Shown here: positions 1 to 64,000 of the stretch, in pieces
How positions within the stretch are numbered: the stretch's first letter is position 1
Layout of the letters: each line of letters starts with the position of its first letter
Program-made: the position numbers and the translations under genes
Notes under the pieces: model-generated
The model's input: the letters and a program-made list of their open reading frames with translations, nothing else
Database searches by the model: none
Told to the model about the DNA's origin: nothing
Source: Bdellovibrionales bacterium
Lineage (GTDB): Bacteria; Bdellovibrionota; Bdellovibrionia; Bdellovibrionales; JAGQZY01
NCBI GenBank assembly: GCA_031426555.1
Contig: JANPLN010000030.1
Span: forward strand, 32,001-96,000
Length of the DNA: 64,000 bases
Reading direction: 5' to 3'

Positions 1-28
1 AAAAGAGTCAGCGCCCACACAAACCACA

Positions 29-901
29 TTAGAACAGGAGTCCAAGTTTAAGAGAAATGACATTGGTGGTGACATCGCCCGACGGAAAATAATAATAGGC
101 GATTTCGAAGGGAAGCGTGTAGCCATTCAAATGAAACTCCATACCACCGCCAAATTCACCAATGGCTAAACTGTCGATAGAACCTTCAATAATAATGTCC
201 GACGACTTTGACATTGGATAAAGAATTCCCAGGCCACCAATTAAATAAAAGCTGGAGGATTTGCTTTTTGAAAACGACCAGTGAAAAAGAGCGTCCATTG
301 TGAGGTAAGTGATATCGGTGCCGGTGGCGGTGACAACCGAAAGGTTTGAAAGAGGGCGACCGTCACCGGTGACCGAGAAAAATTCCGCACCCAGCATTCC
401 ACGAAAGTAGACAGACTGAAAAAGTGGATAATCGTAGAGACCGCGAAGAGCAATACTGCTTCCGCTTTGCGAAGATTGTCCAAGGGTTCCTTGGTCCACA
501 TCTTGGCTCGCCATTCCGTACCCGGCTAGAACGCCGACGCGAGACTGGGGGTACTGGGAAGAGCTGTCGTCCTCGTCAGCGCTTTGGTCTTCGGCCACCA
601 CAGATGGGGCCTTCTTCGCTTTTTTGCCAGCCGCTTTAAAAGTTGTTGTGTAACCTTTGTCGGCTTTGCCTTTTTTAAGGAGTCCGATGGCTTTTCGACC
701 TTTAAACTTTTTGATTTGTACGAGGCCTAACTTTTTACCCTCGGCATTGTTCAATATAAAGTAGTCGTTGGTTGTGAACGGCTCTTCTTGGTCAAACATG
801 ATGTAAACTTTGGAGCCTTTTACCTTCATGACTTTTCCCGCGTGGGCAGTAAAAGAAAAACTGAACAATAACAAAGAGATCAAGATGCTAAAATATTTCA
901 T
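29..901 (-). CDS. Secreted protein with C-terminal outer-membrane beta-barrel domain
   Basis: Signal peptide MKYFSILISLLLFSFSFTAHA, SD-like GAGG before ATG 901, alternating amphipathic strands in the C-terminal half, terminal Phe (LKLGLLF). Confidence 0.65.
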   Translation of the reverse strand: MKYFSILISLLLFSFSFTAHAGKVMKVKGSKVYIMFDQEEPFTTNDYFILNNAEGKKLGLVQIKKFKGRKAIGLLKKGKADKGYTTTFKAAGKKAKKAPSVVAEDQSADEDDSSSQYPQSRVGVLAGYGMASQDVDQGTLGQSSQSGSSIALRGLYDYPLFQSVYFRGMLGAEFFSVTGDGRPLSNLSVVTATGTDITYLTMDALFHWSFSKSKSSSFYLIGGLGILYPMSKSSDIIIEGSIDSLAIGEFGGGMEFHLNGYTLPFEIAYYYFPSGDVTTNVISLKLGLLF

Positions 902-974
902 AGACGTCCTCTTTTGGGTTCTCAATGAACTCCCTATTATTTTAGAAGACGTCGGTGGAAATAACTATGAGATT

Positions 975-1008
975 GTCTTTGCGGCCCCACTTAGGGCCAG
1001 GCAAAGAC
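975..1008. terminator. Hairpin downstream of ssb, possible terminator
   Basis: GTCTTTGC-GGCCC-cactta-GGGCC-ag-GCAAAGAC stem; no strong U-tract on the ssb strand. Confidence 0.4.
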
Positions 1009-1038
1009 TGAGAGTTTTTTTAATATAATTCGAAATGC

Positions 1039-1464
1039 TTAGAAAGGAATTTCTTCGTGGGAATCAAAGCTCGGTTCAGGAGAGAAGTCCGCTGCTGGAG
1101 CCGACGAACCCATGCCCGCGCCCATGCCTCTTTCATTCGGGGCACCAAGAAACTGAACAGTGGTCGCTACAACCTCTGTTGTGTAGCGTTTTTGTCCCTG
1201 TTGATCTTCCCAGTTGCGAGTTTGCAATTTGCCTTCAACGTACACTTGGCGACCTTTGCTTAAGTGCTGGCGACAAACTTCGGCCAATTTTGCCCAAACA
1301 ACAATGCGGTGCCATTCTGTGCGTTCTTGTTTTTGTCCATCGCGATCCACCCAGTTTTCACTGGTGGCGATGTTAAAATTGGCCACACTTTGTCCTGAAG
1401 ACAGTGTTTTAAGTTCAGGATCTGCGCCCAAGCGACCGACGAGAATGACTTTGTTTACTGACAT
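1039..1464 (-). CDS. ssb: Single-stranded DNA-binding protein
   Basis: [34 protein letters not shown] motifs and acidic tail EEIPF. Confidence 0.98.
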
Positions 1465-1491
1465 AATTCCCCCATTTGTTGGTGATCAATC

Positions 1492-1521
1492 GTTATACTG
1501 AGGATGCTGCGCGGAATGCAA
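1492..1521 (-). promoter_or_regulatory. Candidate sigma70-type promoter of ssb
   Basis: TTGCAT (1521-1516), 18 nt spacer, TATAAC (1497-1492) on the minus strand, 28 nt upstream of the ssb ATG. Confidence 0.4.
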
Positions 1522-1566
1522 ACGGAGTTTGCAAAAGGTGCAGATGGTCGACTGGCACATGACGAC

Positions 1567-1749
1567 ATGCCCAACTTTACAGCACTTTAAGTTTCTGAAT
1601 TCTTCCAAAAACTCAAATTGTAAGGAAAAAGACCTCTCGCCAACAGGATGTTGGATCTGCGAGTTGAGCCCACGACGGGCGCGTCTTTTTTCTTACAATT
1701 TGAGTTTTTGTAAGAATTCAGAAACTTAAAGTGCTGTAAAATTAGGCAT
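1567..1749. repeat. Long foldback element E1 (67-bp arms, 49-nt structured core)
   Basis: 1567-1633 is the reverse complement of 1683-1749 with 4 mismatches; the right arm includes the last 24 nt of gspN. Confidence 0.95.
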
Positions 1750-2715
1750 TGGGTCGCTAAATCCGTTCGCCTGGACGCGAAATGCGTAGCGCAGGCCTTC
1801 GCTGGTGGTTGTACTGTATTTGCCGAGATATCCTTGAATGGCATCAGCGGCACTGCCGAGCTTGGCTTGCATGGATTTTTTTAAATTTAAATCCACAGCC
1901 AAGCTGTAGAAGCCAACGGTGGGAGTTCCTCCGGGGAATACACGGATGTCCATTTCACCGGAAATTTTTAAAATCATCTCGTCAGAGCCACTGCCGAGCT
2001 GAGTCTCTTTGAGCAAAAGCTTTCCATTCTTTAACGTGCCTTTGAGAACGACTTTTTGAAAACTCATGGCGGGAAGAGCCATGGGGCCAAAACCCGTTGC
2101 GATTTCGAACTGCGGAATGATCAATTTTGCCAGGCTCATTTCAATCACGCCCTCGGGCTGGGTTTTCATCGATGGATCCAAATCCATCTTCGCGGTCAGT
2201 TGCCCGAGCGCAGACGGGGATACCGGCCAGTTGGGGCCCAAACTTTTTGCGAGAATTTTAACATCAAAATCAGAGTAGTTCAGATCGAGCTCGATCGCCT
2301 GCGGATCTTTGATTTTTGAACTCGCACTGGTTGAGGCCTCGAGCGTTCCGCCAAAAAGACCTTCAGCATCGATGTTGACGTGGGGCTTTAGAACTTTGGT
2401 AAAAGCAAATTGAATACAAGCGAGCACTGATGGTGCCACCTTCAAGTACTTCACTTCGACCTGCTCGATCATAGGACTTTCCACCAGCGCTTGCTTCATG
2501 ATGACGGCTGGACGGGGAAAAAACGACAGGTCCATGCTCTCAAATTCTAGATAAATAAGGCCACTGGCGTTGGTTTCGGCGACGATCTTTTCGCCAAGCT
2601 CAGTCAGTGGAAAAAACACCACGGAAAAAACCAAACAGCACAACAAAAACATGACGATCTTCATTTTGTGAAACAAAAAAATCGTCTTTATAAAATCAAT
2701 CACTGTTCGTAGCAT
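1726..2715 (-). CDS. gspN: Type II secretion system protein GspN-like
   Basis: N-terminal TM ending VVFFP, beta-rich periplasmic body, last gene of the gsp cluster. Confidence 0.75.
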   Translation of the reverse strand: MLRTVIDFIKTIFLFHKMKIVMFLLCCLVFSVVFFPLTELGEKIVAETNASGLIYLEFESMDLSFFPRPAVIMKQALVESPMIEQVEVKYLKVAPSVLACIQFAFTKVLKPHVNIDAEGLFGGTLEASTSASSKIKDPQAIELDLNYSDFDVKILAKSLGPNWPVSPSALGQLTAKMDLDPSMKTQPEGVIEMSLAKLIIPQFEIATGFGPMALPAMSFQKVVLKGTLKNGKLLLKETQLGSGSDEMILKISGEMDIRVFPGGTPTVGFYSLAVDLNLKKSMQAKLGSAADAIQGYLGKYSTTTSEGLRYAFRVQANGFSDPMPNFTAL

Positions 2716-2716
2716 C

Positions 2717-3367
2717 TTATCTCTTCTTTTTACCCGGGGTGGGCTCGTCTTTCATCGGGAGTGAAAGGGAACTCATGGTGAATTTGACTTGAAAGTAATG
2801 GGGATCTTCTTTGTCCGCTTGAATATCAACGCCTGCGAGTTTGGTGTTGGGATGCATGGCCGAGAGTTTTTGGCTGAGCTGAACAATTTGCGTGAGGTTC
2901 AATTTTTTAAGCTCAATGGAAAGGCCTTCTTGTTGGATAGGTCCGGAAACCATTTTGCTGGGAAGGGGTTTATTAACCGGCACATAAGCGCCTTTTTGCG
3001 ATTCAATGATCTGTGTGCTGGTGATCTGTGCATCAATCAATGAGCGCATTTCATCGAAGCTCAGCCCTTTGAATTGATCTGTGCGAATCACCGGGTTGCG
3101 AGCTGTGCGAAACAAATCGCGAATCAACCGGCGGTTGACCTGAAAACTTTCTTCATAGGTTTTTGACGACGACACGAAGGACTCAGGAATGAGATAAATT
3201 GCAAAACCAAGAAAAAAAACCCCACCGAAAATCAAAAGGTTTTGCACCACCGGATTAAAATTTCGGTAGCGCTCCATCAGCTGGATATAGAGGGAGTTTT
3301 CCTGGACGCGGGCAAGCAGCTGCTGAAGGGCTTCTACAATCTTTTCTTTTAGATCCGAAAAATTCAC
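2717..3367 (-). CDS. gspM: Type II secretion system protein GspM-like
   Basis: Single TM followed by a periplasmic ferredoxin-like segment; lies between gspL and gspN. Confidence 0.65.
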   Translation of the reverse strand: MNFSDLKEKIVEALQQLLARVQENSLYIQLMERYRNFNPVVQNLLIFGGVFFLGFAIYLIPESFVSSSKTYEESFQVNRRLIRDLFRTARNPVIRTDQFKGLSFDEMRSLIDAQITSTQIIESQKGAYVPVNKPLPSKMVSGPIQQEGLSIELKKLNLTQIVQLSQKLSAMHPNTKLAGVDIQADKEDPHYFQVKFTMSSLSLPMKDEPTPGKKKR

Positions 3368-4995
3368 AATGTTCCCTTCATCGTAAAGCTAAAAGCAAAC
3401 GCGACGCCTTTGTCCTCTGTGAGCGTGGTTTTTTCGGTGCGAACCTTGTTATTGATCGACATGGGTTCGAGTTTCTTGCGAATCAGATCCACAGTGTTTC
3501 TTTGCTCGGCGATACCTTCCAGGGAAACCTGTGCGTTATTCACACTGACCTTGCGGATGTCGTAGGTTGTTTGCTTATTAGAGGGCAAGGTTGAACTCAG
3601 AAGATTGACCACCTTCATCGAAGGTTCAATGTCTTGAATCTTCGAAAAGATTTTGGCATTTTTCACTTTATCTTGCTCTTGCAGGATGAAGCGCTCAATC
3701 CCTTCGGGAGTGGCCTGCGCCCCGCGAAGGTTTGCGATGGTACCAGCGTGTTTTTGCAGTTCTTGAAATGTGGCATCGTCCAAGCCAACCGCCACCTTTT
3801 CGCGCACAAACCCGTAGCCCGTGTAGAGGACATAAGCAACGGCCGCGAGAGTGAGTGCGTGGCCCCACTTACTCCACGTTTTTTCCCAAAACAGATTGCG
3901 CTTGATACTCTCACCTTGGCGCAGGTTGATTGCAGGATTTTTAGGTCGTTTTAGACCTTCCACCGCAAGACCGATAGCAATGGGAAGTTGTTCTGCCATG
4001 TGGGAAACGGCTTGCACTTGGCGCGGTTGCAAAAGATCGCCGATGACGCTTTCGCTGTTAAAAGGAATACCCACATTTTTAGTGAGGTGAGCATTGATAT
4101 TTTCGATGCGACTGAGGGGGCCTGATAATTGCGCAAAGCCGATGGTTCCACGAAAGCGATCTTGGCAATCCAGAATCGTCATTCGCAACTGTTGAGTAAA
4201 ATCCAGCATGGATTTTTCGATGGTCTCTGAAAGTCGCAGCTCTTGAGCGGAGGCCCCGGCCATCATCATCAATAACCGCATTTGATCGGGAATCAGAGTT
4301 GCCGCTTGATCGTAGGGATAGTTAAAGGTTTTCATGAGTTCGAGGATCAAATTCTTTTCACCCCAAGAAATGGTTCGGGTCCAAACGAGTTGGCGCTGTT
4401 GATAGAGCGAAACCAACGTGTGGTCGTGGCGCACAAACAAGCGCATCATCATGGGAGTTGGAATGGTTTCTGGAGCACTCTGTAAGTACGACCCATTCTG
4501 CCAGTCTTCGACCAGGTTTGCAAAAGCCGCGCCCTCGGCACTAATGAGATCTGGATCGATCTGTACGCGCGCTAAAAGATCAACCAATTGAAGGACTTCT
4601 TTTTGTGGGGTCGCAAAAACCAGGACGGCGGTTTCGTTGGCGTTTTGCGAAACTGTTTTGGCATCAAAAAAGCTGTAGTCGCTGCCAAAGGGAAGCTCTT
4701 CATCGAGTTCGAAAGGTAAACTTCGCAAAATATCGAGACGGCGAGAGAAGGGAAAGGAAAGATTGCGGGTGCTCACCAGACGCTGAGGAAGTCCAACGAC
4801 CACAACTTTTTTATCCAGTTCGAAATTCTCTTTGAGAAATTTGAGGCCCTGTAAAAGATCAAGTTCCCAGTTGTCGAGATCGTTGGGATTGAGTGGATAA
4901 AATTCGGCACGATTCACTTCGTACCCGGCGCGATCGACCGTGATCTCTGCCAGCGCGATTCCATTATTGCTTATATCGATACCTATGGCCTTCAT
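3364..4995 (-). CDS. gspL: GspL / PilM-PilN-like inner-membrane platform protein
   Basis: Actin-like N-terminus (AIGIDIS, LPFELDEELPF, AIGLA..INLR), one TM, C-terminal PilN-like domain. Confidence 0.8.
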   Translation of the reverse strand: MKAIGIDISNNGIALAEITVDRAGYEVNRAEFYPLNPNDLDNWELDLLQGLKFLKENFELDKKVVVVGLPQRLVSTRNLSFPFSRRLDILRSLPFELDEELPFGSDYSFFDAKTVSQNANETAVLVFATPQKEVLQLVDLLARVQIDPDLISAEGAAFANLVEDWQNGSYLQSAPETIPTPMMMRLFVRHDHTLVSLYQQRQLVWTRTISWGEKNLILELMKTFNYPYDQAATLIPDQMRLLMMMAGASAQELRLSETIEKSMLDFTQQLRMTILDCQDRFRGTIGFAQLSGPLSRIENINAHLTKNVGIPFNSESVIGDLLQPRQVQAVSHMAEQLPIAIGLAVEGLKRPKNPAINLRQGESIKRNLFWEKTWSKWGHALTLAAVAYVLYTGYGFVREKVAVGLDDATFQELQKHAGTIANLRGAQATPEGIERFILQEQDKVKNAKIFSKIQDIEPSMKVVNLLSSTLPSNKQTTYDIRKVSVNNAQVSLEGIAEQRNTVDLIRKKLEPMSINNKVRTEKTTLTEDKGVAFAFSFTMKGTL

Positions 4996-5047
4996 ATGTC
5001 ACAATTTTACTGGAACAAGAGCTGGGGTTCAAAGCTTATTTGTCGGC

Positions 5048-6355
5048 CTACTTAACGTCCTGGAAAATAACATAAGGAGGTCCCGGTGGCGCAGGCGCTT
5101 CTGCACTTTGGTCGGTATTTTGTTTCTCGAGCTTCCGTTGCTCCTCGATACACTTCTTCTGTTCGTCGCCCGCGGTGGGTTTGTCTTGGCAGATGCACTT
5201 GAATTTTTCTTCTCCGGCCACATCCGCGCATCTCTCGTCGACCGACGTGCTGGATAAACTTTTGCGAAGTCGAGACTGAACTTTTGCAAAATCAAAGACA
5301 ATGGAAGTGATCTCGCGATTCAGGTTTCCCACATTTCCTATACAACTGATGCGGAAGTTGATTTCGGGATCAAAATACAGGGGAATTTTATCTTTATTAA
5401 AATTTGTCGTATTCACCCCAAAACCGCCGATAAAACCAAAAAAATCTTTTTCGTCTTTAAACGGGCCGCCCAAGTTGACATCATTTCGGCGTTTCATAAT
5501 TTCTGTGACCACTTGTTCGGTGATTCCGGGGTCGAGAGCCATGAGCATGGTTTTGTCGGCGTAGTTCACGTTAATGCCCTTACCGCCAAAGACGGTGATG
5601 TTGGGAGCAAGAATCTCGTAGAGCTCGTCTTCCATCATTTTCACCATGTGCAGCTCGTCGATGATTTTGAAGGGTTGGTTGGGGGGGATGTACTGGCTTT
5701 GCATATCGCGGTAGTGCGATCCCTCATCGCCACCCATCAAACTGTTTTTATCGGCATCAATCCAATCGGTGACATGATTGAGCAGATCCTCAAACTTGAA
5801 GTTATAATATTTTTTCGAAAAATCGCCTTGCTCGCGAACTTTTGCCTGGAAGATATCAAGGATTTGCGCCCGTGTTTTTTCGCGGATCACTTTGGATGGA
5901 GACGCCAAATCATTGATATCGATTTTTCCACTTTCACTGGAAATCTGTGAGCTAAAGCGGTGTTTAAAGGTGCTTTGTTTGTTGGCCTTTTTAATTTCGT
6001 CTTGATTTGCCATGGACATATCGTTGTCGGTGGGCAAAGCAAGCGGCCAGGACAAAGGAAACTGCCAAATAATATCCAACATCGACGTGTCGATCATCTG
6101 CGGCTGACCGGGCTGCGCGCCACCGAGGCTGCGCGTGGCCTGCTGATAGGTTTTGATGCGCAAAAGGCTGAGCTCTGTACAGGCTTTTGCAGCGTAATAA
6201 GCTTGCACTCGCTTAACCGTGTTGAGCGAGCCTTGATATTCAACGACCGTGTCTTTTGATATTTCCAAAGCAATAAACATCAGTAAGCTCATAAAAAATA
6301 CCGAAAATAAAATCGCCGAGCCTTTTTGATTGCGTAAAAGTTGAAACGACATCAT
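5048..6355 (-). CDS. gspK: Minor pseudopilin GspK
   Basis: KG|SAILF prepilin-like site, QAYYAAKA, ESGKIDIN, DWIDAD, ININYA-like motifs. Confidence 0.9.
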   Translation of the reverse strand: MMSFQLLRNQKGSAILFSVFFMSLLMFIALEISKDTVVEYQGSLNTVKRVQAYYAAKACTELSLLRIKTYQQATRSLGGAQPGQPQMIDTSMLDIIWQFPLSWPLALPTDNDMSMANQDEIKKANKQSTFKHRFSSQISSESGKIDINDLASPSKVIREKTRAQILDIFQAKVREQGDFSKKYYNFKFEDLLNHVTDWIDADKNSLMGGDEGSHYRDMQSQYIPPNQPFKIIDELHMVKMMEDELYEILAPNITVFGGKGINVNYADKTMLMALDPGITEQVVTEIMKRRNDVNLGGPFKDEKDFFGFIGGFGVNTTNFNKDKIPLYFDPEINFRISCIGNVGNLNREITSIVFDFAKVQSRLRKSLSSTSVDERCADVAGEEKFKCICQDKPTAGDEQKKCIEEQRKLEKQNTDQSAEAPAPPGPPYVIFQDVK

Positions 6356-7263
6356 TGCGTAAGTCCCGGTGGGGGAGTGGTGGTAGGCGTGCCCTGTTGC
6401 CCGGCTGTGCCTGCGGGAGCAAAGCGCTTGGCTGGATCCGTATTGTTGGGAAAGCGAATGGTGGCGATGATTGTTTGGCGAAATTTGCCAATCTCTTTAT
6501 TGTCTTTGTCGTGCACCTCTAAAACCACGCGTACCATGTTTGGAAATATATTTTGCGTTTGCGGGGAGCCGTTGTTGTCGGTGAGCCAACTCTTTTTCCA
6601 TTCCTTGTCATTTTGATCTTCGCTGAGGTATTCAAAATGAAAATCACTCACATTTTCCACAAGCGGTGTGGCCATGCCGCCGCGAGTGACGTCGTTATCA
6701 ATGAGGGTTGAGGCTCGTCGCCACAAACATCGGCTCGTTTTGTCGGTGACGCGGGATTTGCAATCGGCAAGGTAGTAGCCCACTTCGCTCTGGTTGCTTT
6801 CCTGCGCATTGAATGTGGTGCGCTGGTGGTTGAGCGTTGTGAAATGCAATTGGTCGTCCTTGCCGATAAATTGTGTGAGTCGTTCGGGTGGTGGAGGCAA
6901 AGTGAGGTCTTCCCCATCGGCGGTTGTTGCCACCTGGGGGGGTGGTTGGCCGGGAACGGTTCCTTGCTGCGACTGAATTTGTTGCGCGATCACCTGGCGA
7001 TCGAGTTCGTAAAGAGCGTACTGGTAATGAAACGCGCGTTCCACGTCTGTGGCTACGATGCGAAGGGCATCAAACACCACGGTTTCGGTTTTGAGTCGCG
7101 CATCGATTTTATTTTTATTTAAGAGAGCGCCTTTAATCGCTCGCGAGGCAATGAGGGCCATGACCGCCAAGATCCCAAGCACAATCAAAGTTTCGAGAAG
7201 GGAAAAGCCTTGGGATTTAATTCGTTTCGCCGGTCGTACCGTTGTTTCCGCCTGAACCATCAT
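6352..7263 (-). CDS. gspJ: Minor pseudopilin GspJ
   Basis: QG|FSLLE class III signal; start placed at ATG 7263/7260 after GGAGG. Confidence 0.85.
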   Translation of the reverse strand: MMVQAETTVRPAKRIKSQGFSLLETLIVLGILAVMALIASRAIKGALLNKNKIDARLKTETVVFDALRIVATDVERAFHYQYALYELDRQVIAQQIQSQQGTVPGQPPPQVATTADGEDLTLPPPPERLTQFIGKDDQLHFTTLNHQRTTFNAQESNQSEVGYYLADCKSRVTDKTSRCLWRRASTLIDNDVTRGGMATPLVENVSDFHFEYLSEDQNDKEWKKSWLTDNNGSPQTQNIFPNMVRVVLEVHDKDNKEIGKFRQTIIATIRFPNNTDPAKRFAPAGTAGQQGTPTTTPPPGLTQ

Positions 7264-7846
7264 TCCCTCCTCCCCCGGTGACTCCACCGCCGTTTGCTCC
7301 GCCGCCGCCAAGACTTGGTAAGGGCAGTGTTTGCGAATAATCGATTAAAAATGTCGAAGCCGAATATTGCACCGTATTTTTTTTGTACTTGTAAATGATG
7401 GTGACGGTGAGCTCCCGCACCGACTGATTAAAAAAATCCGTCATTTGCTGGATGATCATAGTAAACATGGGATTTTGTGCATCGCCACCGCTTTGCTGCG
7501 AAAGGAGGGGGCCGAGATCTGGCATTTCAAATTTTTTCGAGACCATTTTCCAAGCGTAGTCTTTGTAAGTGGTGTCGAGATCGGCAAAGTCGCCCTCGTC
7601 GTCTTCAGGTAAAAGTGAAATTTCGTTGCGGTACCGTCGGTCCAGTTCGGCCACCTTCAGATCAAGTAGATAGGCCACTTGATGATTCACTTTCATTTTT
7701 TTAAGACGCAAATTACTTGTCGACCACGCCATGGACACAACAATCAAAGCACCTGCGATCACCGACAGTGCCACCAGCACTTCGATCAAGGAGAATCCTC
7801 TTTGGGTTTTCAAAGGAGTCATCGGTCGAATCGATACCAGACTCAT
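7217..7846 (-). CDS. gspI: Minor pseudopilin GspI
   Basis: RG|FSLIEVLVAL class III signal; position between gspH and gspJ; Gly-rich tail. Confidence 0.85.
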   Translation of the reverse strand: MSLVSIRPMTPLKTQRGFSLIEVLVALSVIAGALIVVSMAWSTSNLRLKKMKVNHQVAYLLDLKVAELDRRYRNEISLLPEDDEGDFADLDTTYKDYAWKMVSKKFEMPDLGPLLSQQSGGDAQNPMFTMIIQQMTDFFNQSVRELTVTIIYKYKKNTVQYSASTFLIDYSQTLPLPSLGGGGANGGGVTGGGGNDGSGGNNGTTGETN

Positions 7847-8454
7847 TGGAAGTCCTTTAATTTTTTTTCTTTATTGATCAAATCCACTCGCCCGGTGAGA
7901 GGGTGAATCGCCAGGGACCAGTTGAGTTTATCGCCGTCAGAAATATGAACGACGGCTTCTTCCACGCGACCTTCGGGAAAAAAATGAATATAAACCCGAC
8001 CGGCGGTGTATTCTTTTTTTTGCGCGGCAATTTCCACACTTTTAAAAATCAAGCCGTTCGAAAGGGGTTGCGGACCGCCTTTGGAAAGTTCTTTGTCTGC
8101 CTCGAAGCCCGAGGGATCTTTGTCCTTGTCTTCTTCGCGCAAGTTTTCCCGGCGTCGTTTGAGCTCGTCTTGATCGTAGGTGATCAACGCGTTCCTGCTC
8201 GAAGACTCCACCCAGTAGGATTGCTTCTCTTTCGTATCCTCGGGCATGTTGATGACTAAACGGAACGTGGCATTGCGCATGCGCGCTTTGTTGCGCAAAT
8301 CGCGAATCTGCGCCGCAAAGATGCGAACATCTCGGCGCATTTCCCGGCCTTCGTTTTTTCCGATTCTTTGGCTTAACAAAGCCACTGTAAGACCTACGAT
8401 GGCGAGAACAATGAGGATCTCGATAAGACTAAAGCCTTTTGAGTTTTTTCGCAC
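7843..8454 (-). CDS. gspH: Minor pseudopilin GspH
   Basis: KG|FSLIE signal, IHFFPEG and HPLTG GspH/FimT-type motifs. Confidence 0.85.
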   Translation of the reverse strand: MRKNSKGFSLIEILIVLAIVGLTVALLSQRIGKNEGREMRRDVRIFAAQIRDLRNKARMRNATFRLVINMPEDTKEKQSYWVESSSRNALITYDQDELKRRRENLREEDKDKDPSGFEADKELSKGGPQPLSNGLIFKSVEIAAQKKEYTAGRVYIHFFPEGRVEEAVVHISDGDKLNWSLAIHPLTGRVDLINKEKKLKDFQ

Positions 8455-8470
8455 GAGACCTCAAGGTGAA

Positions 8471-8902
8471 TTAGCGTAATTTTTTGCTGGAGATATCTTC
8501 GCCGGCCGCTTCGCCCCCGGGACGCTTGTTTTTGCCGTAGCTGGTGATCTCAAAATCAGTTCCATCGGATTCATAATTCATTTTGTTCTTCCAAGCGTCT
8601 TTTGGTTCTTCTTTTGCGTAGGGAGCTGGACCCCAGGATTCACAAGCCTCGCCCGGTTTTTTTACTAGAGCGATCAAACCTTGCTCTGTGGTTGGGTAAG
8701 AGCCGCAGTCATTGTTGTAGAGCTCGAGCTGATCGATCACCTGACGCATGATAATTTCAGTTTGCTTGCGATTGGCGTTATCCTGAGCGCCGCCAACGCG
8801 AGTGGCGATCAAGGCGACGATTCCGCCGACAAGGGCAAGAACGATCAAAATTTCAATTAACGAAAAACCTTTGTTTGATAATTTAAAATTATTTTTTCTC
8901 AC
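8471..8902 (-). CDS. gspG: Major pseudopilin GspG
   Basis: KG|FSLIE, YPTTEQGL.AL, KDAW, ITSYG...PGGE motifs. Confidence 0.95.
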   Translation of the reverse strand: MRKNNFKLSNKGFSLIEILIVLALVGGIVALIATRVGGAQDNANRKQTEIIMRQVIDQLELYNNDCGSYPTTEQGLIALVKKPGEACESWGPAPYAKEEPKDAWKNKMNYESDGTDFEITSYGKNKRPGGEAAGEDISSKKLR

Positions 8903-8945
8903 AATTTCTCCTCATTTATTTACAATGACTTAACAAGTTTTCGCT

Positions 8946-10163
8946 CTACTGTACAGTATTCAGCATGTCCATCATAGGAACAAGAACTGAGATAACGATA
9001 AATCCAATGACACCCCCCATTAGGACCGTCATGATTGGATTTAGTACAGAGGTGAGACCGTCTACTTTATTTTTCACCTGAAAATCATAGGTTTCAGCCA
9101 CTTGATTAAGCATTCTTTCCAGTTCGCCAGTTTTTTCGCCGATGGCCACCATGTGAATAACAATCGGCGGAAACTGTTCCGATTTTTTTAATGGGCCGGC
9201 GATGGATTCACCCTCGCGAATATTGTCGCGAGCATCATCAATCGCTCTTGCCAGTACTGCATTATCCACCACATTGCGCACAATATCCATGGCATTGAGC
9301 ATGGGAACTCCGCCAGACAGTAAAGTAGAAAGAGTGCGTGTGAAGCGCGAAACCGCGATCATGCGCGCAAGTTTTCCGACGATGGGGAGATTTAAAAGGA
9401 TTCTATCCCAAATGGGGCGACCCGTGGCGGATCTTTTCCAAACCATAAAAAACGAAAAGCCGCCCACCATGCTGATGATGATTAAATACCAATAGCTCAC
9501 CATAAAATCACTCATGTCGATCACAGCCTGCGTATACCAAGGAATTTCCACGCCTTGATCAATAAGAATTGTTGTGATCGTGGGAAGAATGTAAACAAAC
9601 ATTCCCATCAAAATACCTATCATCGCAATAATCGTGATCACCGGTTGCATCATGGCCGATTGAACCTTAGAGCGAAGCTCGGATCGTGCCTCGGTGAATT
9701 CCGCAAGGCGAAGGAGAATCACGTCGAGAGAGCCCGACATCTCGCCGGCGCCCACCATAGAGACAAACACATTATCAAACGCCTTGGGATATTTGAGCAT
9801 GGCTTTTTGCAGCGTACTTCCCTCGTTCACTTGGTTGCGGCAGTCGGCCAGCACTTCCTTCAGGTAAGGATTTTCGGATTGATCAGAAACCGCGCTTAAA
9901 CAATCCACCAAGGGAATGTTGGCTTTGACCAGCGACGACAGCTGGCGAGTCATGTTGGAAATCTCGTCCACACTCACTCGGCCTGAGGTGACGCCCGAGG
10001 AGGCTTTCTTTTTTTGCTGAGCCTTCATTTTGTCGGCCAGGGTCATCACATAAACGCCGTCTTTTTTTAATTTTAAGCGGGCGTTGCGCTGGTTATCGGC
10101 ATCGATGATACCTTTAACTTTAGTGCCAGCGCGGTTGACGCCCTTGTACTCGTAGACAGGCAT
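8946..10163 (-). CDS. gspF: T2SS inner membrane platform protein GspF
   Basis: MPVYEYKG, AGEMSGSLD, IGEKTGELE repeats of the GspF/PilC family. Confidence 0.97.
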   Translation of the reverse strand: MPVYEYKGVNRAGTKVKGIIDADNQRNARLKLKKDGVYVMTLADKMKAQQKKKASSGVTSGRVSVDEISNMTRQLSSLVKANIPLVDCLSAVSDQSENPYLKEVLADCRNQVNEGSTLQKAMLKYPKAFDNVFVSMVGAGEMSGSLDVILLRLAEFTEARSELRSKVQSAMMQPVITIIAMIGILMGMFVYILPTITTILIDQGVEIPWYTQAVIDMSDFMVSYWYLIIISMVGGFSFFMVWKRSATGRPIWDRILLNLPIVGKLARMIAVSRFTRTLSTLLSGGVPMLNAMDIVRNVVDNAVLARAIDDARDNIREGESIAGPLKKSEQFPPIVIHMVAIGEKTGELERMLNQVAETYDFQVKNKVDGLTSVLNPIMTVLMGGVIGFIVISVLVPMMDMLNTVQ

Positions 10164-10181
10164 AAATAAACCTCAAAGTTT

Positions 10182-11873
10182 TTACAAATCCGTTTGCGTA
10201 TTTGAGAGAACTTCCTCAATCGTTGTAATCCCATTGAGAACTTTTTCGATTCCATGATCGCGGAAGGTTCGCATTCCCTGTTCCACGGCCATTTTTTTAA
10301 TGGCACCAGAATCTTTTCTCTGCATCACCAGTGTACGGATCTCTTCGCTGACGATCAAGAGTTCTTGAATCAAAGTTCGGCCCAGATAGCCCTTGTAGTT
10401 GCACTTGTCGCAACCCACAGCTTTGTGGATGCGGGCGCGTTTGGCAGTTTCAAGTGGCATATCTAAATTGGCGGCATCGGCCTCACTTGGAACATGGGGC
10501 TGTTTGCAGTGGGGGCAGAGTACACGTACGAGGCGCTGCGAGATCACGCCCAAAAGGGAGGTGGCAATCAAAAAAGGCTCGCAGCCAATGTCGGTCATGC
10601 GCGGGAAGGCTCCGGCCGCATCGTTAGTGTGAATCGTGGAGAGCACTAAGTGACCTGTGAGCGAGGAGTTGATGGCAATTTCCGCGGTTTCTAAATCGCG
10701 AATCTCCCCAATCATAATAATGTCTGGATCTTGTCGGAGAATGGCCCGCAGACCGCTTCCGAAAGTGAGGCCAATTTTAGAATTCACCTGAATCTGACCA
10801 ATGCCGGGAATTCGCTGCTCCACAGGGTCTTCCACCGTGATAATGTTGGATTCGATGGAGTTGAGTTTTTGCAAACACGCATACAGCGTAGTTGATTTAC
10901 CACTTCCGGTGGGGCCGGTGACAAGAATAATTCCATAGGTGCGCTGAATAAGTTCTTCGATCCGGCGCAGGTTGGCTTCGGCAAAGCCCAGTTGTTCGAG
11001 GGATAAAATCACATTGGAGCGATCTTGCAAACGCATCACCAGGCGTTCGCCAAAAGACGTAGGCACGGCGTTCAATCGGACGTCGATGTCTTTACCACCA
11101 ATGCGTAACGGAATGCGACCATCCTGCGGCAATCGTTTTTCGGCGATGTTGAGGTTGCCCATCACTTTGATTCGCGAAGTGATGGCGTTTTGTAATTTTT
11201 TAGGTGGTTTATAGATGTCGTACAAAAGACCATCAATGCGAAAGCGAACGACCATTTCTTTTTCGTAAGGCTCGATGTGAATATCAGACGCTTTTTCTTT
11301 CACCGCGCGCGATAATAACGTGTTTACGAGTTTAATCACCGGCGCTTCATCGTCGGATTCTAAAAGATCGACGATAGAATCATCAAGGTCATCGCCGCCA
11401 TCTTCGATTTCTTCCAGGCCATCGAGAGCCGCCGTGCCTTTCTCGTACAAGCGATTGATCGCATCGAGCAAGCGCGTTTTTGTTGTCACTAGAGGAATCA
11501 CTTCTTTTTTAAACAACGTGCGAATGTCATCAAAGGCAATAAAATTGAGGGGATTCGTAGTGTACACAAAAACCGAGTTTTTGTCTTCCTTGGCAGGGAG
11601 AATTTCTTTGTTCTTGGCGTAATTGATCGGGATGTTGCGAATCATATCCATGGGGATATCGTTAAATGGAATATCCTTTACAAATTGAAAGCCGAGTTTT
11701 TTACAAAAGTGCGCAAGGATCTCTTCACCCGTGGTCTCTTTGGTGAGCGAAAGATAAGCCTCTAAATTCACTGCGCCATCCACCGGAGAGTCGAGGAGAG
11801 CGCGAATCTGCTGTTCGCTCAGCGAAGTGACTTTTCCTAAAATACTTTCGTAATTAACATCGGTGACGGCCAT
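10182..11873 (-). CDS. gspE: T2SS assembly ATPase GspE
   Basis: ASDIHIEP, RLPQDGR, Walker A GPTGSGKS, LRQDPD, GHLVLSTIH, tetracysteine motif. Confidence 0.98.
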   Translation of the reverse strand: MAVTDVNYESILGKVTSLSEQQIRALLDSPVDGAVNLEAYLSLTKETTGEEILAHFCKKLGFQFVKDIPFNDIPMDMIRNIPINYAKNKEILPAKEDKNSVFVYTTNPLNFIAFDDIRTLFKKEVIPLVTTKTRLLDAINRLYEKGTAALDGLEEIEDGGDDLDDSIVDLLESDDEAPVIKLVNTLLSRAVKEKASDIHIEPYEKEMVVRFRIDGLLYDIYKPPKKLQNAITSRIKVMGNLNIAEKRLPQDGRIPLRIGGKDIDVRLNAVPTSFGERLVMRLQDRSNVILSLEQLGFAEANLRRIEELIQRTYGIILVTGPTGSGKSTTLYACLQKLNSIESNIITVEDPVEQRIPGIGQIQVNSKIGLTFGSGLRAILRQDPDIIMIGEIRDLETAEIAINSSLTGHLVLSTIHTNDAAGAFPRMTDIGCEPFLIATSLLGVISQRLVRVLCPHCKQPHVPSEADAANLDMPLETAKRARIHKAVGCDKCNYKGYLGRTLIQELLIVSEEIRTLVMQRKDSGAIKKMAVEQGMRTFRDHGIEKVLNGITTIEEVLSNTQTDL

Positions 11874-14371
11874 TAGTTTTCGCTCTCATCTTCCAGAGGC
11901 AGAGCCCCTTCCAGTTCGTCGATAGAAATATCTTCATCTTGGCGGGGCGCTGGCGACTCCGCTGGTGGGAGATCTTGGTCTTCCAATTTAAATTCGTCAA
12001 CGGCGTTGGCAAATTTGCCGACCGGTTCCAGATTTTCACCAAAGGGATCACGGCCGTTGAGATTGCGCTTCACCCAGTTGATACGCTCATCGTATTTGTT
12101 CTTGGTCAGTTTGCGATGATCTTCTGAGTTGCGAATAATTCGCGGCGATAAAAAGACCATGAGGTTGGTTTTAAAACGACTGGCTTTTCGGCCCTTAAAT
12201 AACCAACCTAGCACGGGAATGTCGCCAAGAAAAGGGACCTTCTTTTCATCGAGCCTATCAGTGTCTTGAATTAAACCTCCGAGAACGGCGACATCGCCGC
12301 TTTTGAGGGTGAGATTGGTTTTTAAAGTTCTCTTTTTAATTCCCTGGGTTGCATCTCTTAACTGCTGCGCCGATGGAATTTTTGTACTTACATCAAATGC
12401 CTTTTGCTCGATGTTCAATGTGACTATATCGGAGTCAGGGCTAATAAAGGGTTTAATCTTTAGTAGAATTGTTGCGTCTGCGAACTGCACTTGCTGCTGG
12501 GCCACGCCAGCGGCGGTGGGAGCTGCGTTGATCGCCAACGGAATTTGATCCCCCACTTCAATGTAAGATTCTTCATTGTCCATGGCCATAATCTGCGGTG
12601 TCGAAAGTACGTTGGTATTGAGGTTGGTTTTTAAAAACTGAATAAAACCCAAAAGGTTCGGGATGGTTGCCACCGTACCGCCGATGTTTACGGATACTTT
12701 GTCTCCGCTTCCAAAACCGAGAATTCCACCAGAAGCGCCAATATCCTGAAGGCTGCTAATCTCACCTGTAATATATCCCGCGCGTGCCACCGAGTTCGCA
12801 CCGGCATTGGCCGTGTTGGTATCGGATTCGCTAAACTTTAAGACGTTCATGCTCCACGTGTCGGACTTTTGCGCATCCATTTCTACGATATACGCTTCGA
12901 CATAGACTTGATCTTTTGGAATGTCGATTTTCTCAAGCAATGAGGTCACCGTGCTGTAATCCTGCTTGTTGGCCGTGATGATCAAGCTGTTGGTGTTTTC
13001 GTCAGCCTTGATAATCACATCGCCGCCAAAAAGATTTTGTTTGGCTTTGGGAGCTTGGAACGTGGCAGGGTTGTTGGCATCGGATGCTGGCGTCGACGTG
13101 GAGGCTTTCTTTTCCTGCTCCTGGGCAATGCCATTGAGTGTATCAGCAATTTTTTTCGCTTCACCGTGTTTGACGTAATAAACATAAATACCACCGGCAT
13201 CGGCTGGATCCAGCGGATAATCGAGTTGCTTCACCAGTTTCAGAATTCGCTCAATACCTTCGCTGTTGCCAACAACGATGATGGAATTGGTGCGTTCGTC
13301 GGGAGTCACCAAGGAAAGTGACTCGTTCTTTTCCTGAGCTCCAAAGCGCGAAGCGGGACGAAACGTGTTTTTCTTTTTGTCTTCGCCTTTGTTAATAATC
13401 TTATCAACGAGCTCGGCAACGTCTTTCGCCTTGGCGTGTTTAATGGGAATCAATTGCAAACGCTCTTCAAAGCCAGGCTTGTCCAGCTCTTCGAGAACCT
13501 GAGTGATTTTACTCACGTTGGATCCAAGATCAGTAACAATCAACGAGTTGGTTTTTTCGTAAGGAATCACTTGGCCGGCTTTGGATTTAATAATCTTCTC
13601 AAAAGTCTTCGATGCGTCGTCTGCGCTTAAAAATTTCAAACGAATGATCTTGGTGATCAACTGATCGCCGTCTGGATAGTAGGCGCCGCTGTAAATATCA
13701 AGGGCTCCGGTTTTGGCTTCGTCGAGTTTTTGAATTTTCAAAAACTTTCCCGACGGCACCACAGTGAGTCCGTTCATCGATAGCGATGACAAAAATGTCT
13801 GCCATGCTTCGGCCACGGTGATGGGGCCTGGAGAAATAATGGTGATTTTTCCGTTGAGATTCTGTTCAAAGATAAAACGTTTTCCAGTGAGGCGAGCAAT
13901 GGCATTCACCACATCGGCAATCGGAGCATCTTTGTAATCGAAGCTCGCGACGGTGTCGGGAAAGTTTTCGTTGTGGATGTCTTCGGGCTGAGCATCCATA
14001 AATGGCATTTTGCCTTTGACTCCTGTCGTGGGAATGTTTGTTGGTGCCACAGGCGCACCAGCAGAATTGGTGTTGTTGGAAAAGTCGCCGGAATTTGCGG
14101 CCTTGTTGTTAAACCTTGAAGGGGCGGTGTTGCCGCCATTAAAACGGCCACCAGAGCGGAATCGCGAGGGACCAGGGCCCGGAGGGGGAGGCGTGTTATT
14201 AAAATTATTATCTCCTTCAAACCCTTCATCTCCTGGCGGAGGCGGGGCGGGAATTTCCTCGGCTTCTTCGAGAAGTTCGGTATCGTCTTCGAACTCTCCC
14301 TGTGCTTGAATCTTTTGCACGGACAGGGTCGTGAAGAACAAAACAAAAACGACCAAAAACTTCTGTATCAT
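11873..14371 (-). CDS. gspD: T2SS secretin GspD with long Pro/Asn/Gly-rich N-terminal extension
   Basis: N-domain repeats (DERTNSIIV, DENTNSLII), QVYVEAYIVE, KVPFLGDIPVLGWLF; start at ATG 14371 after AGAGAGG, followed by a signal peptide. Confidence 0.97.
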   Translation of the reverse strand: MIQKFLVVFVLFFTTLSVQKIQAQGEFEDDTELLEEAEEIPAPPPPGDEGFEGDNNFNNTPPPPGPGPSRFRSGGRFNGGNTAPSRFNNKAANSGDFSNNTNSAGAPVAPTNIPTTGVKGKMPFMDAQPEDIHNENFPDTVASFDYKDAPIADVVNAIARLTGKRFIFEQNLNGKITIISPGPITVAEAWQTFLSSLSMNGLTVVPSGKFLKIQKLDEAKTGALDIYSGAYYPDGDQLITKIIRLKFLSADDASKTFEKIIKSKAGQVIPYEKTNSLIVTDLGSNVSKITQVLEELDKPGFEERLQLIPIKHAKAKDVAELVDKIINKGEDKKKNTFRPASRFGAQEKNESLSLVTPDERTNSIIVVGNSEGIERILKLVKQLDYPLDPADAGGIYVYYVKHGEAKKIADTLNGIAQEQEKKASTSTPASDANNPATFQAPKAKQNLFGGDVIIKADENTNSLIITANKQDYSTVTSLLEKIDIPKDQVYVEAYIVEMDAQKSDTWSMNVLKFSESDTNTANAGANSVARAGYITGEISSLQDIGASGGILGFGSGDKVSVNIGGTVATIPNLLGFIQFLKTNLNTNVLSTPQIMAMDNEESYIEVGDQIPLAINAAPTAAGVAQQQVQFADATILLKIKPFISPDSDIVTLNIEQKAFDVSTKIPSAQQLRDATQGIKKRTLKTNLTLKSGDVAVLGGLIQDTDRLDEKKVPFLGDIPVLGWLFKGRKASRFKTNLMVFLSPRIIRNSEDHRKLTKNKYDERINWVKRNLNGRDPFGENLEPVGKFANAVDEFKLEDQDLPPAESPAPRQDEDISIDELEGALPLEDESEN

Positions 14372-14396
14372 GAAGGTACCTCTCTGTTGGACTCTC

Positions 14397-14555
14397 GGGT
14401 GTATCCTCAATTTGGCAAGTCCATAGAACGAATGATTTCGAGCTGACTCTTCGTTACTTCTCCTCACGTTAGCGTTTCACTACCGTTTCGTCGTCGCGCC
14501 TCGATTCAGCTCGAAATCATTCGTTCTATGGACTTGCCAAATTAAGGATACACCC
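14397..14555. repeat. Long foldback element E2 (50-bp arms, 59-nt core)
   Basis: 14397-14446 is the reverse complement of 14506-14555 with 1 mismatch. Confidence 0.95.
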
Positions 14556-14623
14556 TATTAAACCTTAAAAAAATAGAGAGCTTAAGCACGAACTCACCGA
14601 ATGACCTTTAGCGGGGCCTAGGT

Positions 14624-14693
14624 CGAGTCCAATAAGACTCGACCCCAAAAAGACGCGAGTCCAATAGGACTCGACCCCAAAAAGACGCGAGTC
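14624..14693. repeat. 32-bp tandem repeat (2.2 copies), each unit with an internal palindrome
   Basis: CGAGTCCAATA(A/G)GACTCGACCCCAAAAAGACG at 14624-14655 and 14656-14687, then CGAGTC. Confidence 0.9.
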
Positions 14694-14794
14694 AAAAAAA
14701 CTAACACAGCAATTCAGTGCGAATTTTCTCGCACAAGGTCGAGATGACAAAAGGGGAGGTCCTCTTTTGCTAAACATTTGTTACTCTGTTCCTT

Positions 14795-15703
14795 ATGAGA
14801 ATTCCTTTGCTGTCCGCATTGATCGAAAAAATACGCGCTAACGAACGCCCCCCTTTCGAAAAATTCTATATTCTCGTGTTTATCGTATTTGTAGGCTTTC
14901 TCGTCGGCGATCTGGTCACTCTTTACGTGCGGCAGTATCTGTTGCCAACAACCGTGCCTCCCAAAAAAATAACCAGCATGCAAAACCGCGCCGCCCGCTC
15001 CTACAACTATCCCGACATCATCACTTACAATATTTTTAATTCGGATCACAAGATACCTCCGTCACTGGCCCAGCTGGAGGGCGGAATGACTCCCGACGGT
15101 GCGCCTCGCCTGAGTCAGTTGCCGCTGGATTTGATCGGCACCATTGTTCATGCCAACTCCAAGCGCTCTCTTGCCACCATCGTTCAACGGGGGCAAAACC
15201 TCGTAGAACCCTATTCGGTGGGTCAGACCATTGCTGGTCTGGCCGAAGTGAAAGAGATTTTGCGCGAGAAAGTGATTTTTCGAAATCTGCAGACTCAGGG
15301 TCTCGAATACATCGAAATCCCCCACGAAGATAAAATTTTGTTATCCACCGAAAAGGGCCCCACCGTGGCCGCTCCGCAAACCCAGGACAAGACAGAGTTC
15401 AAATTAAAGCGCGAGGAGATCAATGGAGCCCTCGAGCGTTTGCCAGAACTCCTTCAACAAGCTCGTGTCGTTCCTGAAATGGGGCCCGATGGCCAGGTGA
15501 AGGGCTATTGCATGGTCGAAATGCAGCCTGGCAGTTTGTACGAAAAATTAGGTCTGCGCATCGGCGATTGCATTCGCACGGTGAATGGCGAGCCAATCAA
15601 TAGTCCGCAAAAAGGGATGCAGATGTTTCAGGAGTTGCGCAACGCTCCTCGAGTGGAAATCGGCACTGATCGTGCGCAGTTGAAGTACGACATCGAAAAT
15701 TGA
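14795..15703 (+). CDS. gspC: T2SS protein GspC (TM, HR domain, PDZ)
   Basis: N-terminal TM, NIF, LDLIGTI, C-terminal PDZ (GSLYEKLGL..GD.I..VNGEPI). Confidence 0.9.
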   Translation: MRIPLLSALIEKIRANERPPFEKFYILVFIVFVGFLVGDLVTLYVRQYLLPTTVPPKKITSMQNRAARSYNYPDIITYNIFNSDHKIPPSLAQLEGGMTPDGAPRLSQLPLDLIGTIVHANSKRSLATIVQRGQNLVEPYSVGQTIAGLAEVKEILREKVIFRNLQTQGLEYIEIPHEDKILLSTEKGPTVAAPQTQDKTEFKLKREEINGALERLPELLQQARVVPEMGPDGQVKGYCMVEMQPGSLYEKLGLRIGDCIRTVNGEPINSPQKGMQMFQELRNAPRVEIGTDRAQLKYDIEN

Positions 15704-15872
15704 AGTACGAAATCGGATAAGGCTGCGGGATTTAGCAGCAATGCTGCACCCAAGTCTAAAAAGATTACCTAGCCGTTTGTAAATTATCGGGATTCCCAAT
15801 TGGAACCACCTCAGCTATCACTTCAGTCGGGGTTACGAGACAATTAGGGTTAGGGTTAGTTTACAGAGGGGA

Positions 15873-16562
15873 ATGGGGATGAGCACTGTATTAATGTTTA
15901 CAGGTCGCAGTGGGGTAGATCAGTTAGAGTTTCGTCAGCAGTTGTTGCGGGTTCCAGAAGTGTCGATCACTCTGAAAACGGCGCAAGCAATTCTCGAAGC
16001 CAGCCAGCACAAAGAAGCAAAAGAGCTTATGAGCTTGGCGCACTACGAAACAAACGAATATTTATCTGCCGGTCTTTGGCGAGATTTCTTAGCGCAATTG
16101 ATGCAAATCGGTCTTTATCGTCGTTACGAAAAATTATCAGCCCGACCACAATATATAATCGGCGACTCTGGCGAATGCTCAGCTTCAGCTGTGTGTTTAG
16201 GAGCCATGACTCTCGAAGAGTACGTGGGGCGCTTTTTGGAGCAGCTCGAAAAACGAAACGCCGAAGAACAATCCAAGGAATTTTTAGTTGGTCACCGTTT
16301 AGAAAGTGCAAAAATTTACGAGCGCACGTTTGAAGGCTACGTCGTTAAATCCGAAGGCAAAGATCTCTGGAGTTTGTTTGATGATCTTCGCAAAGATCAT
16401 TTGATCGACCAGATAGTCACCCTGGGCACAGCACCAAGTAACAACTGGCACATCGAGCAGGATCTCGGCATGGTGGAATCGGTTGTGATGGATCCTTTGC
16501 TCAGCTGGATGCTACCTTACTTGCGTTCTAGCACTGTGCCGCTGAATGTGGCTTACGGATAG
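15873..16562 (+). CDS. Hypothetical protein, remotely FabD/acyltransferase-like N-terminal fold
   Basis: VLMFTG start and PQYIIGDSG resemble the FabD LFPGQG and GHSxG motifs but are degenerate. Confidence 0.4.
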   Translation: MGMSTVLMFTGRSGVDQLEFRQQLLRVPEVSITLKTAQAILEASQHKEAKELMSLAHYETNEYLSAGLWRDFLAQLMQIGLYRRYEKLSARPQYIIGDSGECSASAVCLGAMTLEEYVGRFLEQLEKRNAEEQSKEFLVGHRLESAKIYERTFEGYVVKSEGKDLWSLFDDLRKDHLIDQIVTLGTAPSNNWHIEQDLGMVESVVMDPLLSWMLPYLRSSTVPLNVAYG

Positions 16563-16568
16563 ACTGCG

Positions 16569-16705
16569 ATTTTTAACTTTTAGATACAATTTTTTTAGAA
16601 CCTCCCTTTTAAGACGCGCCCATCCATGGACTCAGTTGCCCCCGTCCGGGTCGCAAAGGTCTTAAAAGGGAGGTTCTAAAAAAATTGTATCTAAAAGTTA
16701 AAAAT
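16569..16705. mobile_element. MITE-like foldback element E3 (perfect 47-bp arms, 43-nt core) with 7-bp flanking direct repeat
   Basis: 16569-16615 is the exact reverse complement of 16659-16705; GACTGCG lies at 16562-16568 and 16706-16712. Confidence 0.8.
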
Positions 16706-16849
16706 GACTGCGTTTGCTTAGCAAACTTAGACTACTGCCGAAGCGGAAGTACTTGCGCGTTGGAAATTATTTCGAATCTTCCAATTCTGCCAAGAGACTT
16801 CATGGAAGTTCCAAATGTCCAATGACTCACGTCCACGAATGTATCCTAA

Positions 16850-17968
16850 TTATAGATGCACAAAATTAAAATCAGGGGCTGTCGACATCGGGTTTGGTTT
16901 TAAAAACGATGGCAGATCTTCTTCGGGGGCCAGGACCGAGTAGAAGCCGTAGGGCACTTTGGTGGAAAGAAACGTCAATGGGGCGCGGGTGGTGTAGTCG
17001 CCAAAATAATTGGTGTGGGCGAGGAGTTCGCCGCGAGCGGATTCTTCGTAGGCTTGGCACAACAACGAGTAAAACACTTCGTGGTTATCGGCTGCACAGT
17101 GAGTTAAAAAACTCAGCGAAAAAGTTTGATCCACAGCAGGCAACGGCTGCGAAAAGCCTAGCAGCGATGAAAGTTTGCTGGATTGATAAAGCAGTAAGCC
17201 TTCGGAGTGGTATTTTTTGGCGATGACTTGTTGAGTGCTGCCACTATTCCAGGGAGCCACACAACCCACAATTTGTTCTTTTGAATTTCGCGCAATTAAA
17301 AAATTGTTTAAACTGAAGTCGGGCCAGGTTTTAAATTTTTGCTCCAATTGCTCGGGAGTGATATTAAAGTACAGCCGACTGCCGATCTTTTTTTGCATCA
17401 TGTAGTTGCACAGCTCTTCCATATCTTTTGGCAGAGCGTGACGAATGCGAATGGTGGGCATGGGGGCGGGCGACCACGGCCAGCGACCCAAAAAATAAAT
17501 CATATTCACTTTGCGATAAAGATAGTAGTGCGGTAGTTGGCGACGAATTTTTCGCGGGCGTAAAAGCGCATTGTAAGCCTGGTTTTCAAACTGCTCGATG
17601 GCGGTAAAAACATAGCGACAGTTTTTTTCGGCAATTTTTTGATACAGATACGGAACAAAATGTTGAGCCCATTGGAGAACGGCAATCCGTTGGGGAGCAA
17701 TTCGTAGATCACACAGATAGCCCACAGTTTGCTCTTGGCGATTGAAGTAAGCGCGCTGAAAGCAGATGGTGGCTGCGCCAAGAAGAGTTTCGCTGTCGTC
17801 CATCAGTAGAACAGTGGTGAAGTCGTCGCTGAAGGTGCGATAGTGATTAAAAAAATTCCCCACGCGGTGAATAGAAAAATCAACGTGTCCATGGACGATC
17901 TGTTCTTCGTAAAATCTTTGCAGGAGAAGGGAGTGCTTCTCTTCGGCCTCGACCAGCTTGAGTTGCAT
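16850..17968 (-). CDS. Conserved hypothetical protein, probable tandem GNAT-fold acyltransferase
   Basis: VGYLCDLRIAP GNAT-like motif; second domain begins IRIRHA...D..EL. Confidence 0.55.
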   Translation of the reverse strand: MQLKLVEAEEKHSLLLQRFYEEQIVHGHVDFSIHRVGNFFNHYRTFSDDFTTVLLMDDSETLLGAATICFQRAYFNRQEQTVGYLCDLRIAPQRIAVLQWAQHFVPYLYQKIAEKNCRYVFTAIEQFENQAYNALLRPRKIRRQLPHYYLYRKVNMIYFLGRWPWSPAPMPTIRIRHALPKDMEELCNYMMQKKIGSRLYFNITPEQLEQKFKTWPDFSLNNFLIARNSKEQIVGCVAPWNSGSTQQVIAKKYHSEGLLLYQSSKLSSLLGFSQPLPAVDQTFSLSFLTHCAADNHEVFYSLLCQAYEESARGELLAHTNYFGDYTTRAPLTFLSTKVPYGFYSVLAPEEDLPSFLKPNPMSTAPDFNFVHL

Positions 17969-18532
17969 CTAATCTTTTTTCCAAACAACTTCGGCCACAC
18001 CCAACTGGTGATTAAACGACCGCGCAAGCACAAAAAAGTAATCGTTCAGTCGGTTCAAGTAAGGGATGAGTTGCTCGGGTAGAGTTTCGGTTTCGGCCAA
18101 GGTACAGCACAGTCTTTCGGCGCGCCGGCAGATCGTGCGGGCCATGTGCGTTTGACTTGATAAAAGATGCCCGCCGGGAAGGATAAATTGTTTTAAGGGA
18201 GGAAGATCCTTCATCAGGGTGTCGATTTCATGTTCGATGGCAAGGATGGTTTCGGCTTTGATGGTGGGAAGTTGCGCCGCGAGCTTTGGATCAGGGCATG
18301 CCAGCTGGCTTCCCAAGTTGAAGAGTTGATTTTGTGTTTTCGTGAGAAATGCATTTACACCCTCAAAGCCATAGGCTTGAAGTTCACTCAGCAGCACCCC
18401 AAGTGTGGAATTGAGTTCGTCGACGGTGCCATAGCAGTCCAGTCGCACATGAGTTTTGCTCACACGCTCGCCATTGACCAGGCTGGTTGTTCCTTGATCG
18501 CCTGTTTTTGTGTAAATTTTCGGTGTACTCAC
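17969..18532 (-). CDS. ATP:cob(I)alamin adenosyltransferase, PduO type
   Basis: KIYTKTGD.GTT, YGTVDELNS, FILPGG, ARTICRRAER, YLNRLNDYFFVLAR; GTG 18532 after AAAGGAG. Confidence 0.95.
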   Translation of the reverse strand: MSTPKIYTKTGDQGTTSLVNGERVSKTHVRLDCYGTVDELNSTLGVLLSELQAYGFEGVNAFLTKTQNQLFNLGSQLACPDPKLAAQLPTIKAETILAIEHEIDTLMKDLPPLKQFILPGGHLLSSQTHMARTICRRAERLCCTLAETETLPEQLIPYLNRLNDYFFVLARSFNHQLGVAEVVWKKD

Positions 18533-18553
18533 GACAACTCCTTTGAGATGATT

Positions 18554-19369
18554 ATGAATGAAAATCACATAGGGAGGAAGCACAAAGTGCGAGCTTTTTT
18601 TGTTACCGTTCCGCACTCGGGCGAGATCATTCCGCCAGGCGCCGACTGGCTTCGGGGATTGCCCGAAGCTGTGGTGATGCGCGACGTGGATCGATTTGTG
18701 GATCAACTGTATCAACCAGTCATCACGAAGTTGAAATTGCCCAATATTGTAGCGAAGTGCCATCGCTATGTGATCGACCTCAACCGCAAGCCCGATGAAT
18801 TCGACACAGACTCTGTGGAAGGAGCTCCTCATATTGCGGGAACTCATCCCAAAGGTCTGCACTGGTCGGTGACAACCTTTGGCGAAAAGCTCATCACGAA
18901 ACCAATGTCGAAAGATTTGCATGAGCTTTTTGTGCAACAGCATTATTTGCCATTTCATGAGTCTGTTGCGGAGATGGCGAAGGGTTTTAGCGCCCGGCCA
19001 GTTTATCACTTGGACTTGCACAGTATGCCCTCCCAGGGAACGGTCCTGCACAACGATCCGGGAGCCCAGCGCGCCGATGTCGTGGTGAGTGATTTTCATG
19101 GAAAGAGCGCGCGCAAGGACTTTGTGGATATGATCATCGAGGCTTACCGAAGCACTGGATTGCAAGTGGCTTACAACTGGCCCTACTTTGGGGGCGGTAT
19201 CACTCAGATGTACGGGCGACCTGATCTGGGGCATCACACCGTGCAAGTCGAACTCAATCGACGCCTTTACATGGACGAAGCCACAAAACAAAAGAGCTCG
19301 CAGTTTGTTGAAACACAAAATAAACTGACCCACGCCATGGAATTGATTTTCGCAAGCCTGCCAACTTAA
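18554..19369 (+). CDS. N-formylglutamate amidohydrolase
   Basis: VPHSG, RYVIDLNR, DLHSMPS, N.PYFGG.IT, QVELNRRLYMDE motifs; start could also be 18548. Confidence 0.92.
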   Translation: MNENHIGRKHKVRAFFVTVPHSGEIIPPGADWLRGLPEAVVMRDVDRFVDQLYQPVITKLKLPNIVAKCHRYVIDLNRKPDEFDTDSVEGAPHIAGTHPKGLHWSVTTFGEKLITKPMSKDLHELFVQQHYLPFHESVAEMAKGFSARPVYHLDLHSMPSQGTVLHNDPGAQRADVVVSDFHGKSARKDFVDMIIEAYRSTGLQVAYNWPYFGGGITQMYGRPDLGHHTVQVELNRRLYMDEATKQKSSQFVETQNKLTHAMELIFASLPT

Positions 19370-19429
19370 GTCCTACAACACAGTGCGAATGCTGATGCTT
19401 TTTGTGACATTTGGCATTAGATTTTAAAC

Positions 19430-20800
19430 ATGACGTTTCGTAAAATTGTTCGCACCCTTGCGTCGCTGAAGTTCGCCGTGGCTGTCATTTTAGCAATCGC
19501 AACGTTGGTTGCCTGGGGAACCATCGTTGAAGCCCAGTACATGGATGCCAAAATGGCTCAAGAGACCGTTTACCATGGATTGCTGTCTTATCTTATATTT
19601 GGATTATTTGCCGTCAATCTGACCTCTGTGATCATCGATCGCTATCCTTGGAAGCAACATCACATCGGTTTTATCTCGGCCCACATAGGAATTTTAATTC
19701 TTTTAGCCGGTTCGTTGGTGACGCGCTATTTGGGCATCGACGGAAGCATGACCATTGATCTCGGTGGAAAAAGTAAAATGATCACGGTTCCAGAAACCGA
19801 CCTTGTGCTTTACACGTCTTTTGGAATGGACAGTTTTCAAAAGTTTCACGAGCAAAAAGTTAATTTTTTTTCCACTCCACCAACGGCCAAGAAGCCACTT
19901 AAAATTCCCTTGGCTTCGGGAGACGTGATTTTTGACGATTTCTATCACTATGCGCTGGTGGACAGCAAAATCGTCCCCTCCGAGGAAAAAACCGACCCAG
20001 CGGGTGTGCGTTTGCAAATTAGCAACGACCGCGTGAATCAAACTCAGTGGTTGTTGGGGAAAAAAAATCAGCCCAGCATACTGGCCTTGGGGCCGGCGAC
20101 GATTGTTTTAACAACTCAACCGTATGTCTATCTCGGCGGCAACGTCTTGGTGTTAATGCCGGTGGATGACGATCGAATCAGGTACCAAGTTTACAGCGAT
20201 CGCTTACAAAAAAAAATAAACGAGGGCGAAGTCAAAGCGGGTAGCCAATTTGATCTGGGCTGGATGAATCTGCAGTTTCGCTTGTTAAAGTACATTCCAC
20301 GGGCAAGGCAAGACATCACTTACATGAAGCGAGAGCAAGCCTCCCCCGAAGCTGTGTCGGCCGTGCGTTTTACCTACAATGGCAAAACACAGTGGCTGGG
20401 TCTCAATTCGATGGTTCGCCTCTTTGGAGCTTCGGAAATGTACGTGCTCACTTACGGCAATCGCCAGCTTCCGTTGTCTTTTGAAATGGAATTGAAAAAC
20501 TTTGATGTGGGTCGGTACCAGGGAACCATGCGCGCGGCGAGCTATCAGAGCCTTGTTTACCTTTCTGATGAAGACCGCGAGGTTGTGATTTCGATGAACG
20601 AACCTCTTCAGCACAAGGGTTTTACGTTTTATCAGGCGAGCTTTCAAGAAGACGCCATGGGAAAACCCACTGCCACCGTTTTGTCGGTGAACTATGATCC
20701 CGGTCGGTGGATTAAATACTTAGGTTCTTTACTTATTGTTTTTGGTGCAGTCCATTTATTTTATCGTCGCTGGAAAAAAGCGAGAGGTGCCTATGCGTAG
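19430..20800 (+). CDS. Cytochrome c biogenesis protein ResB/CcsB-like (system II)
   Basis: LASLKFAV, AHIGILILL.G, ISMNEPL..KGFTFYQAS, DPGRWIKYLG. Confidence 0.88.
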   Translation: MTFRKIVRTLASLKFAVAVILAIATLVAWGTIVEAQYMDAKMAQETVYHGLLSYLIFGLFAVNLTSVIIDRYPWKQHHIGFISAHIGILILLAGSLVTRYLGIDGSMTIDLGGKSKMITVPETDLVLYTSFGMDSFQKFHEQKVNFFSTPPTAKKPLKIPLASGDVIFDDFYHYALVDSKIVPSEEKTDPAGVRLQISNDRVNQTQWLLGKKNQPSILALGPATIVLTTQPYVYLGGNVLVLMPVDDDRIRYQVYSDRLQKKINEGEVKAGSQFDLGWMNLQFRLLKYIPRARQDITYMKREQASPEAVSAVRFTYNGKTQWLGLNSMVRLFGASEMYVLTYGNRQLPLSFEMELKNFDVGRYQGTMRAASYQSLVYLSDEDREVVISMNEPLQHKGFTFYQASFQEDAMGKPTATVLSVNYDPGRWIKYLGSLLIVFGAVHLFYRRWKKARGAYA

Positions 20801-22427
20801 TCGCAATTTATTGCTGGCTCTGTTCTTTTGTGTTTTTGCGTCGACCGCAGTACAAGCCGAAGAGTTTTCTATGGAAACCCTGCCAGTACAAAACGGGGGG
20901 CGCTTAAAACCTTTTGATACCTACGCTCGCGAAACTCTCACTTTGATGTACGGTCGAAGTACGTATCGCCCCGCCGAGGACAAACCGGCCCATGATGCGA
21001 GCAAAATTGTATCAACCTGGATGATGGTCCCTGAGGCGTGGGTGGCAAAGCCGTTTGTGCGTGTCGATCATTTTGGACTTAAAAAAGCTTTGGGCTTTCA
21101 AGAAGAGCAAAAATTTTTTAGCCCGGAGGAGATTTTAAAAAGTACGCGCTTCGGGGTGATTTTGAGTGAGCTCAATTCAAAACGACAACTCAAAGAAAAA
21201 CTAAACCCCTTTGATCAAGCCGTGCAAAAACTCGAATCGCAAATGGGATTTTTTCACGAAGTCCGCATGGGAGCGCTTCGCATAGCGCCGAGCAAAGATC
21301 CCGCAGCCACGACATGGTTGAGTGTCGCCGAGCTCGATGCGACTCAAAAAGAACTGTTTTTTAACGTTCTCAAAGACTATTCGGCCACCTTCACTTTAGA
21401 GAGTGTTCCGCCCGAAGTTGTGCAAAAATCCAACGCGTCTGTGGCAGCATTTGTGGCGAGCATTCGCGCCAACAATCCAGTGCTCTATCCCGATGTTAAA
21501 AAAATGGCCACCGAGTTGCACTACAATCAGTTTGCGCCATTTTTAAAAGCGGCCATGCTCTATGGAGTTGCCGTGCTACTTATGTTCTTTGGTCTTCTTT
21601 TTAATCGGCAATATTTTGCCACCGCAGCATGGGTATCCACTGGTTTGGCGTTTGTTCTTCACACCTATGGTTTTGCCCTTCGAGTGTATCTCACGGAACG
21701 GCCGCCGGTTTCGAATATGTTTGAAACCGTGATCTGGGTGGCGTGGGGCACGATCGTGTTCACCGCGTGGTTGAGCTTCGTTAAAAAGAAAAAATATATT
21801 TTATTATCTGGAACCCTCGTTGCCACCTTAGCGATGATCGTGGCTAACAGCGCCCCTGCGATTTTGGATTCTACTCTGCAACCGCTCGAACCTGTTTTGC
21901 GCAGCAATCTGTGGCTCATCATCCATGTGATGACGATCACGCTGAGCTACGCGGCTTTCTTTTTAGCTCTTGGAATTGGCAACGTGGCGCTGTTTCATGT
22001 AATCCGTGGAGCAAAAGTGCAATCCCAGGAAATCAACGACTACGTAGATACATGTTACAAAAGTTTACAAGTGGGTGTTGTGCTGCTGGCGGCAGGAACC
22101 ATCCTCGGTGGCGTTTGGGCTGACTATTCTTGGGGACGTTTTTGGGGCTGGGATCCTAAGGAAACGTGGGCGCTGATCGCGCTTCTCGGTTACCTGGCGC
22201 TGCTGCATGCGCGTCTTGGCGGGCTGATTAAAAATTTTGGAATGCTTGCGGGTGCCATTATCGCCTTCAACCTTGTTGTGATGGCTTGGTACGGTGTGAA
22301 CTTTGTTCTCGGCGCGGGTCTGCATACATATGGTTTTGGCGCCGGCGGGATTGAATATGTTGCAGCCTTTGTCGGCTTGCAATTGTTGTATGTAGTTTAC
22401 GCCGGGTTGATGGTCAGACGATCTTAG
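20793..22427 (+). CDS. ccsA: Cytochrome c biogenesis protein CcsA/ResC (system II)
   Basis: GRLKPFDT, PVLRSN.WL.IHV, WADYSWGRFWGWDPKETW (WWD motif), GLHTYG. Confidence 0.95.
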   Translation: MRSRNLLLALFFCVFASTAVQAEEFSMETLPVQNGGRLKPFDTYARETLTLMYGRSTYRPAEDKPAHDASKIVSTWMMVPEAWVAKPFVRVDHFGLKKALGFQEEQKFFSPEEILKSTRFGVILSELNSKRQLKEKLNPFDQAVQKLESQMGFFHEVRMGALRIAPSKDPAATTWLSVAELDATQKELFFNVLKDYSATFTLESVPPEVVQKSNASVAAFVASIRANNPVLYPDVKKMATELHYNQFAPFLKAAMLYGVAVLLMFFGLLFNRQYFATAAWVSTGLAFVLHTYGFALRVYLTERPPVSNMFETVIWVAWGTIVFTAWLSFVKKKKYILLSGTLVATLAMIVANSAPAILDSTLQPLEPVLRSNLWLIIHVMTITLSYAAFFLALGIGNVALFHVIRGAKVQSQEINDYVDTCYKSLQVGVVLLAAGTILGGVWADYSWGRFWGWDPKETWALIALLGYLALLHARLGGLIKNFGMLAGAIIAFNLVVMAWYGVNFVLGAGLHTYGFGAGGIEYVAAFVGLQLLYVVYAGLMVRRS

Positions 22428-22533
22428 GGCGTGCGAAGAGGCAGCGCCCGACGTTCTGAAAGTTTTTCTTTTCGAAAATATTCTGCATCTCAATCGCGCG
22501 TGCGGAAGATAGGGATGCTGAACATTTATGAGC

Positions 22534-23382
22534 TTAGCGAACTTCGCAGATACGAACCTGACAGCGACCCAAGTTATTGCGCTTTTTAAGCTGATTTGTT
22601 TCGCTTTCGCTTAAACCTTCTCCAAGGACGTAACCGCTGCTATCAATAAGAATACGCGAGTACTGAGCACTTTTCTGCCAACCGACAATACACTGGTTGT
22701 TTTTTACGGATTCGTCCGCAAGGTACCCATAGAAGTTGCTGGCGTCGATGGTGCCAAGAACTCTTCCTGTCGAATTTGTGACTTCACAGGTATCACGCAC
22801 AGGAACGGGGATAGAAGCGATTGGCGGAAGTGGCCTGATAACAATTTGACCCTGGCCTGTAGATCTACCGAAATCAGTCAAACACTGTAACTTCTGACTT
22901 TCAGAATACAGTTGAGTACAGGCGCTGGTTTCAGCGGTGACATACTCTTTATTCGTAACAACCTTTAAACACTCTAATTTTTTAGATTCAGAATAAAAAG
23001 AAGTACAGACATTTAAGGCATTGGTGTCATAATATTTTTCAAGAACATTTGAAATACAGTCTATTTTTTTTCTTTCAGAGTAGAAACTTGAACACACAGC
23101 CATAGCCTCATTAGAAACGTACTGTGTGTTTGTGGCCAGCTTATGGCAGGCTTGAATATTGCTACTTGAGTAGAGCGACGAGCAAACTTGCATAACAGCA
23201 GTATTCGGTCCTGTGTGAGCAGAGAACTCATTCATGCAGGCTCTCTGGTCGTTGGGTGACAGCAGTCCACACACGAGTTGCATGACAATGTCGATGTCTG
23301 ATTGGGCCTTAGCTGGTTGCGCGATGGTCGCCATGGTTGAAAAGATCAGCCCGGCAATAGTGAGCTGTAAAAGACGCTTCAT
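22534..23382 (-). CDS. Secreted cysteine-repeat protein
   Basis: Signal peptide (MKRLLQL...AKA) and five ~29-aa repeats each with a Cys pair. Confidence 0.75.
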   Translation of the reverse strand: MKRLLQLTIAGLIFSTMATIAQPAKAQSDIDIVMQLVCGLLSPNDQRACMNEFSAHTGPNTAVMQVCSSLYSSSNIQACHKLATNTQYVSNEAMAVCSSFYSERKKIDCISNVLEKYYDTNALNVCTSFYSESKKLECLKVVTNKEYVTAETSACTQLYSESQKLQCLTDFGRSTGQGQIVIRPLPPIASIPVPVRDTCEVTNSTGRVLGTIDASNFYGYLADESVKNNQCIVGWQKSAQYSRILIDSSGYVLGEGLSESETNQLKKRNNLGRCQVRICEVR

Positions 23383-23745
23383 AAAAACTCCTCTGGTTAA
23401 TTGGTTCAAGGGCCTTTGAGCAAAAGTAGTACCAAAAGGAAACCAGCATATTGGATCTGATGAGTCGGAGGGCGCAAATCTGGGCAATAATGAGAGGAGT
23501 GTACTTATTTGTGTCACCGGTCAGTTGTTGGGTGGTGGTCAATAAGCTGTCGGTCGAAAGCCTATTTTTTAAGCGCAAGAGATGATTTCGCAGTGTGGCT
23601 TTGGTCGGCAAATTTCAATTCGTTTTCAAAAAAATATTTCCATTTTTCAGATATTTAGATAAGAATGCTTCACATATAAGTTAAAAAAATTTCGACTCGA
23701 TGACTGAGAGCGTTCTGAATGCTTCAGCACGAGAGAGGAGAGCGA

Positions 23746-24312
23746 ATGTCGTTTCGACACCAAGCGAGGCTGGGGCAACTTCTAGCGGTCACTGTGGCAC
23801 TGATTGTTGGGCTGACAAGTTGTAACTGGAAACAATTCACGTGGGGACATATCGGCTACAATACGGGCTATGCTCCCAAGCAACCCATTCCATTTTCGCA
23901 CAAGCTGCATGCGGGCGATAACAAGATTCAATGTTTGTACTGTCACACTAACGTTGAGTACGCAAAACATTCTGCCATACCAAGCTTAAACATCTGCATG
24001 AATTGTCACTTGCTTGTGGCCACCGACAAACCGGCGATTCAAGAGCTACAAAAAAAATATTTCGCCGGTGAATCTATTAACTGGGTGAAAGTACACATGC
24101 TGCCAGATCATGTAAAATTTAATCATAAAAGACACGTGCATCGTTTTAGTCAGCCCGAAGATCGCTACGTGGCTTGCCAAAAGTGTCACGGCGAAGTTGC
24201 AAAAATGGATGTGATCGAGCAGATCTCTAGCCTTTCAATGGGTTGGTGTATCGACTGCCATCGCAGCTCTGAGCCTAAAGGTCCTTTAAACTGTTCGACG
24301 TGCCACCACTAA
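23746..24312 (+). CDS. actA: Alternative complex III pentaheme cytochrome c subunit
   Basis: QPIPFSHKLHAG and five CxxCH motifs (CLYCH, CMNCH, CQKCH, CIDCH, CSTCH); SD GAGAGGAG. Confidence 0.92.
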   Translation: MSFRHQARLGQLLAVTVALIVGLTSCNWKQFTWGHIGYNTGYAPKQPIPFSHKLHAGDNKIQCLYCHTNVEYAKHSAIPSLNICMNCHLLVATDKPAIQELQKKYFAGESINWVKVHMLPDHVKFNHKRHVHRFSQPEDRYVACQKCHGEVAKMDVIEQISSLSMGWCIDCHRSSEPKGPLNCSTCHH

Positions 24313-24319
24313 GGAGCGG

Positions 24320-27300
24320 ATGATGGAAAATACACCTGTTGATACCCCAAATCAGTATTGGAAAAGTCTCGACGAAAAATATCAGACACCCGAGTTTTTA
24401 AAAACTCTGGAAAATGAGTTTGCGTCTTCACCACTAAAATCAGAAGACGGCCAAGACGGACTCGCCCGGCGCCAATTTATGAAACTGATGGGAGCCAGCG
24501 TGGCCCTTTCGGCTGCCGCCTGTGTTCGCCGACCCGTACAAAAAATCATTCCCTATAACAAGCGCCCCGCGGAGATCATTCCCGATCTTCCAAACTACTA
24601 TGCATCGTCGTGGTTTGATGGAACACAGGGTTTAGGCCTGGTGGTCAAAACCCGCGAAGGTCGTCCGTTGTTTGTTTCGGGAAATGCAGAGCATCCATTA
24701 AATGGCCGTGGTCTCAGCGCCCGCGCCAGTGCGCATATATTAAGTCTTTACGATCCAGATCGTCTGAAGGGCCCCATCTTTAACTCAGTAAATCCCAAAA
24801 AGCGTCGCAACTCTTTGCGGGCCGATGCAAAGTGGGAGCAGATCGATGCCAAAGTGGCAGCTCAGTTAAAAAAAGGCGACGTGGCTTTGCTGACTGCAAG
24901 TTACCCTTCTGAGCACACACAGAATTTAATTTCTTCGTTCCTGGGAAAATTTTCCGGCAAAAAATATGTGTGGGACACAATGACCACGGAGAGTTTGCGT
25001 GAGGCGCAAAAGATTTCTTACGGTTCAGCCGTGGTTCCAAGCTATCATTTTGATAAATCACTTTTGACAGTGTCGTTAGATGCGGACTTTTTGGGAACTT
25101 ATCTATCGCCTGTCCATTTTACACGAAACTTTAATCTATCGCGAAACCCCGAAGGTAAAAAGATGGCAAAGCTCATCTCTTTCCATTCGGTGCCGTCGCT
25201 TACAGCTCTGAATGCCGATGATGGTTATCAAGTGGCCGCAAGCCAACAATTGGGCTTGGCCTTAGGACTTCTACAGCGCGTTCTCGCAGGCAAAGGCAGT
25301 GGGTTGACCGCCGAACTTAAAAAGTTTGCCCTCACCGACGAACAGCTCGGCTTCGAAAACGGAACATTGACCACGGTTGCAAAACAACTCCTCGAAAATT
25401 CGGGGGAGAGTTTAGTGATGGCCGGCGGAATCCAGTGCGAAACTGCCAACGCTATCAATCTTCAGTTGGTCGTGAACTGGCTCAACTCGGCTCTCGGCAA
25501 CGAAGGCAAAACCATCACCGCGCAAAGTTCCTATCAAAGCCTCGAAGGTAAAACTGCGGACATCTTTGAGCTCATGAAGCAGATTGACGATGGAAAAGTA
25601 AAAACGTTGATCATTCACGATCTCAATCCCGTCTACAGTTTGCCAACCTCTTTAGGTTTTGAAAAGCGCCTCGACAAAGTGGAAATGGTTATTACGACTA
25701 GCAACTGGATGGACGAAACGTCTTATTTAGCCAATGTTGTGGCGCCCGCCGGGCACCCCATGGAAAACTGGAACGAGTTTGAATTTGCAAAGGGCGTGCA
25801 CACCATTCAGCAGCCAACAGTTCGTCCTCTAGGTGACACGCGAAGTTTTGAGGACAGCCTCCTCATGTGGGCGCAAGCCGCAGGTTCTGAAATCACTCCA
25901 GAAAAAACATTTTTCGAACTGCTCAAGAAAAAAGTTTCGGGCACCGTTGGCTCCGAAGCCGAATGGTTTGAGTATTTGCAAAAAGGTTTTCGCGGTCAGG
26001 TGGCTGAGGGTGGATCTGCCCGAGGCTTAAGCTCGGCAGCGGCCAGTCAAATTCAGCCGGTGGAATCTAAGGTCGAAGGTCTCGAACTCGTGATCTTTCC
26101 AACGGTGCACATGACCGATGGTTCATTGGCCAACGTGTCATGGTTGCAGGAGCTTCCAGATCCCGTGAGCAAGATTGTTTGGGATAACGTATTAACCTTG
26201 TCGCCAAAAACTGCCAAAGACATGGGCATCAAAGATGGCACCGTTGTCACCGTCGAAGTGAATGGCGCCAGCTTAAAAGTTCCCGCATATATTCAGCCAG
26301 GGCAGTCGAACAAAGTCGCCGGTATTGCCCTTGGTTATGGCCGCCAAGCGGGAATGGAGCTTGCAAAAAATGTGGGCGTGAATGCTGCGCAATTGATTCA
26401 AGCCATTGATGGAAAATTCCAGTACGCTGGCCAATCTGTAAAGGTGACAAAGACGTCTGAAAAAATCGAACTTGCGATCACGCAAGGGCACAATTCCATG
26501 GAAGGCCGTCAGATTGTCGCTGAATCCACATTCAAAGGCTACAAAGACGGCAAAACGGGAATTCATCGCCATCAAATCTTTAGTATCTGGGGCCAGCATA
26601 AGTATGATGGTCACAAATGGGGAATGTCGATTGATCTCAACACCTGCACAGGCTGCTCAGCTTGTATGGTGGCCTGTCAGTCGGAAAATAACATTCCAGT
26701 CGTTGGTAAAAAGTATGTTCTGCAAGGTCGCGAAATGCATTGGATCCGCATCGATCGTTATTACAGCGGCAGCGAGGCCTCACCCGATGCGGTATTTCAA
26801 CCGGTCTTGTGCCAACACTGCGAAAACGCTCCGTGCGAAACAGTCTGTCCAGTTTTAGCCACTGTCCATAGCGATGAAGGCCTGAACGACATGGTGTACA
26901 ACCGTTGCGTGGGAACTCGTTACTGCTCTAACAACTGTCCTTATAAAGTCCGTCGCTTTAACTGGTTTTACTACGATGGACACCACCGCAAAGAAAATCT
27001 ACATATGGCCCTCAACCCAGAAGTGACCGTGCGCACTCGTGGGGTCATGGAAAAATGTACGTTTTGCGTTCAAAGAATCAAAGACAGCAAAAACACAGCA
27101 AGGGATGAAAACCGCTCTCTGAAAGACGGCGACATCAAAACGGCCTGTGAAGAGGTTTGTCCAACAAGCGCCATCACGTTTGGTGATTTGAACGACAAAG
27201 ACAGCAAAGTGAGTCAAATGTTTGCATCGCAGAGACAGTACACGCTACTCGAAGAAGTCAACGCAGCTCCGCGAGTGCGCTACATGGCAAAAATTCGCAA

Positions 27301-27394
27301 CACGGATCGCGCCATGTCCAATGGTCACCACGGCGACGAAAAACATGCGCCTTCCCATGACGCTAAAGATTCAAATAAGGAAACACACACATGA
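24320..27394 (+). CDS. actB: Alternative complex III subunit B (molybdopterin oxidoreductase-like + Fe-S)
   Basis: YWKSL, Tat motif [49 protein letters not shown]. Confidence 0.95.
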
Positions 27395-28767
27395 TCGAGC
27401 GTAAACAACTCATTTTAGGGAACAAGACGTACAAGGAAATCACCGACGATATCTGTGAACCCGTCGAAAGCTCTCCGGGGCGCGGCTGGATCACACTTTT
27501 TTTCAGCGCAAAAGCGTTGTTCCTATTTTACATCGTCAGCATTGGAATCATTGTTTGCACGGGTATGGGTCTTTTGGGTGTGAACCATCCGGTGGGCTGG
27601 GGAACGATGATTGTGACCTTCGTTTTTTGGATTGGTATCGGTCACGCGGGCACGCTGATCTCTGCGGTTCTGTTTTTGTTTCGCCAAAAGTGGCGCACCT
27701 CAGTGGCGCGTTCTGCCGAAGCCATGACCGTGTTTGCGGTGATGACGGCGGGAATTTTTCCACTGATTCACACCGGTCGACCGTGGCTTGATTTTTGGCT
27801 GATTCCTTATCCCAACCAGCGCGGTCCATTGTGGGTGAATTTTCGCTCGCCGCTCTTATGGGATGTTTTTGCGGTTTCGACGTATGCGACTGTTTCCATC
27901 GTTTTTTGGTATGTGGGGCTCGTCCCAGATTTTGCGACCATTCGCGATCGGGCGAAAACCAATTTGCGCAAAAAGATTTATGGTATTTTATCCTTAGGCT
28001 GGCGCGGAACAGGCCGTAATTGGAGTCACTACGAGATGGTGTATATGCTCCTCGCGGGCCTCTCAACGCCGCTCGTCTTATCAGTGCATACCATCGTATC
28101 CTTCGACTTCGCGGTTTCCTCGCTCCCGGGTTGGCACACCACGATTTTTCCTCCGTACTTTGTTGCGGGCGCTATTTTTTCGGGTTTCGGAATGGTGGTC
28201 ACGCTTTTGACATTGGTCAGAATCGGTTTTCCAAAATTTAAAGACTACATCACCATCGATCATATGGAAGTGATGAACAAAATCATCATGGCCACCGGGA
28301 TGATGGTGGGTTACGCCTACGGATCTGAATTCTTTATTGCTTGGTACTCGGGTGTTCCCTACGAAAAGTACGCCTTCGTCAACCGCGCTGTGGGGCCGTA
28401 CTGGTGGGCTTACTGGACAATGGTGACTTGCAACGTAATTATTCCGCAGATTTTTTGGGCTAAATGGGCGCGTCGAAGCATTCCAATCATGTTTGTGGTG
28501 TCGATCTTCGTGAACATCGGAATGTGGTTTGAGCGTTTCGTAATTACAGTGACTTCGCTTCACCGCGATTATCTACCGTCCAACTGGGGAATGTACGCTT
28601 GGTCGCGCTGGGATGCTGCGATTCTGTTTGGAAGTTTTGGAATGTTCCTGACCATTTTTCTGCTCTATCTCAGATTCTTCCCAGCCATCTCGATTGCTGA
28701 AGTGAAACCTATGCTCTATGTAGGCAGAAAAACAAAAGATGCAAAGGGAGGGCACGGTGGCCACTAA
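27391..28767 (+). CDS. actC: Alternative complex III subunit C (NrfD family)
   Basis: [48 protein letters not shown]. Confidence 0.97.
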
Positions 28768-29290
28768 GAAAAAGTTTTTATCTGGCGTTGTTGGGTTTTG
28801 GAGCGATGATCACGAACTCGTCGAAGCCGCGATAAAAATGCGCGAGGCGGGTTACACGCACTTTGATTCCATCACTCCGTTTCCGGTGCACGGGATGGAA
28901 GAGGCCGTGGGCATTAAGCGCAGTTTTATTCCCTACGTCACTTTCGTTGCGGGACTCATTGGCGCAAGCTTAGGAATGCTGCTGCAATATTGGATCTCCG
29001 CAGTCGACTGGCCAATCATTGTTGGGGGTAAACCGCATTTTTCAGCTCCGGCATTTATCCCAATTACGTTTGAAATAACAATTCTTTTTGCGGCGTTGAG
29101 TTCCGTGGTGACGATGTTTGCGGTGAATCGACTTCCCAAAATCAATCCTCCCATCATCGATCCCGATCTCACATCACACAAATTTGCGCTGTGGATCCCC
29201 GAGACTGAGCCAGGATACAGCCCTGAAAAAGTAGAAGCGTTCTTGAAACAATTAGGTGCCGAAGACGTGCGCCGAGTGGCGGAGTTTTAA
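28757..29290 (+). CDS. actD: Alternative complex III subunit D (DUF3341)
   Basis: [25 protein letters not shown]. Confidence 0.93.
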
Positions 29291-29291
29291 A

Positions 29292-29870
29292 ATGATGAGT
29301 GATCGTACATTAAGTTGGGCGTTCTTTTTATGTGTGAGCCTTTTTGCCTCTGTGTTTGTATTTGGTTTAACGGGTTGCGGACCCAGCGACGGAAAACCAA
29401 ACGTTGAGCTCATTCAAGATATGATGGTTCAACCTGCCAACAAGGCGCAGGATTTTTTAGCTTCCAATCCCGAAAAAAGCAGTCAGCTTGTTCCGCCCGA
29501 AGGGACAGCGGCCGTCAATCGTGAGGTTTACTTGTACAAGGGAAACCCAGAGGGTGCTGAAGCTAATTTGAAGATGCCCGAGGTGACTGCAGACATGGTT
29601 AAGCTTGGAGAAAAACACTTCAAGAATTACTGCTTAGTCTGCCACGGCGAAAAGGGCGCAGGCGACGGACCAGTGGCCAGCAAATTTCAAGGCGTAAAAC
29701 CACCATCGCTCCTGAGCGATAAAGTTCGTGGAATGAAAGACGGTGGGATTTATCACATCATCACTGACGGACAGGGTGTTATGGGAACGTACATTAATCA
29801 CATGCCGTGGAGCAAAGATCGTTGGGCTGTAGTGTCCTATGTTCGTAAACTGCAGAGCGACAGTAAATAG
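29292..29870 (+). CDS. actE: Alternative complex III monoheme cytochrome c lipoprotein
   Basis: Lipobox LTGC, DMMVQP, single CLVCH, IYHIIT.GQG.M. Confidence 0.9.
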   Translation: MMSDRTLSWAFFLCVSLFASVFVFGLTGCGPSDGKPNVELIQDMMVQPANKAQDFLASNPEKSSQLVPPEGTAAVNREVYLYKGNPEGAEANLKMPEVTADMVKLGEKHFKNYCLVCHGEKGAGDGPVASKFQGVKPPSLLSDKVRGMKDGGIYHIITDGQGVMGTYINHMPWSKDRWAVVSYVRKLQSDSK

Positions 29871-29907
29871 GTCCGACAAATAGGTCGACAAATAATTAGG
29901 AGAGAAC

Positions 29908-31110
29908 ATGTCAGGTTTAGATTTAGAAAATGTGAGTCCACAAAAATTTCAACTCGAGCCTAAGTTAAAAACCGCCATGGCGGCTCTCGCTTGCGGCGGT
30001 GGGGCTCTGTTGGCCTTAGGGTTTATGGTGGACCACGAGCGTGCATGGCATGCCTACTTGGTGAGTTTTTTCTACTTCACGTGTTTAGCAATGGGCGGCC
30101 TGTTTTTTACCGCCCTTCAACATATGGCAGCTGCCGGCTGGAGTGTAAACATTCGCCGTTTGGCGGAGGCTCTTACAGCTTTTATTCCCTATCTTCTTGT
30201 TCTTGGACTTCCCCTTGTGTTTTTTGCGGGGAAAGATCTTTATCTTTGGCTCGACGCCGATGTAGTTGCTGCCGATCCAATTCTGACGGGCAAAGCGGCC
30301 TACTTAAATAAAACGTTCTTTGCCATTCGTTTTGTTTTGTTCGCTGGAGCTTGGGCTTTCTTCGCTAAAAAAATCGTCGGTTTTTCACTTCAGCAAGACA
30401 ACGATGGCAAAGACGAATGGACCACGCTGGCCTTAAAGTGGTCGGTGATTTTTGTTCTCGTGTTTGCGCTGAGTTTTTCTTTCTTCAGTGTCGATTTTTT
30501 GATGAGCCTCGAGCCGCACTGGTTTAGTACTATTTTTGGTGTTTACTGCTTTGCGGGAATGTTTCAGTCCACCTTAGCGCTTCTCTGTTTGATCACAATG
30601 TATGTGATTCATAAAGGTTGGGCCCGCGGCCTTATCACCATTGAGCATGTTCATGATCTCGCTAAATACACAAAAGCGTTCACTGTTTTTTGGGCGTACA
30701 TTGCGTTTAGCCAATTTATGCTGATTTGGTACGCCAATCTTCCCGAAGAGACTATTTTTTACCTCCATCGCTCGCACGGTGGTTGGTTGTACATTTCGGT
30801 GGGTTTGATTGTGTTTCGTTTTGTGGTTCCCTTTTTGGCGCTTTTGCCTCGCTGGGCAAAGCGGACGCCGTCGCATTTAGCCGCTGTTTGCGTATTGATT
30901 TTAGTTATGCAGTATGTGGATTTGTACTGGTTAGTTTACCCCAACTACAGCAATGAGTTCGTAGCATTTTCGTGGATGGAAATCGGCGCCTTCGTTGGAT
31001 TCCTGGGCGGCTTTGGCCTCGTGGTGACGCAGTTTTTGGCGAAGTACAATTTACTTCCCATCAAAGATCCCCGCAAATCCGAGTCCACCAACCACCACGT
31101 GGTGTACTAA
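29908..31110 (+). CDS. actF: Alternative complex III subunit F
   Basis: Multi-TM; MSLEPHWFSTIFG, FSQFMLIWYANLPEE. Confidence 0.93.
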   Translation: MSGLDLENVSPQKFQLEPKLKTAMAALACGGGALLALGFMVDHERAWHAYLVSFFYFTCLAMGGLFFTALQHMAAAGWSVNIRRLAEALTAFIPYLLVLGLPLVFFAGKDLYLWLDADVVAADPILTGKAAYLNKTFFAIRFVLFAGAWAFFAKKIVGFSLQQDNDGKDEWTTLALKWSVIFVLVFALSFSFFSVDFLMSLEPHWFSTIFGVYCFAGMFQSTLALLCLITMYVIHKGWARGLITIEHVHDLAKYTKAFTVFWAYIAFSQFMLIWYANLPEETIFYLHRSHGGWLYISVGLIVFRFVVPFLALLPRWAKRTPSHLAAVCVLILVMQYVDLYWLVYPNYSNEFVAFSWMEIGAFVGFLGGFGLVVTQFLAKYNLLPIKDPRKSESTNHHVVY

Positions 31111-31133
31111 AGTACGTGGGTCCTTTTGCGACC

Positions 31134-31166
31134 AAGGGCGTCTCGATCTGACGCAGATGCCCTTTT
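31134..31166 (+). terminator. Probable intrinsic terminator of the act operon
   Basis: AAGGGCGTCT-N11-AGATGCCCTT stem running into a T-tract. Confidence 0.55.
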
Positions 31167-31302
31167 AAGTATCATCGGGGAGAATATATTTGATCTTTGG
31201 CGTCATTTTCATTAGTCTGTCGTCAGTGAAATATTGCATATCTGTTAAAATTAATTCGACGATCCATTGTCTGACAAATTCTTTGATGACCACTCTCTCA
31301 TA

Positions 31303-33271
31303 ATGGCATCCGTTCGCATCACTCTCCCAGATAATTCCATCAAAAGCTTCGATCAATCTCCGACTATTTTACAAGTGGCTGAAAGCATCGGACCCGGCCT
31401 CGCAAAAAACTGCGTGGGTGGTTGTATCAATGGCAGTAAAGAAATTATTGATCTTCGCACCCCCTTGAGTGATGGCGATCGCCTCGAAATCGTGACTTCT
31501 AATTCTGAAAAGGGACGAGAGGTTCTACGTCACTCGGCTGCCCACATTATGGCGCATGCGGTGCAGGAATTATTTAAAAATGTAAAGGTGACCATCGGGC
31601 CCGTCGTGGATGATGGTTTCTACTACGACTTCGACCCTGAAACTCCGCTCACTTTGGCTGATCTGCAAAAAATTGAAGATCGCATGTACGAAATCATCCA
31701 GCGCAATGTTCCGCTGGTGCGTGAAGTGTGGCCCTCCGACAAAGCGGTCCAAGTTTTTGCCGACATGGGCGAGAGTTACAAAGCCGAAATCATCAGCGAT
31801 CTAAAAACATCCGAAGTCTCCATTTATAAACAAGGCACATGGTTTGATTTGTGCCGTGGGCCCCATGTGCAAAGTACTGGGCAAGTGAAAGCCGTGAAAG
31901 TGATGTCCATCGCCGGCGCCTACTGGCGGGGAGATCAAAAAAATAAACAACTTCAGCGCGTTTATGCGACGGCTTTCAACGACAAAAAAGAACTCAAAGA
32001 GCACCTAAATAATCTCGAAGTCCAAAAAACGCGATCACCGAAAAATCGGCAAAGAGCAGGGACTGTTTATGTTCCACGACTGGGCGCCAGGCATGCCGTT
32101 TTTTACTGCCAAGGGCACGGTGATTTACAACGAACTTGCCAATTACATTCGCGAGCTCTATCGCAAGTACGATTACAAAGAAGTGATCACTCCCCAGTTG
32201 TACGACTCGAATCTGTTTATCACCTCTGGTCACTACGGCCATTACAAAGACAATATGTACTTTAGCGAAGTGGGCGACAACAAAACAGAAGTGGGCGTCA
32301 AACCCATGAATTGCCCTGGCCACTGTTTGCTTTTTGATTCTGAAAAACACTCGTATCGCGATCTTCCTTATCGAATGGCTGATTTTGGCAGGCTCCACCG
32401 CTATGAGGCGAGCGGCGCGCTGGCGGGTCTCACTCGCGTGCGTTCCATGTCGCAAGATGATGCCCATATTTTTTGCACCGACGAGCAACTGCAAAGCGAG
32501 ATGGAAGGTTTCATGACTTTCCTCAAGGAAGTTTACTCGGCCCTCGGTATGTACGAGTACAAAGTCTACATTGCTACACGCCCAGCCAGCCGCATGGGGT
32601 CCGATGATTTATGGGATCGCGCTGAAGGTGCTCTCACAGGCGCCATGGATAAATTGGGCGTACCTTACCAAATCAATCCCGGCGACGGCGCCTTTTACGG
32701 TCCCAAGATCGAAGTGCATTTTGTCGATGCCATGAAAAGAACCTGGCAGCTCGGAACTATCCAGGTGGATTACAATTTACCTAAAAATTTCAATCTCACC
32801 TATACTGGCGACGACAATACAGAGCATATGCCAGTTGTACTTCACCGCGCGATTTTAGGAACGCTTGAGCGCTTTATCGGAATTTACATCGAGCAGTGTG
32901 CTGGCAAATTCCCTCTCTGGTTATCACCAACACAAGCGGTGATTCTGAATGTGACGGACCGACAAACGGAGTATTGCCTCGAACTCAAAAAGAAACTCGT
33001 CGCTCAGGGTGTGCGCGTTGAGTATGACAGCCGCAACGAAAAGTTGGGTTACAAAATCCGCGAAGCCCAATTACAGCAAATGCCTTACATGTTGATCATC
33101 GGCGATAAAGAAATGGAACAGGGCTGTGTTTCTGTTCGTTTGCGCTCAGGTGAGATGATCAATTTTATTCCTACCGATGAATTTATTAATAAAGTTGTGG
33201 GTGAGATCAAAACTCGTCAGCTCACTTCTGTTTTTGAAAATGCGAACTCAACAAAGGAGATAAGCCATTAA
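31303..33271 (+). CDS. thrS: Threonine--tRNA ligase, frameshifted near 32020 in this sequence
   Basis: TGS and editing domain (RHSAAH, DLCRGPH) in one frame; KKRDHRKIG, KPMNCPGH, GAFYGPK, HRAILG in another. Confidence 0.95.
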
Positions 33272-34004
33272 TATGCCATTCAAAAAACCATTTGGTGGAC
33301 CCCCACGCCCTGCCGGAGCTGGTGGACCTGGTGGAAATAAATTTCGTAAAGACGGCCCAGGCGGAAATTTTCGCGATCGCAAAGGCGAAAAAGATGCCTT
33401 CAACGTGAACGAAGCCATTCGCGCCCGTGAAGTGCGTGTTGTCGGACCCGATGGGAAAATGCTCGGCGTCTATCCCACAGCTCAAGCCCTTGGCTTGGCT
33501 CGTGATTTTGGTTTGGATTTGATTGAAGTGTCTCCAGAAGCTTCGCCGCCCACATGTAAAATTATGGATTACGGCAAATGGAAGTACGAAAACAAAAAGA
33601 AAACTCAGGCGAATAAAAAGAAGCAAATCATCGTGACGGTGAAAGAGCTGCAGATTCGTCCACGCACCGACGAGCACGATCTCGAAGTAAAAATGCGCCA
33701 CGCGCGCCGCTTTTTACTCGAGGGTGATAAAGTGAAGGTGAACATGCGCTTCCAAGGTCGCGAGATGGCTTATCAAGAAATGGGCCGAGCCACCATGATG
33801 AAGGTGTCACAATCCCTTTTGGATTTAGCCATGATCGAATTGGAACCCAAGAGCGAAGGTAAACAGTTGTTTATGATTCTTGCTCCGGATCCAGTGAAAA
33901 TTAAAGACTACAGAGTAAAGCATCCTGATCTTAAAGCCGTCGCTAAAAAAGACGAAAAAGATGAAGATCCAGCTGATGGCGGAGACGAGTCTGCAGAGGA
34001 TTGA
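33267..34004 (+). CDS. infC: Translation initiation factor IF-3, probable AUU start
   Basis: NEAIRAREVRVV, PPTCKIMDYGK, GDKVKV..RF.GRE; SD AAAGGAG is 7 nt before an in-frame ATT at 33267. Confidence 0.95.
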   Translation: MNMPFKKPFGGPPRPAGAGGPGGNKFRKDGPGGNFRDRKGEKDAFNVNEAIRAREVRVVGPDGKMLGVYPTAQALGLARDFGLDLIEVSPEASPPTCKIMDYGKWKYENKKKTQANKKKQIIVTVKELQIRPRTDEHDLEVKMRHARRFLLEGDKVKVNMRFQGREMAYQEMGRATMMKVSQSLLDLAMIELEPKSEGKQLFMILAPDPVKIKDYRVKHPDLKAVAKKDEKDEDPADGGDESAED

Positions 34005-34124
34005 TTCCAATGACGAGCGTAAGCTCGTCATCCTACCTTGGAAAACACAGTTATTAAAACCCGCCGATTCAAATTATCGCCGCCGGGAAGCTCAATCAGC
34101 CTGCGTTCCCCAGATTGCTCCGCT

Positions 34125-34526
34125 TTAAAACTGTTGATCCCAGACGTTGCATCGGCTGATGGAATAGTCCAGCGAACCAAAATTGTAGGTGATAAAACCT
34201 GGAAGTGATGTGGTCTGGCCGTTCTCGAGAGCGTCGAGAAGATTTTGGCTGACTGTAACCAAATCAAAACTCCCTGAGAAAATTCCTTCAACATAATAGA
34301 CTCTTTTTTCAGCTGTAGAGAGGTCTTTAGATACTTCAGCTTTATCGATTTCTGTGTAAGACATCGGTGCCTCTTTGCAATCGTCCTCAGAGAAGTCGTA
34401 GCGGCAAATCGATACAGTTGTGGCACTAAGTTTTACCAAACTTTTGCGTTCACACTTCAAAAAATAACTTTTAGCAAAGGCCTGATGGGTCATCGCAGTA
34501 ACAAGTAAAAAAAATAATAATTTCAT
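34125..34526 (-). CDS. Small secreted hypothetical protein
   Basis: Signal peptide MKLLFFLLVTAMTHQAFA, SD GGAGG, 4 Cys. Confidence 0.75.
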   Translation of the reverse strand: MKLLFFLLVTAMTHQAFAKSYFLKCERKSLVKLSATTVSICRYDFSEDDCKEAPMSYTEIDKAEVSKDLSTAEKRVYYVEGIFSGSFDLVTVSQNLLDALENGQTTSLPGFITYNFGSLDYSISRCNVWDQQF

Positions 34527-34638
34527 AAAACCTCCGAGTTACACTCATAGTACTGATGCTAACCGGAAAATATTAAGTATTGAAAGACTCTATGTAAAAG
34601 TAACAGTGTTATGAGACAAACCTAACAGGTTCGTAAAT

Positions 34639-35055
34639 CTATTCTTTGCTCGCAGGAAGTCGAACGTCGACAGGCTTTGCGCTGATTTTTAATTCGATGG
34701 GATTGGCACCATCTGTCGGCGGTAAAAAGCGAACAGACGAGGTTTCGTACGATGATGTTTCCAGATTGGCACGCAGGGGATCTTGTCCTTCGCCATCTTT
34801 CATTTCGGTATATTCCAGTGCAATTTTATAAGCGCGATCCGAGTAGCCGGTGGTTCTTGGCGAGAGGGAAAGTTTGAAACTTAAACCATCTGATGATTGC
34901 GAAATAAAAGCGCTTTCACCATCAGTGGCGACAATGTGAGATGTTGAATCCAACTCTCCATTTTTCCAAATTTCCACTTCGATTTGCACTTTTTGCTTAG
35001 GGGATGCAGACGCAGTTAAGGTCGTAAATAAGATCAAAATAACAGATGCGCGCAT
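34639..35055 (-). CDS. Small secreted hypothetical protein
   Basis: Signal peptide MRASVILILFTTLTASA, SD GGGAG, beta-rich; ends RLPAS. Confidence 0.7.
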   Translation of the reverse strand: MRASVILILFTTLTASASPKQKVQIEVEIWKNGELDSTSHIVATDGESAFISQSSDGLSFKLSLSPRTTGYSDRAYKIALEYTEMKDGEGQDPLRANLETSSYETSSVRFLPPTDGANPIELKISAKPVDVRLPASKE

Positions 35056-35393
35056 TAAAACTCCCCCATAACCACATTACAAAGCAAAACCTGTGTTCTT
35101 GCAAGCTCAGAGAGAAAAGCCTGCCTCCCAAAGGTCCTTTTGAGAGGAGCGGGAAACGGGGTGAGTATTTTTTAGAATATCTTCTTGTATCTATATGAAT
35201 TTATTGCATAATTTCGATGTCTTTTTGCCGCCTTTAGGGGCTCGTCGGGTTCCGCCCCAAGCCTGCTCCGACAATGCACCAAAATTGCAACTTTTATTGG
35301 ACAATGAGTCCGTGGTTGGATAAAAGAAACAACGCTTTATCTATTATAGGCCCACAAAGTAAGCACTGCTTCGCCTGTAAGGAAGGAAAAAAT

Positions 35394-35585
35394 ATGAAAG
35401 CAAAAACCCATTCCGGGGCCAAGAAACGACTTCGCGTCCTCAGCCGAGATAAGATCAAAAGAAAACAAGCACGCCTTCGTCACTTGATGAAGAACAAAAG
35501 TTCTAAACGCAAAAGACAATTGGGCGATGTAATTTACGTGGATGCTGCGAATCTTCCAAACACTCGCAGATGTTTTAATATTTAA
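35394..35585 (+). CDS. rpmI: 50S ribosomal protein L35
   Basis: MKAKTHSGAKKR...RHLM..KSSKRKRQL. Confidence 0.95.
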   Translation: MKAKTHSGAKKRLRVLSRDKIKRKQARLRHLMKNKSSKRKRQLGDVIYVDAANLPNTRRCFNI

Positions 35586-35599
35586 GAAGGCGGATTGAG

Positions 35600-35947
35600 A
35601 TGAGAGTAAAAGGCGGAGTCGTCAGCCGTAGACGACGTAATAAAGTTTTAAAAAGAGCAAAAGGTTATTATTCTTCTGGAAGTCGCTTATATATTTACGC
35701 GAAAGAAAGAAACGATCGTGCGTTAGCGTATGCGTATCGCGATCGTAAACAAAAAAAGAGACATTTCAGAAAACTATGGATCATCCGTATTTCTGCTGCA
35801 ACCAAACTGAATGGCGTAAGCTATTCAAAATTTATGGGTGCACTTTTGAAAACAGACATCCAACTCGATCGCAAATTGCTGGCTGATATGGCGATTTTTG
35901 ATCCAAAAGGGTTCTCTGCTCTCGTGCAAAAAGTAATGCCGAAGTAG
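35600..35947 (+). CDS. rplT: 50S ribosomal protein L20
   Basis: MRVKGG...AKGY, YAYRDRK.KKR.FRKLWI.RI, LDRK.LADMA. Confidence 0.98.
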   Translation: MRVKGGVVSRRRRNKVLKRAKGYYSSGSRLYIYAKERNDRALAYAYRDRKQKKRHFRKLWIIRISAATKLNGVSYSKFMGALLKTDIQLDRKLLADMAIFDPKGFSALVQKVMPK

Positions 35948-35986
35948 ACTGTTAGTTTTTTGAAACTAAATCTTTAGGGATTAATT

Positions 35987-37012
35987 ATGGTGAGCTTTGA
36001 AGAAAGAAAGAGAGATCATATTGAAATTTCTCTTTCTTCGCAAAGCCAGTCGCAAGTGGTCGACGGGCTCAATCGCATTGAGCTCATACACGAAGCCCTC
36101 CCAAATCTTAATTTCTCAGACATATCTCTAAAAACAGAAACTCTTGGTTTAGACGTAGACACTCCGTTGTTTGTGTCGTCCATGACTTTGGGGCACTCGG
36201 CATCATTTGCCGTGAACGAAGTTTTAGCTCTCGTTTGCCAAGAAAAAAACATGCTCATGGGCGTGGGTTCGCAGCGCCGACAGTTGGAAGATAGCGAAGC
36301 CAAAAACGAGTGTTTGCGACTGCGAAAAAAATTTCCAAAACTGAAAGTGATGGGCAACTTGGGCCTTGCTCAGGTGATCGAAACTCCTATCGCGCAAATT
36401 CAAGGTCTGGTTGATTCGCTGGAAGCTCAGGCCATGATCGTTCATACCAATCCACTTCAAGAGTGCATACAACCTGAAGGAACGCCACGCTTTCGCGGCG
36501 GTTTAGTAGCCCTCGAAAAACTTTGCGCTCAGTTATCTGTGCCTGTGATTTTAAAAGAGACGGGCTGCGGGTTTTCTTTAAAAACGTTAGCGCGCCTCCA
36601 AGAGACGGGTCTCGCGGCGATTGATGTGAGTGGCCGTGGTGGAACTCACTGGGGCCGTGTTGAGTCACAACGTCTTTCTGCTGAACAGATTCAATTCTCG
36701 GCCGGCCAAACTTTTGCCGACTGGGGCATTTCTACGGTGGAATCTCTGCTAGCGGCAAAAAGCTTGCAGCTGACGGCTGAAGTGTGGGCCTCGGGTGGCG
36801 TGCGCACAGGTTTGGATACTGCAAAACTCTTGGCCATGGGTGCAAGCATGGTTGGCTTAGCACAGCCTTTGTTGGCCGCGGCTCTCGAAGGCGAAGAAAA
36901 GCTTGTGCAGCAGATTGATCAAATAAATTACGAGTTGATGGTGGCGATGTTTTGTTCGGGAACAGAATCTGTGTTGGAGCTGCGAAGAGGTGATGTGTGG
37001 AAAATGAAATAA
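35987..37012 (+). CDS. fni: Type 2 isopentenyl-diphosphate isomerase
   Basis: RK.DHI, H.ALP, MGVGSQR, H.NPLQE.IQPEG, KETGCG, GGTHW, ASGGVR. Confidence 0.95.
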   Translation: MVSFEERKRDHIEISLSSQSQSQVVDGLNRIELIHEALPNLNFSDISLKTETLGLDVDTPLFVSSMTLGHSASFAVNEVLALVCQEKNMLMGVGSQRRQLEDSEAKNECLRLRKKFPKLKVMGNLGLAQVIETPIAQIQGLVDSLEAQAMIVHTNPLQECIQPEGTPRFRGGLVALEKLCAQLSVPVILKETGCGFSLKTLARLQETGLAAIDVSGRGGTHWGRVESQRLSAEQIQFSAGQTFADWGISTVESLLAAKSLQLTAEVWASGGVRTGLDTAKLLAMGASMVGLAQPLLAAALEGEEKLVQQIDQINYELMVAMFCSGTESVLELRRGDVWKMK

Positions 37013-38334
37013 AATCTCTGTTCAAAGGATTTTCGAAACTCAAGCGCTCAGAGCGCTTTCAAAAGCTTGTAGAAATTGGCGCTTTGGATTCGTCGGATGT
37101 TTCGTTTCTTAAAAATGGCGGAATCAAAGACTTCGACATGGCCGATAACTTTATCGAAAACTCCATCGGCTATTTTCAGCTTCCGCTGGGCGTGGCTACC
37201 AATTTTCGCATTGATGGCGTTGAGTATGTGATTCCCATGGCGGTGGAAGAAACCTCCATCATTGCAGCTGCTAGTAAGACCGCGCGCTGGATTAGCGAAC
37301 GTGGCGTGATCACCACCGAAGTGATTGGCGAAAATATTATCGGGCAGGTACAAATTGCCCGCGTGAAAGATTTTTTAAAACTTCAGACGGTTCTCGAAGC
37401 AAAAAAACAACATTGGATCGATGAACTGAACCAAGTTGTAGCGCAGGGAATGTACGCGCGCGGCGGTGGCGTCCGCGATATCGTCGCTCGACAAATCACC
37501 AGACCCGATGGCGATGTGATGGCCATTTTACATATTCATTTAAATCCGTGCGACGCCATGGGCGCCAATATTATCAATCAGGTTTGTGAGTACATCACCG
37601 GCCCCATCGAAGAAGCCACTGGCGAAGCCGTCACCATGCGCATTCTCTCAAACTTAGTGGATACAAAACTTACGAAAGCGCGTGTTGAGATGCGCGGGAT
37701 CGACAGCAAAATTGGCGAGGCCATTCAAGAGGCGTCGCTGTTTGGCGAAATTGACTCCTATCGTGCGGCCACCAACAACAAGGGTGTTCTCAATGGCATT
37801 GATCCCATTCTTATCGCCACAGGCAACGACTGGCGCGCGGTTGAGGCGGGCATACATGCGTTTGCGGCGCGTGATGGTCAGTACCGCTCGATCACCAAGT
37901 GGCGCTTTGAAAATAACATTCTCACGGGCGAGTTTTTAGCGCCGCTCATCGTCGGCACGGTGGGTGGTGTGACGACCCTTCACCCAACAGCAAAGATGGC
38001 CATGAAAATGATGAAGATCGAAAGCGCCAATCAGCTTTCGCGCGTTTGCGCCAGTGTAGGCTTGGTACAAAATTTGGGAGCTCTCCGGGCTCTGACTTCC
38101 GAGGGCATTATCGAAGGTCATATGAAGCTGCATATCAAAAACCTGGCCATGGGCGCAGGTGCCAGCGAGCAGGAATCGCCGACGCTGCATAATCTCCTTG
38201 AACAGGTTCTTAAGGCTAAAAAAAGAATTTCACTTTCGGATGCGATTCAAATGCTAAAAAATATTCGTTCGGTGAAAGACTCGGTGAAAGATCCGATGAG
38301 AGAGACAGCTAAGCATGTCACAACTCCGTCTTAG
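36997..38334 (+). CDS. mvaA: HMG-CoA reductase, class II
   Basis: EN.IG, PMAVEETSIIAA, DAMGANIIN, RAAT.NKG..NG, ATGNDWRAVEAG, GHMKLH. Confidence 0.96.
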   Translation: MENEIKSLFKGFSKLKRSERFQKLVEIGALDSSDVSFLKNGGIKDFDMADNFIENSIGYFQLPLGVATNFRIDGVEYVIPMAVEETSIIAAASKTARWISERGVITTEVIGENIIGQVQIARVKDFLKLQTVLEAKKQHWIDELNQVVAQGMYARGGGVRDIVARQITRPDGDVMAILHIHLNPCDAMGANIINQVCEYITGPIEEATGEAVTMRILSNLVDTKLTKARVEMRGIDSKIGEAIQEASLFGEIDSYRAATNNKGVLNGIDPILIATGNDWRAVEAGIHAFAARDGQYRSITKWRFENNILTGEFLAPLIVGTVGGVTTLHPTAKMAMKMMKIESANQLSRVCASVGLVQNLGALRALTSEGIIEGHMKLHIKNLAMGAGASEQESPTLHNLLEQVLKAKKRISLSDAIQMLKNIRSVKDSVKDPMRETAKHVTTPS

Positions 38335-39199
38335 CCTTCCCAGTAAAACCTTTCTACTTGGCGAATATTTAGCCCTTTCCACTGGTCCCTCTTTCGTGGT
38401 TGCCACAGAACCTCGATTTGAATTCAAATTTTGTGTGGGCGATTTTTTAAAAACAGTTCATCCACAAAGTCCAGCTGGTCTTTTTTATAAAAAATGTCAA
38501 AAAGATGTTGGCCCGATGCAAATCGAAATGACCAAGCCCACAAAAAGTATTGGCGGTTTTGGAGAATCAACGGCGCAGTATTTGGCTTTGTGGCATTATG
38601 CAAAAGCCGTTAAAAAAAAACAGCCAATGGATGTGAATGCCCAGTTTGTCGAAGAGTGCTGGCAGGATTATCGCGATTTATTTCCCCAGGCACCGCCCAG
38701 CGGTGCAGATCTTATCAATCAACTTTGCGGCGGCCTGACGGTTTGGGATCCCATTAAAAAAGATGTGCAAAAGTATGAGTGGCCCTTTCCCGATCTGAAA
38801 CTTTATTTGCTAAAAACATCCCATAAAATCAAGACCCACGAGCACCTGGCATCCATGGACCCCGAGTCCATTCCGACGGCGGCGTTGAGCGAAATTATGC
38901 AAAATGCTTTAGTGGCCTTAAAGGAAAAAAATTCCGTTGGTTTTCTGCGCCAATCCATCATGTACACAGAAGAGCTTTATCGCGCGGGTCTGCAATCTCC
39001 AGACACGATGGTGCTGATTGGTAAGATCGCCACGCGGGCCAATGTTCTCTGCGCACGGGGCTGTGGAGCCCTGGGGGCCGATGTGATTGCCGTATATGGT
39101 TCACCCGGTGCCGAAATTGATTTTTCGGATCTTTCACTCACACCTGTTGCCACCCTGCCAGAGAGTATAAGTTCGGGACCCGTTTGGCGGTGGTCGTGA
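38315..39199 (+). CDS. Divergent GHMP kinase, probable phosphomevalonate kinase
   Basis: PSKTFLLGEY, GGFGESTA, PSGAD, GCGALGAD; position in the mevalonate cluster. Confidence 0.7.
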   Translation: MSQLRLSLPSKTFLLGEYLALSTGPSFVVATEPRFEFKFCVGDFLKTVHPQSPAGLFYKKCQKDVGPMQIEMTKPTKSIGGFGESTAQYLALWHYAKAVKKKQPMDVNAQFVEECWQDYRDLFPQAPPSGADLINQLCGGLTVWDPIKKDVQKYEWPFPDLKLYLLKTSHKIKTHEHLASMDPESIPTAALSEIMQNALVALKEKNSVGFLRQSIMYTEELYRAGLQSPDTMVLIGKIATRANVLCARGCGALGADVIAVYGSPGAEIDFSDLSLTPVATLPESISSGPVWRWS

Positions 39200-40179
39200 T
39201 GTGGGAAGCATCGGCACCTGCAAATATCGCCCTTATTAAATATATGGGGAAGCGCAGTTTCAGCTCTGCAAACACCACTCAAGCGAACGTCAACGTCGCG
39301 ATAAATCCTTCGGTCTCTTGGACCTTGGATCACCTGCGAAGTTTTGTGCAGCTAGAGCTTGTTGACGCCAACGAAGGCCAGAGCGACCTGTGGCAGCCAC
39401 ATCCCCAATGGGCGTTAGAAATGAGTGAAGTGGGGCTACAGAAATATCTTGCCCATCTTCAACGCGTAAAAAAAATGTTTTCCGCCGAAAACTATTTTTT
39501 TAAAGTGCGATCGGGAAATAATTTTCCAGCAGATTGCGGAATCGCCAGCTCGGCTTCGAGTTTTGCAGCGTTGACTCTCGTGTCGTCGCAAGCTCTGGCG
39601 CACTTGACCAAAAAGCCTCTTCCAGCGATGGAGACCCTTGCAGATTTGAGTCGACAAGGCTCCGGCTCGTCGTGCCGCTCGTTTTTTTCGGGTTTTGTAG
39701 TTTGGGAAGAGCAGGGCGTGCGAAAACTGCCAACAACTACTACGCTTCACCACCAAGTCGTCATCGTGAGTGGCGATAAAAAACAAGTGTCTTCGTCACA
39801 GGCCCATCAACGAGTTCAGTCGAGTTTACTAATGAAGCAACGGGAAGAGCGTGTTCAGGTGCGTTTTACGTCGCTGTGTGAGCAACTACTCAGTGGCACC
39901 CCCGATTGGAAAAAGTTATATGAACTCACGTGGTCGGAATTTTGGGACATGCATGCTCTCTTCGAAACCAGTGACCCCTCCTTTGGCTATATGACATCAA
40001 AATCGCTGGAGGTTCTGAATATCGTGCGCGAATATTGGCTGCAAAAACAGGACGGCCCTCTCGTGACCATGGACGCAGGCCCCAATGTGCATTTGTTATG
40101 GCGACACGATCAAAGGACCATGGCCCAGGAGTTTGCAAAAGCAAACCCGCAATGGAAGTGGATTGAGGACGCCCGATGA
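39199..40179 (+). CDS. mvaD: Diphosphomevalonate decarboxylase
   Basis: APANIALIKYMGK, NNFP..CGIASSAS, R.GSGSSCRS, TMDAGPNVH. Confidence 0.95.
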   Translation: MWEASAPANIALIKYMGKRSFSSANTTQANVNVAINPSVSWTLDHLRSFVQLELVDANEGQSDLWQPHPQWALEMSEVGLQKYLAHLQRVKKMFSAENYFFKVRSGNNFPADCGIASSASSFAALTLVSSQALAHLTKKPLPAMETLADLSRQGSGSSCRSFFSGFVVWEEQGVRKLPTTTTLHHQVVIVSGDKKQVSSSQAHQRVQSSLLMKQREERVQVRFTSLCEQLLSGTPDWKKLYELTWSEFWDMHALFETSDPSFGYMTSKSLEVLNIVREYWLQKQDGPLVTMDAGPNVHLLWRHDQRTMAQEFAKANPQWKWIEDAR

Positions 40180-40199
40180 GGTCGCCAATTGAGGAAACC

Positions 40200-41069
40200 A
40201 TGAGTTTTAAGCATCGAGTTTTTGGCAAATGGATTTTAGCCGGCGAGCACGCTGTGCTTCGCGGTCACACGGCCATGGTGTTTCCAGTGACGTCTTGTTA
40301 CTTCGAAATTGAATACAAACCATCTTCCAATAAAATCAATCTCACTTGTGATTCAGATCAGGGTGAGCAAATGAAAATGGTTTTTATGGGTTTGCTGAAC
40401 AAAGCACTTTCGGATCTCGGCAAAGAAACCACGGAGCTCACTGGCGAGCTGAGTATTTTCAATCGCATCCCCTTGGTCGGTGGGATGGGCGCGAGTGCCG
40501 CTATCTGCGTATCCGTCGTAAAATTTTTAAATTATTTAGGATTTGTGGAAGAGGATAAAGTTTTTTCATTCGCCAAGTCCTTGGAAGATTTGTTTCACGG
40601 TGAGAGCAGCGGCGTGGATGTGGCCATTGCACTTCAAGCTCGTCCTTTGCTTTATAAGATTGGCGAATTTATTCCCTTTGATCCCCAGTGGAAACCCTAT
40701 TTGTATTTATCCCATTGTGGAAAACGTGGAGTCACAGCCGATTGCATTCGGCGGGTTAAAAAATTATGGCAAACCAATGAAAGTTTGGGCCAGATGATTG
40801 ATCTCGATATGCAACGCAGCTTTGAACTGGCGCAAAAAGCCCTGAGCAGACCCGATTCGATGCATGAACTCCAGCAATCCATTTTGCTCGCGCGATCCTG
40901 TTTTGAGCGCTGGGGCTTGGTGAGTGTGGAGTTGAGCGAGCACATGAACGAGCTTCACAAGCTGGGCGCCATTGCCACCAAGCCCACCGGCAGCGGCGAT
41001 GGCGGTTTTGTTTTAAGCCTCTGGGACCAGAAGCCCACTACCACATCGATCGACCTCCTCGAGTGCTAG
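40200..41069 (+). CDS. mvk: Mevalonate kinase
   Basis: GKWILAGEHAV, P..GGMGASAA, E..FHG.SSGVD, K.TGSG.GG. Confidence 0.9.
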   Translation: MSFKHRVFGKWILAGEHAVLRGHTAMVFPVTSCYFEIEYKPSSNKINLTCDSDQGEQMKMVFMGLLNKALSDLGKETTELTGELSIFNRIPLVGGMGASAAICVSVVKFLNYLGFVEEDKVFSFAKSLEDLFHGESSGVDVAIALQARPLLYKIGEFIPFDPQWKPYLYLSHCGKRGVTADCIRRVKKLWQTNESLGQMIDLDMQRSFELAQKALSRPDSMHELQQSILLARSCFERWGLVSVELSEHMNELHKLGAIATKPTGSGDGGFVLSLWDQKPTTTSIDLLEC

Positions 41070-41075
41070 GTACGG

Positions 41076-41291
41076 ACACACTTTTTGGGACTCATTGCAT
41101 AAAATTTCTTGCACGAGAATTCCTTAAACCTTTTATTTATTTCGCAGCACTCGCGGACACGGGCTCGTCTTCGTAGGTCGTCATTGCATGACGCCCCACG
41201 GATACGCCCCGTTCGCACGTGAGCTCGTAAATAAAAAGTTTAAGGAATTCTCGTGCAAGAAATTTTATGCAATGAGTCCCAAAAAGTGTGT
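41076..41291. repeat. Long foldback element E4 (64-bp arms, 88-nt self-complementary core)
   Basis: 41076-41139 is the reverse complement of 41228-41291 with 1 mismatch; lies between convergent genes. Confidence 0.95.
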
Positions 41292-41365
41292 GGGCACGGA
41301 GCGAGCTCTCCTCGCGAACGAGCGCCGAAAGCGCTTTTGTCCATTGCCTTACCTAGCTACGTAAC

Positions 41366-44113
41366 CTACTGGCAGATTTGGGTGAAAATGTTTGTCTGCG
41401 GTGCTAACGGCTCTTGGGGTGTGGGGATGTTGAGGGTGGTTCTTAGCTGTTCGTCAATTTGGGCGACTTGGTTGTTTAAATTTAAGATTTGCGGACAGGT
41501 GTCGGCGACGACGGATTTGAGTTCTATGCTTTTTAAAGAAAGCAGAGAGACTTTTGCCATCAAAAGGGATTCTTCGGCGAGAAGGTCTTCCTTTTGTTTT
41601 TGTAGGACCAAGAGGGCGGCCTCACTTTGAACTAACAAAGTATTATAGTTTTTTATCGTGGCTTCAATGTCCGTTATTTTCTGCAGGGCCGCTGTCTTGT
41701 TTACGAGCAATTCATTAATATTGTTTTGGTTAGCGTACTCAGTTGCGGCGAGTTGTGAGGCAGTCAGTTCGCCAGCAAGCCTACTGCTTTCGCTGTTCTG
41801 AACGTCTATTGTTTGCAAAAGTTGAGACTGAATTTGCAAAACGGCATCTTCAAACTGGGCCTTTCCGATAAAAATCTGCTGGAACGAATTTTCGCATTGA
41901 GCGGGATTTATGGAAGGAACGAGACACTGTGTAAACATCGTCTCGAGGAAGGTCGAGGCTTCGGTGCTCTCTTGCAATTTGGAAACCTGCAGGCGAAAAT
42001 TTTGTACTAATGCATTGAATTCGCTTTCTTTGGAGCGAAAACCAGCCTGTGATTCTTCAATTTTGGCAGACACTTCTTGGATGTGGACTTGCAGGTTGGT
42101 CGTCTGGATATCTAAGTTGTTCAACTGCTGCTTTTCACATGCAAACACGTTCGTATAAAAGTCTGAATTGTAAATCGTATTTTCACCGATATTGTTAAGC
42201 TCTGGATTGTTGCAATTCGAAAATTCGTCGCTGGTTCGTTGTTGGGAAGACCAACGCCAAACAATGAGACGGAGCAGGGTCCAATTTTGTAACATGACTT
42301 CGAGTTCAGAGTCCGAAGCACCCAGTTCTTGGGAAAGCCGTTCAGAGACAATTTCGACCTTACTTTTTTCTTCGTCCCAGGGTTGGGGCACACCACTCAA
42401 AAGAGTGTCGATGGTTGTAGGAGGCAAAGAGTTTAATAGTTGAGTTCGCAAAGAGGTGTTTAAAAGTTCGTTGGGATTGAGACAGGGACTTTTCTCAAGC
42501 TGAGGGTCAAGAATGATATTTGGATCGCAAACTAAGTGCATAAAAATCAGAGCTCTTGATTCGATATTTCGTTTTATAAACGAATTCAATTCCTGACTCA
42601 GCTGTTGGAATTTATTTTGGTGATAGGCGAACTCATTGTCAAAAGTTCTCTCTCCTTTGATAGAGATGGTATCTTCGATTCTCGTGTTTAAAATGATAAA
42701 CGAAATATCGTCGAGATCTGCATAATAGGGGATTTGATTAAACTGGCGTTTTGCTCGTTCGATTCCTTGAAGTTCTGTCTCAGCTTTTGTCTTCTCGGAA
42801 ACAAACTCAAGATAGTGAGTAAACGCTGTGTCTTGCTGGCGAGCGGCGTCTACTAACGTCTTTGAGCCATCGTGAAAAAGTTTTAAGGATTCAATCTGTC
42901 GGTTGATCCGATTGTACTCCTGGGTGCGCGACCCTATTTCGGCATTTTTTTGCTCGATGGTTTCCAAGTTCCAAGGAGGAGAGCTTTGAGGGATACTTTC
43001 TTTTGGCGGTACCAGCAAAGTTTTTTCCTCGAGCATTTCTGTTAAATGTTCGATCATTGCCATGACCTCGTTCGACTTGGCTCGAAGCTCCTGTTCTCGC
43101 TGACTGAACTCATTAATTTTAGGTAAAAATGGCGCGAGTGATTGATTGATGACTGCAATTTCGACGGTTGCCGTGGCACTATTTTGCGATTCCTGCGAAA
43201 TATTACTTTTTGTCGAGGACAGTGTCGCCTGAAGATCTTTGATTTGTTGATTTATTTGCGGGATGAGACCACTTTGTTGTTCTAGACCGCCTGATATTGC
43301 TTGGAGTCGGCTCTGAATTTCCTGTTGTTGAGTAGAAAAGTCTTTGAATGAATTCACAGCATTTGAAAGAGACTCCGATTGGAATGCGGCAAATTGCGCA
43401 ATGAGAGTTTCTTTTTGTTGAAGAAGCGGCAGTGCAGAATTATAGCTGTCTAATGTGATAGGCAACGACTTATCAACTCCTTGGATTTCACTCAGCTGTT
43501 GAGCGTAATCGAGAAGACCAAACCCTGTGGATACGGCGTCTTCCGGTAAATATTCAAAAGACTTTTCGGCCATGCATGCGATCGCCAATTTTTTGTAAGC
43601 ATTCGTAGTTCCACTGAGACTTAAATTGGCTGACCACAAATTACCAGTTTCGCTTTCGACTACAACGTTTGCTCGTATTTGCGATAGGAAAAGAGCCACC
43701 ATTGCCTGGATTTCTCGTACGTCCAAATCCTTAGTTTCAAACGTCATGGTATTATTGACTGTGGTGGTTGTGCCTGTTAGCTCGATGAGCTTGCTTTCCA
43801 AAGTCTGCAGGGTGTCAGTAAGAGAGGGATTAAAAATGGCGTTATCGCCAATGCCATCGATGTCTTTCCACTGAAGGTATACTTTTTTAGGCTTATGAGA
43901 AAAGAACTCAATTTTAAAGGACGGAGTTATGTTCTGTTTGAAGTTGAATGAAACGCGTACTTCGGACTCAAATTCATTCTCGTCGATTTTAAAGAATAAA
44001 TTATCAGATTGCTCGACGGAACAAGCAGCCTCTACAAAATCAAAACCTAGGGCTTGTTGAAAGCCTCCGAAAAGTGTTCCTATAAAAATTGAAAAAAGAA
44101 TATAATATTTCAT
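41366..44113 (-). CDS. Large secreted coiled-coil protein
   Basis: Signal peptide MKYYILFSIFIGTLFGGFQQALG; long Q/E/L heptad regions flanking a Cys-containing central domain. Confidence 0.75.
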   Translation of the reverse strand: MKYYILFSIFIGTLFGGFQQALGFDFVEAACSVEQSDNLFFKIDENEFESEVRVSFNFKQNITPSFKIEFFSHKPKKVYLQWKDIDGIGDNAIFNPSLTDTLQTLESKLIELTGTTTTVNNTMTFETKDLDVREIQAMVALFLSQIRANVVVESETGNLWSANLSLSGTTNAYKKLAIACMAEKSFEYLPEDAVSTGFGLLDYAQQLSEIQGVDKSLPITLDSYNSALPLLQQKETLIAQFAAFQSESLSNAVNSFKDFSTQQQEIQSRLQAISGGLEQQSGLIPQINQQIKDLQATLSSTKSNISQESQNSATATVEIAVINQSLAPFLPKINEFSQREQELRAKSNEVMAMIEHLTEMLEEKTLLVPPKESIPQSSPPWNLETIEQKNAEIGSRTQEYNRINRQIESLKLFHDGSKTLVDAARQQDTAFTHYLEFVSEKTKAETELQGIERAKRQFNQIPYYADLDDISFIILNTRIEDTISIKGERTFDNEFAYHQNKFQQLSQELNSFIKRNIESRALIFMHLVCDPNIILDPQLEKSPCLNPNELLNTSLRTQLLNSLPPTTIDTLLSGVPQPWDEEKSKVEIVSERLSQELGASDSELEVMLQNWTLLRLIVWRWSSQQRTSDEFSNCNNPELNNIGENTIYNSDFYTNVFACEKQQLNNLDIQTTNLQVHIQEVSAKIEESQAGFRSKESEFNALVQNFRLQVSKLQESTEASTFLETMFTQCLVPSINPAQCENSFQQIFIGKAQFEDAVLQIQSQLLQTIDVQNSESSRLAGELTASQLAATEYANQNNINELLVNKTAALQKITDIEATIKNYNTLLVQSEAALLVLQKQKEDLLAEESLLMAKVSLLSLKSIELKSVVADTCPQILNLNNQVAQIDEQLRTTLNIPTPQEPLAPQTNIFTQICQ

Positions 44114-44123
44114 AAATCCTCGA

Positions 44124-47100
44124 TTAAAAAATGGGTTCCACCGGTGGCAGAAGTGGAAGTCCTTCTTTGACAATGTCCATAAAAATTGGCAGAGCGAGAG
44201 CGCCTCCTGTGGAGCCTGTTGAGGCGGGACTGTCGTAGCCAACCCAAACTGCAATCACAAAATTCCGGCTAAAACCGATAAACCAATTATCGTGAGAATT
44301 CGAACTGGTTCCGGTTTTTCCACCAAAACAAATTTGACCCGAGATTCCCATGGCAGTGCCGTCACAAAAATTAAGACCAAGGGAATTTACTGGAAAGTCC
44401 CGCAAGCTTTGCGCGGTTCCGACGTTGGCAACCTGAACTAAAATTCGCTGTATATCAAAAACGACTTGTCTGTTATCGGAGTAAGGCACGTTTGTCGATT
44501 CGAAGAGATTTGGGGGGGTTATGTCTTCGCCACGACCGTTTCTAAAAGTTTTAAAATAAACAGGCTTCACAATTTTTTGACCATTGGAAAAGAAGCTAAA
44601 AGAGGACGCAAGTTTCTCCACAGTCAGCTCTTGCGCTCCCAAAACAATAGACGGTCGATATTGGACACTCGAACTACTATAAAGATCTATCTCCACGAGA
44701 AAATCGACGAACTCCCGCAAATTTTCGAAACGGTCGGTCCCGAATCCAGAGTTTGTCAGTAGTCCCACGGCCGGCTTGTTAATAGATTTTGTGAGTGCTT
44801 GCTCAATGGTGACTTGCGAAGATCCTGCACTACCGTCGAAGTTGTCTGGGACGTAGTTTGAGTTGTCGTCAATCCTAAAATTAACGCCGGAGTTTTGAAT
44901 GAGACTGTCGGGACGAAATCCTTTCGTTAGTGCGAGATAATAGATCCACGGTTTTAAAGTGGAGCCCACAGGGCGCCTTGAAATATTTGATCGGTCAAAA
45001 AAGCGCGACGTTTGTGGGTTGTATCCACCAAACTGGGCCAGCACTTCGCCGGTGTTACTGTTCATTACGATGGCGGCGGCCTGAAGCTTTGGGGATTGCA
45101 GGGTGAACGACTGCGAGTTTTCCGCTTTCGAGACCCATACTATTTGTTCGTGCAGGATTTCATTCCTTTGCATTTTTGATTTTAATATTTGTTGGTGTTC
45201 TTGCGTTAATCGAATTTCGATGATGCCTTGATCGTCGCTGATCAGAACATTGGTATTTGCTCCGTCTTTTGCGATAAAAGCAGGGAGCATATATTCCCGC
45301 GGAGAATTTTCCAGCATTTTTTGCAGGGCACTTTGAATGAGCAGATTCTTTACCTGCGACGTGCGAATTTCTGGATAGACCGTTACATCGAATGCTTTGA
45401 AGCATGGGCTCATAAGTCGTAGGATTTCGAGGGGTGTTTGCGAGTCACCCGTAGGGGGACTAAAAATGTCCAAAATAGATTGGCACTGTTGTGGATTGGT
45501 CCAGATGGCGATGACTTCCCCAAGGGAGAATTTTTTATTTGAGAAATCGTTGACGTTAAATACCTCTTGCGTCGTCCGAATTACCGAGTTGCTTGGGTGA
45601 AAATAAAACTGTGTGGAGTTTTGCGAAGCCAATGAAATGACAAAATCGACGTCACGGCCCTCTTTGCTGAGAACCTCTCGAAATTCCGTCAGCGCCTCGC
45701 GCAGTTCAGATGTAACGTCGGTTGCATCGATTTGGGCAAAGCGACTGCGATCGTTTCTTGCGGCTTCAATCCGACTTTCTGTGGTGCGATCACGATCATA
45801 GCTGTCGAGTTTACTGATGATATTTTTTCTTACAATTCCCTGCAAATTCATATCAATCGTGCTCACAAGTTCCGACTGGATGACTTGAGCTCCTGTGGAG
45901 TTCGCCGAATTTTCCGAAACGTAGTTTCGTGCCATGAGTTCAAGATAAATGGAAGAGTCCGAAGCCGGTCTTTGATTGCTTTTTTGCTCCCACTGCGGAA
46001 GAGGTGTAGCTTGAGCTTGCAGGAGCTCGTTCTGATTGATCGGTTCGAGCAAACTGCTTTCCCAGCTTAGCTTACTCATTTGTTCAAGCACGTAAAGTCT
46101 GCGACCTTTGGTGTAAGAATCATAGTTGCTCGGTAACGAGTACCGATTGGGACGTTTGAACAGGGAGGCAATAAAAGCCGCCTCCGGGATATTGATAGCA
46201 ATCGCATCTTTTTCGAAGAATGTTTTTGCCGCTTGATCTATGCCGCGAATCCCCGGTCCATAATCCATCATGTTTAAGTAGTTCTCGAGCACCACTTTTT
46301 TTCCAGTCCCAGGTTTTTTTGCCTCCCAATACATTTCGTACGGCTTAGCCCAAAACCATTCCCGTATTTTTCGCAGTAGGCTTTTTAAACTGCCGTTTGT
46401 AAAGAGCGTATTTCCGCTGGCGCTCTCCTTGTCTAAAAAATAAAAGTTTTTTAAAAGCTGCATAGTAAGAGTAGATCCACCTGACAGTTGGCTTTCATCG
46501 GACGTGGATTTCATTTGCACAGCCATGCGCACCATAGACGTCATATCAACGCCTTCGTGCAACCAGAACGAGCTATCTTCTGCGGCGATTAAAGCCTTAG
46601 TCACATTTGGTGAAATTTGCGGGTAAGCAAGCCAATTTTCGGTTTGCGAAAATAGATAGTCGACGAATTGACCATGGCGATCGTACAGACTGGTTTTTCC
46701 AAAGTAGCGTAAATTTCCCAAACTTTCCATATCCCTTGTCGAAAGAATGAGAAGTTCATTTTTGATAAACAATTGTACGTCTTTAGTTTCCTGTGATGTA
46801 AACGATCTCGAGGTGAAATCGTCGGAACATATTTTAGTAATTGTGGATTTAACAAGGTCGGCGCTGGAATTTTCTTCGAGAAGATCGTCGGAATGCTTGT
46901 CTACGATTTGAAACAAAAAATTTAGGACCTCTGACTTTGACATATCCAGTTCAATTTGCATATCTGCGAAAAGAGCTCGACATGTTCGATTTGCTGCCGA
47001 CAAAGAGGTGGTGCCATCAGAAGACAATAAGTTCAAGCTGACAGGATCCACAGTTGTATTGAAATACTTTTGTTGCATTTTGTTTGCGGGCACATACTGG

Positions 47101-47147
47101 TGCAGCGAAAAAAATGTCAAAACAATAAGTTTTGATATGATATCCAT
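44124..47147 (-). CDS. Class A (bifunctional) penicillin-binding protein with large insertions
   Basis: Transglycosylase motifs EDSSFWLHEG, GGSTLTMQL, RKIRE, LENYLN; transpeptidase motifs STLK, SIN, KTG. Confidence 0.92.
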   Translation of the reverse strand: MDIISKLIVLTFFSLHQYVPANKMQQKYFNTTVDPVSLNLLSSDGTTSLSAANRTCRALFADMQIELDMSKSEVLNFLFQIVDKHSDDLLEENSSADLVKSTITKICSDDFTSRSFTSQETKDVQLFIKNELLILSTRDMESLGNLRYFGKTSLYDRHGQFVDYLFSQTENWLAYPQISPNVTKALIAAEDSSFWLHEGVDMTSMVRMAVQMKSTSDESQLSGGSTLTMQLLKNFYFLDKESASGNTLFTNGSLKSLLRKIREWFWAKPYEMYWEAKKPGTGKKVVLENYLNMMDYGPGIRGIDQAAKTFFEKDAIAINIPEAAFIASLFKRPNRYSLPSNYDSYTKGRRLYVLEQMSKLSWESSLLEPINQNELLQAQATPLPQWEQKSNQRPASDSSIYLELMARNYVSENSANSTGAQVIQSELVSTIDMNLQGIVRKNIISKLDSYDRDRTTESRIEAARNDRSRFAQIDATDVTSELREALTEFREVLSKEGRDVDFVISLASQNSTQFYFHPSNSVIRTTQEVFNVNDFSNKKFSLGEVIAIWTNPQQCQSILDIFSPPTGDSQTPLEILRLMSPCFKAFDVTVYPEIRTSQVKNLLIQSALQKMLENSPREYMLPAFIAKDGANTNVLISDDQGIIEIRLTQEHQQILKSKMQRNEILHEQIVWVSKAENSQSFTLQSPKLQAAAIVMNSNTGEVLAQFGGYNPQTSRFFDRSNISRRPVGSTLKPWIYYLALTKGFRPDSLIQNSGVNFRIDDNSNYVPDNFDGSAGSSQVTIEQALTKSINKPAVGLLTNSGFGTDRFENLREFVDFLVEIDLYSSSSVQYRPSIVLGAQELTVEKLASSFSFFSNGQKIVKPVYFKTFRNGRGEDITPPNLFESTNVPYSDNRQVVFDIQRILVQVANVGTAQSLRDFPVNSLGLNFCDGTAMGISGQICFGGKTGTSSNSHDNWFIGFSRNFVIAVWVGYDSPASTGSTGGALALPIFMDIVKEGLPLLPPVEPIF

Positions 47148-47148
47148 A

Positions 47149-48300
47149 CTATTCTTCTTCTTTGGGAGACATCCAGTTTGCGATTGTATCTTCGACCGAT
47201 TGCATTGCCGAGGTTGCAGCGGCCCCAGCACCATTCGTTACAACACCCAGATAGTCACTTTCGTTGCGAGCTTCTCGCGCTGATTGTAGGTTTTGAGCCA
47301 AAGAGATACAGCTTTCTAAACTACTCTGACTTCTCACGCAGCTTGTAAGTAGCTTTTCCACACAAACGCTTTGATATTTTTCGTGCATACATCGGCCGAC
47401 AGCCCATGGACCGAACTTAGAAATGAGCAGGCTCACTTCTTCGAGTTTTCCCACGTTATTTGCCTGTAGCTGAGACAAGTACTCATCGTAAATTTCCACA
47501 GCTTGGAGGGGTAAAGAAATTTTCGAAACCATCGAGATGGTCACGCTTTGCGAATTCAATGTCATGCTAAGAGATACTAACTGATCAATATTTTTACTCA
47601 CTTCTGCAAGCTCCGTCGAGGAACCCACTAAACTTTTAATCAAATCCAGATCCACTTTCATTGTTTGCGAACCGTCGACGCTTTCGATAACGATGGCCTC
47701 TGCCATAACCTGTTTAAGCAGATCAACTGCTTGCTGACTCATTTCGGGTGCGCCATTTGAGTTTCGTGGTGATCGAGCCCCTAAAGTTTGTCGCGGTCGC
47801 TGTGCCTGCGGTTCTAGCTTGGCGACGACTTCGCTAAGTTTGTCCTTAAGGCCAACAAGGTCTGTGATGCCGGTCTGCGCGACAACTGAATCTGTGACAG
47901 CAGAATCATTGTCGGCAGAGTCATTACTGACACGGTTCACAACAGCTTTAAAAAAAAGCTCCTTAGATACGTTAGCTTCTAACTTCACTTCAAGAATGCC
48001 ATCAGAGGCTTGTTGCGAGAGCTGCATGGCGAGATTTCCGCTAAGTCTCGCGACATCTTTGGTGGAGGAAAATTCTGTGAGGATGAGCCCTTGCGCCATT
48101 TGGCTGTCGGGTAATACAGTCGCTTTAGTATCTTCAGCCACAATCTGGGTTCTACCGACTAAAGCGGCGAGCAAAGACTCAACGATCAATTGAACGTTAG
48201 CATCCATTTGCGTTTTGAGTGGCAGTGATTCCTGGGCATTTGACAGTCTAGGCGCAAACATAAGACCGGTGATTGCAAGAGCGATTAAAAATGGGCGCAT
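47149..48300 (-). CDS. Secreted hypothetical protein
   Basis: Signal peptide ...PRLSNA, SD GGAGG, C-terminal four-Cys helical segment. Confidence 0.75.
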   Translation of the reverse strand: MRPFLIALAITGLMFAPRLSNAQESLPLKTQMDANVQLIVESLLAALVGRTQIVAEDTKATVLPDSQMAQGLILTEFSSTKDVARLSGNLAMQLSQQASDGILEVKLEANVSKELFFKAVVNRVSNDSADNDSAVTDSVVAQTGITDLVGLKDKLSEVVAKLEPQAQRPRQTLGARSPRNSNGAPEMSQQAVDLLKQVMAEAIVIESVDGSQTMKVDLDLIKSLVGSSTELAEVSKNIDQLVSLSMTLNSQSVTISMVSKISLPLQAVEIYDEYLSQLQANNVGKLEEVSLLISKFGPWAVGRCMHEKYQSVCVEKLLTSCVRSQSSLESCISLAQNLQSAREARNESDYLGVVTNGAGAAATSAMQSVEDTIANWMSPKEEE

Positions 48301-48518
48301 TGTTCCTCCAAATGTATTAATACGTTGCGTTAACGCTTTGTACCATTTGTTGCCGGAGGAAGAATATTAAACCGCCCAGTTTGAAAAAAAGTAAATTCAT
48401 GAGTGATTCTAGTGCCTTTTCGGAGCCAATTTAACGGATCCAATTCTTGCACTTTATGACGCATAATGGTAATACGATGCGTTAATAGTTTAACTTTTTA
48501 GGTCAAAGCGAGGATCAA

Positions 48519-49382
48519 ATGAGCGCAATACGGTTTCTAATACTATGTCTTTTGGGTGTGATGACAGGGGCTAAGGCCTTAGCAACGGAGCCTGTCTATG
48601 ATGAACCTGTAAATACAAATCAATATGACGATCACTTTGTGGACCGATATCAAGGGGATTCCTCTGACTGGTTAAACGGTTTGTTCGAACAAGATGGGGA
48701 CGGACCAATATTTATGCCGGGCGCTGAAGTTAGCGATCTTCCCGGAGTGTCAGTTGTTCCCAAAGATTCTGAATTTCCTGAAGTCGAAGTAGTTCCAGAA
48801 GTTTCTGAAGTCCCTGAAGTTGCAGAGATTCCTGAGGTGCCAGCGGTTCCCGAAGTTGCAGAGATTCCTGAGGTGCCAGCGGTTCCTGAAGTTGCAGAGA
48901 TTCCCGAGGTCCCAGTGGTTCCCGAAGTTGCAAGCGGACTTTCGGCGGATGATTTGCTACCAGCCTCTACGCCAACGAGCAGCGAACTTGTAGCTGCTGT
49001 TTCTGCGGACAAGTTGGCGCTGCTTCTTGTTGATGACGACAAGGTGAAACAGTCGCTTGAGCAAGTTTCGTTATTTTTTGTCGCCGGGCAAATGGGAACA
49101 GTGAACGAATTGTCGGAAAAATTTAAAGATGTCGGAACACTTTGTTTATTTTCAACCACTGGCGATAGTTCATCTTTGGCAGATACCATTCAAAAAGACG
49201 TGGTGTTGCAAGGTTCTTCCAAAGAGCAAAAACCCGATAGCAACGGGAACACAACTCTGGAGATCAAATTCTCTGATGGTACCCTTAAACTCTTTTGCAT
49301 TAAAAATAACGCGAGCGAATTCACGTTTGGTGATCTTCGCTCCGCGCTCAAAGGCATCGTCGAGGTGAGAGTTCTTCGATAA
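48519..49382 (+). CDS. Secreted acidic protein with PEV-rich repeats
   Basis: Signal peptide ...AKALA; (PEVAEIPEVPAV)x3 repeat linker. Confidence 0.75.
   Translation: MSAIRFLILCLLGVMTGAKALATEPVYDEPVNTNQYDDHFVDRYQGDSSDWLNGLFEQDGDGPIFMPGAEVSDLPGVSVVPKDSEFPEVEVVPEVSEVPEVAEIPEVPAVPEVAEIPEVPAVPEVAEIPEVPVVPEVASGLSADDLLPASTPTSSELVAAVSADKLALLLVDDDKVKQSLEQVSLFFVAGQMGTVNELSEKFKDVGTLCLFSTTGDSSSLADTIQKDVVLQGSSKEQKPDSNGNTTLEIKFSDGTLKLFCIKNNASEFTFGDLRSALKGIVEVRVLR
48813..48932 (+). repeat. 36-bp coding tandem repeat, about 3.3 copies
   Basis: CCYGAAGTTGCAGAGATTCCYGAGGTSCCAGYGGTT repeated at 48813, 48849 and 48885, plus a partial copy. Confidence 0.9.
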
Positions 49383-49394
49383 TTGAAGGCTTCC

Positions 49395-52300
49395 CTAGGT
49401 GAGTAGGATCTTTTTGCGGCGTTCGAATTTAGAAAGCAGCAAATAAATCGAAGGCACCACAACGAGCGTAAAGACGGTGGAGACCACGATTCCGCCGACG
49501 ATGGTTAAACCCATGGGCGTTCGGGTTTCTTGTCCGATACTGTTACCAAACACTAACGGAAGTGCTGCTGCCACTGTTGCCACTGAGGTCATAATGATAG
49601 GGCGCAGGCGCACGGGACAGGCTTCGATCAGGGCTTCTGTAACCCCCAGGTTTTTTTCATCGCGAAGGCGGTTCGTAAACTCCACAAGAAGAATCGAGTT
49701 CTTTTTGGCAATACCCATTAAAACGATAACTCCAATAAAACTGAATAAATTTAACGAAACATCTCCCGCCCATAAAATCAAAAGCGCACCGGTGATACTA
49801 AAGGGCAATGCGGCTAAAACAGAAATGGGAAGAATGAAGGAATTAAACTGAATCGCCAAAACCATATAAGCCACAAGGATACCGACGAGAAGTGCATAGG
49901 CTAAGTTTTTAAAGCTGTCATTCAGGCCAGCGGCGGTTCCCTCGAGGGAAAATCCATAACCTTTGGGCAGCGCCGTACGCGCGATTTGAGCGGCGCGATC
50001 GAGAGCTTTGGCTTGACCCACGCCTTTTGCTAAGTTGCCAAAAACTCCCACTGTGCGTTGGCGATTGAGACGATTGATGGATTGAAATGTTTTTTGATTT
50101 TCAAAGTCTACAAACTGATCAATAGGAATCGCAAGCCCGAAATCGTTTCGCACCAAAACTTTGGAGATATCTTTGTAGGAGCGAAGATCTTCGTCTTCGA
50201 GTTTGATTCGAATATCATAGCGACGTCCCCCGGAAGTGAACTGGCTTTGGCGGGCGCCAGCGACAGCGGCATTGAGTGCCGTGGCCACCGAAGAGATTGT
50301 GACACCCGATTCCGCCATGCGCTTACGTTCGGGGCGAATTAAGAGTTCGGGAAGACCCAATTTAAAATCTGTGTCCAGATCTACTGCTAGGCCTTCTTTT
50401 GAGAGCTGTTCCATAATTTCTTCGGCCTTTTGATTTAGTACCTGCAGATCGGGACCGGTGATATTGAATGACAATGGATTAAGGCGGCCCGAAGTGAGGC
50501 CTCGCGCAGAAATATCGCGAAACGAAAAGCGAACGCCTTCGACAACTTTTAGCTCTTCGCGCAGCTCATCCATGATTTGTGTGTGGGTGATGGAACGCTC
50601 CTCGCGGAGCGTGAGGTTGATGGGAATAAAAATTTGGTTCACGCTGCTTGCGCCAGGTCCTCCGCCGATGGACAGAAAAAAACTAACCACATTTTTATTC
50701 GCTTTAAGAACCTTTTCGATCTCCAGCGCCTTTATGTAGGTGGCTTCGAGAGAGGAGCCGGGTTTGAGCTGAGAGTTCAGCATCACAACGTTTTGATCTT
50801 GTGAGGGTACAAATTCCTGACGAATTCGTTGCACCAAAAATAAAGAGACTAAAAATAAAATGGTGGCACCAAAGACAATTTTTTTACTGTGCTCCAGGGT
50901 TTTGCGCAAAAGATTTTGATAAGCGGCATTGATTTTATCAAACAGATGATCCAGCTTCATTTCGAATTTTGAAATTTTAGGCGACTGACTCAAAAAAGCC
51001 GCGGCTCGCATCGGTGTAATCGTGACCGCTTCCAAAAGTGAAAGCAGCACGGCCACCGACATGGTGACGCCGAACTGGAAGAAGAATTTGCCGATAACTC
51101 CCGACATAAAGACCACTGGCAGAAACACGGCCACCACGGCCAACGTTGCGGCAATGGCCGCCGGGAGAATTTCGACGGAGCCGTCATAGGCCGCCTGGGT
51201 GGCTGATTTTCCCATGCGATGATGGCGAACGATATTTTCTAATAGCATAATGGCATCGTCGACAACAATGGAGATCGCCAGAGTGAGAGCAAGCAGCGAA
51301 AAGAGATTCAATGTGAAGCCGGCAAAATAAACCACAATAAATGTGCCGACGATGGATGTGGGAATCGAAAAAAGAATATTGATGGCGGCGCCTAGACTGC
51401 CGAGAAACAGGAAGCATACGAGGATTGTGACGATAGAAGCAAAAATCAGTTTTTCTTGCGTGGTAGAAACCACAGCTTTGGTGGCTTTTGTAAAATCGAC
51501 GTTGATTTGCAGTTTGTAGTCCTTAGGAATAGACTTTTGCAATTCTTCCACTTTTTTCTGAACGACTTCCGCAAGGGCCACTTCGTTTCCGCCGCGCTGT
51601 TTGCGAATGGAAATCGAAACCGCTTCTCGCCCATCCACGCGCGCTGTTCGCCGAAGATCACTCAGCCCATCTTCCACGCGCGCCACATCGCCGATGGTGA
51701 GTTTTTGATCTTGAATAATCTGGCCACCGCGACGAAGAATGCGCAGACCAGAGACTTGATCAGCGGTGGCAGCTTCGCCCAGCCAGCGAACTCGGTATTC
51801 ATTTTTGCCATCCGAAAATTGCCCTGCAGCAGATTCTAAATGTTGCGACTCGAGAGCAGAGGCGATGTCGCTGATGGTGAGTTCGTATTTTGCAAGCTTT
51901 TGAATATCGGGCCAAATTCTTAAATTACGAGCGCTATAACCGGCGATGGAGACTTCGCCGATTCCTGGAAGAAATCGAAACTGATCTAGCAAAAAAGAGT
52001 CCACCCATTCCAGAGTTTCGCGAAGGGGTCGATCCGACGAAACACCAATAAAAATAATCGGCGATTCTTCGGGGTTGCTCTTGCGTATGACAGGAGGGTC
52101 CACCTGTTGCGGTAAGCGCACCGAGCTGAGCGCCGACTGCACCTCTTGGAGGGCAACGTTGATATCTCGGGAGATATCAAAGGTGAGGCTGATATTTCCC
52201 TGGCCCGTTTGCACGCTGGAGCGCATTTCTTGAATGCCTTCTACGGAAAGTAGGTTCTGCTCCATGGGATCGATGAGTTCGGTTTCAACCACCTCTGGCG

Positions 52301-52466
52301 CTGCGCCTTCGTACTGCACACTGATACTTAATACTGGAAAGTCCACATCCGGCATTTGACTGACACCGAGGCGACCAAAACTGATTCCGCCAAAAATGAT
52401 GAGGGCTGCCATGAGGATCCAGGCAAAAACAGGTCGTTGAATTGAGAGGGCAATGAGCGATTTCAT
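49395..52466 (-). CDS. RND efflux permease (AcrB/MdtBC family)
   Basis: I.RPVFA, PDVDFP, IVVDDAI..LENI, KNSILLVEF, RLRPIIMT. Confidence 0.96.
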   Translation of the reverse strand: MKSLIALSIQRPVFAWILMAALIIFGGISFGRLGVSQMPDVDFPVLSISVQYEGAAPEVVETELIDPMEQNLLSVEGIQEMRSSVQTGQGNISLTFDISRDINVALQEVQSALSSVRLPQQVDPPVIRKSNPEESPIIFIGVSSDRPLRETLEWVDSFLLDQFRFLPGIGEVSIAGYSARNLRIWPDIQKLAKYELTISDIASALESQHLESAAGQFSDGKNEYRVRWLGEAATADQVSGLRILRRGGQIIQDQKLTIGDVARVEDGLSDLRRTARVDGREAVSISIRKQRGGNEVALAEVVQKKVEELQKSIPKDYKLQINVDFTKATKAVVSTTQEKLIFASIVTILVCFLFLGSLGAAINILFSIPTSIVGTFIVVYFAGFTLNLFSLLALTLAISIVVDDAIMLLENIVRHHRMGKSATQAAYDGSVEILPAAIAATLAVVAVFLPVVFMSGVIGKFFFQFGVTMSVAVLLSLLEAVTITPMRAAAFLSQSPKISKFEMKLDHLFDKINAAYQNLLRKTLEHSKKIVFGATILFLVSLFLVQRIRQEFVPSQDQNVVMLNSQLKPGSSLEATYIKALEIEKVLKANKNVVSFFLSIGGGPGASSVNQIFIPINLTLREERSITHTQIMDELREELKVVEGVRFSFRDISARGLTSGRLNPLSFNITGPDLQVLNQKAEEIMEQLSKEGLAVDLDTDFKLGLPELLIRPERKRMAESGVTISSVATALNAAVAGARQSQFTSGGRRYDIRIKLEDEDLRSYKDISKVLVRNDFGLAIPIDQFVDFENQKTFQSINRLNRQRTVGVFGNLAKGVGQAKALDRAAQIARTALPKGYGFSLEGTAAGLNDSFKNLAYALLVGILVAYMVLAIQFNSFILPISVLAALPFSITGALLILWAGDVSLNLFSFIGVIVLMGIAKKNSILLVEFTNRLRDEKNLGVTEALIEACPVRLRPIIMTSVATVAAALPLVFGNSIGQETRTPMGLTIVGGIVVSTVFTLVVVPSIYLLLSKFERRKKILLT

Positions 52467-52514
52467 GAATGTAAATCTCCTGGCTAAATTTCCCTACTGC
52501 TTACAAAAGGTCTG

Positions 52515-53930
52515 TCAAATATCCGTCGTAAATAATCGGGCCTGGCTTTCCACCTTGTGAAGTTCTGAAAGAAAAGTCAGGCGACGTGCTGAAGCTTCGG
52601 CAGCTTCGATTTCAAAGGACACAAGTTGAAACAATGTGGACCGACCAATTTTGTAGCGTCGCCGTTCTTCGATGACCTTTTGATTTTGAAATTCCGATAA
52701 ACGACTGGCCTCTTGCGTTTGGGTCTGCAAAACTTTTTGTCGGCGCTCTAAATCGGTCCAGCCGAACTCAGAAGTTCGTGTTTGATTTTGCGCCTCCAAG
52801 CGCCGGGCCTCTGCTTGCAGCTGCGCGGACTTAAACTGTTTGTTGGCCAAACCGCGATGCAGAGGAACACTGAAGTTCACACCCACACGGGTGCCACTGT
52901 AGCGCCCATTGCCAGCATCGGACCAAGAATTATAAAATGAATCGGCAATTCCGTTTTGACCGTAGCCAACATAAACATCAAAGAGCGGTTTGAGTTGTTC
53001 GCGAACTCTTTTGGCTTCGAGTTCAGCTTGTTGAGCCAACGCTCGGGAGGAGAGTGAATCCCATCGCTGCGGTGGTCCGTTGCCGGTGTCAGTACCAGTC
53101 ATCGCACCATTGCCAGAGATCAAACTGCGCAGCGTTCGCTCCTGCGTGAGAGCCTCTGGGGGAAGTTGAAGCTCTTCGAGCTTTACTTGCGGAAGTGCAC
53201 TTTGGAAGCGAGTGACGAGGCCCGCTAATTGGTTTTGCACGGTGATGAGATCCAACTGTTGCCCACTCACAAGGGCTTGTATTTGCAACAAATCTGCTTT
53301 TTCTGCCGCCAGTTTACTGACTCGTCCCTGCATCCATTTGAGCAGATCGCGACTCGTTTGCAGATTGGTGGAGCGAATTTGCTCCTCTTGCTTAAGGGTC
53401 ACGTAATCCCAGTACATGGCTTCGAGATCGATGAGCAGTAACTGCTTTTCGTAGATCAAAGCCGCGCGGCGACTTTGCAGTTCCTGCTGCTCTCCGCGAT
53501 GTCTTAGCGACGTTGCGTGGCCAAAGCTATCCCGCCAGAGGGATTGGGTCAGGCGTGTTTCCCAAATTGCGAACTGAAAAAGGCCTCGTCCATCAATAAT
53601 GGCTCGTTCGTGTCCTGCCGTGGCCGTGAGTAATGTACCGGTAGAGAAAGGTTGCGTGAACGTTAAATTGGCCAGTCGGGAACGGGAGCGCCTCGCAAAG
53701 GTAATTGCTTCCTGATCATTATTAAAATTTTCTGCGTTGAGGGAAAGTACGGACGATAAAACAAAGTCGCGTCCTTCGATCTCGTAGTTGAGAGATTCTA
53801 GACGTCTATCAATGGATAAAAAAATCTCGGATTGTTTTTGCGCCACCTCTAAGAATTTTTCCACAGAGGCAAAAAGACTTAACGGATAAAAAACGAAGAA
53901 TACGAGCAGGATCTTCCAACCAACAAACAT
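52515..53930 (-). CDS. TolC-family outer membrane efflux protein
   Basis: Signal peptide, LTQSLW, GVNFSVPL, RY.IGRST motifs; directly upstream of the RND gene. Confidence 0.85.
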   Translation of the reverse strand: MFVGWKILLVFFVFYPLSLFASVEKFLEVAQKQSEIFLSIDRRLESLNYEIEGRDFVLSSVLSLNAENFNNDQEAITFARRSRSRLANLTFTQPFSTGTLLTATAGHERAIIDGRGLFQFAIWETRLTQSLWRDSFGHATSLRHRGEQQELQSRRAALIYEKQLLLIDLEAMYWDYVTLKQEEQIRSTNLQTSRDLLKWMQGRVSKLAAEKADLLQIQALVSGQQLDLITVQNQLAGLVTRFQSALPQVKLEELQLPPEALTQERTLRSLISGNGAMTGTDTGNGPPQRWDSLSSRALAQQAELEAKRVREQLKPLFDVYVGYGQNGIADSFYNSWSDAGNGRYSGTRVGVNFSVPLHRGLANKQFKSAQLQAEARRLEAQNQTRTSEFGWTDLERRQKVLQTQTQEASRLSEFQNQKVIEERRRYKIGRSTLFQLVSFEIEAAEASARRLTFLSELHKVESQARLFTTDI

Positions 53931-54040
53931 TACGAAATTGTAACGGACGCCTTAAGGAAGGGGCACTAAAAAGCGTATTTTGCATTGAGTAAATAATTTT
54001 TCGCGTATTCATAATCACTACATTTTCACTTAGAAAAAAA

Positions 54041-54526
54041 TCAAGCGTCGCCTCGTGTTGGGCGATGGGCGGCGCTGCCTGAACCTCTCCATAGAACAGT
54101 GGTGTAAGAACCATTTTTGGTTTTTTCGGACTGCATGTCGATATCAACTACAATCGTGGCCCCTTTTTGTGCGGCCTGAAAGGCGAGAGACATCAGAACA
54201 TCTTCTTCGTCATCGCAGTTTTCCACCGTCAAAACCGGCTCAAGTCGTCGCATCAATCGAGTTTCTTTGCCATCGGTGCGTCGGTAGAACACTTCGGTGA
54301 TTTTCGCACGTTCTAAAACCTCTTCATATTTTTGCAATGCCCGGGCAGTGTTTTTTTGAAAACAGGTTGGGCATTGAGTGCCTAAATTTATTTTTTCAAG
54401 AAAAAGGGGCAAGTAAGGATAATTGGACTCATCGATAAAGTGAGCACAATCCTTACAAAGATTTTCTTCGCAAAGCGAGCAGACGAGGGGAGCTTTTGCT
54501 TTCAAACACGAGCAGCATGCCGACAT
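54041..54526 (-). CDS. Cys-rich Zn-finger protein with YbjQ-like C-terminal segment
   Basis: Four CxxC pairs; C-terminal L..QAA.KGA..VVD....G.G.A pattern. Confidence 0.55.
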   Translation of the reverse strand: MSACCSCLKAKAPLVCSLCEENLCKDCAHFIDESNYPYLPLFLEKINLGTQCPTCFQKNTARALQKYEEVLERAKITEVFYRRTDGKETRLMRRLEPVLTVENCDDEEDVLMSLAFQAAQKGATIVVDIDMQSEKTKNGSYTTVLWRGSGSAAHRPTRGDA

Positions 54527-54535
54527 AATTACATC

Positions 54536-55819
54536 CTATGAAGTTAAAATTCCCGCAAAACAGGCGGTGATAAAAGAAGACAACGAACCGCCCAAAACTG
54601 CAAGCAAACCAAAGCGCGCGAGCTCCGATTTTTTATTTGGTACCAGGCTGCCAATGCCGCCAATTTGAATGGCGATGGACGAAAAGTTGGCAAAGCCACA
54701 CAAAGCGTAAGACGCAATCAGCACGCTGCGCGGTTGGTATAGCGAGCCTTGCTTGGCGAGGTCGAGGTAGGCGACAAATTCATTGAACACGGTTTTTTTA
54801 CCGAGGATGGCAGAGATGGGCCCCACGTCTTGCAGGGGTATACCCATAAAGAATGAGACTGGCGAAAACAGCCAGCTCATAAACCAAGAGAGGGAAAGCT
54901 GGGGGGCTTCGGCAGTGAGTGTGGGCGCCCACTCGTGAAATAAAATGCTATGGCCCAAAGCGATCAGCAGATAATCAAACAGAGAGATCAAGGCAATAAA
55001 AGCCATCAGCATGCCTCCCACATTAATGGCGAGGGAAACACCCTCACTTGCGCCATTGGCAGCGGCTTCGATCACATTGGTGTGCAGGCTGTTTTTTTGC
55101 TCGGGGATTCGTCCGAGAGTTTCTGGAATTTTTACTTCGGGAACTAAAATTTTGGCCACCATCAATGCAGCGGGCGCCGAAATCACGCTGGCCGTGAGAA
55201 GATGGCCGCCAATATTTGGCACCAAATGTTTTAAAAAACCTACATAAGCGGCGAGCACTCCGCCGGCCACATTGGCCATGCCCCCCACCATAATCGAAAA
55301 CAATTCCGACGACGTCACATTTGGCAAGTACGGTTTAATCACTAAGGGCGCCTCTGACTGACCCACAAAAATATTTGCGGCCGAAGACAGAGATTCGGCG
55401 CCGCTGACTTTTAATGTTTTGTGCATGAGCCACGCGAAAAATTTGACGATCCATTGCATGAAGCCCACATGGTACAAAACCGACATCAAGGACGACATAA
55501 ACACAATGGTGGGGAGCACAGAGAAGGCGATGATATAGCCGTGCTTTTGCGTGTCGAGAAGCGAGCCAAATAAAAATCGGCTGCCTTCATCGGAAAAATT
55601 TAACATTTTTAGAATAACGCCGTTGGCAGCTTCGAAGATAAATGCGAGGGGACCTTCGAAGCCCAGGAAGGGGGCGCCGAGAACCAGCAGGGCAAGAACA
55701 GATTGCAAAAGAAAGGCTCTGAACACCAATTGCCAATCAATTCGCTGACGGTTGTTTGAGAACAAAACCGCAACGCCGACAAACACCCCAATGCCGCAAA
55801 AACTTATCAATTGATACAC
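54536..55819 (-). CDS. nupC: CNT-family nucleoside transporter
   Basis: AF.VLPTIVF.S, SGAES..AANIFVGQSEAP, NEFVAY, YALCGFANFSSI; start approximate (GTG 55819). Confidence 0.93.
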   Translation of the reverse strand: MYQLISFCGIGVFVGVAVLFSNNRQRIDWQLVFRAFLLQSVLALLVLGAPFLGFEGPLAFIFEAANGVILKMLNFSDEGSRFLFGSLLDTQKHGYIIAFSVLPTIVFMSSLMSVLYHVGFMQWIVKFFAWLMHKTLKVSGAESLSSAANIFVGQSEAPLVIKPYLPNVTSSELFSIMVGGMANVAGGVLAAYVGFLKHLVPNIGGHLLTASVISAPAALMVAKILVPEVKIPETLGRIPEQKNSLHTNVIEAAANGASEGVSLAINVGGMLMAFIALISLFDYLLIALGHSILFHEWAPTLTAEAPQLSLSWFMSWLFSPVSFFMGIPLQDVGPISAILGKKTVFNEFVAYLDLAKQGSLYQPRSVLIASYALCGFANFSSIAIQIGGIGSLVPNKKSELARFGLLAVLGGSLSSFITACFAGILTS

Positions 55820-55982
55820 CGGCAACGTGTATCGTAAAAGGGACCAATGAGGGAGATGCAGTGCGCAGTTCACGCTGATTGAGACGCGTGTGCCTATTTT
55901 TGTTGCTACGGCGGATTTTTTCCAGTGGTCAGCAAGGAATAGTCGTTTACCCTGGCGCGGGATTTGATAGGGTTTATCGATA

Positions 55983-57524
55983 ATGGAAGATATCTTACAG
56001 ACGCATTTTTCGATGCCGGCCTTTCGCAAGGGACAAAAAGACATTATTAAGTCTGTATTGGACGGCAAAGACACCATCGCTGTTTTACCCACCGGCGGCG
56101 GGAAATCGCTTTGTTACCAGTATCCAGCGGTTTTTAAAAATCAGTTAGTTATTGTGGTGTCGCCTTTGATCGCGTTGATGAACGACCAGGTCGAAAGTTT
56201 AACCCGTATGGGAATCCCGGCAGGCTGTGTTCACTCGGATCAAAGCACCGAGCAAAAACGTGAGATGTTTCAGCGTTTGCAGCGCGGAGGGGCTTTTGTT
56301 TTGTATGTTTCGCCCGAGCGAACGCAAAAAGAGGCCTTTTTAAATTGGGTGCAAAAAATTCCCGTGGCGCTGTTTGCGATTGATGAAGCGCACTGCGTGT
56401 CGGTGTGGGGACATGATTTTCGCGAAGAGTATTCGCTTTTAAATAAACTCAAAGAGCTTCGCCCAGATGTGCCGATGTTGGCATTGACGGCATCGGCCAC
56501 TCCTTTTGTGATCAAGGACATCGCCAAGCAGTTAACACTCGTTACACCGTCGCGCCATGTACACGGGTTTTATCGCAGCAATTTGTATTACCAGGTAGAA
56601 AATTGCGCCGACGAGTTCGAAAAGCTAGAGTTATTGCAAAAGGCGCTTTCGCAAACTCCCGAGGGGCGCGTGATTGTTTATTGTGGGACACGCAGCCGAA
56701 CAGAAGAAATCGCAGAGATTTTATCGCGAGAGTTTTCGGGCGTTGATTTTTACCATGCGGGAATGGGCGGAGAGCAGCGGCAAAAAAAGCAGGAAGATTA
56801 CAATCGAGGGTCTACGCGAATTCTCCTTGCGACCAATGCCTTCGGCATGGGAATCGATCATCCTGATGTGCGCTTGGTGGTGCATTACCAAATGCCCGCC
56901 AATATCGATTCGCTTTATCAGGAAATGGGTCGGGCCGGGCGCGATGGCAAGATGTCCACTTGTTTGTTGTTATATGCAAAAAAAGACAAAGGTCTGCAGT
57001 CATTTTTTATTCAGAACTCAAAGGCACCGGCTTCGGTACAAAGTTCTCGCTGGCGGGCGCTGGAAAATCTCGTGGGGTATGCCGAAGGCGGTGAGTGCCG
57101 GCATGCGGAAATTTTAACTTACTATCAAGACTCCCAGCGGATTGAAAGCTGCGGTCACTGCGATGTGTGCGCGCCCGAGTCCACTTTGCGAATTAAAAAG
57201 CCAGTGTTTTCCGCGACAGCGCGCGGGCCTGTGGCATCGAGCGCCGCGGTGAGGAAAACAAAAAGTCGTTCCTCCAAAGGCGCCGCCGAGAACGCGGAAC
57301 TGACAAAAGATCAACTTCGCATTTTCGAAATATTAAAGCTGTGGCGAAAAGACAAAGCCAAGGAGCTCGACACGCCAGCTTTTATTATCTTTAGCGATAA
57401 AACATTGCGCGATCTTGCGCGCAAACACCCCGTGAAGATGGACGAATTCAAAAGCGTCTACGGCATGGGCGAGTTTAAAATCGAAAAATTTGGCAAAGAG
57501 CTTCTCATGGGACCGCTTTCTTAA
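55983..57524 (+). CDS. recQ: RecQ-family DNA helicase with HRDC domain
   Basis: PTGGGKSLCYQ, DEAHC.S.WGHDFR, ATNAFGMGID, QE.GRAGRDG, Zn-binding cysteines, C-terminal HRDC. Confidence 0.97.
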   Translation: MEDILQTHFSMPAFRKGQKDIIKSVLDGKDTIAVLPTGGGKSLCYQYPAVFKNQLVIVVSPLIALMNDQVESLTRMGIPAGCVHSDQSTEQKREMFQRLQRGGAFVLYVSPERTQKEAFLNWVQKIPVALFAIDEAHCVSVWGHDFREEYSLLNKLKELRPDVPMLALTASATPFVIKDIAKQLTLVTPSRHVHGFYRSNLYYQVENCADEFEKLELLQKALSQTPEGRVIVYCGTRSRTEEIAEILSREFSGVDFYHAGMGGEQRQKKQEDYNRGSTRILLATNAFGMGIDHPDVRLVVHYQMPANIDSLYQEMGRAGRDGKMSTCLLLYAKKDKGLQSFFIQNSKAPASVQSSRWRALENLVGYAEGGECRHAEILTYYQDSQRIESCGHCDVCAPESTLRIKKPVFSATARGPVASSAAVRKTKSRSSKGAAENAELTKDQLRIFEILKLWRKDKAKELDTPAFIIFSDKTLRDLARKHPVKMDEFKSVYGMGEFKIEKFGKELLMGPLS

Positions 57525-57540
57525 GCAGCCCAGTAAACTA

Positions 57541-58499
57541 TTATTCTTTTTTCAAGCGAATGGTTGCAACCTCGTAAAGATTGCTGCCGTCAACCTGAAC
57601 CAAGGTTCCAGTGAGGTCTCCCAAGCTCCAAATTTGCGCGATGAGAACTAATTTTCGCCTGGATGAAGAAACGTAAGTCGTTTCGATGGCCGGGTACTCC
57701 GACACCATTAATTCCGTGACGTCAAACAGGTTTTCTTCCTCTTGGAACACATAACTTTCACCGTTATAATTAATTGAGTTGCCAAATTTTACGATATATT
57801 TTTCGTTGGCGCTTTCGCGAATTTCTAGCTTCTGCAATTGATTTGTAGCAAAACCACTCATCAACGAAAATGCATCACCGGACCATGCTCCAAAATACTG
57901 CTTATAAAACAGTTGATTTGCATCAGAGCGATACTTTAGATCCACTTGGTCAGAGGTCGATTCATGCACGGTTTTACCGTCTTTAACTACTTTTCGTGAA
58001 CGGTGCCACTCCAGCGATAGTTTGCCTTCCATTTTTTTGTCATTTTTAGAGATTTTCCCATCCATGCAATAATAAACAACGTATTCCTGGTTGTATCGAA
58101 GGATGTTGGAGCAGACTATAAACTGACTGGTTTCGCCGAGATCCTCGGAGATGTTTTCCCCGCCATCAAGCTGAAGGTTACTGTAGCCCTTCCCGAGGAC
58201 CAGAGGATTTTTGAAGTAATTCTTTACCGTCTCAGGATTGATATTTTGGCGGGTTAAAAGCTGAGTCTCTTGGGGAGTCAGTTCGCCGTTGCGAATCGCG
58301 GTGATAACAATGTCGTGGCGCCCAGATTCGTTTTTGATTTCGAACTGCAAATCCAATTGCGATCCAGCGTCAACGGTGGCCTTATACTGCCCCGAAATAT
58401 CGAGAGAGTTTTCACGTCGCTCTTTTTTTTGGCCTCCGAGGCGCACGAAACCAAAATCATCAACCCAAAGACCATTGTGAAAAGTTTTACGAATGTCAT
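57541..58499 (-). CDS. Putative lipoprotein split by a frameshift in an A8 tract
   Basis: ATG 58499 with SD CAGGAG and lipobox LVSC in one frame; the long body continues in the -1 frame after the A8 run (58430-58423). Confidence 0.75.
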
Positions 58500-58679
58500 T
58501 GTTTCTCCTGAAATTTATAGGGAGCCAATATTACCATCGGCGGCGATCATTTGCTTTTATGCTCGAACACTAGAGCAACAATTACAAAGTTGTCAAAAGC
58601 TTAAACAGGCGGATCGCTCTTTCCTCTTTTTGTTGCCAGTAGATAACTAGCTGATTTGTGCAAGGTCGGTGCTCAGTCC

Positions 58680-59021
58680 TTAAGGAGGAGGGTTTCTCCT
58701 TGGACCGCGCATGGCATAAGGTACGATTCGGCTCACTTCACAGTCGTTCAGCAGAATGTAGTCCAGCACACTCAAGAAATCTCGCCCCCATGTGACCACC
58801 CTTGAATAGGGTTTCAATATCCAAAGCCCCTTTCCCAACTTTTGAGAAATGACTCCCGTGAGCGCTTGAGAAAAAAGATTTGCACTATTTTTAGATTTCA
58901 AAACAAAATGCAGAGGTTTACGACTGTCCAAAATACGAGCGATTTTGCGTTTTCCTTTTACAGATAAAGAGCCACCAAACTCCTTCACAGTTGGTTTAAA
59001 AAAACTCATTTGTCGGGCCAT
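58680..59021 (-). pseudogene. Internally deleted Y1/HUH (IS200/RAYT-like) transposase
   Basis: Keeps N-terminal GGSL..KGKRK.AR...PLHFVLKS and C-terminal W...PYSRVV.WGRDF..V.DYI.LN, but has no HUH (NHxH) motif; family recognised from memory, not searched. Confidence 0.6.
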
Positions 59022-59244
59022 TATTTTCTCCACTGTTTTCTCTTCTTAAAAAAACAATATACATCCATTTTTAAAAAACTATTTTTGAAGAAAATAAAAA
59101 ATAAAACCCCAACTAGATATAACGCTTTATCGTGTTTTAAACAGCGATAATAGCTTTGCCCCGAAGAGAAAATCGAATCACTGAACCGCTTGGTGAGTTT
59201 TCGACAAAAACCCTAATGAAGAAAATTTAAGGAGACAAAACAAG

Positions 59245-59460
59245 CGTCAAGGACTGGCGACGGTTGTCAGAAAATATTTATCAGAAACCTATTTTCAAAA
59301 AACCTACTTCGTACAGCTTTTTGGGAGCCCAATGCATTAATGGTGCTGGAGCGAATTTCGACTAACCAGGAGGATTGCAAGACTGGTGCTCTGTTGATCA
59401 GGAGGATCAGACGAAACGGGATTAAAAGGGCAGCGGCCCTTTTTGTTCAGGATGAACTTT
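59245..59460 (+). ncRNA. Candidate Csr/Rsm-type GGA-hairpin small RNA
   Basis: Four short stems with AGGAN loops plus a terminator-like hairpin in a 500-bp ORF-free gap. Confidence 0.35.
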
Positions 59461-59491
59461 TCCACATAAAATAAAAACTTCTAAACGCAAT

Positions 59492-59519
59492 AAAAAAGGC
59501 TTCAAATATTTTTGAAGCC
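59492..59519 (-). terminator. Intrinsic terminator of the 59541-61886 gene
   Basis: GGCTTCAAA-N4-TTTGAAGCC followed by T6 on the minus strand, 21 nt after the stop. Confidence 0.8.
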
Positions 59520-59540
59520 GTTAAGCTGAATGATTATTAA

Positions 59541-61886
59541 TTACTTCTTAATTTCTCGAAGCATTTCGCGCAAATCCAGCATTAAATCTTGTCGTCTGTT
59601 GCTGTACTCCAACATTTTCGCAGGGTACACTTTATCGTTATAAGCAGTCATGGCCACTTCGTAAGCCTGGAGTGCTTTTGGATAATTATCCACAGCGAGA
59701 TCCTGAGTGATTTTTTTTGCAAAAATCTCGATACCAGCATGATACTTCTGCTCATACGCGTTTAAATTCAAAGTACGACCTTTTTTAAGATCTTTACCAA
59801 CCAAGTTTAGAACTCTCGCGGGAACTTGCTTCACCAGTACGCTTTCGTCGGATGTGTAACTGTAGCGTTTTTGAGCAACGGGTTTAGTAGGTTCTACCAG
59901 ACCACTTGGTTTAAAGCCTTTGAGTGTGAGGTCAGAAAACTGTGACTTGGACGTATTCGTCGCCTCTAAATCAATCGGAAGTTTGATTTCGATTTCGCCA
60001 CGGTTTGCAAGTTCAAGAGAATGGATAGCTGTGTCGCCAATGGTTCCTGCTTGAAAATACTTTGCCATGTCTAAACTGTCATTTTGACCGTTAACGATAT
60101 CTACCATCGAAATTTCATACGAGATCTCGATGCGTTCGAGCACAGGTTGGCTGGCTAGATTTTCGAGAACTTCTTTGTTTTTTAAAAAAACATCGATCGC
60201 AGACGTATCTTTGCTTTCAATCGTTTCAAAGTCCGTGTACTTGCCGCCGTACCAATTTCGTTTTTCAACGGGCATGACTCTTTGAGTAACAACGATTTCA
60301 AAACCATTTTGTTGAGCTTGTTTAATTTCGTTTTCTAATTTGAGCTTAGTCAAAGAACGATCAATCAAACGTTCGAAATAATCCGCGTAAGTGCCCTCGA
60401 ACTTTTCAAGGGATCCATCTGTAGAAATCAGTTCAAAGCTTGTTTTGTGATTAAGAAGTCCAAGGGAATTGAGCTCCGAAATACATTCTTTTCCAACAAC
60501 ATCACATACATTTTGTTTGTTTTGGCTAAGAACGAAACTAGATGGCTTTGATAAGTTGAGGTTTTCAAGAGAGCGTATAGGTGTATTTAAGGGACGAACT
60601 TTTGTCATCTCGACAATCAATTTTTCTTTACGATCAAAACTCATATCAGAAGAACCGTAAAGGGAAATTTTCATGTTCACGCGAATTTGCTGAATGGGGC
60701 GTACAATCAGCCACATGTTGGCGTTGGCGTTGCCAGTTGTACTGGCGATCTCGGAAAGATTTTTATTGATTGAATCACGTAAAACTTTTATTTCAGCTGC
60801 AGTTCCAGTAACAATAAACGAATCATCCACACGACTGACTTCTTTTTTAGTCTTAACATACATCGTACGGGTCTGATTTTTATTTCCAATAGCTGCGGAT
60901 CGATCTCCAGTAGAAATTTTGAATTCAGGAAGGTATGCTTTGTGTGCATTGTCCGAGCTAAGACCTTCTTTGGTATTGAAGTTGATAATTTGTTGGCGAA
61001 CGGTCTCGATATTTTCAACGCTGCCGAACCCCCAAAGAGATACTCTAAAAGCAAAGTTGTCATTAGCTTGAATTTTTTCGAAAACATCGCCATTTCCTGA
61101 TTTGATAAAAAAGTCGCGCGCGGCTCCAACGTCAGCGGCAAATTTACTGATCTGTTCATTCAAGGCCAGCTGGTCATTAGCGAACTTCTCTTGAGCAATT
61201 TTTAACGTTTCTTGAGCCTGAGCCAAGGCTTTTTGGGCTGAGACCAAAGATTTTTCACGTGCGTCCAGTTCTTTAAGGTCCGTTTCGAGCTCTTTGAGTT
61301 GCTCGGCAAGATTTTTTTCAGTGGCCGCATACTTTTCGTTTCTAGATTTTTCTTCTTTATCAAGAGCAATTAATGTGTCTTTTTTTAATTTTTCTATGTC
61401 ACTGTTCGCGCGAGCTTTTTCGGTGGCGAGCTCAGATTTAACGCGATTAATTTCGGCAACAAGGTCACTTTTTTCCTGTGCAATGGTTTCACGAGTTTGA
61501 CTAAGAACCATCTCTTGCTTGGCGATTTCGCTGCGAATGACAGCGATTTTCTGTTCAATTTGGTTTAGGCGAGCGGAGGCATCGCGGATTTCTTCGTTCA
61601 ACTTACTAAGTTGATGTTCACGGTCGCTTCTTTGTCGAGAGAAAATCATTTCTTTTTCTTTAAGTTCTGTTTTCAGGGTTTCTGATTCTGAGATCAGTTG
61701 TTGTAATTGCGCGTTCAATTCTTGGTTCTTTTGAGTTTCACTTTTTGCTTTTTCAGTTTCTACAGCAAATTGACCCTTTTGATTCTCAAGATCTCTTTTT
61801 TCACTTTTATTGTTACATGCCATTAAGACTGAGGCGCAAATTCCGGTGGAAATTATTGTTCTGAAAACTTCTTTTTTATTAATCAT
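59541..61886 (-). CDS. Large lipoprotein with N-terminal coiled coil
   Basis: SD GGAGGA, lipobox LMAC, about 230 aa of E/K/Q heptads, then an unrecognised globular region. Confidence 0.8.
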   Translation of the reverse strand: MINKKEVFRTIISTGICASVLMACNNKSEKRDLENQKGQFAVETEKAKSETQKNQELNAQLQQLISESETLKTELKEKEMIFSRQRSDREHQLSKLNEEIRDASARLNQIEQKIAVIRSEIAKQEMVLSQTRETIAQEKSDLVAEINRVKSELATEKARANSDIEKLKKDTLIALDKEEKSRNEKYAATEKNLAEQLKELETDLKELDAREKSLVSAQKALAQAQETLKIAQEKFANDQLALNEQISKFAADVGAARDFFIKSGNGDVFEKIQANDNFAFRVSLWGFGSVENIETVRQQIINFNTKEGLSSDNAHKAYLPEFKISTGDRSAAIGNKNQTRTMYVKTKKEVSRVDDSFIVTGTAAEIKVLRDSINKNLSEIASTTGNANANMWLIVRPIQQIRVNMKISLYGSSDMSFDRKEKLIVEMTKVRPLNTPIRSLENLNLSKPSSFVLSQNKQNVCDVVGKECISELNSLGLLNHKTSFELISTDGSLEKFEGTYADYFERLIDRSLTKLKLENEIKQAQQNGFEIVVTQRVMPVEKRNWYGGKYTDFETIESKDTSAIDVFLKNKEVLENLASQPVLERIEISYEISMVDIVNGQNDSLDMAKYFQAGTIGDTAIHSLELANRGEIEIKLPIDLEATNTSKSQFSDLTLKGFKPSGLVEPTKPVAQKRYSYTSDESVLVKQVPARVLNLVGKDLKKGRTLNLNAYEQKYHAGIEIFAKKITQDLAVDNYPKALQAYEVAMTAYNDKVYPAKMLEYSNRRQDLMLDLREMLREIKK

Positions 61887-62238
61887 CGTATCCTCCGATA
61901 AATTTTTAAATAAATAACCTTTTCTGTGTACTAAGCATGAAGTGTACCAACCTACCTCCGCGTCCATATTTGCAGTTCTTCGCGATGAGAGGTTGAGCTA
62001 AGTAGTTGAAAGTCAGAAGGATAAGTCAGAAGTGTTTAAGAAATTGATAGTTTCAATTTTCGATTCAAGCGCTGTATAAAAGAGTATAGACTGTCAACTT
62101 GAGCCCCTGAGTGTCATATGAAAATGCATATATTGAATTTGAGTTTTATAAATTTTCATTTTATTGCGATTAAGACCCTTCGGGACACAGCCTTAATCAC
62201 CTTTGACAAAGACCTCAGCTCCTTTTAGCTTTCTGCCC

Positions 62239-62715
62239 ATGAAAAGATCAATTCGCCCGGCCACCGCTTTAGATGTTCCATTTATTTTGCAAATGATTCG
62301 CGCGCTTGCGGACTATGAAAAAGAGCCCCTAGAGGTCACGATCACAGCCGATGAGTTACTGAGGGATGGATTTGCGGACAAACCTTTGTTTCAGTGTTTG
62401 GTTTTACAGCTCGATGAAAAGCCCGTGGGATTTGCTTTGTCCTACAATCGGTATTCTACATGGAAAGGGAAGACACTTTATTTGGAAGACTTGTTTGTTA
62501 TTCCCGAGGCCCGTGGTCAGGGGTTAGGCAAACTGGCCATGGTGGAGTTAGCAAGGATTGCTCGAGATTCTGGTTGTGTTCGCTTTGAGTGGCAGGTTTT
62601 GGATTGGAATCAGCCGGCTATAGATTTTTATAAATCTTTCGGCACTTCGTTGCAGCCGCAGTGGGTAACATGCCGCCTGGATAGGCAGGGTGTGGACGAG
62701 CTGGCACGCGAGTAA
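62239..62715 (+). CDS. GNAT acetyltransferase, spermidine/diamine acetyltransferase-like
   Basis: LA.YEK, YSTWKGK.LYLEDLFV.PEARG.GLG, W.VLDWN.PAIDFY. Confidence 0.92.
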   Translation: MKRSIRPATALDVPFILQMIRALADYEKEPLEVTITADELLRDGFADKPLFQCLVLQLDEKPVGFALSYNRYSTWKGKTLYLEDLFVIPEARGQGLGKLAMVELARIARDSGCVRFEWQVLDWNQPAIDFYKSFGTSLQPQWVTCRLDRQGVDELARE

Positions 62716-62807
62716 ACGCCTCAAAATGATCCATAATATCATTATTGCCATCTTAACTTACGCAGACGCCTTGAAGTTTGCTAAGATAAGGAGGTACGGG
62801 GGATTCT

Positions 62808-63608
62808 ATGTTTAAATGGATAAGCGCCTGCTTTGCTATTTTAGTTGTTCTTTTTGCATTCCAAAACTGCTCACAAAAATCATTCAGTGCCAAAGAGAGC
62901 GCGTCTGCGCTGTCCGTTGGATCAGATACTGAGTCGCAGTTCGACGAGGACGCCACTACTGACAATAACAACTCAACGACGCCCAAGGATTTAGATGAGG
63001 ACATCGTAACATCTCCTCCGAGAGAGGAAGTTAACTTTACCAATTGTCAGTCTTTCCAAGAGTTAACGGGCGATTCCATCGTTGTTCCAGCGCGCACAGC
63101 AAATAACGTCTGTTACTACGTGCGATTCATGACGGAACAATCAGCGGCAAAATCCGGGACTCGCGGTGAAGCTTTGGCGAGTGATGTGATTGCCAGTCCG
63201 CATACGCGACCCGACGGGGATATGCATCCCTATGTTTTGGGACAAAAAGAAATCACTCAGTTACAACTTTTAGGACCTCGCAATGTGGCTTTGTCGGGAA
63301 GTTTTTCAAACGCCCAGGCCAGCATGTCGATCGATATCTTTTTTCTTTTGGAACAGAGCACAGAGGTGGGATCGTACCGCGCTTGGGCTTACGGGACGGC
63401 CGATGCCGAACCTGCCGGGGGCAAGATCACAGTTGGCAATTATGTGGTTGAAAATTTTTATTCCTACGCATCAGGAGGTACGGCTAGGGTCACTGCCATC
63501 GACATGACTTCGGCGATCCCCTCAGGCCTTAAAATGAGCATTCGTTTTCGCGGCCTCGACTGTGGTTCTTCGGCCCAGGCCAGCGATGTGTTTATGGTGT
63601 TTCACTAG
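62808..63608 (+). CDS. Lipoprotein with FQNC-type lipobox
   Basis: Hydrophobic leader ending AFQNCS, Ser/Thr/Asp linker, beta-rich C-terminal domain. Confidence 0.8.
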   Translation: MFKWISACFAILVVLFAFQNCSQKSFSAKESASALSVGSDTESQFDEDATTDNNNSTTPKDLDEDIVTSPPREEVNFTNCQSFQELTGDSIVVPARTANNVCYYVRFMTEQSAAKSGTRGEALASDVIASPHTRPDGDMHPYVLGQKEITQLQLLGPRNVALSGSFSNAQASMSIDIFFLLEQSTEVGSYRAWAYGTADAEPAGGKITVGNYVVENFYSYASGGTARVTAIDMTSAIPSGLKMSIRFRGLDCGSSAQASDVFMVFH

Positions 63609-63981
63609 TCTCTTCGATAACAATAAGATCCGTCATGTCCTGATAATCATCAATGTTCATAAAAACATCAGGGAGTTGGTTGATGAGCCACGGGACATCG
63701 TTTTCGGCGTTTTCCATAACCAATTGTGCTGTGGGCGACGAACTAAATTCTTGCGCGTAAGTGATGCTCCACTGTTTCAAGCTCTCAATTTCGGCTTGAG
63801 ACACTAAGATTTTGATATTTTCAAATTCGTTGGTCTGGGATAGTTCCTTTGCGATCATATGCTTCCCATACAGAAAGTAGAAAACTTTATAGACGAGGTC
63901 GCTGCCGGGAATGAAGTAGTCTTCTGAGCGCCAATCAACACACATGGCAAACTCAATTCCGCCATCATAGGGAGATTTCAT
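63592..63981 (-). CDS. Acidic hypothetical protein (start may lie at or beyond the window edge)
   Basis: 129-aa ORF convergent with the FQNC lipoprotein; no recognised motif. Confidence 0.45.
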   Translation of the reverse strand: MKSPYDGGIEFAMCVDWRSEDYFIPGSDLVYKVFYFLYGKHMIAKELSQTNEFENIKILVSQAEIESLKQWSITYAQEFSSSPTAQLVMENAENDVPWLINQLPDVFMNIDDYQDMTDLIVIEETSETP

Positions 63982-64000
63982 GCGAGCGCCGGTACGTTGT

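Follow-up and report, generated by a model that had tools for sequence, protein, structure and literature searches.

Introduction

Classical MITEs of DDE transposons are short, non-coding, multicopy sequences with terminal inverted repeats (summarized in PMC3733652). REPs are defined as short palindromes with a 5' GT(A/G)G tag (PMC6006769), and the hairpin-forming, non-identical spacers of REPINs are known to carry compensatory changes (PMC3116915, PMC3337134). TIRtrons consist of a Y1 gene bracketed by non-GTAG TIRs, and these TIRs recur as a dispersed family that forms TIR dimers (PMC3733652).

In the TwoAYGGAY RNA motif the core is conserved and the external stem that carries it is poorly so, and CsrA binding has been proposed for this motif (PMC4333381). 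According to a September 2026 preprint, TwoAYGGAY elements expand like mobile DNA, with the mobilizer left open, and the main text names neither Bdellovibrio nor RAYT (bioRxiv 10.64898/2026.09.22.753630). We found no description of the elements reported here in the literature, with the proviso that the supplements of this preprint may list Bdellovibrionota matches.

Results and discussion

Four foldback elements in the window

The stretch of DNA analysed here (the window, 64 kb) belongs to genome G000, which we compared with its closest relatives, the sister genomes G001 and G003, and with an order-wide set of 121 genomes for counts of F1 tips, csrA and Y1 genes. An initial annotation had placed four long inverted repeats, E1 to E4, in the window, with arms of 47-67 bp and 0-4 mismatches. 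Our inverted-repeat search finds all four where they had been placed, with the same arm dimensions, and in 30 locally shuffled windows the longest inverted repeat reaches only 10-14 bp, versus 67 bp in the real one.

The arms of E1 (1567-1633 and 1683-1749; 67 bp, 4 mismatches) enclose a plus-strand tip at 1634-1682. This tip belongs to the TwoAYGGAY-like family F1 and carries GGA in loop 1 (1646-1648) and CGA in loop 2. E2 (14397-14555, minus strand) has arms at 14397-14446 and 14506-14555 that measure 50 bp with 1 mismatch, or 53 bp with 96% identity according to a second search. Its tip belongs to family F3, a long stem with GAC/GAG tracts that is purine-rich on the minus strand. E2 is located between divergent gspD-like and gspC-like genes, as identified with Pfam. 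The left arm of E3 (16569-16615) lies 6 nt past the stop codon of a plus-strand ORF (15873-16562), and the right arm (16659-16705) is its perfect complement over 47 bp, with a minus-strand F1 tip at 16616-16658 between them.

E4 (41076-41291) has arms at 41076-41139 and 41228-41291 (64 bp, 1 mismatch) and a tip of family F4 at 41140-41227, a family with three copies in G000. It carries a terminus that we call R3 (41067-41093, plus strand), which begins at the TAG stop codon of a GHMP-kinase gene. The place of the distal terminus is taken by an extra 46-nt hairpin module (41292-41337, plus strand), of which G000 has three copies, each adjoining an R3 element; the module adjoins R3 elements in G003 as well.

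A model of the F1 tip (R1), when searched over the window, matches E1 (66.8 bits) and E3 (61.1 bits) alone, in agreement with the original observation that only two of the four elements share a core. The sharing therefore stands, but the strands are better read the opposite way, as plus for E1 and minus for E3. Similarly, the arms had been described as mutually unlike, which is correct among E1 to E4 (z at most 1.6 in 6/6 pairs) but not genome-wide. At z > 4, the E4 arm resembles 13 of 51 other arms, the E3 and E1 arms one each (z 4.3 for E1) and the E2 arm none, and E2 over its full length, with its arms, has 78% likeness to one copy in G005. The E4 matches and this E2-like copy indicate that not every arm arose as a locus-specific sequence.

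There are no tRNA genes in the window and no Rfam matches at gathering level. Plant-miRNA and similar long-hairpin Rfam matches at the E-value level were set aside as generic.

Occupancy of sites among related genomes

Palindromes produced by fold-back during assembly or amplification had been named as a way in which the elements could prove spurious. One G003 contig, which we also left out of the set of orthologous pairs, does fold back at an element, and short-k contigs break at perfect arms. However, the arms bear mismatches, the spacers are structured, and orthologous elements have different arms in independent genomes. Moreover, run X1, which may represent the source sample, has a single contig that crosses the whole of E1 with 0 differences, and an X4 contig from another study covers positions 1373-1710 with 10 differences. 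The X1 contigs break inside E2 and E3, and overlapping pieces cover both with 0 differences. G001 and G003 both carry E3 in the same position, and their copies differ by 10 and 8 substitutions, respectively, all of which are fully compensated. The artefact explanation is refuted for E1 and E3, and for the foldbacks in general we consider its probability negligible.

Sites are empty, filled or differently filled among sister genomes. E1 is absent from both G001 and G003. The E2 site is empty in G001, G002 and G003, and in G004 it holds an F3 tip in the opposite orientation with different arms; there are 20 further F3 copies, from G005 and G004. At the E4 site, G001 has no insertion and G003 has an F1 tip between the same termini. 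A swap of tips inside the same ends is also seen between genomes at a second site, C15. Among 40 elements of relatives, ten have no assigned F1 ortholog.

We also considered inversion of the core, since 8 of 30 assigned pairs looked flipped. Most of these proved to be a separate insertion or the partner element within a doublet, and all eight were dropped. Two apparent F4 flips sit between near-perfect arms and may be assembly-made, and thus we make no claim of inversion.

Tip families and the structure of F1

There are 52 foldbacks in G000, amounting to about 50 small non-coding insertions, and they fall into four tip families (F1 to F4), as the initial annotation had suspected in invoking several families. 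The E1/E3 core could have proved to lack further copies, but F1, the commonest tip, has 31 representatives in G000 and is found in 26 of the 121 genomes of the order, where it sits on unrelated arms of 31-92 bp. Carriers of F1 copies include the single-contig genomes G061, G080 and G122. Read on the strand with GGA loops, F1 forms a two-hairpin junction that resembles the Rfam family TwoAYGGAY (RF01731). Matches to RF01731 span the full model and all lie on the GGA strand, with scores of 27.8-42.4 bits. The best therefore remains just below the gathering threshold of 43 bits, which is reached in none of 41 genomes, and E1 alone, searched as a 128-nt stretch, gives no match.

Formation of two hairpins on a common basal stem is supported by pairing in 93-96% of cells, versus 25-46% in slid controls. 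Covariation is seen at 18 of 21 pairs, in an alignment that was fitted to the structure and in which many hairpin pairs are copied rather than selected. The GGA of loop 2 is present in 53 of 56 copies while the stem of this second hairpin covaries. In loop 1, GGA is present in 35 of 56 copies and is often replaced by CGA or TGA. Families F2, F3 and F4 share the architecture without GGA-type loops. Apart from orthologous pairs, no gene families recur beside F1 copies across the order.

One possibility is that the F1 tip acts as an RNA of the TwoAYGGAY type, bound by CsrA and conserved for regulation, with the arms serving as a scaffold stem. The full-model RF01731 matches, the frequency of GGA in each single loop and the covariation described above agree with this proposal, as does the presence of csrA in G000 and in 112 of the 121 genomes, and CsrA of B. 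bacteriovorus is active in a reporter (PMC13443453). However, GGA occupies both loops in only 12 of 30 G000 copies, with E1 having CGA in one, and the other three families maintain the same architecture without such loops. Furthermore, csrA resides here in a flgK-flgL-csrA-fliW block, which is the protein-antagonist type, and the sites of the elements turn over among sister genomes.

In G004, which has 22 F1 copies, no csrA match was found; the whole flgK-flgL-csrA-fliW block is missing and five flagellin genes are present, most likely reflecting an assembly gap.

The orientation of the elements also bears on a regulatory role. When ORF calls running through elements are left out, 20 of 30 F1 copies have their GGA strand antisense to the gene that they abut and none has it in sense orientation, with 4 copies being both and 6 neither. 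Hence, in all 20 decidable copies the GGA strand is not part of the mRNA of the abutting gene, which counts against a CsrA site acting in cis. G.T mismatches favour the GGA strand by 21 to 2 in G000 and by 28 to 9 in 33 copies from outside the genus. The 20 F3 copies show a G.T strand preference of 20 to 1, and F2, despite lacking GGA-type loops, leans to the same polarity as F1 (5 versus 1). Judging from these sequence patterns, we regard CsrA binding as a possible but rather doubtful reason for the conservation of the tip. It concerns the tip only, and can coexist with spread driven by a Y1 enzyme.

All four F1 doublets are divergent, with spacings of 190-358 nt, and the antisense polarity of the GGA strand explains this arrangement. 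Insertion is mostly directly behind a stop codon, and 24 of 30 F1 copies lie within 40 nt of one. Such placement might suggest that the foldbacks are bidirectional intrinsic terminators or stabilizers of mRNA 3' ends under selection. Yet, whichever strand is read, the 5' arm is T-rich (42% T) and the 3' arm is rich in A, which is the reverse of the U-tract that should follow a terminator stem on the mRNA strand. In addition, wobble pairs favour the strand other than the abutting mRNA, E2 is located between divergent genes, and sites are empty in close relatives. We therefore view selection for such a function as very unlikely, and incidental effects on transcript ends may occur.

Concerted change of the arms and mirror copies of host DNA

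Among 21 orthologous pairs at 14 loci, the arms show 165 symmetric substitutions and 55 asymmetric columns, with 893 of 1121 columns identical. Symmetric change thus affects 14.7% of arm columns, versus a change of 3.9% (41/1050) in the tips; four-fold sites give 383/1295 and 479/1368. In the arms, transversions outnumber transitions by 98 to 77, and there are 15 symmetric indel events. These numbers agree with the proposals that a conserved core sits between variable arms and that the arms are homogenized locally. An orthologous series of this type measures concerted arm evolution directly.

The arms had also been suggested to derive from local DNA, which is true in part. The outer 25 nt of the left arm of E1 (1567-1591) are an inverted copy of the 3' end of the adjoining gene, and neither G001 nor G003 has them at the orthologous position. 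Their counterpart in the right arm (1725-1749) is host coding sequence from the end of a minus-strand ORF (1726-2715) and is kept in both of these genomes, where E1 is absent. The same is seen for three more elements, C31 (20 nt), C57 (20 nt) and C42 (14 nt), and therefore in 4/4 tested arms. Hairpins that copy the ends of coding genes have a route to lose family identity and to escape repeat finders.

According to the model originally offered, the tip alone is the recognized mobile unit, and snap-back synthesis after nicking by an HUH enzyme builds the arms afresh from local DNA. The mirrored gene ends speak for this model, as do the differing tips inside the same ends at the E4 and C15 sites, the order-wide occurrence of F1 on unrelated arms, and the arms of E1 and of G004 elements that have no common terminus. 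However, only the outer 14-25 nt of arms of 61-76 nt are host-derived, only four of the scanned foldbacks overlap an ORF end by at least 14 nt, and the inner arms are missing from empty sites. Young copies instead have long family arms in common, such that arms begin family-like and later change in concert. Also, no Y1 gene has flanking tips, and a G003 doublet that lacks a tip looks like what a deletion in a full element would leave, meaning that tips are lost from doublets. We consider the model unlikely, and ordinary template switching during replication accounts for the same data as snap-back after HUH nicking.

The R3 terminus and a Y1 transposase

Young copies of F1, F2 and F4 carry the same terminus, R3, as two inverted copies around a hairpin spacer, and E4 does too with one end replaced. 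An R3-like stretch is kept in 19 of 52 foldbacks and the full tip of R3 in 8 of 52. The old copies E1 and E3 lack it. In G001, an intact Y1 gene has inverted R3 on both sides. Its ortholog in G003, which occupies a different locus, has R3 upstream, and the contig ends inside the gene. The encoded protein carries NHYH and YxxxNP motifs and matches PF01797 (Y1_Tnp) with 40 bits against a cut-off of 23. Three other Y1 genes of the same type each have their own terminus. The elements had been thought to reverse the MITE pattern, in which terminal repeats are conserved and the middle varies, and this idea is not supported in the form given. The multicopy terminus of E4 flanks a Y1 gene in sister genomes, which indicates a REPIN/TIR-dimer element with eroding ends rather than a reversed pattern.

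The implication of a Y1/HUH enzyme in the initial annotation is thus borne out, and the suggested check for co-occurrence points the same way: Y1 genes of this type are found in 24 of 26 F1-positive versus 51 of 95 F1-negative genomes, although kin among these are not independent. Among other candidate enzymes, a reverse transcriptase is absent from G000 and present in one of five genomes, and a GxxExxY nuclease occurs in none of five. Each genome has a single GIY-YIG gene of UvrC size, to which G001 adds a small one.

We conclude that the foldbacks are quite probably REPIN/TIR-dimer elements of the non-autonomous kind, for which a Y1 (HUH) transposase would provide movement as single-stranded DNA, with a tip that is read on one strand and arms that are likely rewritten in place. 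Polymerase template switching between the arms would carry out arm-to-arm copying, and the same mirror copying could equip an old tip with new ends specific to another enzyme. Such acquisition of new ends would explain why F1 occurs order-wide when R3 was observed in this genus alone, and why two kinds of ends are found on F2. Preservation of the tip through its recognition as single-stranded DNA seems more likely than a cis role in neighbouring mRNA.

Several observations fit this explanation poorly. The R3-associated Y1 gene was not found in the G000 assembly, which has two other genes of the type, one apparently without its N-terminus, and their proteins score 57.4 and 51.4 against the NCBIfam RAYT model NF047646 (cut-off 80). 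There is no shared terminus among the 16 of 22 F1 copies inspected in G004, whose only Y1 gene of the type carries a different terminus, and the surroundings of 53 Y1 loci, out to about 1.5 kb, are free of F1 tips. That E1, absent from both closest relatives, has no R3 remnant could reflect erosion or, equally, arms created locally. R3 itself forms no palindrome and lacks a constant GTAG or GT(A/G)G tag. No bias towards the leading or lagging strand is seen (14 versus 16, from a crude GC skew). Finally, a loop-2 GGA that is retained above a covarying stem is what would be expected of a CsrA-binding RNA.

A broader and more tentative scenario is that an ancient non-coding single-stranded DNA tip, TwoAYGGAY-like or of unrelated sequence but the same design, persists across the order by changing vehicles. 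Perhaps arm copying captures a neighbouring Y1 end, which turns the element into a substrate for a new enzyme, and the end is later erased. If so, TwoAYGGAY-type 'RNAs' would be DNA-level passengers of HUH transposases, and divergent doublets would be two polarized insertions behind convergent stop codons. The strict antisense polarity offers a simple, checkable cause of divergent doublets and questions the CsrA-sponge interpretation.

Comparison with known systems

Like classical MITEs, the elements are short, non-coding and multicopy and have terminal inverted repeats. They differ in that the shared terminus is that of a Y1 gene, conservation is highest in the middle, and a target repeat is seen only at the E4 site (CTAG), with no regular duplication. 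The retention of perfect arms while their sequence drifts resembles the concerted evolution that template switching brings about in inverted repeats (PMC5941160). That case concerns short host inverted repeats, whereas here the arms are 45-75 bp long, belong to a repeat family and also extend into coding sequence.

F1 resembles TwoAYGGAY (PMC2864571 supplement; PMC4333381; bioRxiv 10.64898/2026.09.22.753630) in having many copies, each with a pair of hairpins that bear A(N)GGA(Y) loops and share a basal stem. Both also have a long, poorly conserved external stem that is U-rich on its 5' side and A-rich on its 3' side, as judged from the RF01731 seed rows examined. The doublet spacing seen here is comparable to the median of 249 nt, with 68% of doublets divergent, given for TwoAYGGAY in that preprint. 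F1 is distinguished by the lack of any copy at gathering score, a shorter second hairpin and the frequent CGA or TGA in loop 1, and the likeness is limited to F1 (E1 and E3), with E2 and E4 being dissimilar. The placement of a TwoAYGGAY-like tip between the termini of a Y1 gene names a candidate enzyme and substrate, and thereby a candidate mobilizer for TwoAYGGAY-type repeats.

The elements also match REPIN-RAYT systems (PMC3116915, PMC3337134) and TIR dimers with TIRYT/TIRtrons (PMC3733652). Shared features include extragenic inverted doublets that form a long hairpin, a terminus that is the flank of a Y1 gene with one terminus per enzyme, non-identical but complementary spacers, placement at stop codons, and presence or absence among relatives. 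The non-GTAG terminus R3, which brackets a Y1 gene and recurs as dispersed dimers, fits the TIRtron kind, unlike the tagged palindrome of REPINs. Several features depart from both. The conserved tip family folds on one strand and is older than the terminus, several tip families share one terminus family, and one tip family occurs in two. In addition, the tip outlasts the eroding ends, arms lengthen as they mirror the ends of host genes, and the R3-linked Y1 gene occupies different loci in G001 and G003, unlike the stationary RAYTs that have been described. Nevertheless, E4 and other young copies have as their terminus a sequence that is also found beside a Y1 gene in two sister genomes, and this indicates REPIN/TIR-dimer-like behaviour.

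Census of the inverted repeats

The four long inverted repeats reported in the initial annotation, E1 (1567-1749), E2 (14397-14555), E3 (16569-16705) and E4 (41076-41291), are present at these positions. Their longest arm measures 67 bp, compared with 10-14 bp for the longest comparable repeat when the window was shuffled locally 30 times. The palindromes were also checked as possible artefacts, and E1 recurs in other contigs, and an ortholog of E3 occurs in each of two sister genomes. One contig, from a run that is possibly the source sample, bridges E1 with 0 differences, and a contig from a different study covers positions 1373-1710, which include part of E1.

There are 52 foldbacks (arms of at least 30 bp, spacers of at most 100 nt) in this genome (G000; 3.14 Mb, 72 contigs), and the majority can be assigned to families by the folded spacer between the arms, termed here the tip. 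The core common to E1 and E3 has further copies, with 31 matches (E≤0.001) in G000 to R1, a covariance model of this F1 tip. Family F2 occupies 14 places in G000 and F4, the E4 type, has 3 copies, whereas F3, the E2 type, is represented by a single copy there and by many in two relatives, G005 and G004. R1 copies number 24, 10, 25 and 22 in relatives G001, G002, G003 and G004, respectively. Of 121 genomes in the order, 26 have matches, and in a 141-genome sample of the phylum they are confined, under strict filters, to G000 and five genomes of the same order. All 33 F1 copies examined outside the genus sit on arms of 31-92 bp.

A folded tip that resembles TwoAYGGAY RNAs

E1 and E3 indeed share a tip, although the better strand is opposite to the one first proposed. 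On that strand, the F1 fold consists of a basal stem and two hairpins with A(N)GGA(Y) loops. Pairing is kept in 93.4% of cells in a MAFFT alignment and in 95.5% in a model-fitted alignment, compared with 25-46% in slid controls. GGA is present in loop 2 of 53 of the 56 copies and in loop 1 of 35, and 12 of 30 G000 copies carry it in both loops. Among 17 G000 loci, the Rfam TwoAYGGAY model (RF01731) gives matches over its full length and always on the GGA strand, at 27.8-42.4 bits; none of these matches reaches the cut-off of 43 bits, which is exceeded in 0 of 41 genomes. The F1 tip may thus act like TwoAYGGAY or derive from it, with no filed membership.

In Gardner and Eldai (PMC4333381), the external stem of TwoAYGGAY is described as poorly conserved and CsrA binding is proposed. 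A U-rich/A-rich outer stem is common to the elements here and to the TwoAYGGAY seed rows inspected from the supplement of Weinberg (PMC2864571). The main text of a 2026 preprint (10.64898/2026.09.22.753630) describes extreme copy-number variation, with 68% of doublets divergent, and leaves a link between TwoAYGGAY and mobility unresolved.

Strand polarity

Arm mismatches in G000 place G.T on the GGA strand rather than the other by 21 to 2 (p 7e-5). The ratios of 10 to 3 in G001 and 12 to 4 in G003 are neither significant by themselves nor independent. Outside the genus the ratio is 28 to 9, and in G004 it is 14 to 3. F3 shows a bias of 20 to 1 towards its purine strand, and F2 one of 11 to 5. 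Relative to the gene whose stop codon is abutted, the GGA strand is antisense in 20 of 30 G000 copies, sense in 0, both in 4 and neither in 6; outside the genus (33 copies, wider distance limit) it is antisense in 14 and sense in 4. All four F1 doublets parsed are divergent, as the antisense orientation entails wherever the genes on either side are convergent, which is so for 2 of the 4. The G.T bias and antisense polarity indicate that the fold of one strand is under constraint, and that this strand is not the adjoining mRNA.

Since G000 carries csrA, in a flagellar block with fliW, it is possible that CsrA binds an antisense or read-through RNA. That the F1 tip is conserved because it is a CsrA-binding RNA is a rather unlikely explanation, given the polarity just described, and one that can coexist with Y1-driven spread.

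Concerted change of the arms

Arms were compared using 20 regions each from G003 and G001, plus further loci. Forty F1 elements of relatives were parsed and 30 were assigned a G000 partner; once 8 pairs in opposite orientation and a single fold-back contig had been removed, 21 pairs from 14 loci remained. Among 1121 arm columns there are 165 symmetric substitutions, wherein both arms are altered and still paired, 55 asymmetric columns, 893 identities and 8 shared mismatches. Tips of the same pairs differ at 41 of 1050 positions, and four-fold sites of nearby genes at 30% and 35%. Re-aligned arms give 98 transversions against 77 transitions, along with 15 symmetric indel events, counts to be read knowing that pairs have branches in common and that T-rich alignment can inflate transversions. 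The plain reading is that one arm is copied onto the other, because independent mutations would hardly produce transversions and indels in pairs at half the synonymous rate. Template switching is such a copying process in inverted repeats, according to PMC5941160.

Four arms overlap the end of an ORF by at least 14 nt. In every case the arm in the overlap consists of host coding sequence, found also in relatives without the element, and therefore the end of the opposite arm is a mirror copy (25 nt in E1; the others are on G000 contigs C31, C57 and C42). This outward copying into gene ends appears to be the same process as arm-to-arm copying. The earlier suggestion that arms are made from local DNA consequently holds for outer ends (4 of 4 tested), but not for inner arms, which are not host-derived. 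At C57:58420-58603, the upstream gene apparently takes its final codons and its stop from the mirror copy of the downstream gene end, and its C-terminus is unlike that in G001 and G003.

Site turnover, termini and Y1 genes

The proposed comparison of orthologous sites found those of E1, E2 and E4 empty in some relatives. In G001 nothing is inserted at the E1 site; in G003 the site carries a short doublet with a terminus of another kind, and in G002 an F2 element that has this other terminus too. The E4 site is empty in G001 and carries an F1 tip within ends of a terminus, R3, in G003; a site on contig C15 has F4 in G000 and G001 and F1 within R3 ends in G003. In G003, one R3 doublet that lacks a tip can be read as what a deletion left of a full element. 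The E2 site is empty in G001-G003 and in G004 bears an F3 tip on different arms. That the tip alone is mobile and its arms are built de novo nevertheless seems quite improbable, with R3 lying at the ends of young F1, F2 and F4 copies, including E4.

R3 usually starts within a stop codon. An R3-like stretch is left in 19 of the 52 foldbacks, a count made with a looser motif to which T-rich arms may correspond by chance, and the outer part of R3 is left in 8. G001 has an intact Y1 gene of 197 aa between inverted R3 copies, encoding a protein with NHYH and YxxxNP motifs (PF01797, 40 bits); its G003 ortholog is downstream of R3 at a different locus. The genus has three further Y1 genes of this type, each with a terminus of its own that likewise recurs as a dispersed repeat. 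The R3-linked gene was not found in G000, where two of the three others are present. Two results make the picture less simple: none of 53 Y1 loci has an F1 tip nearby, and no terminus is shared among 16 inspected G004 F1 copies. The anticipated co-occurrence with Y1 genes of this type emerged as a tendency inflated by kinship (24 of 26 F1-positive and 51 of 95 F1-negative genomes).

We consider it probable that these are REPIN- or TIR-dimer-type elements, moved by Y1 as a single strand and with arms rewritten by copying. The data show directly that elements share termini with a Y1 gene, that sites turn over, that arms change in concert and copy outwards, that ends erode and that the strands are polarised. 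Single-strand movement by Y1 enzymes is established for IS200/IS605 and RAYT systems, and the enzyme would move these elements likewise. Template switching would be the copying step between arms, and ends would be exchanged around long-lived tips.

Neighbouring repeats and genes

Another multicopy family of Y1-like genes (about 11 copies in G000, 72-90% identity, several broken, with a conserved upstream region) has a broken member at 58710-59045 on the minus strand. No REP-like ends were seen for this family, which as far as tested is unconnected with the foldbacks. At C37:14796-15398 in G000, a Y1 gene adjoins a terminus also named R1 and apparently lacks the N-terminus of its G001 ortholog; its downstream end holds a relative of the 46-nt module that adjoins E4. 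The F1-type element at the E4 site of G002 has, nested in its first hairpin, a longer one that is related to this E4-adjoining module; the modules nest within one another. An extra short palindromic repeat separates the stop codon from the E3 ortholog in G001, and a similar one occurs at the C42 site in G002. A 32-nt tandem repeat (14624-14703) lies between E2 and a gspC-like gene, and G002 has a different tandem array there (about 27 nt). In G003, an 11-nt tandem array lies beyond the element at the E4 site, on the side away from the gene, and resembles the repeat arrays that Pseudomonas TwoAYGGAY is reported to have on its 5' side.

Five degenerate 36-nt repeats (48739-48936) fall within ORF 48519-49382, which has no Pfam match. 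An AcrB-type RND pump gene (49395-53930, minus strand) immediately follows an outer-membrane efflux gene, and the two are separated by no ORF of at least 100 aa.

Comparison with known systems

A literature search, with most subscription papers outside its reach, found no paper on these elements and none linking a TwoAYGGAY-like tip to the ends of a Y1 enzyme. Every ingredient has precedent. REPINs (PMC3116915, PMC3337134) have the same arrangement, wherein termini are shared with the flanks of a Y1 gene. Because R3 has neither the GT(A/G)G tag nor the palindrome described in PMC6006769, TIRtrons and TIR dimers, as presented in PMC3733652, are a closer fit for the R3 arrangement than REPINs.
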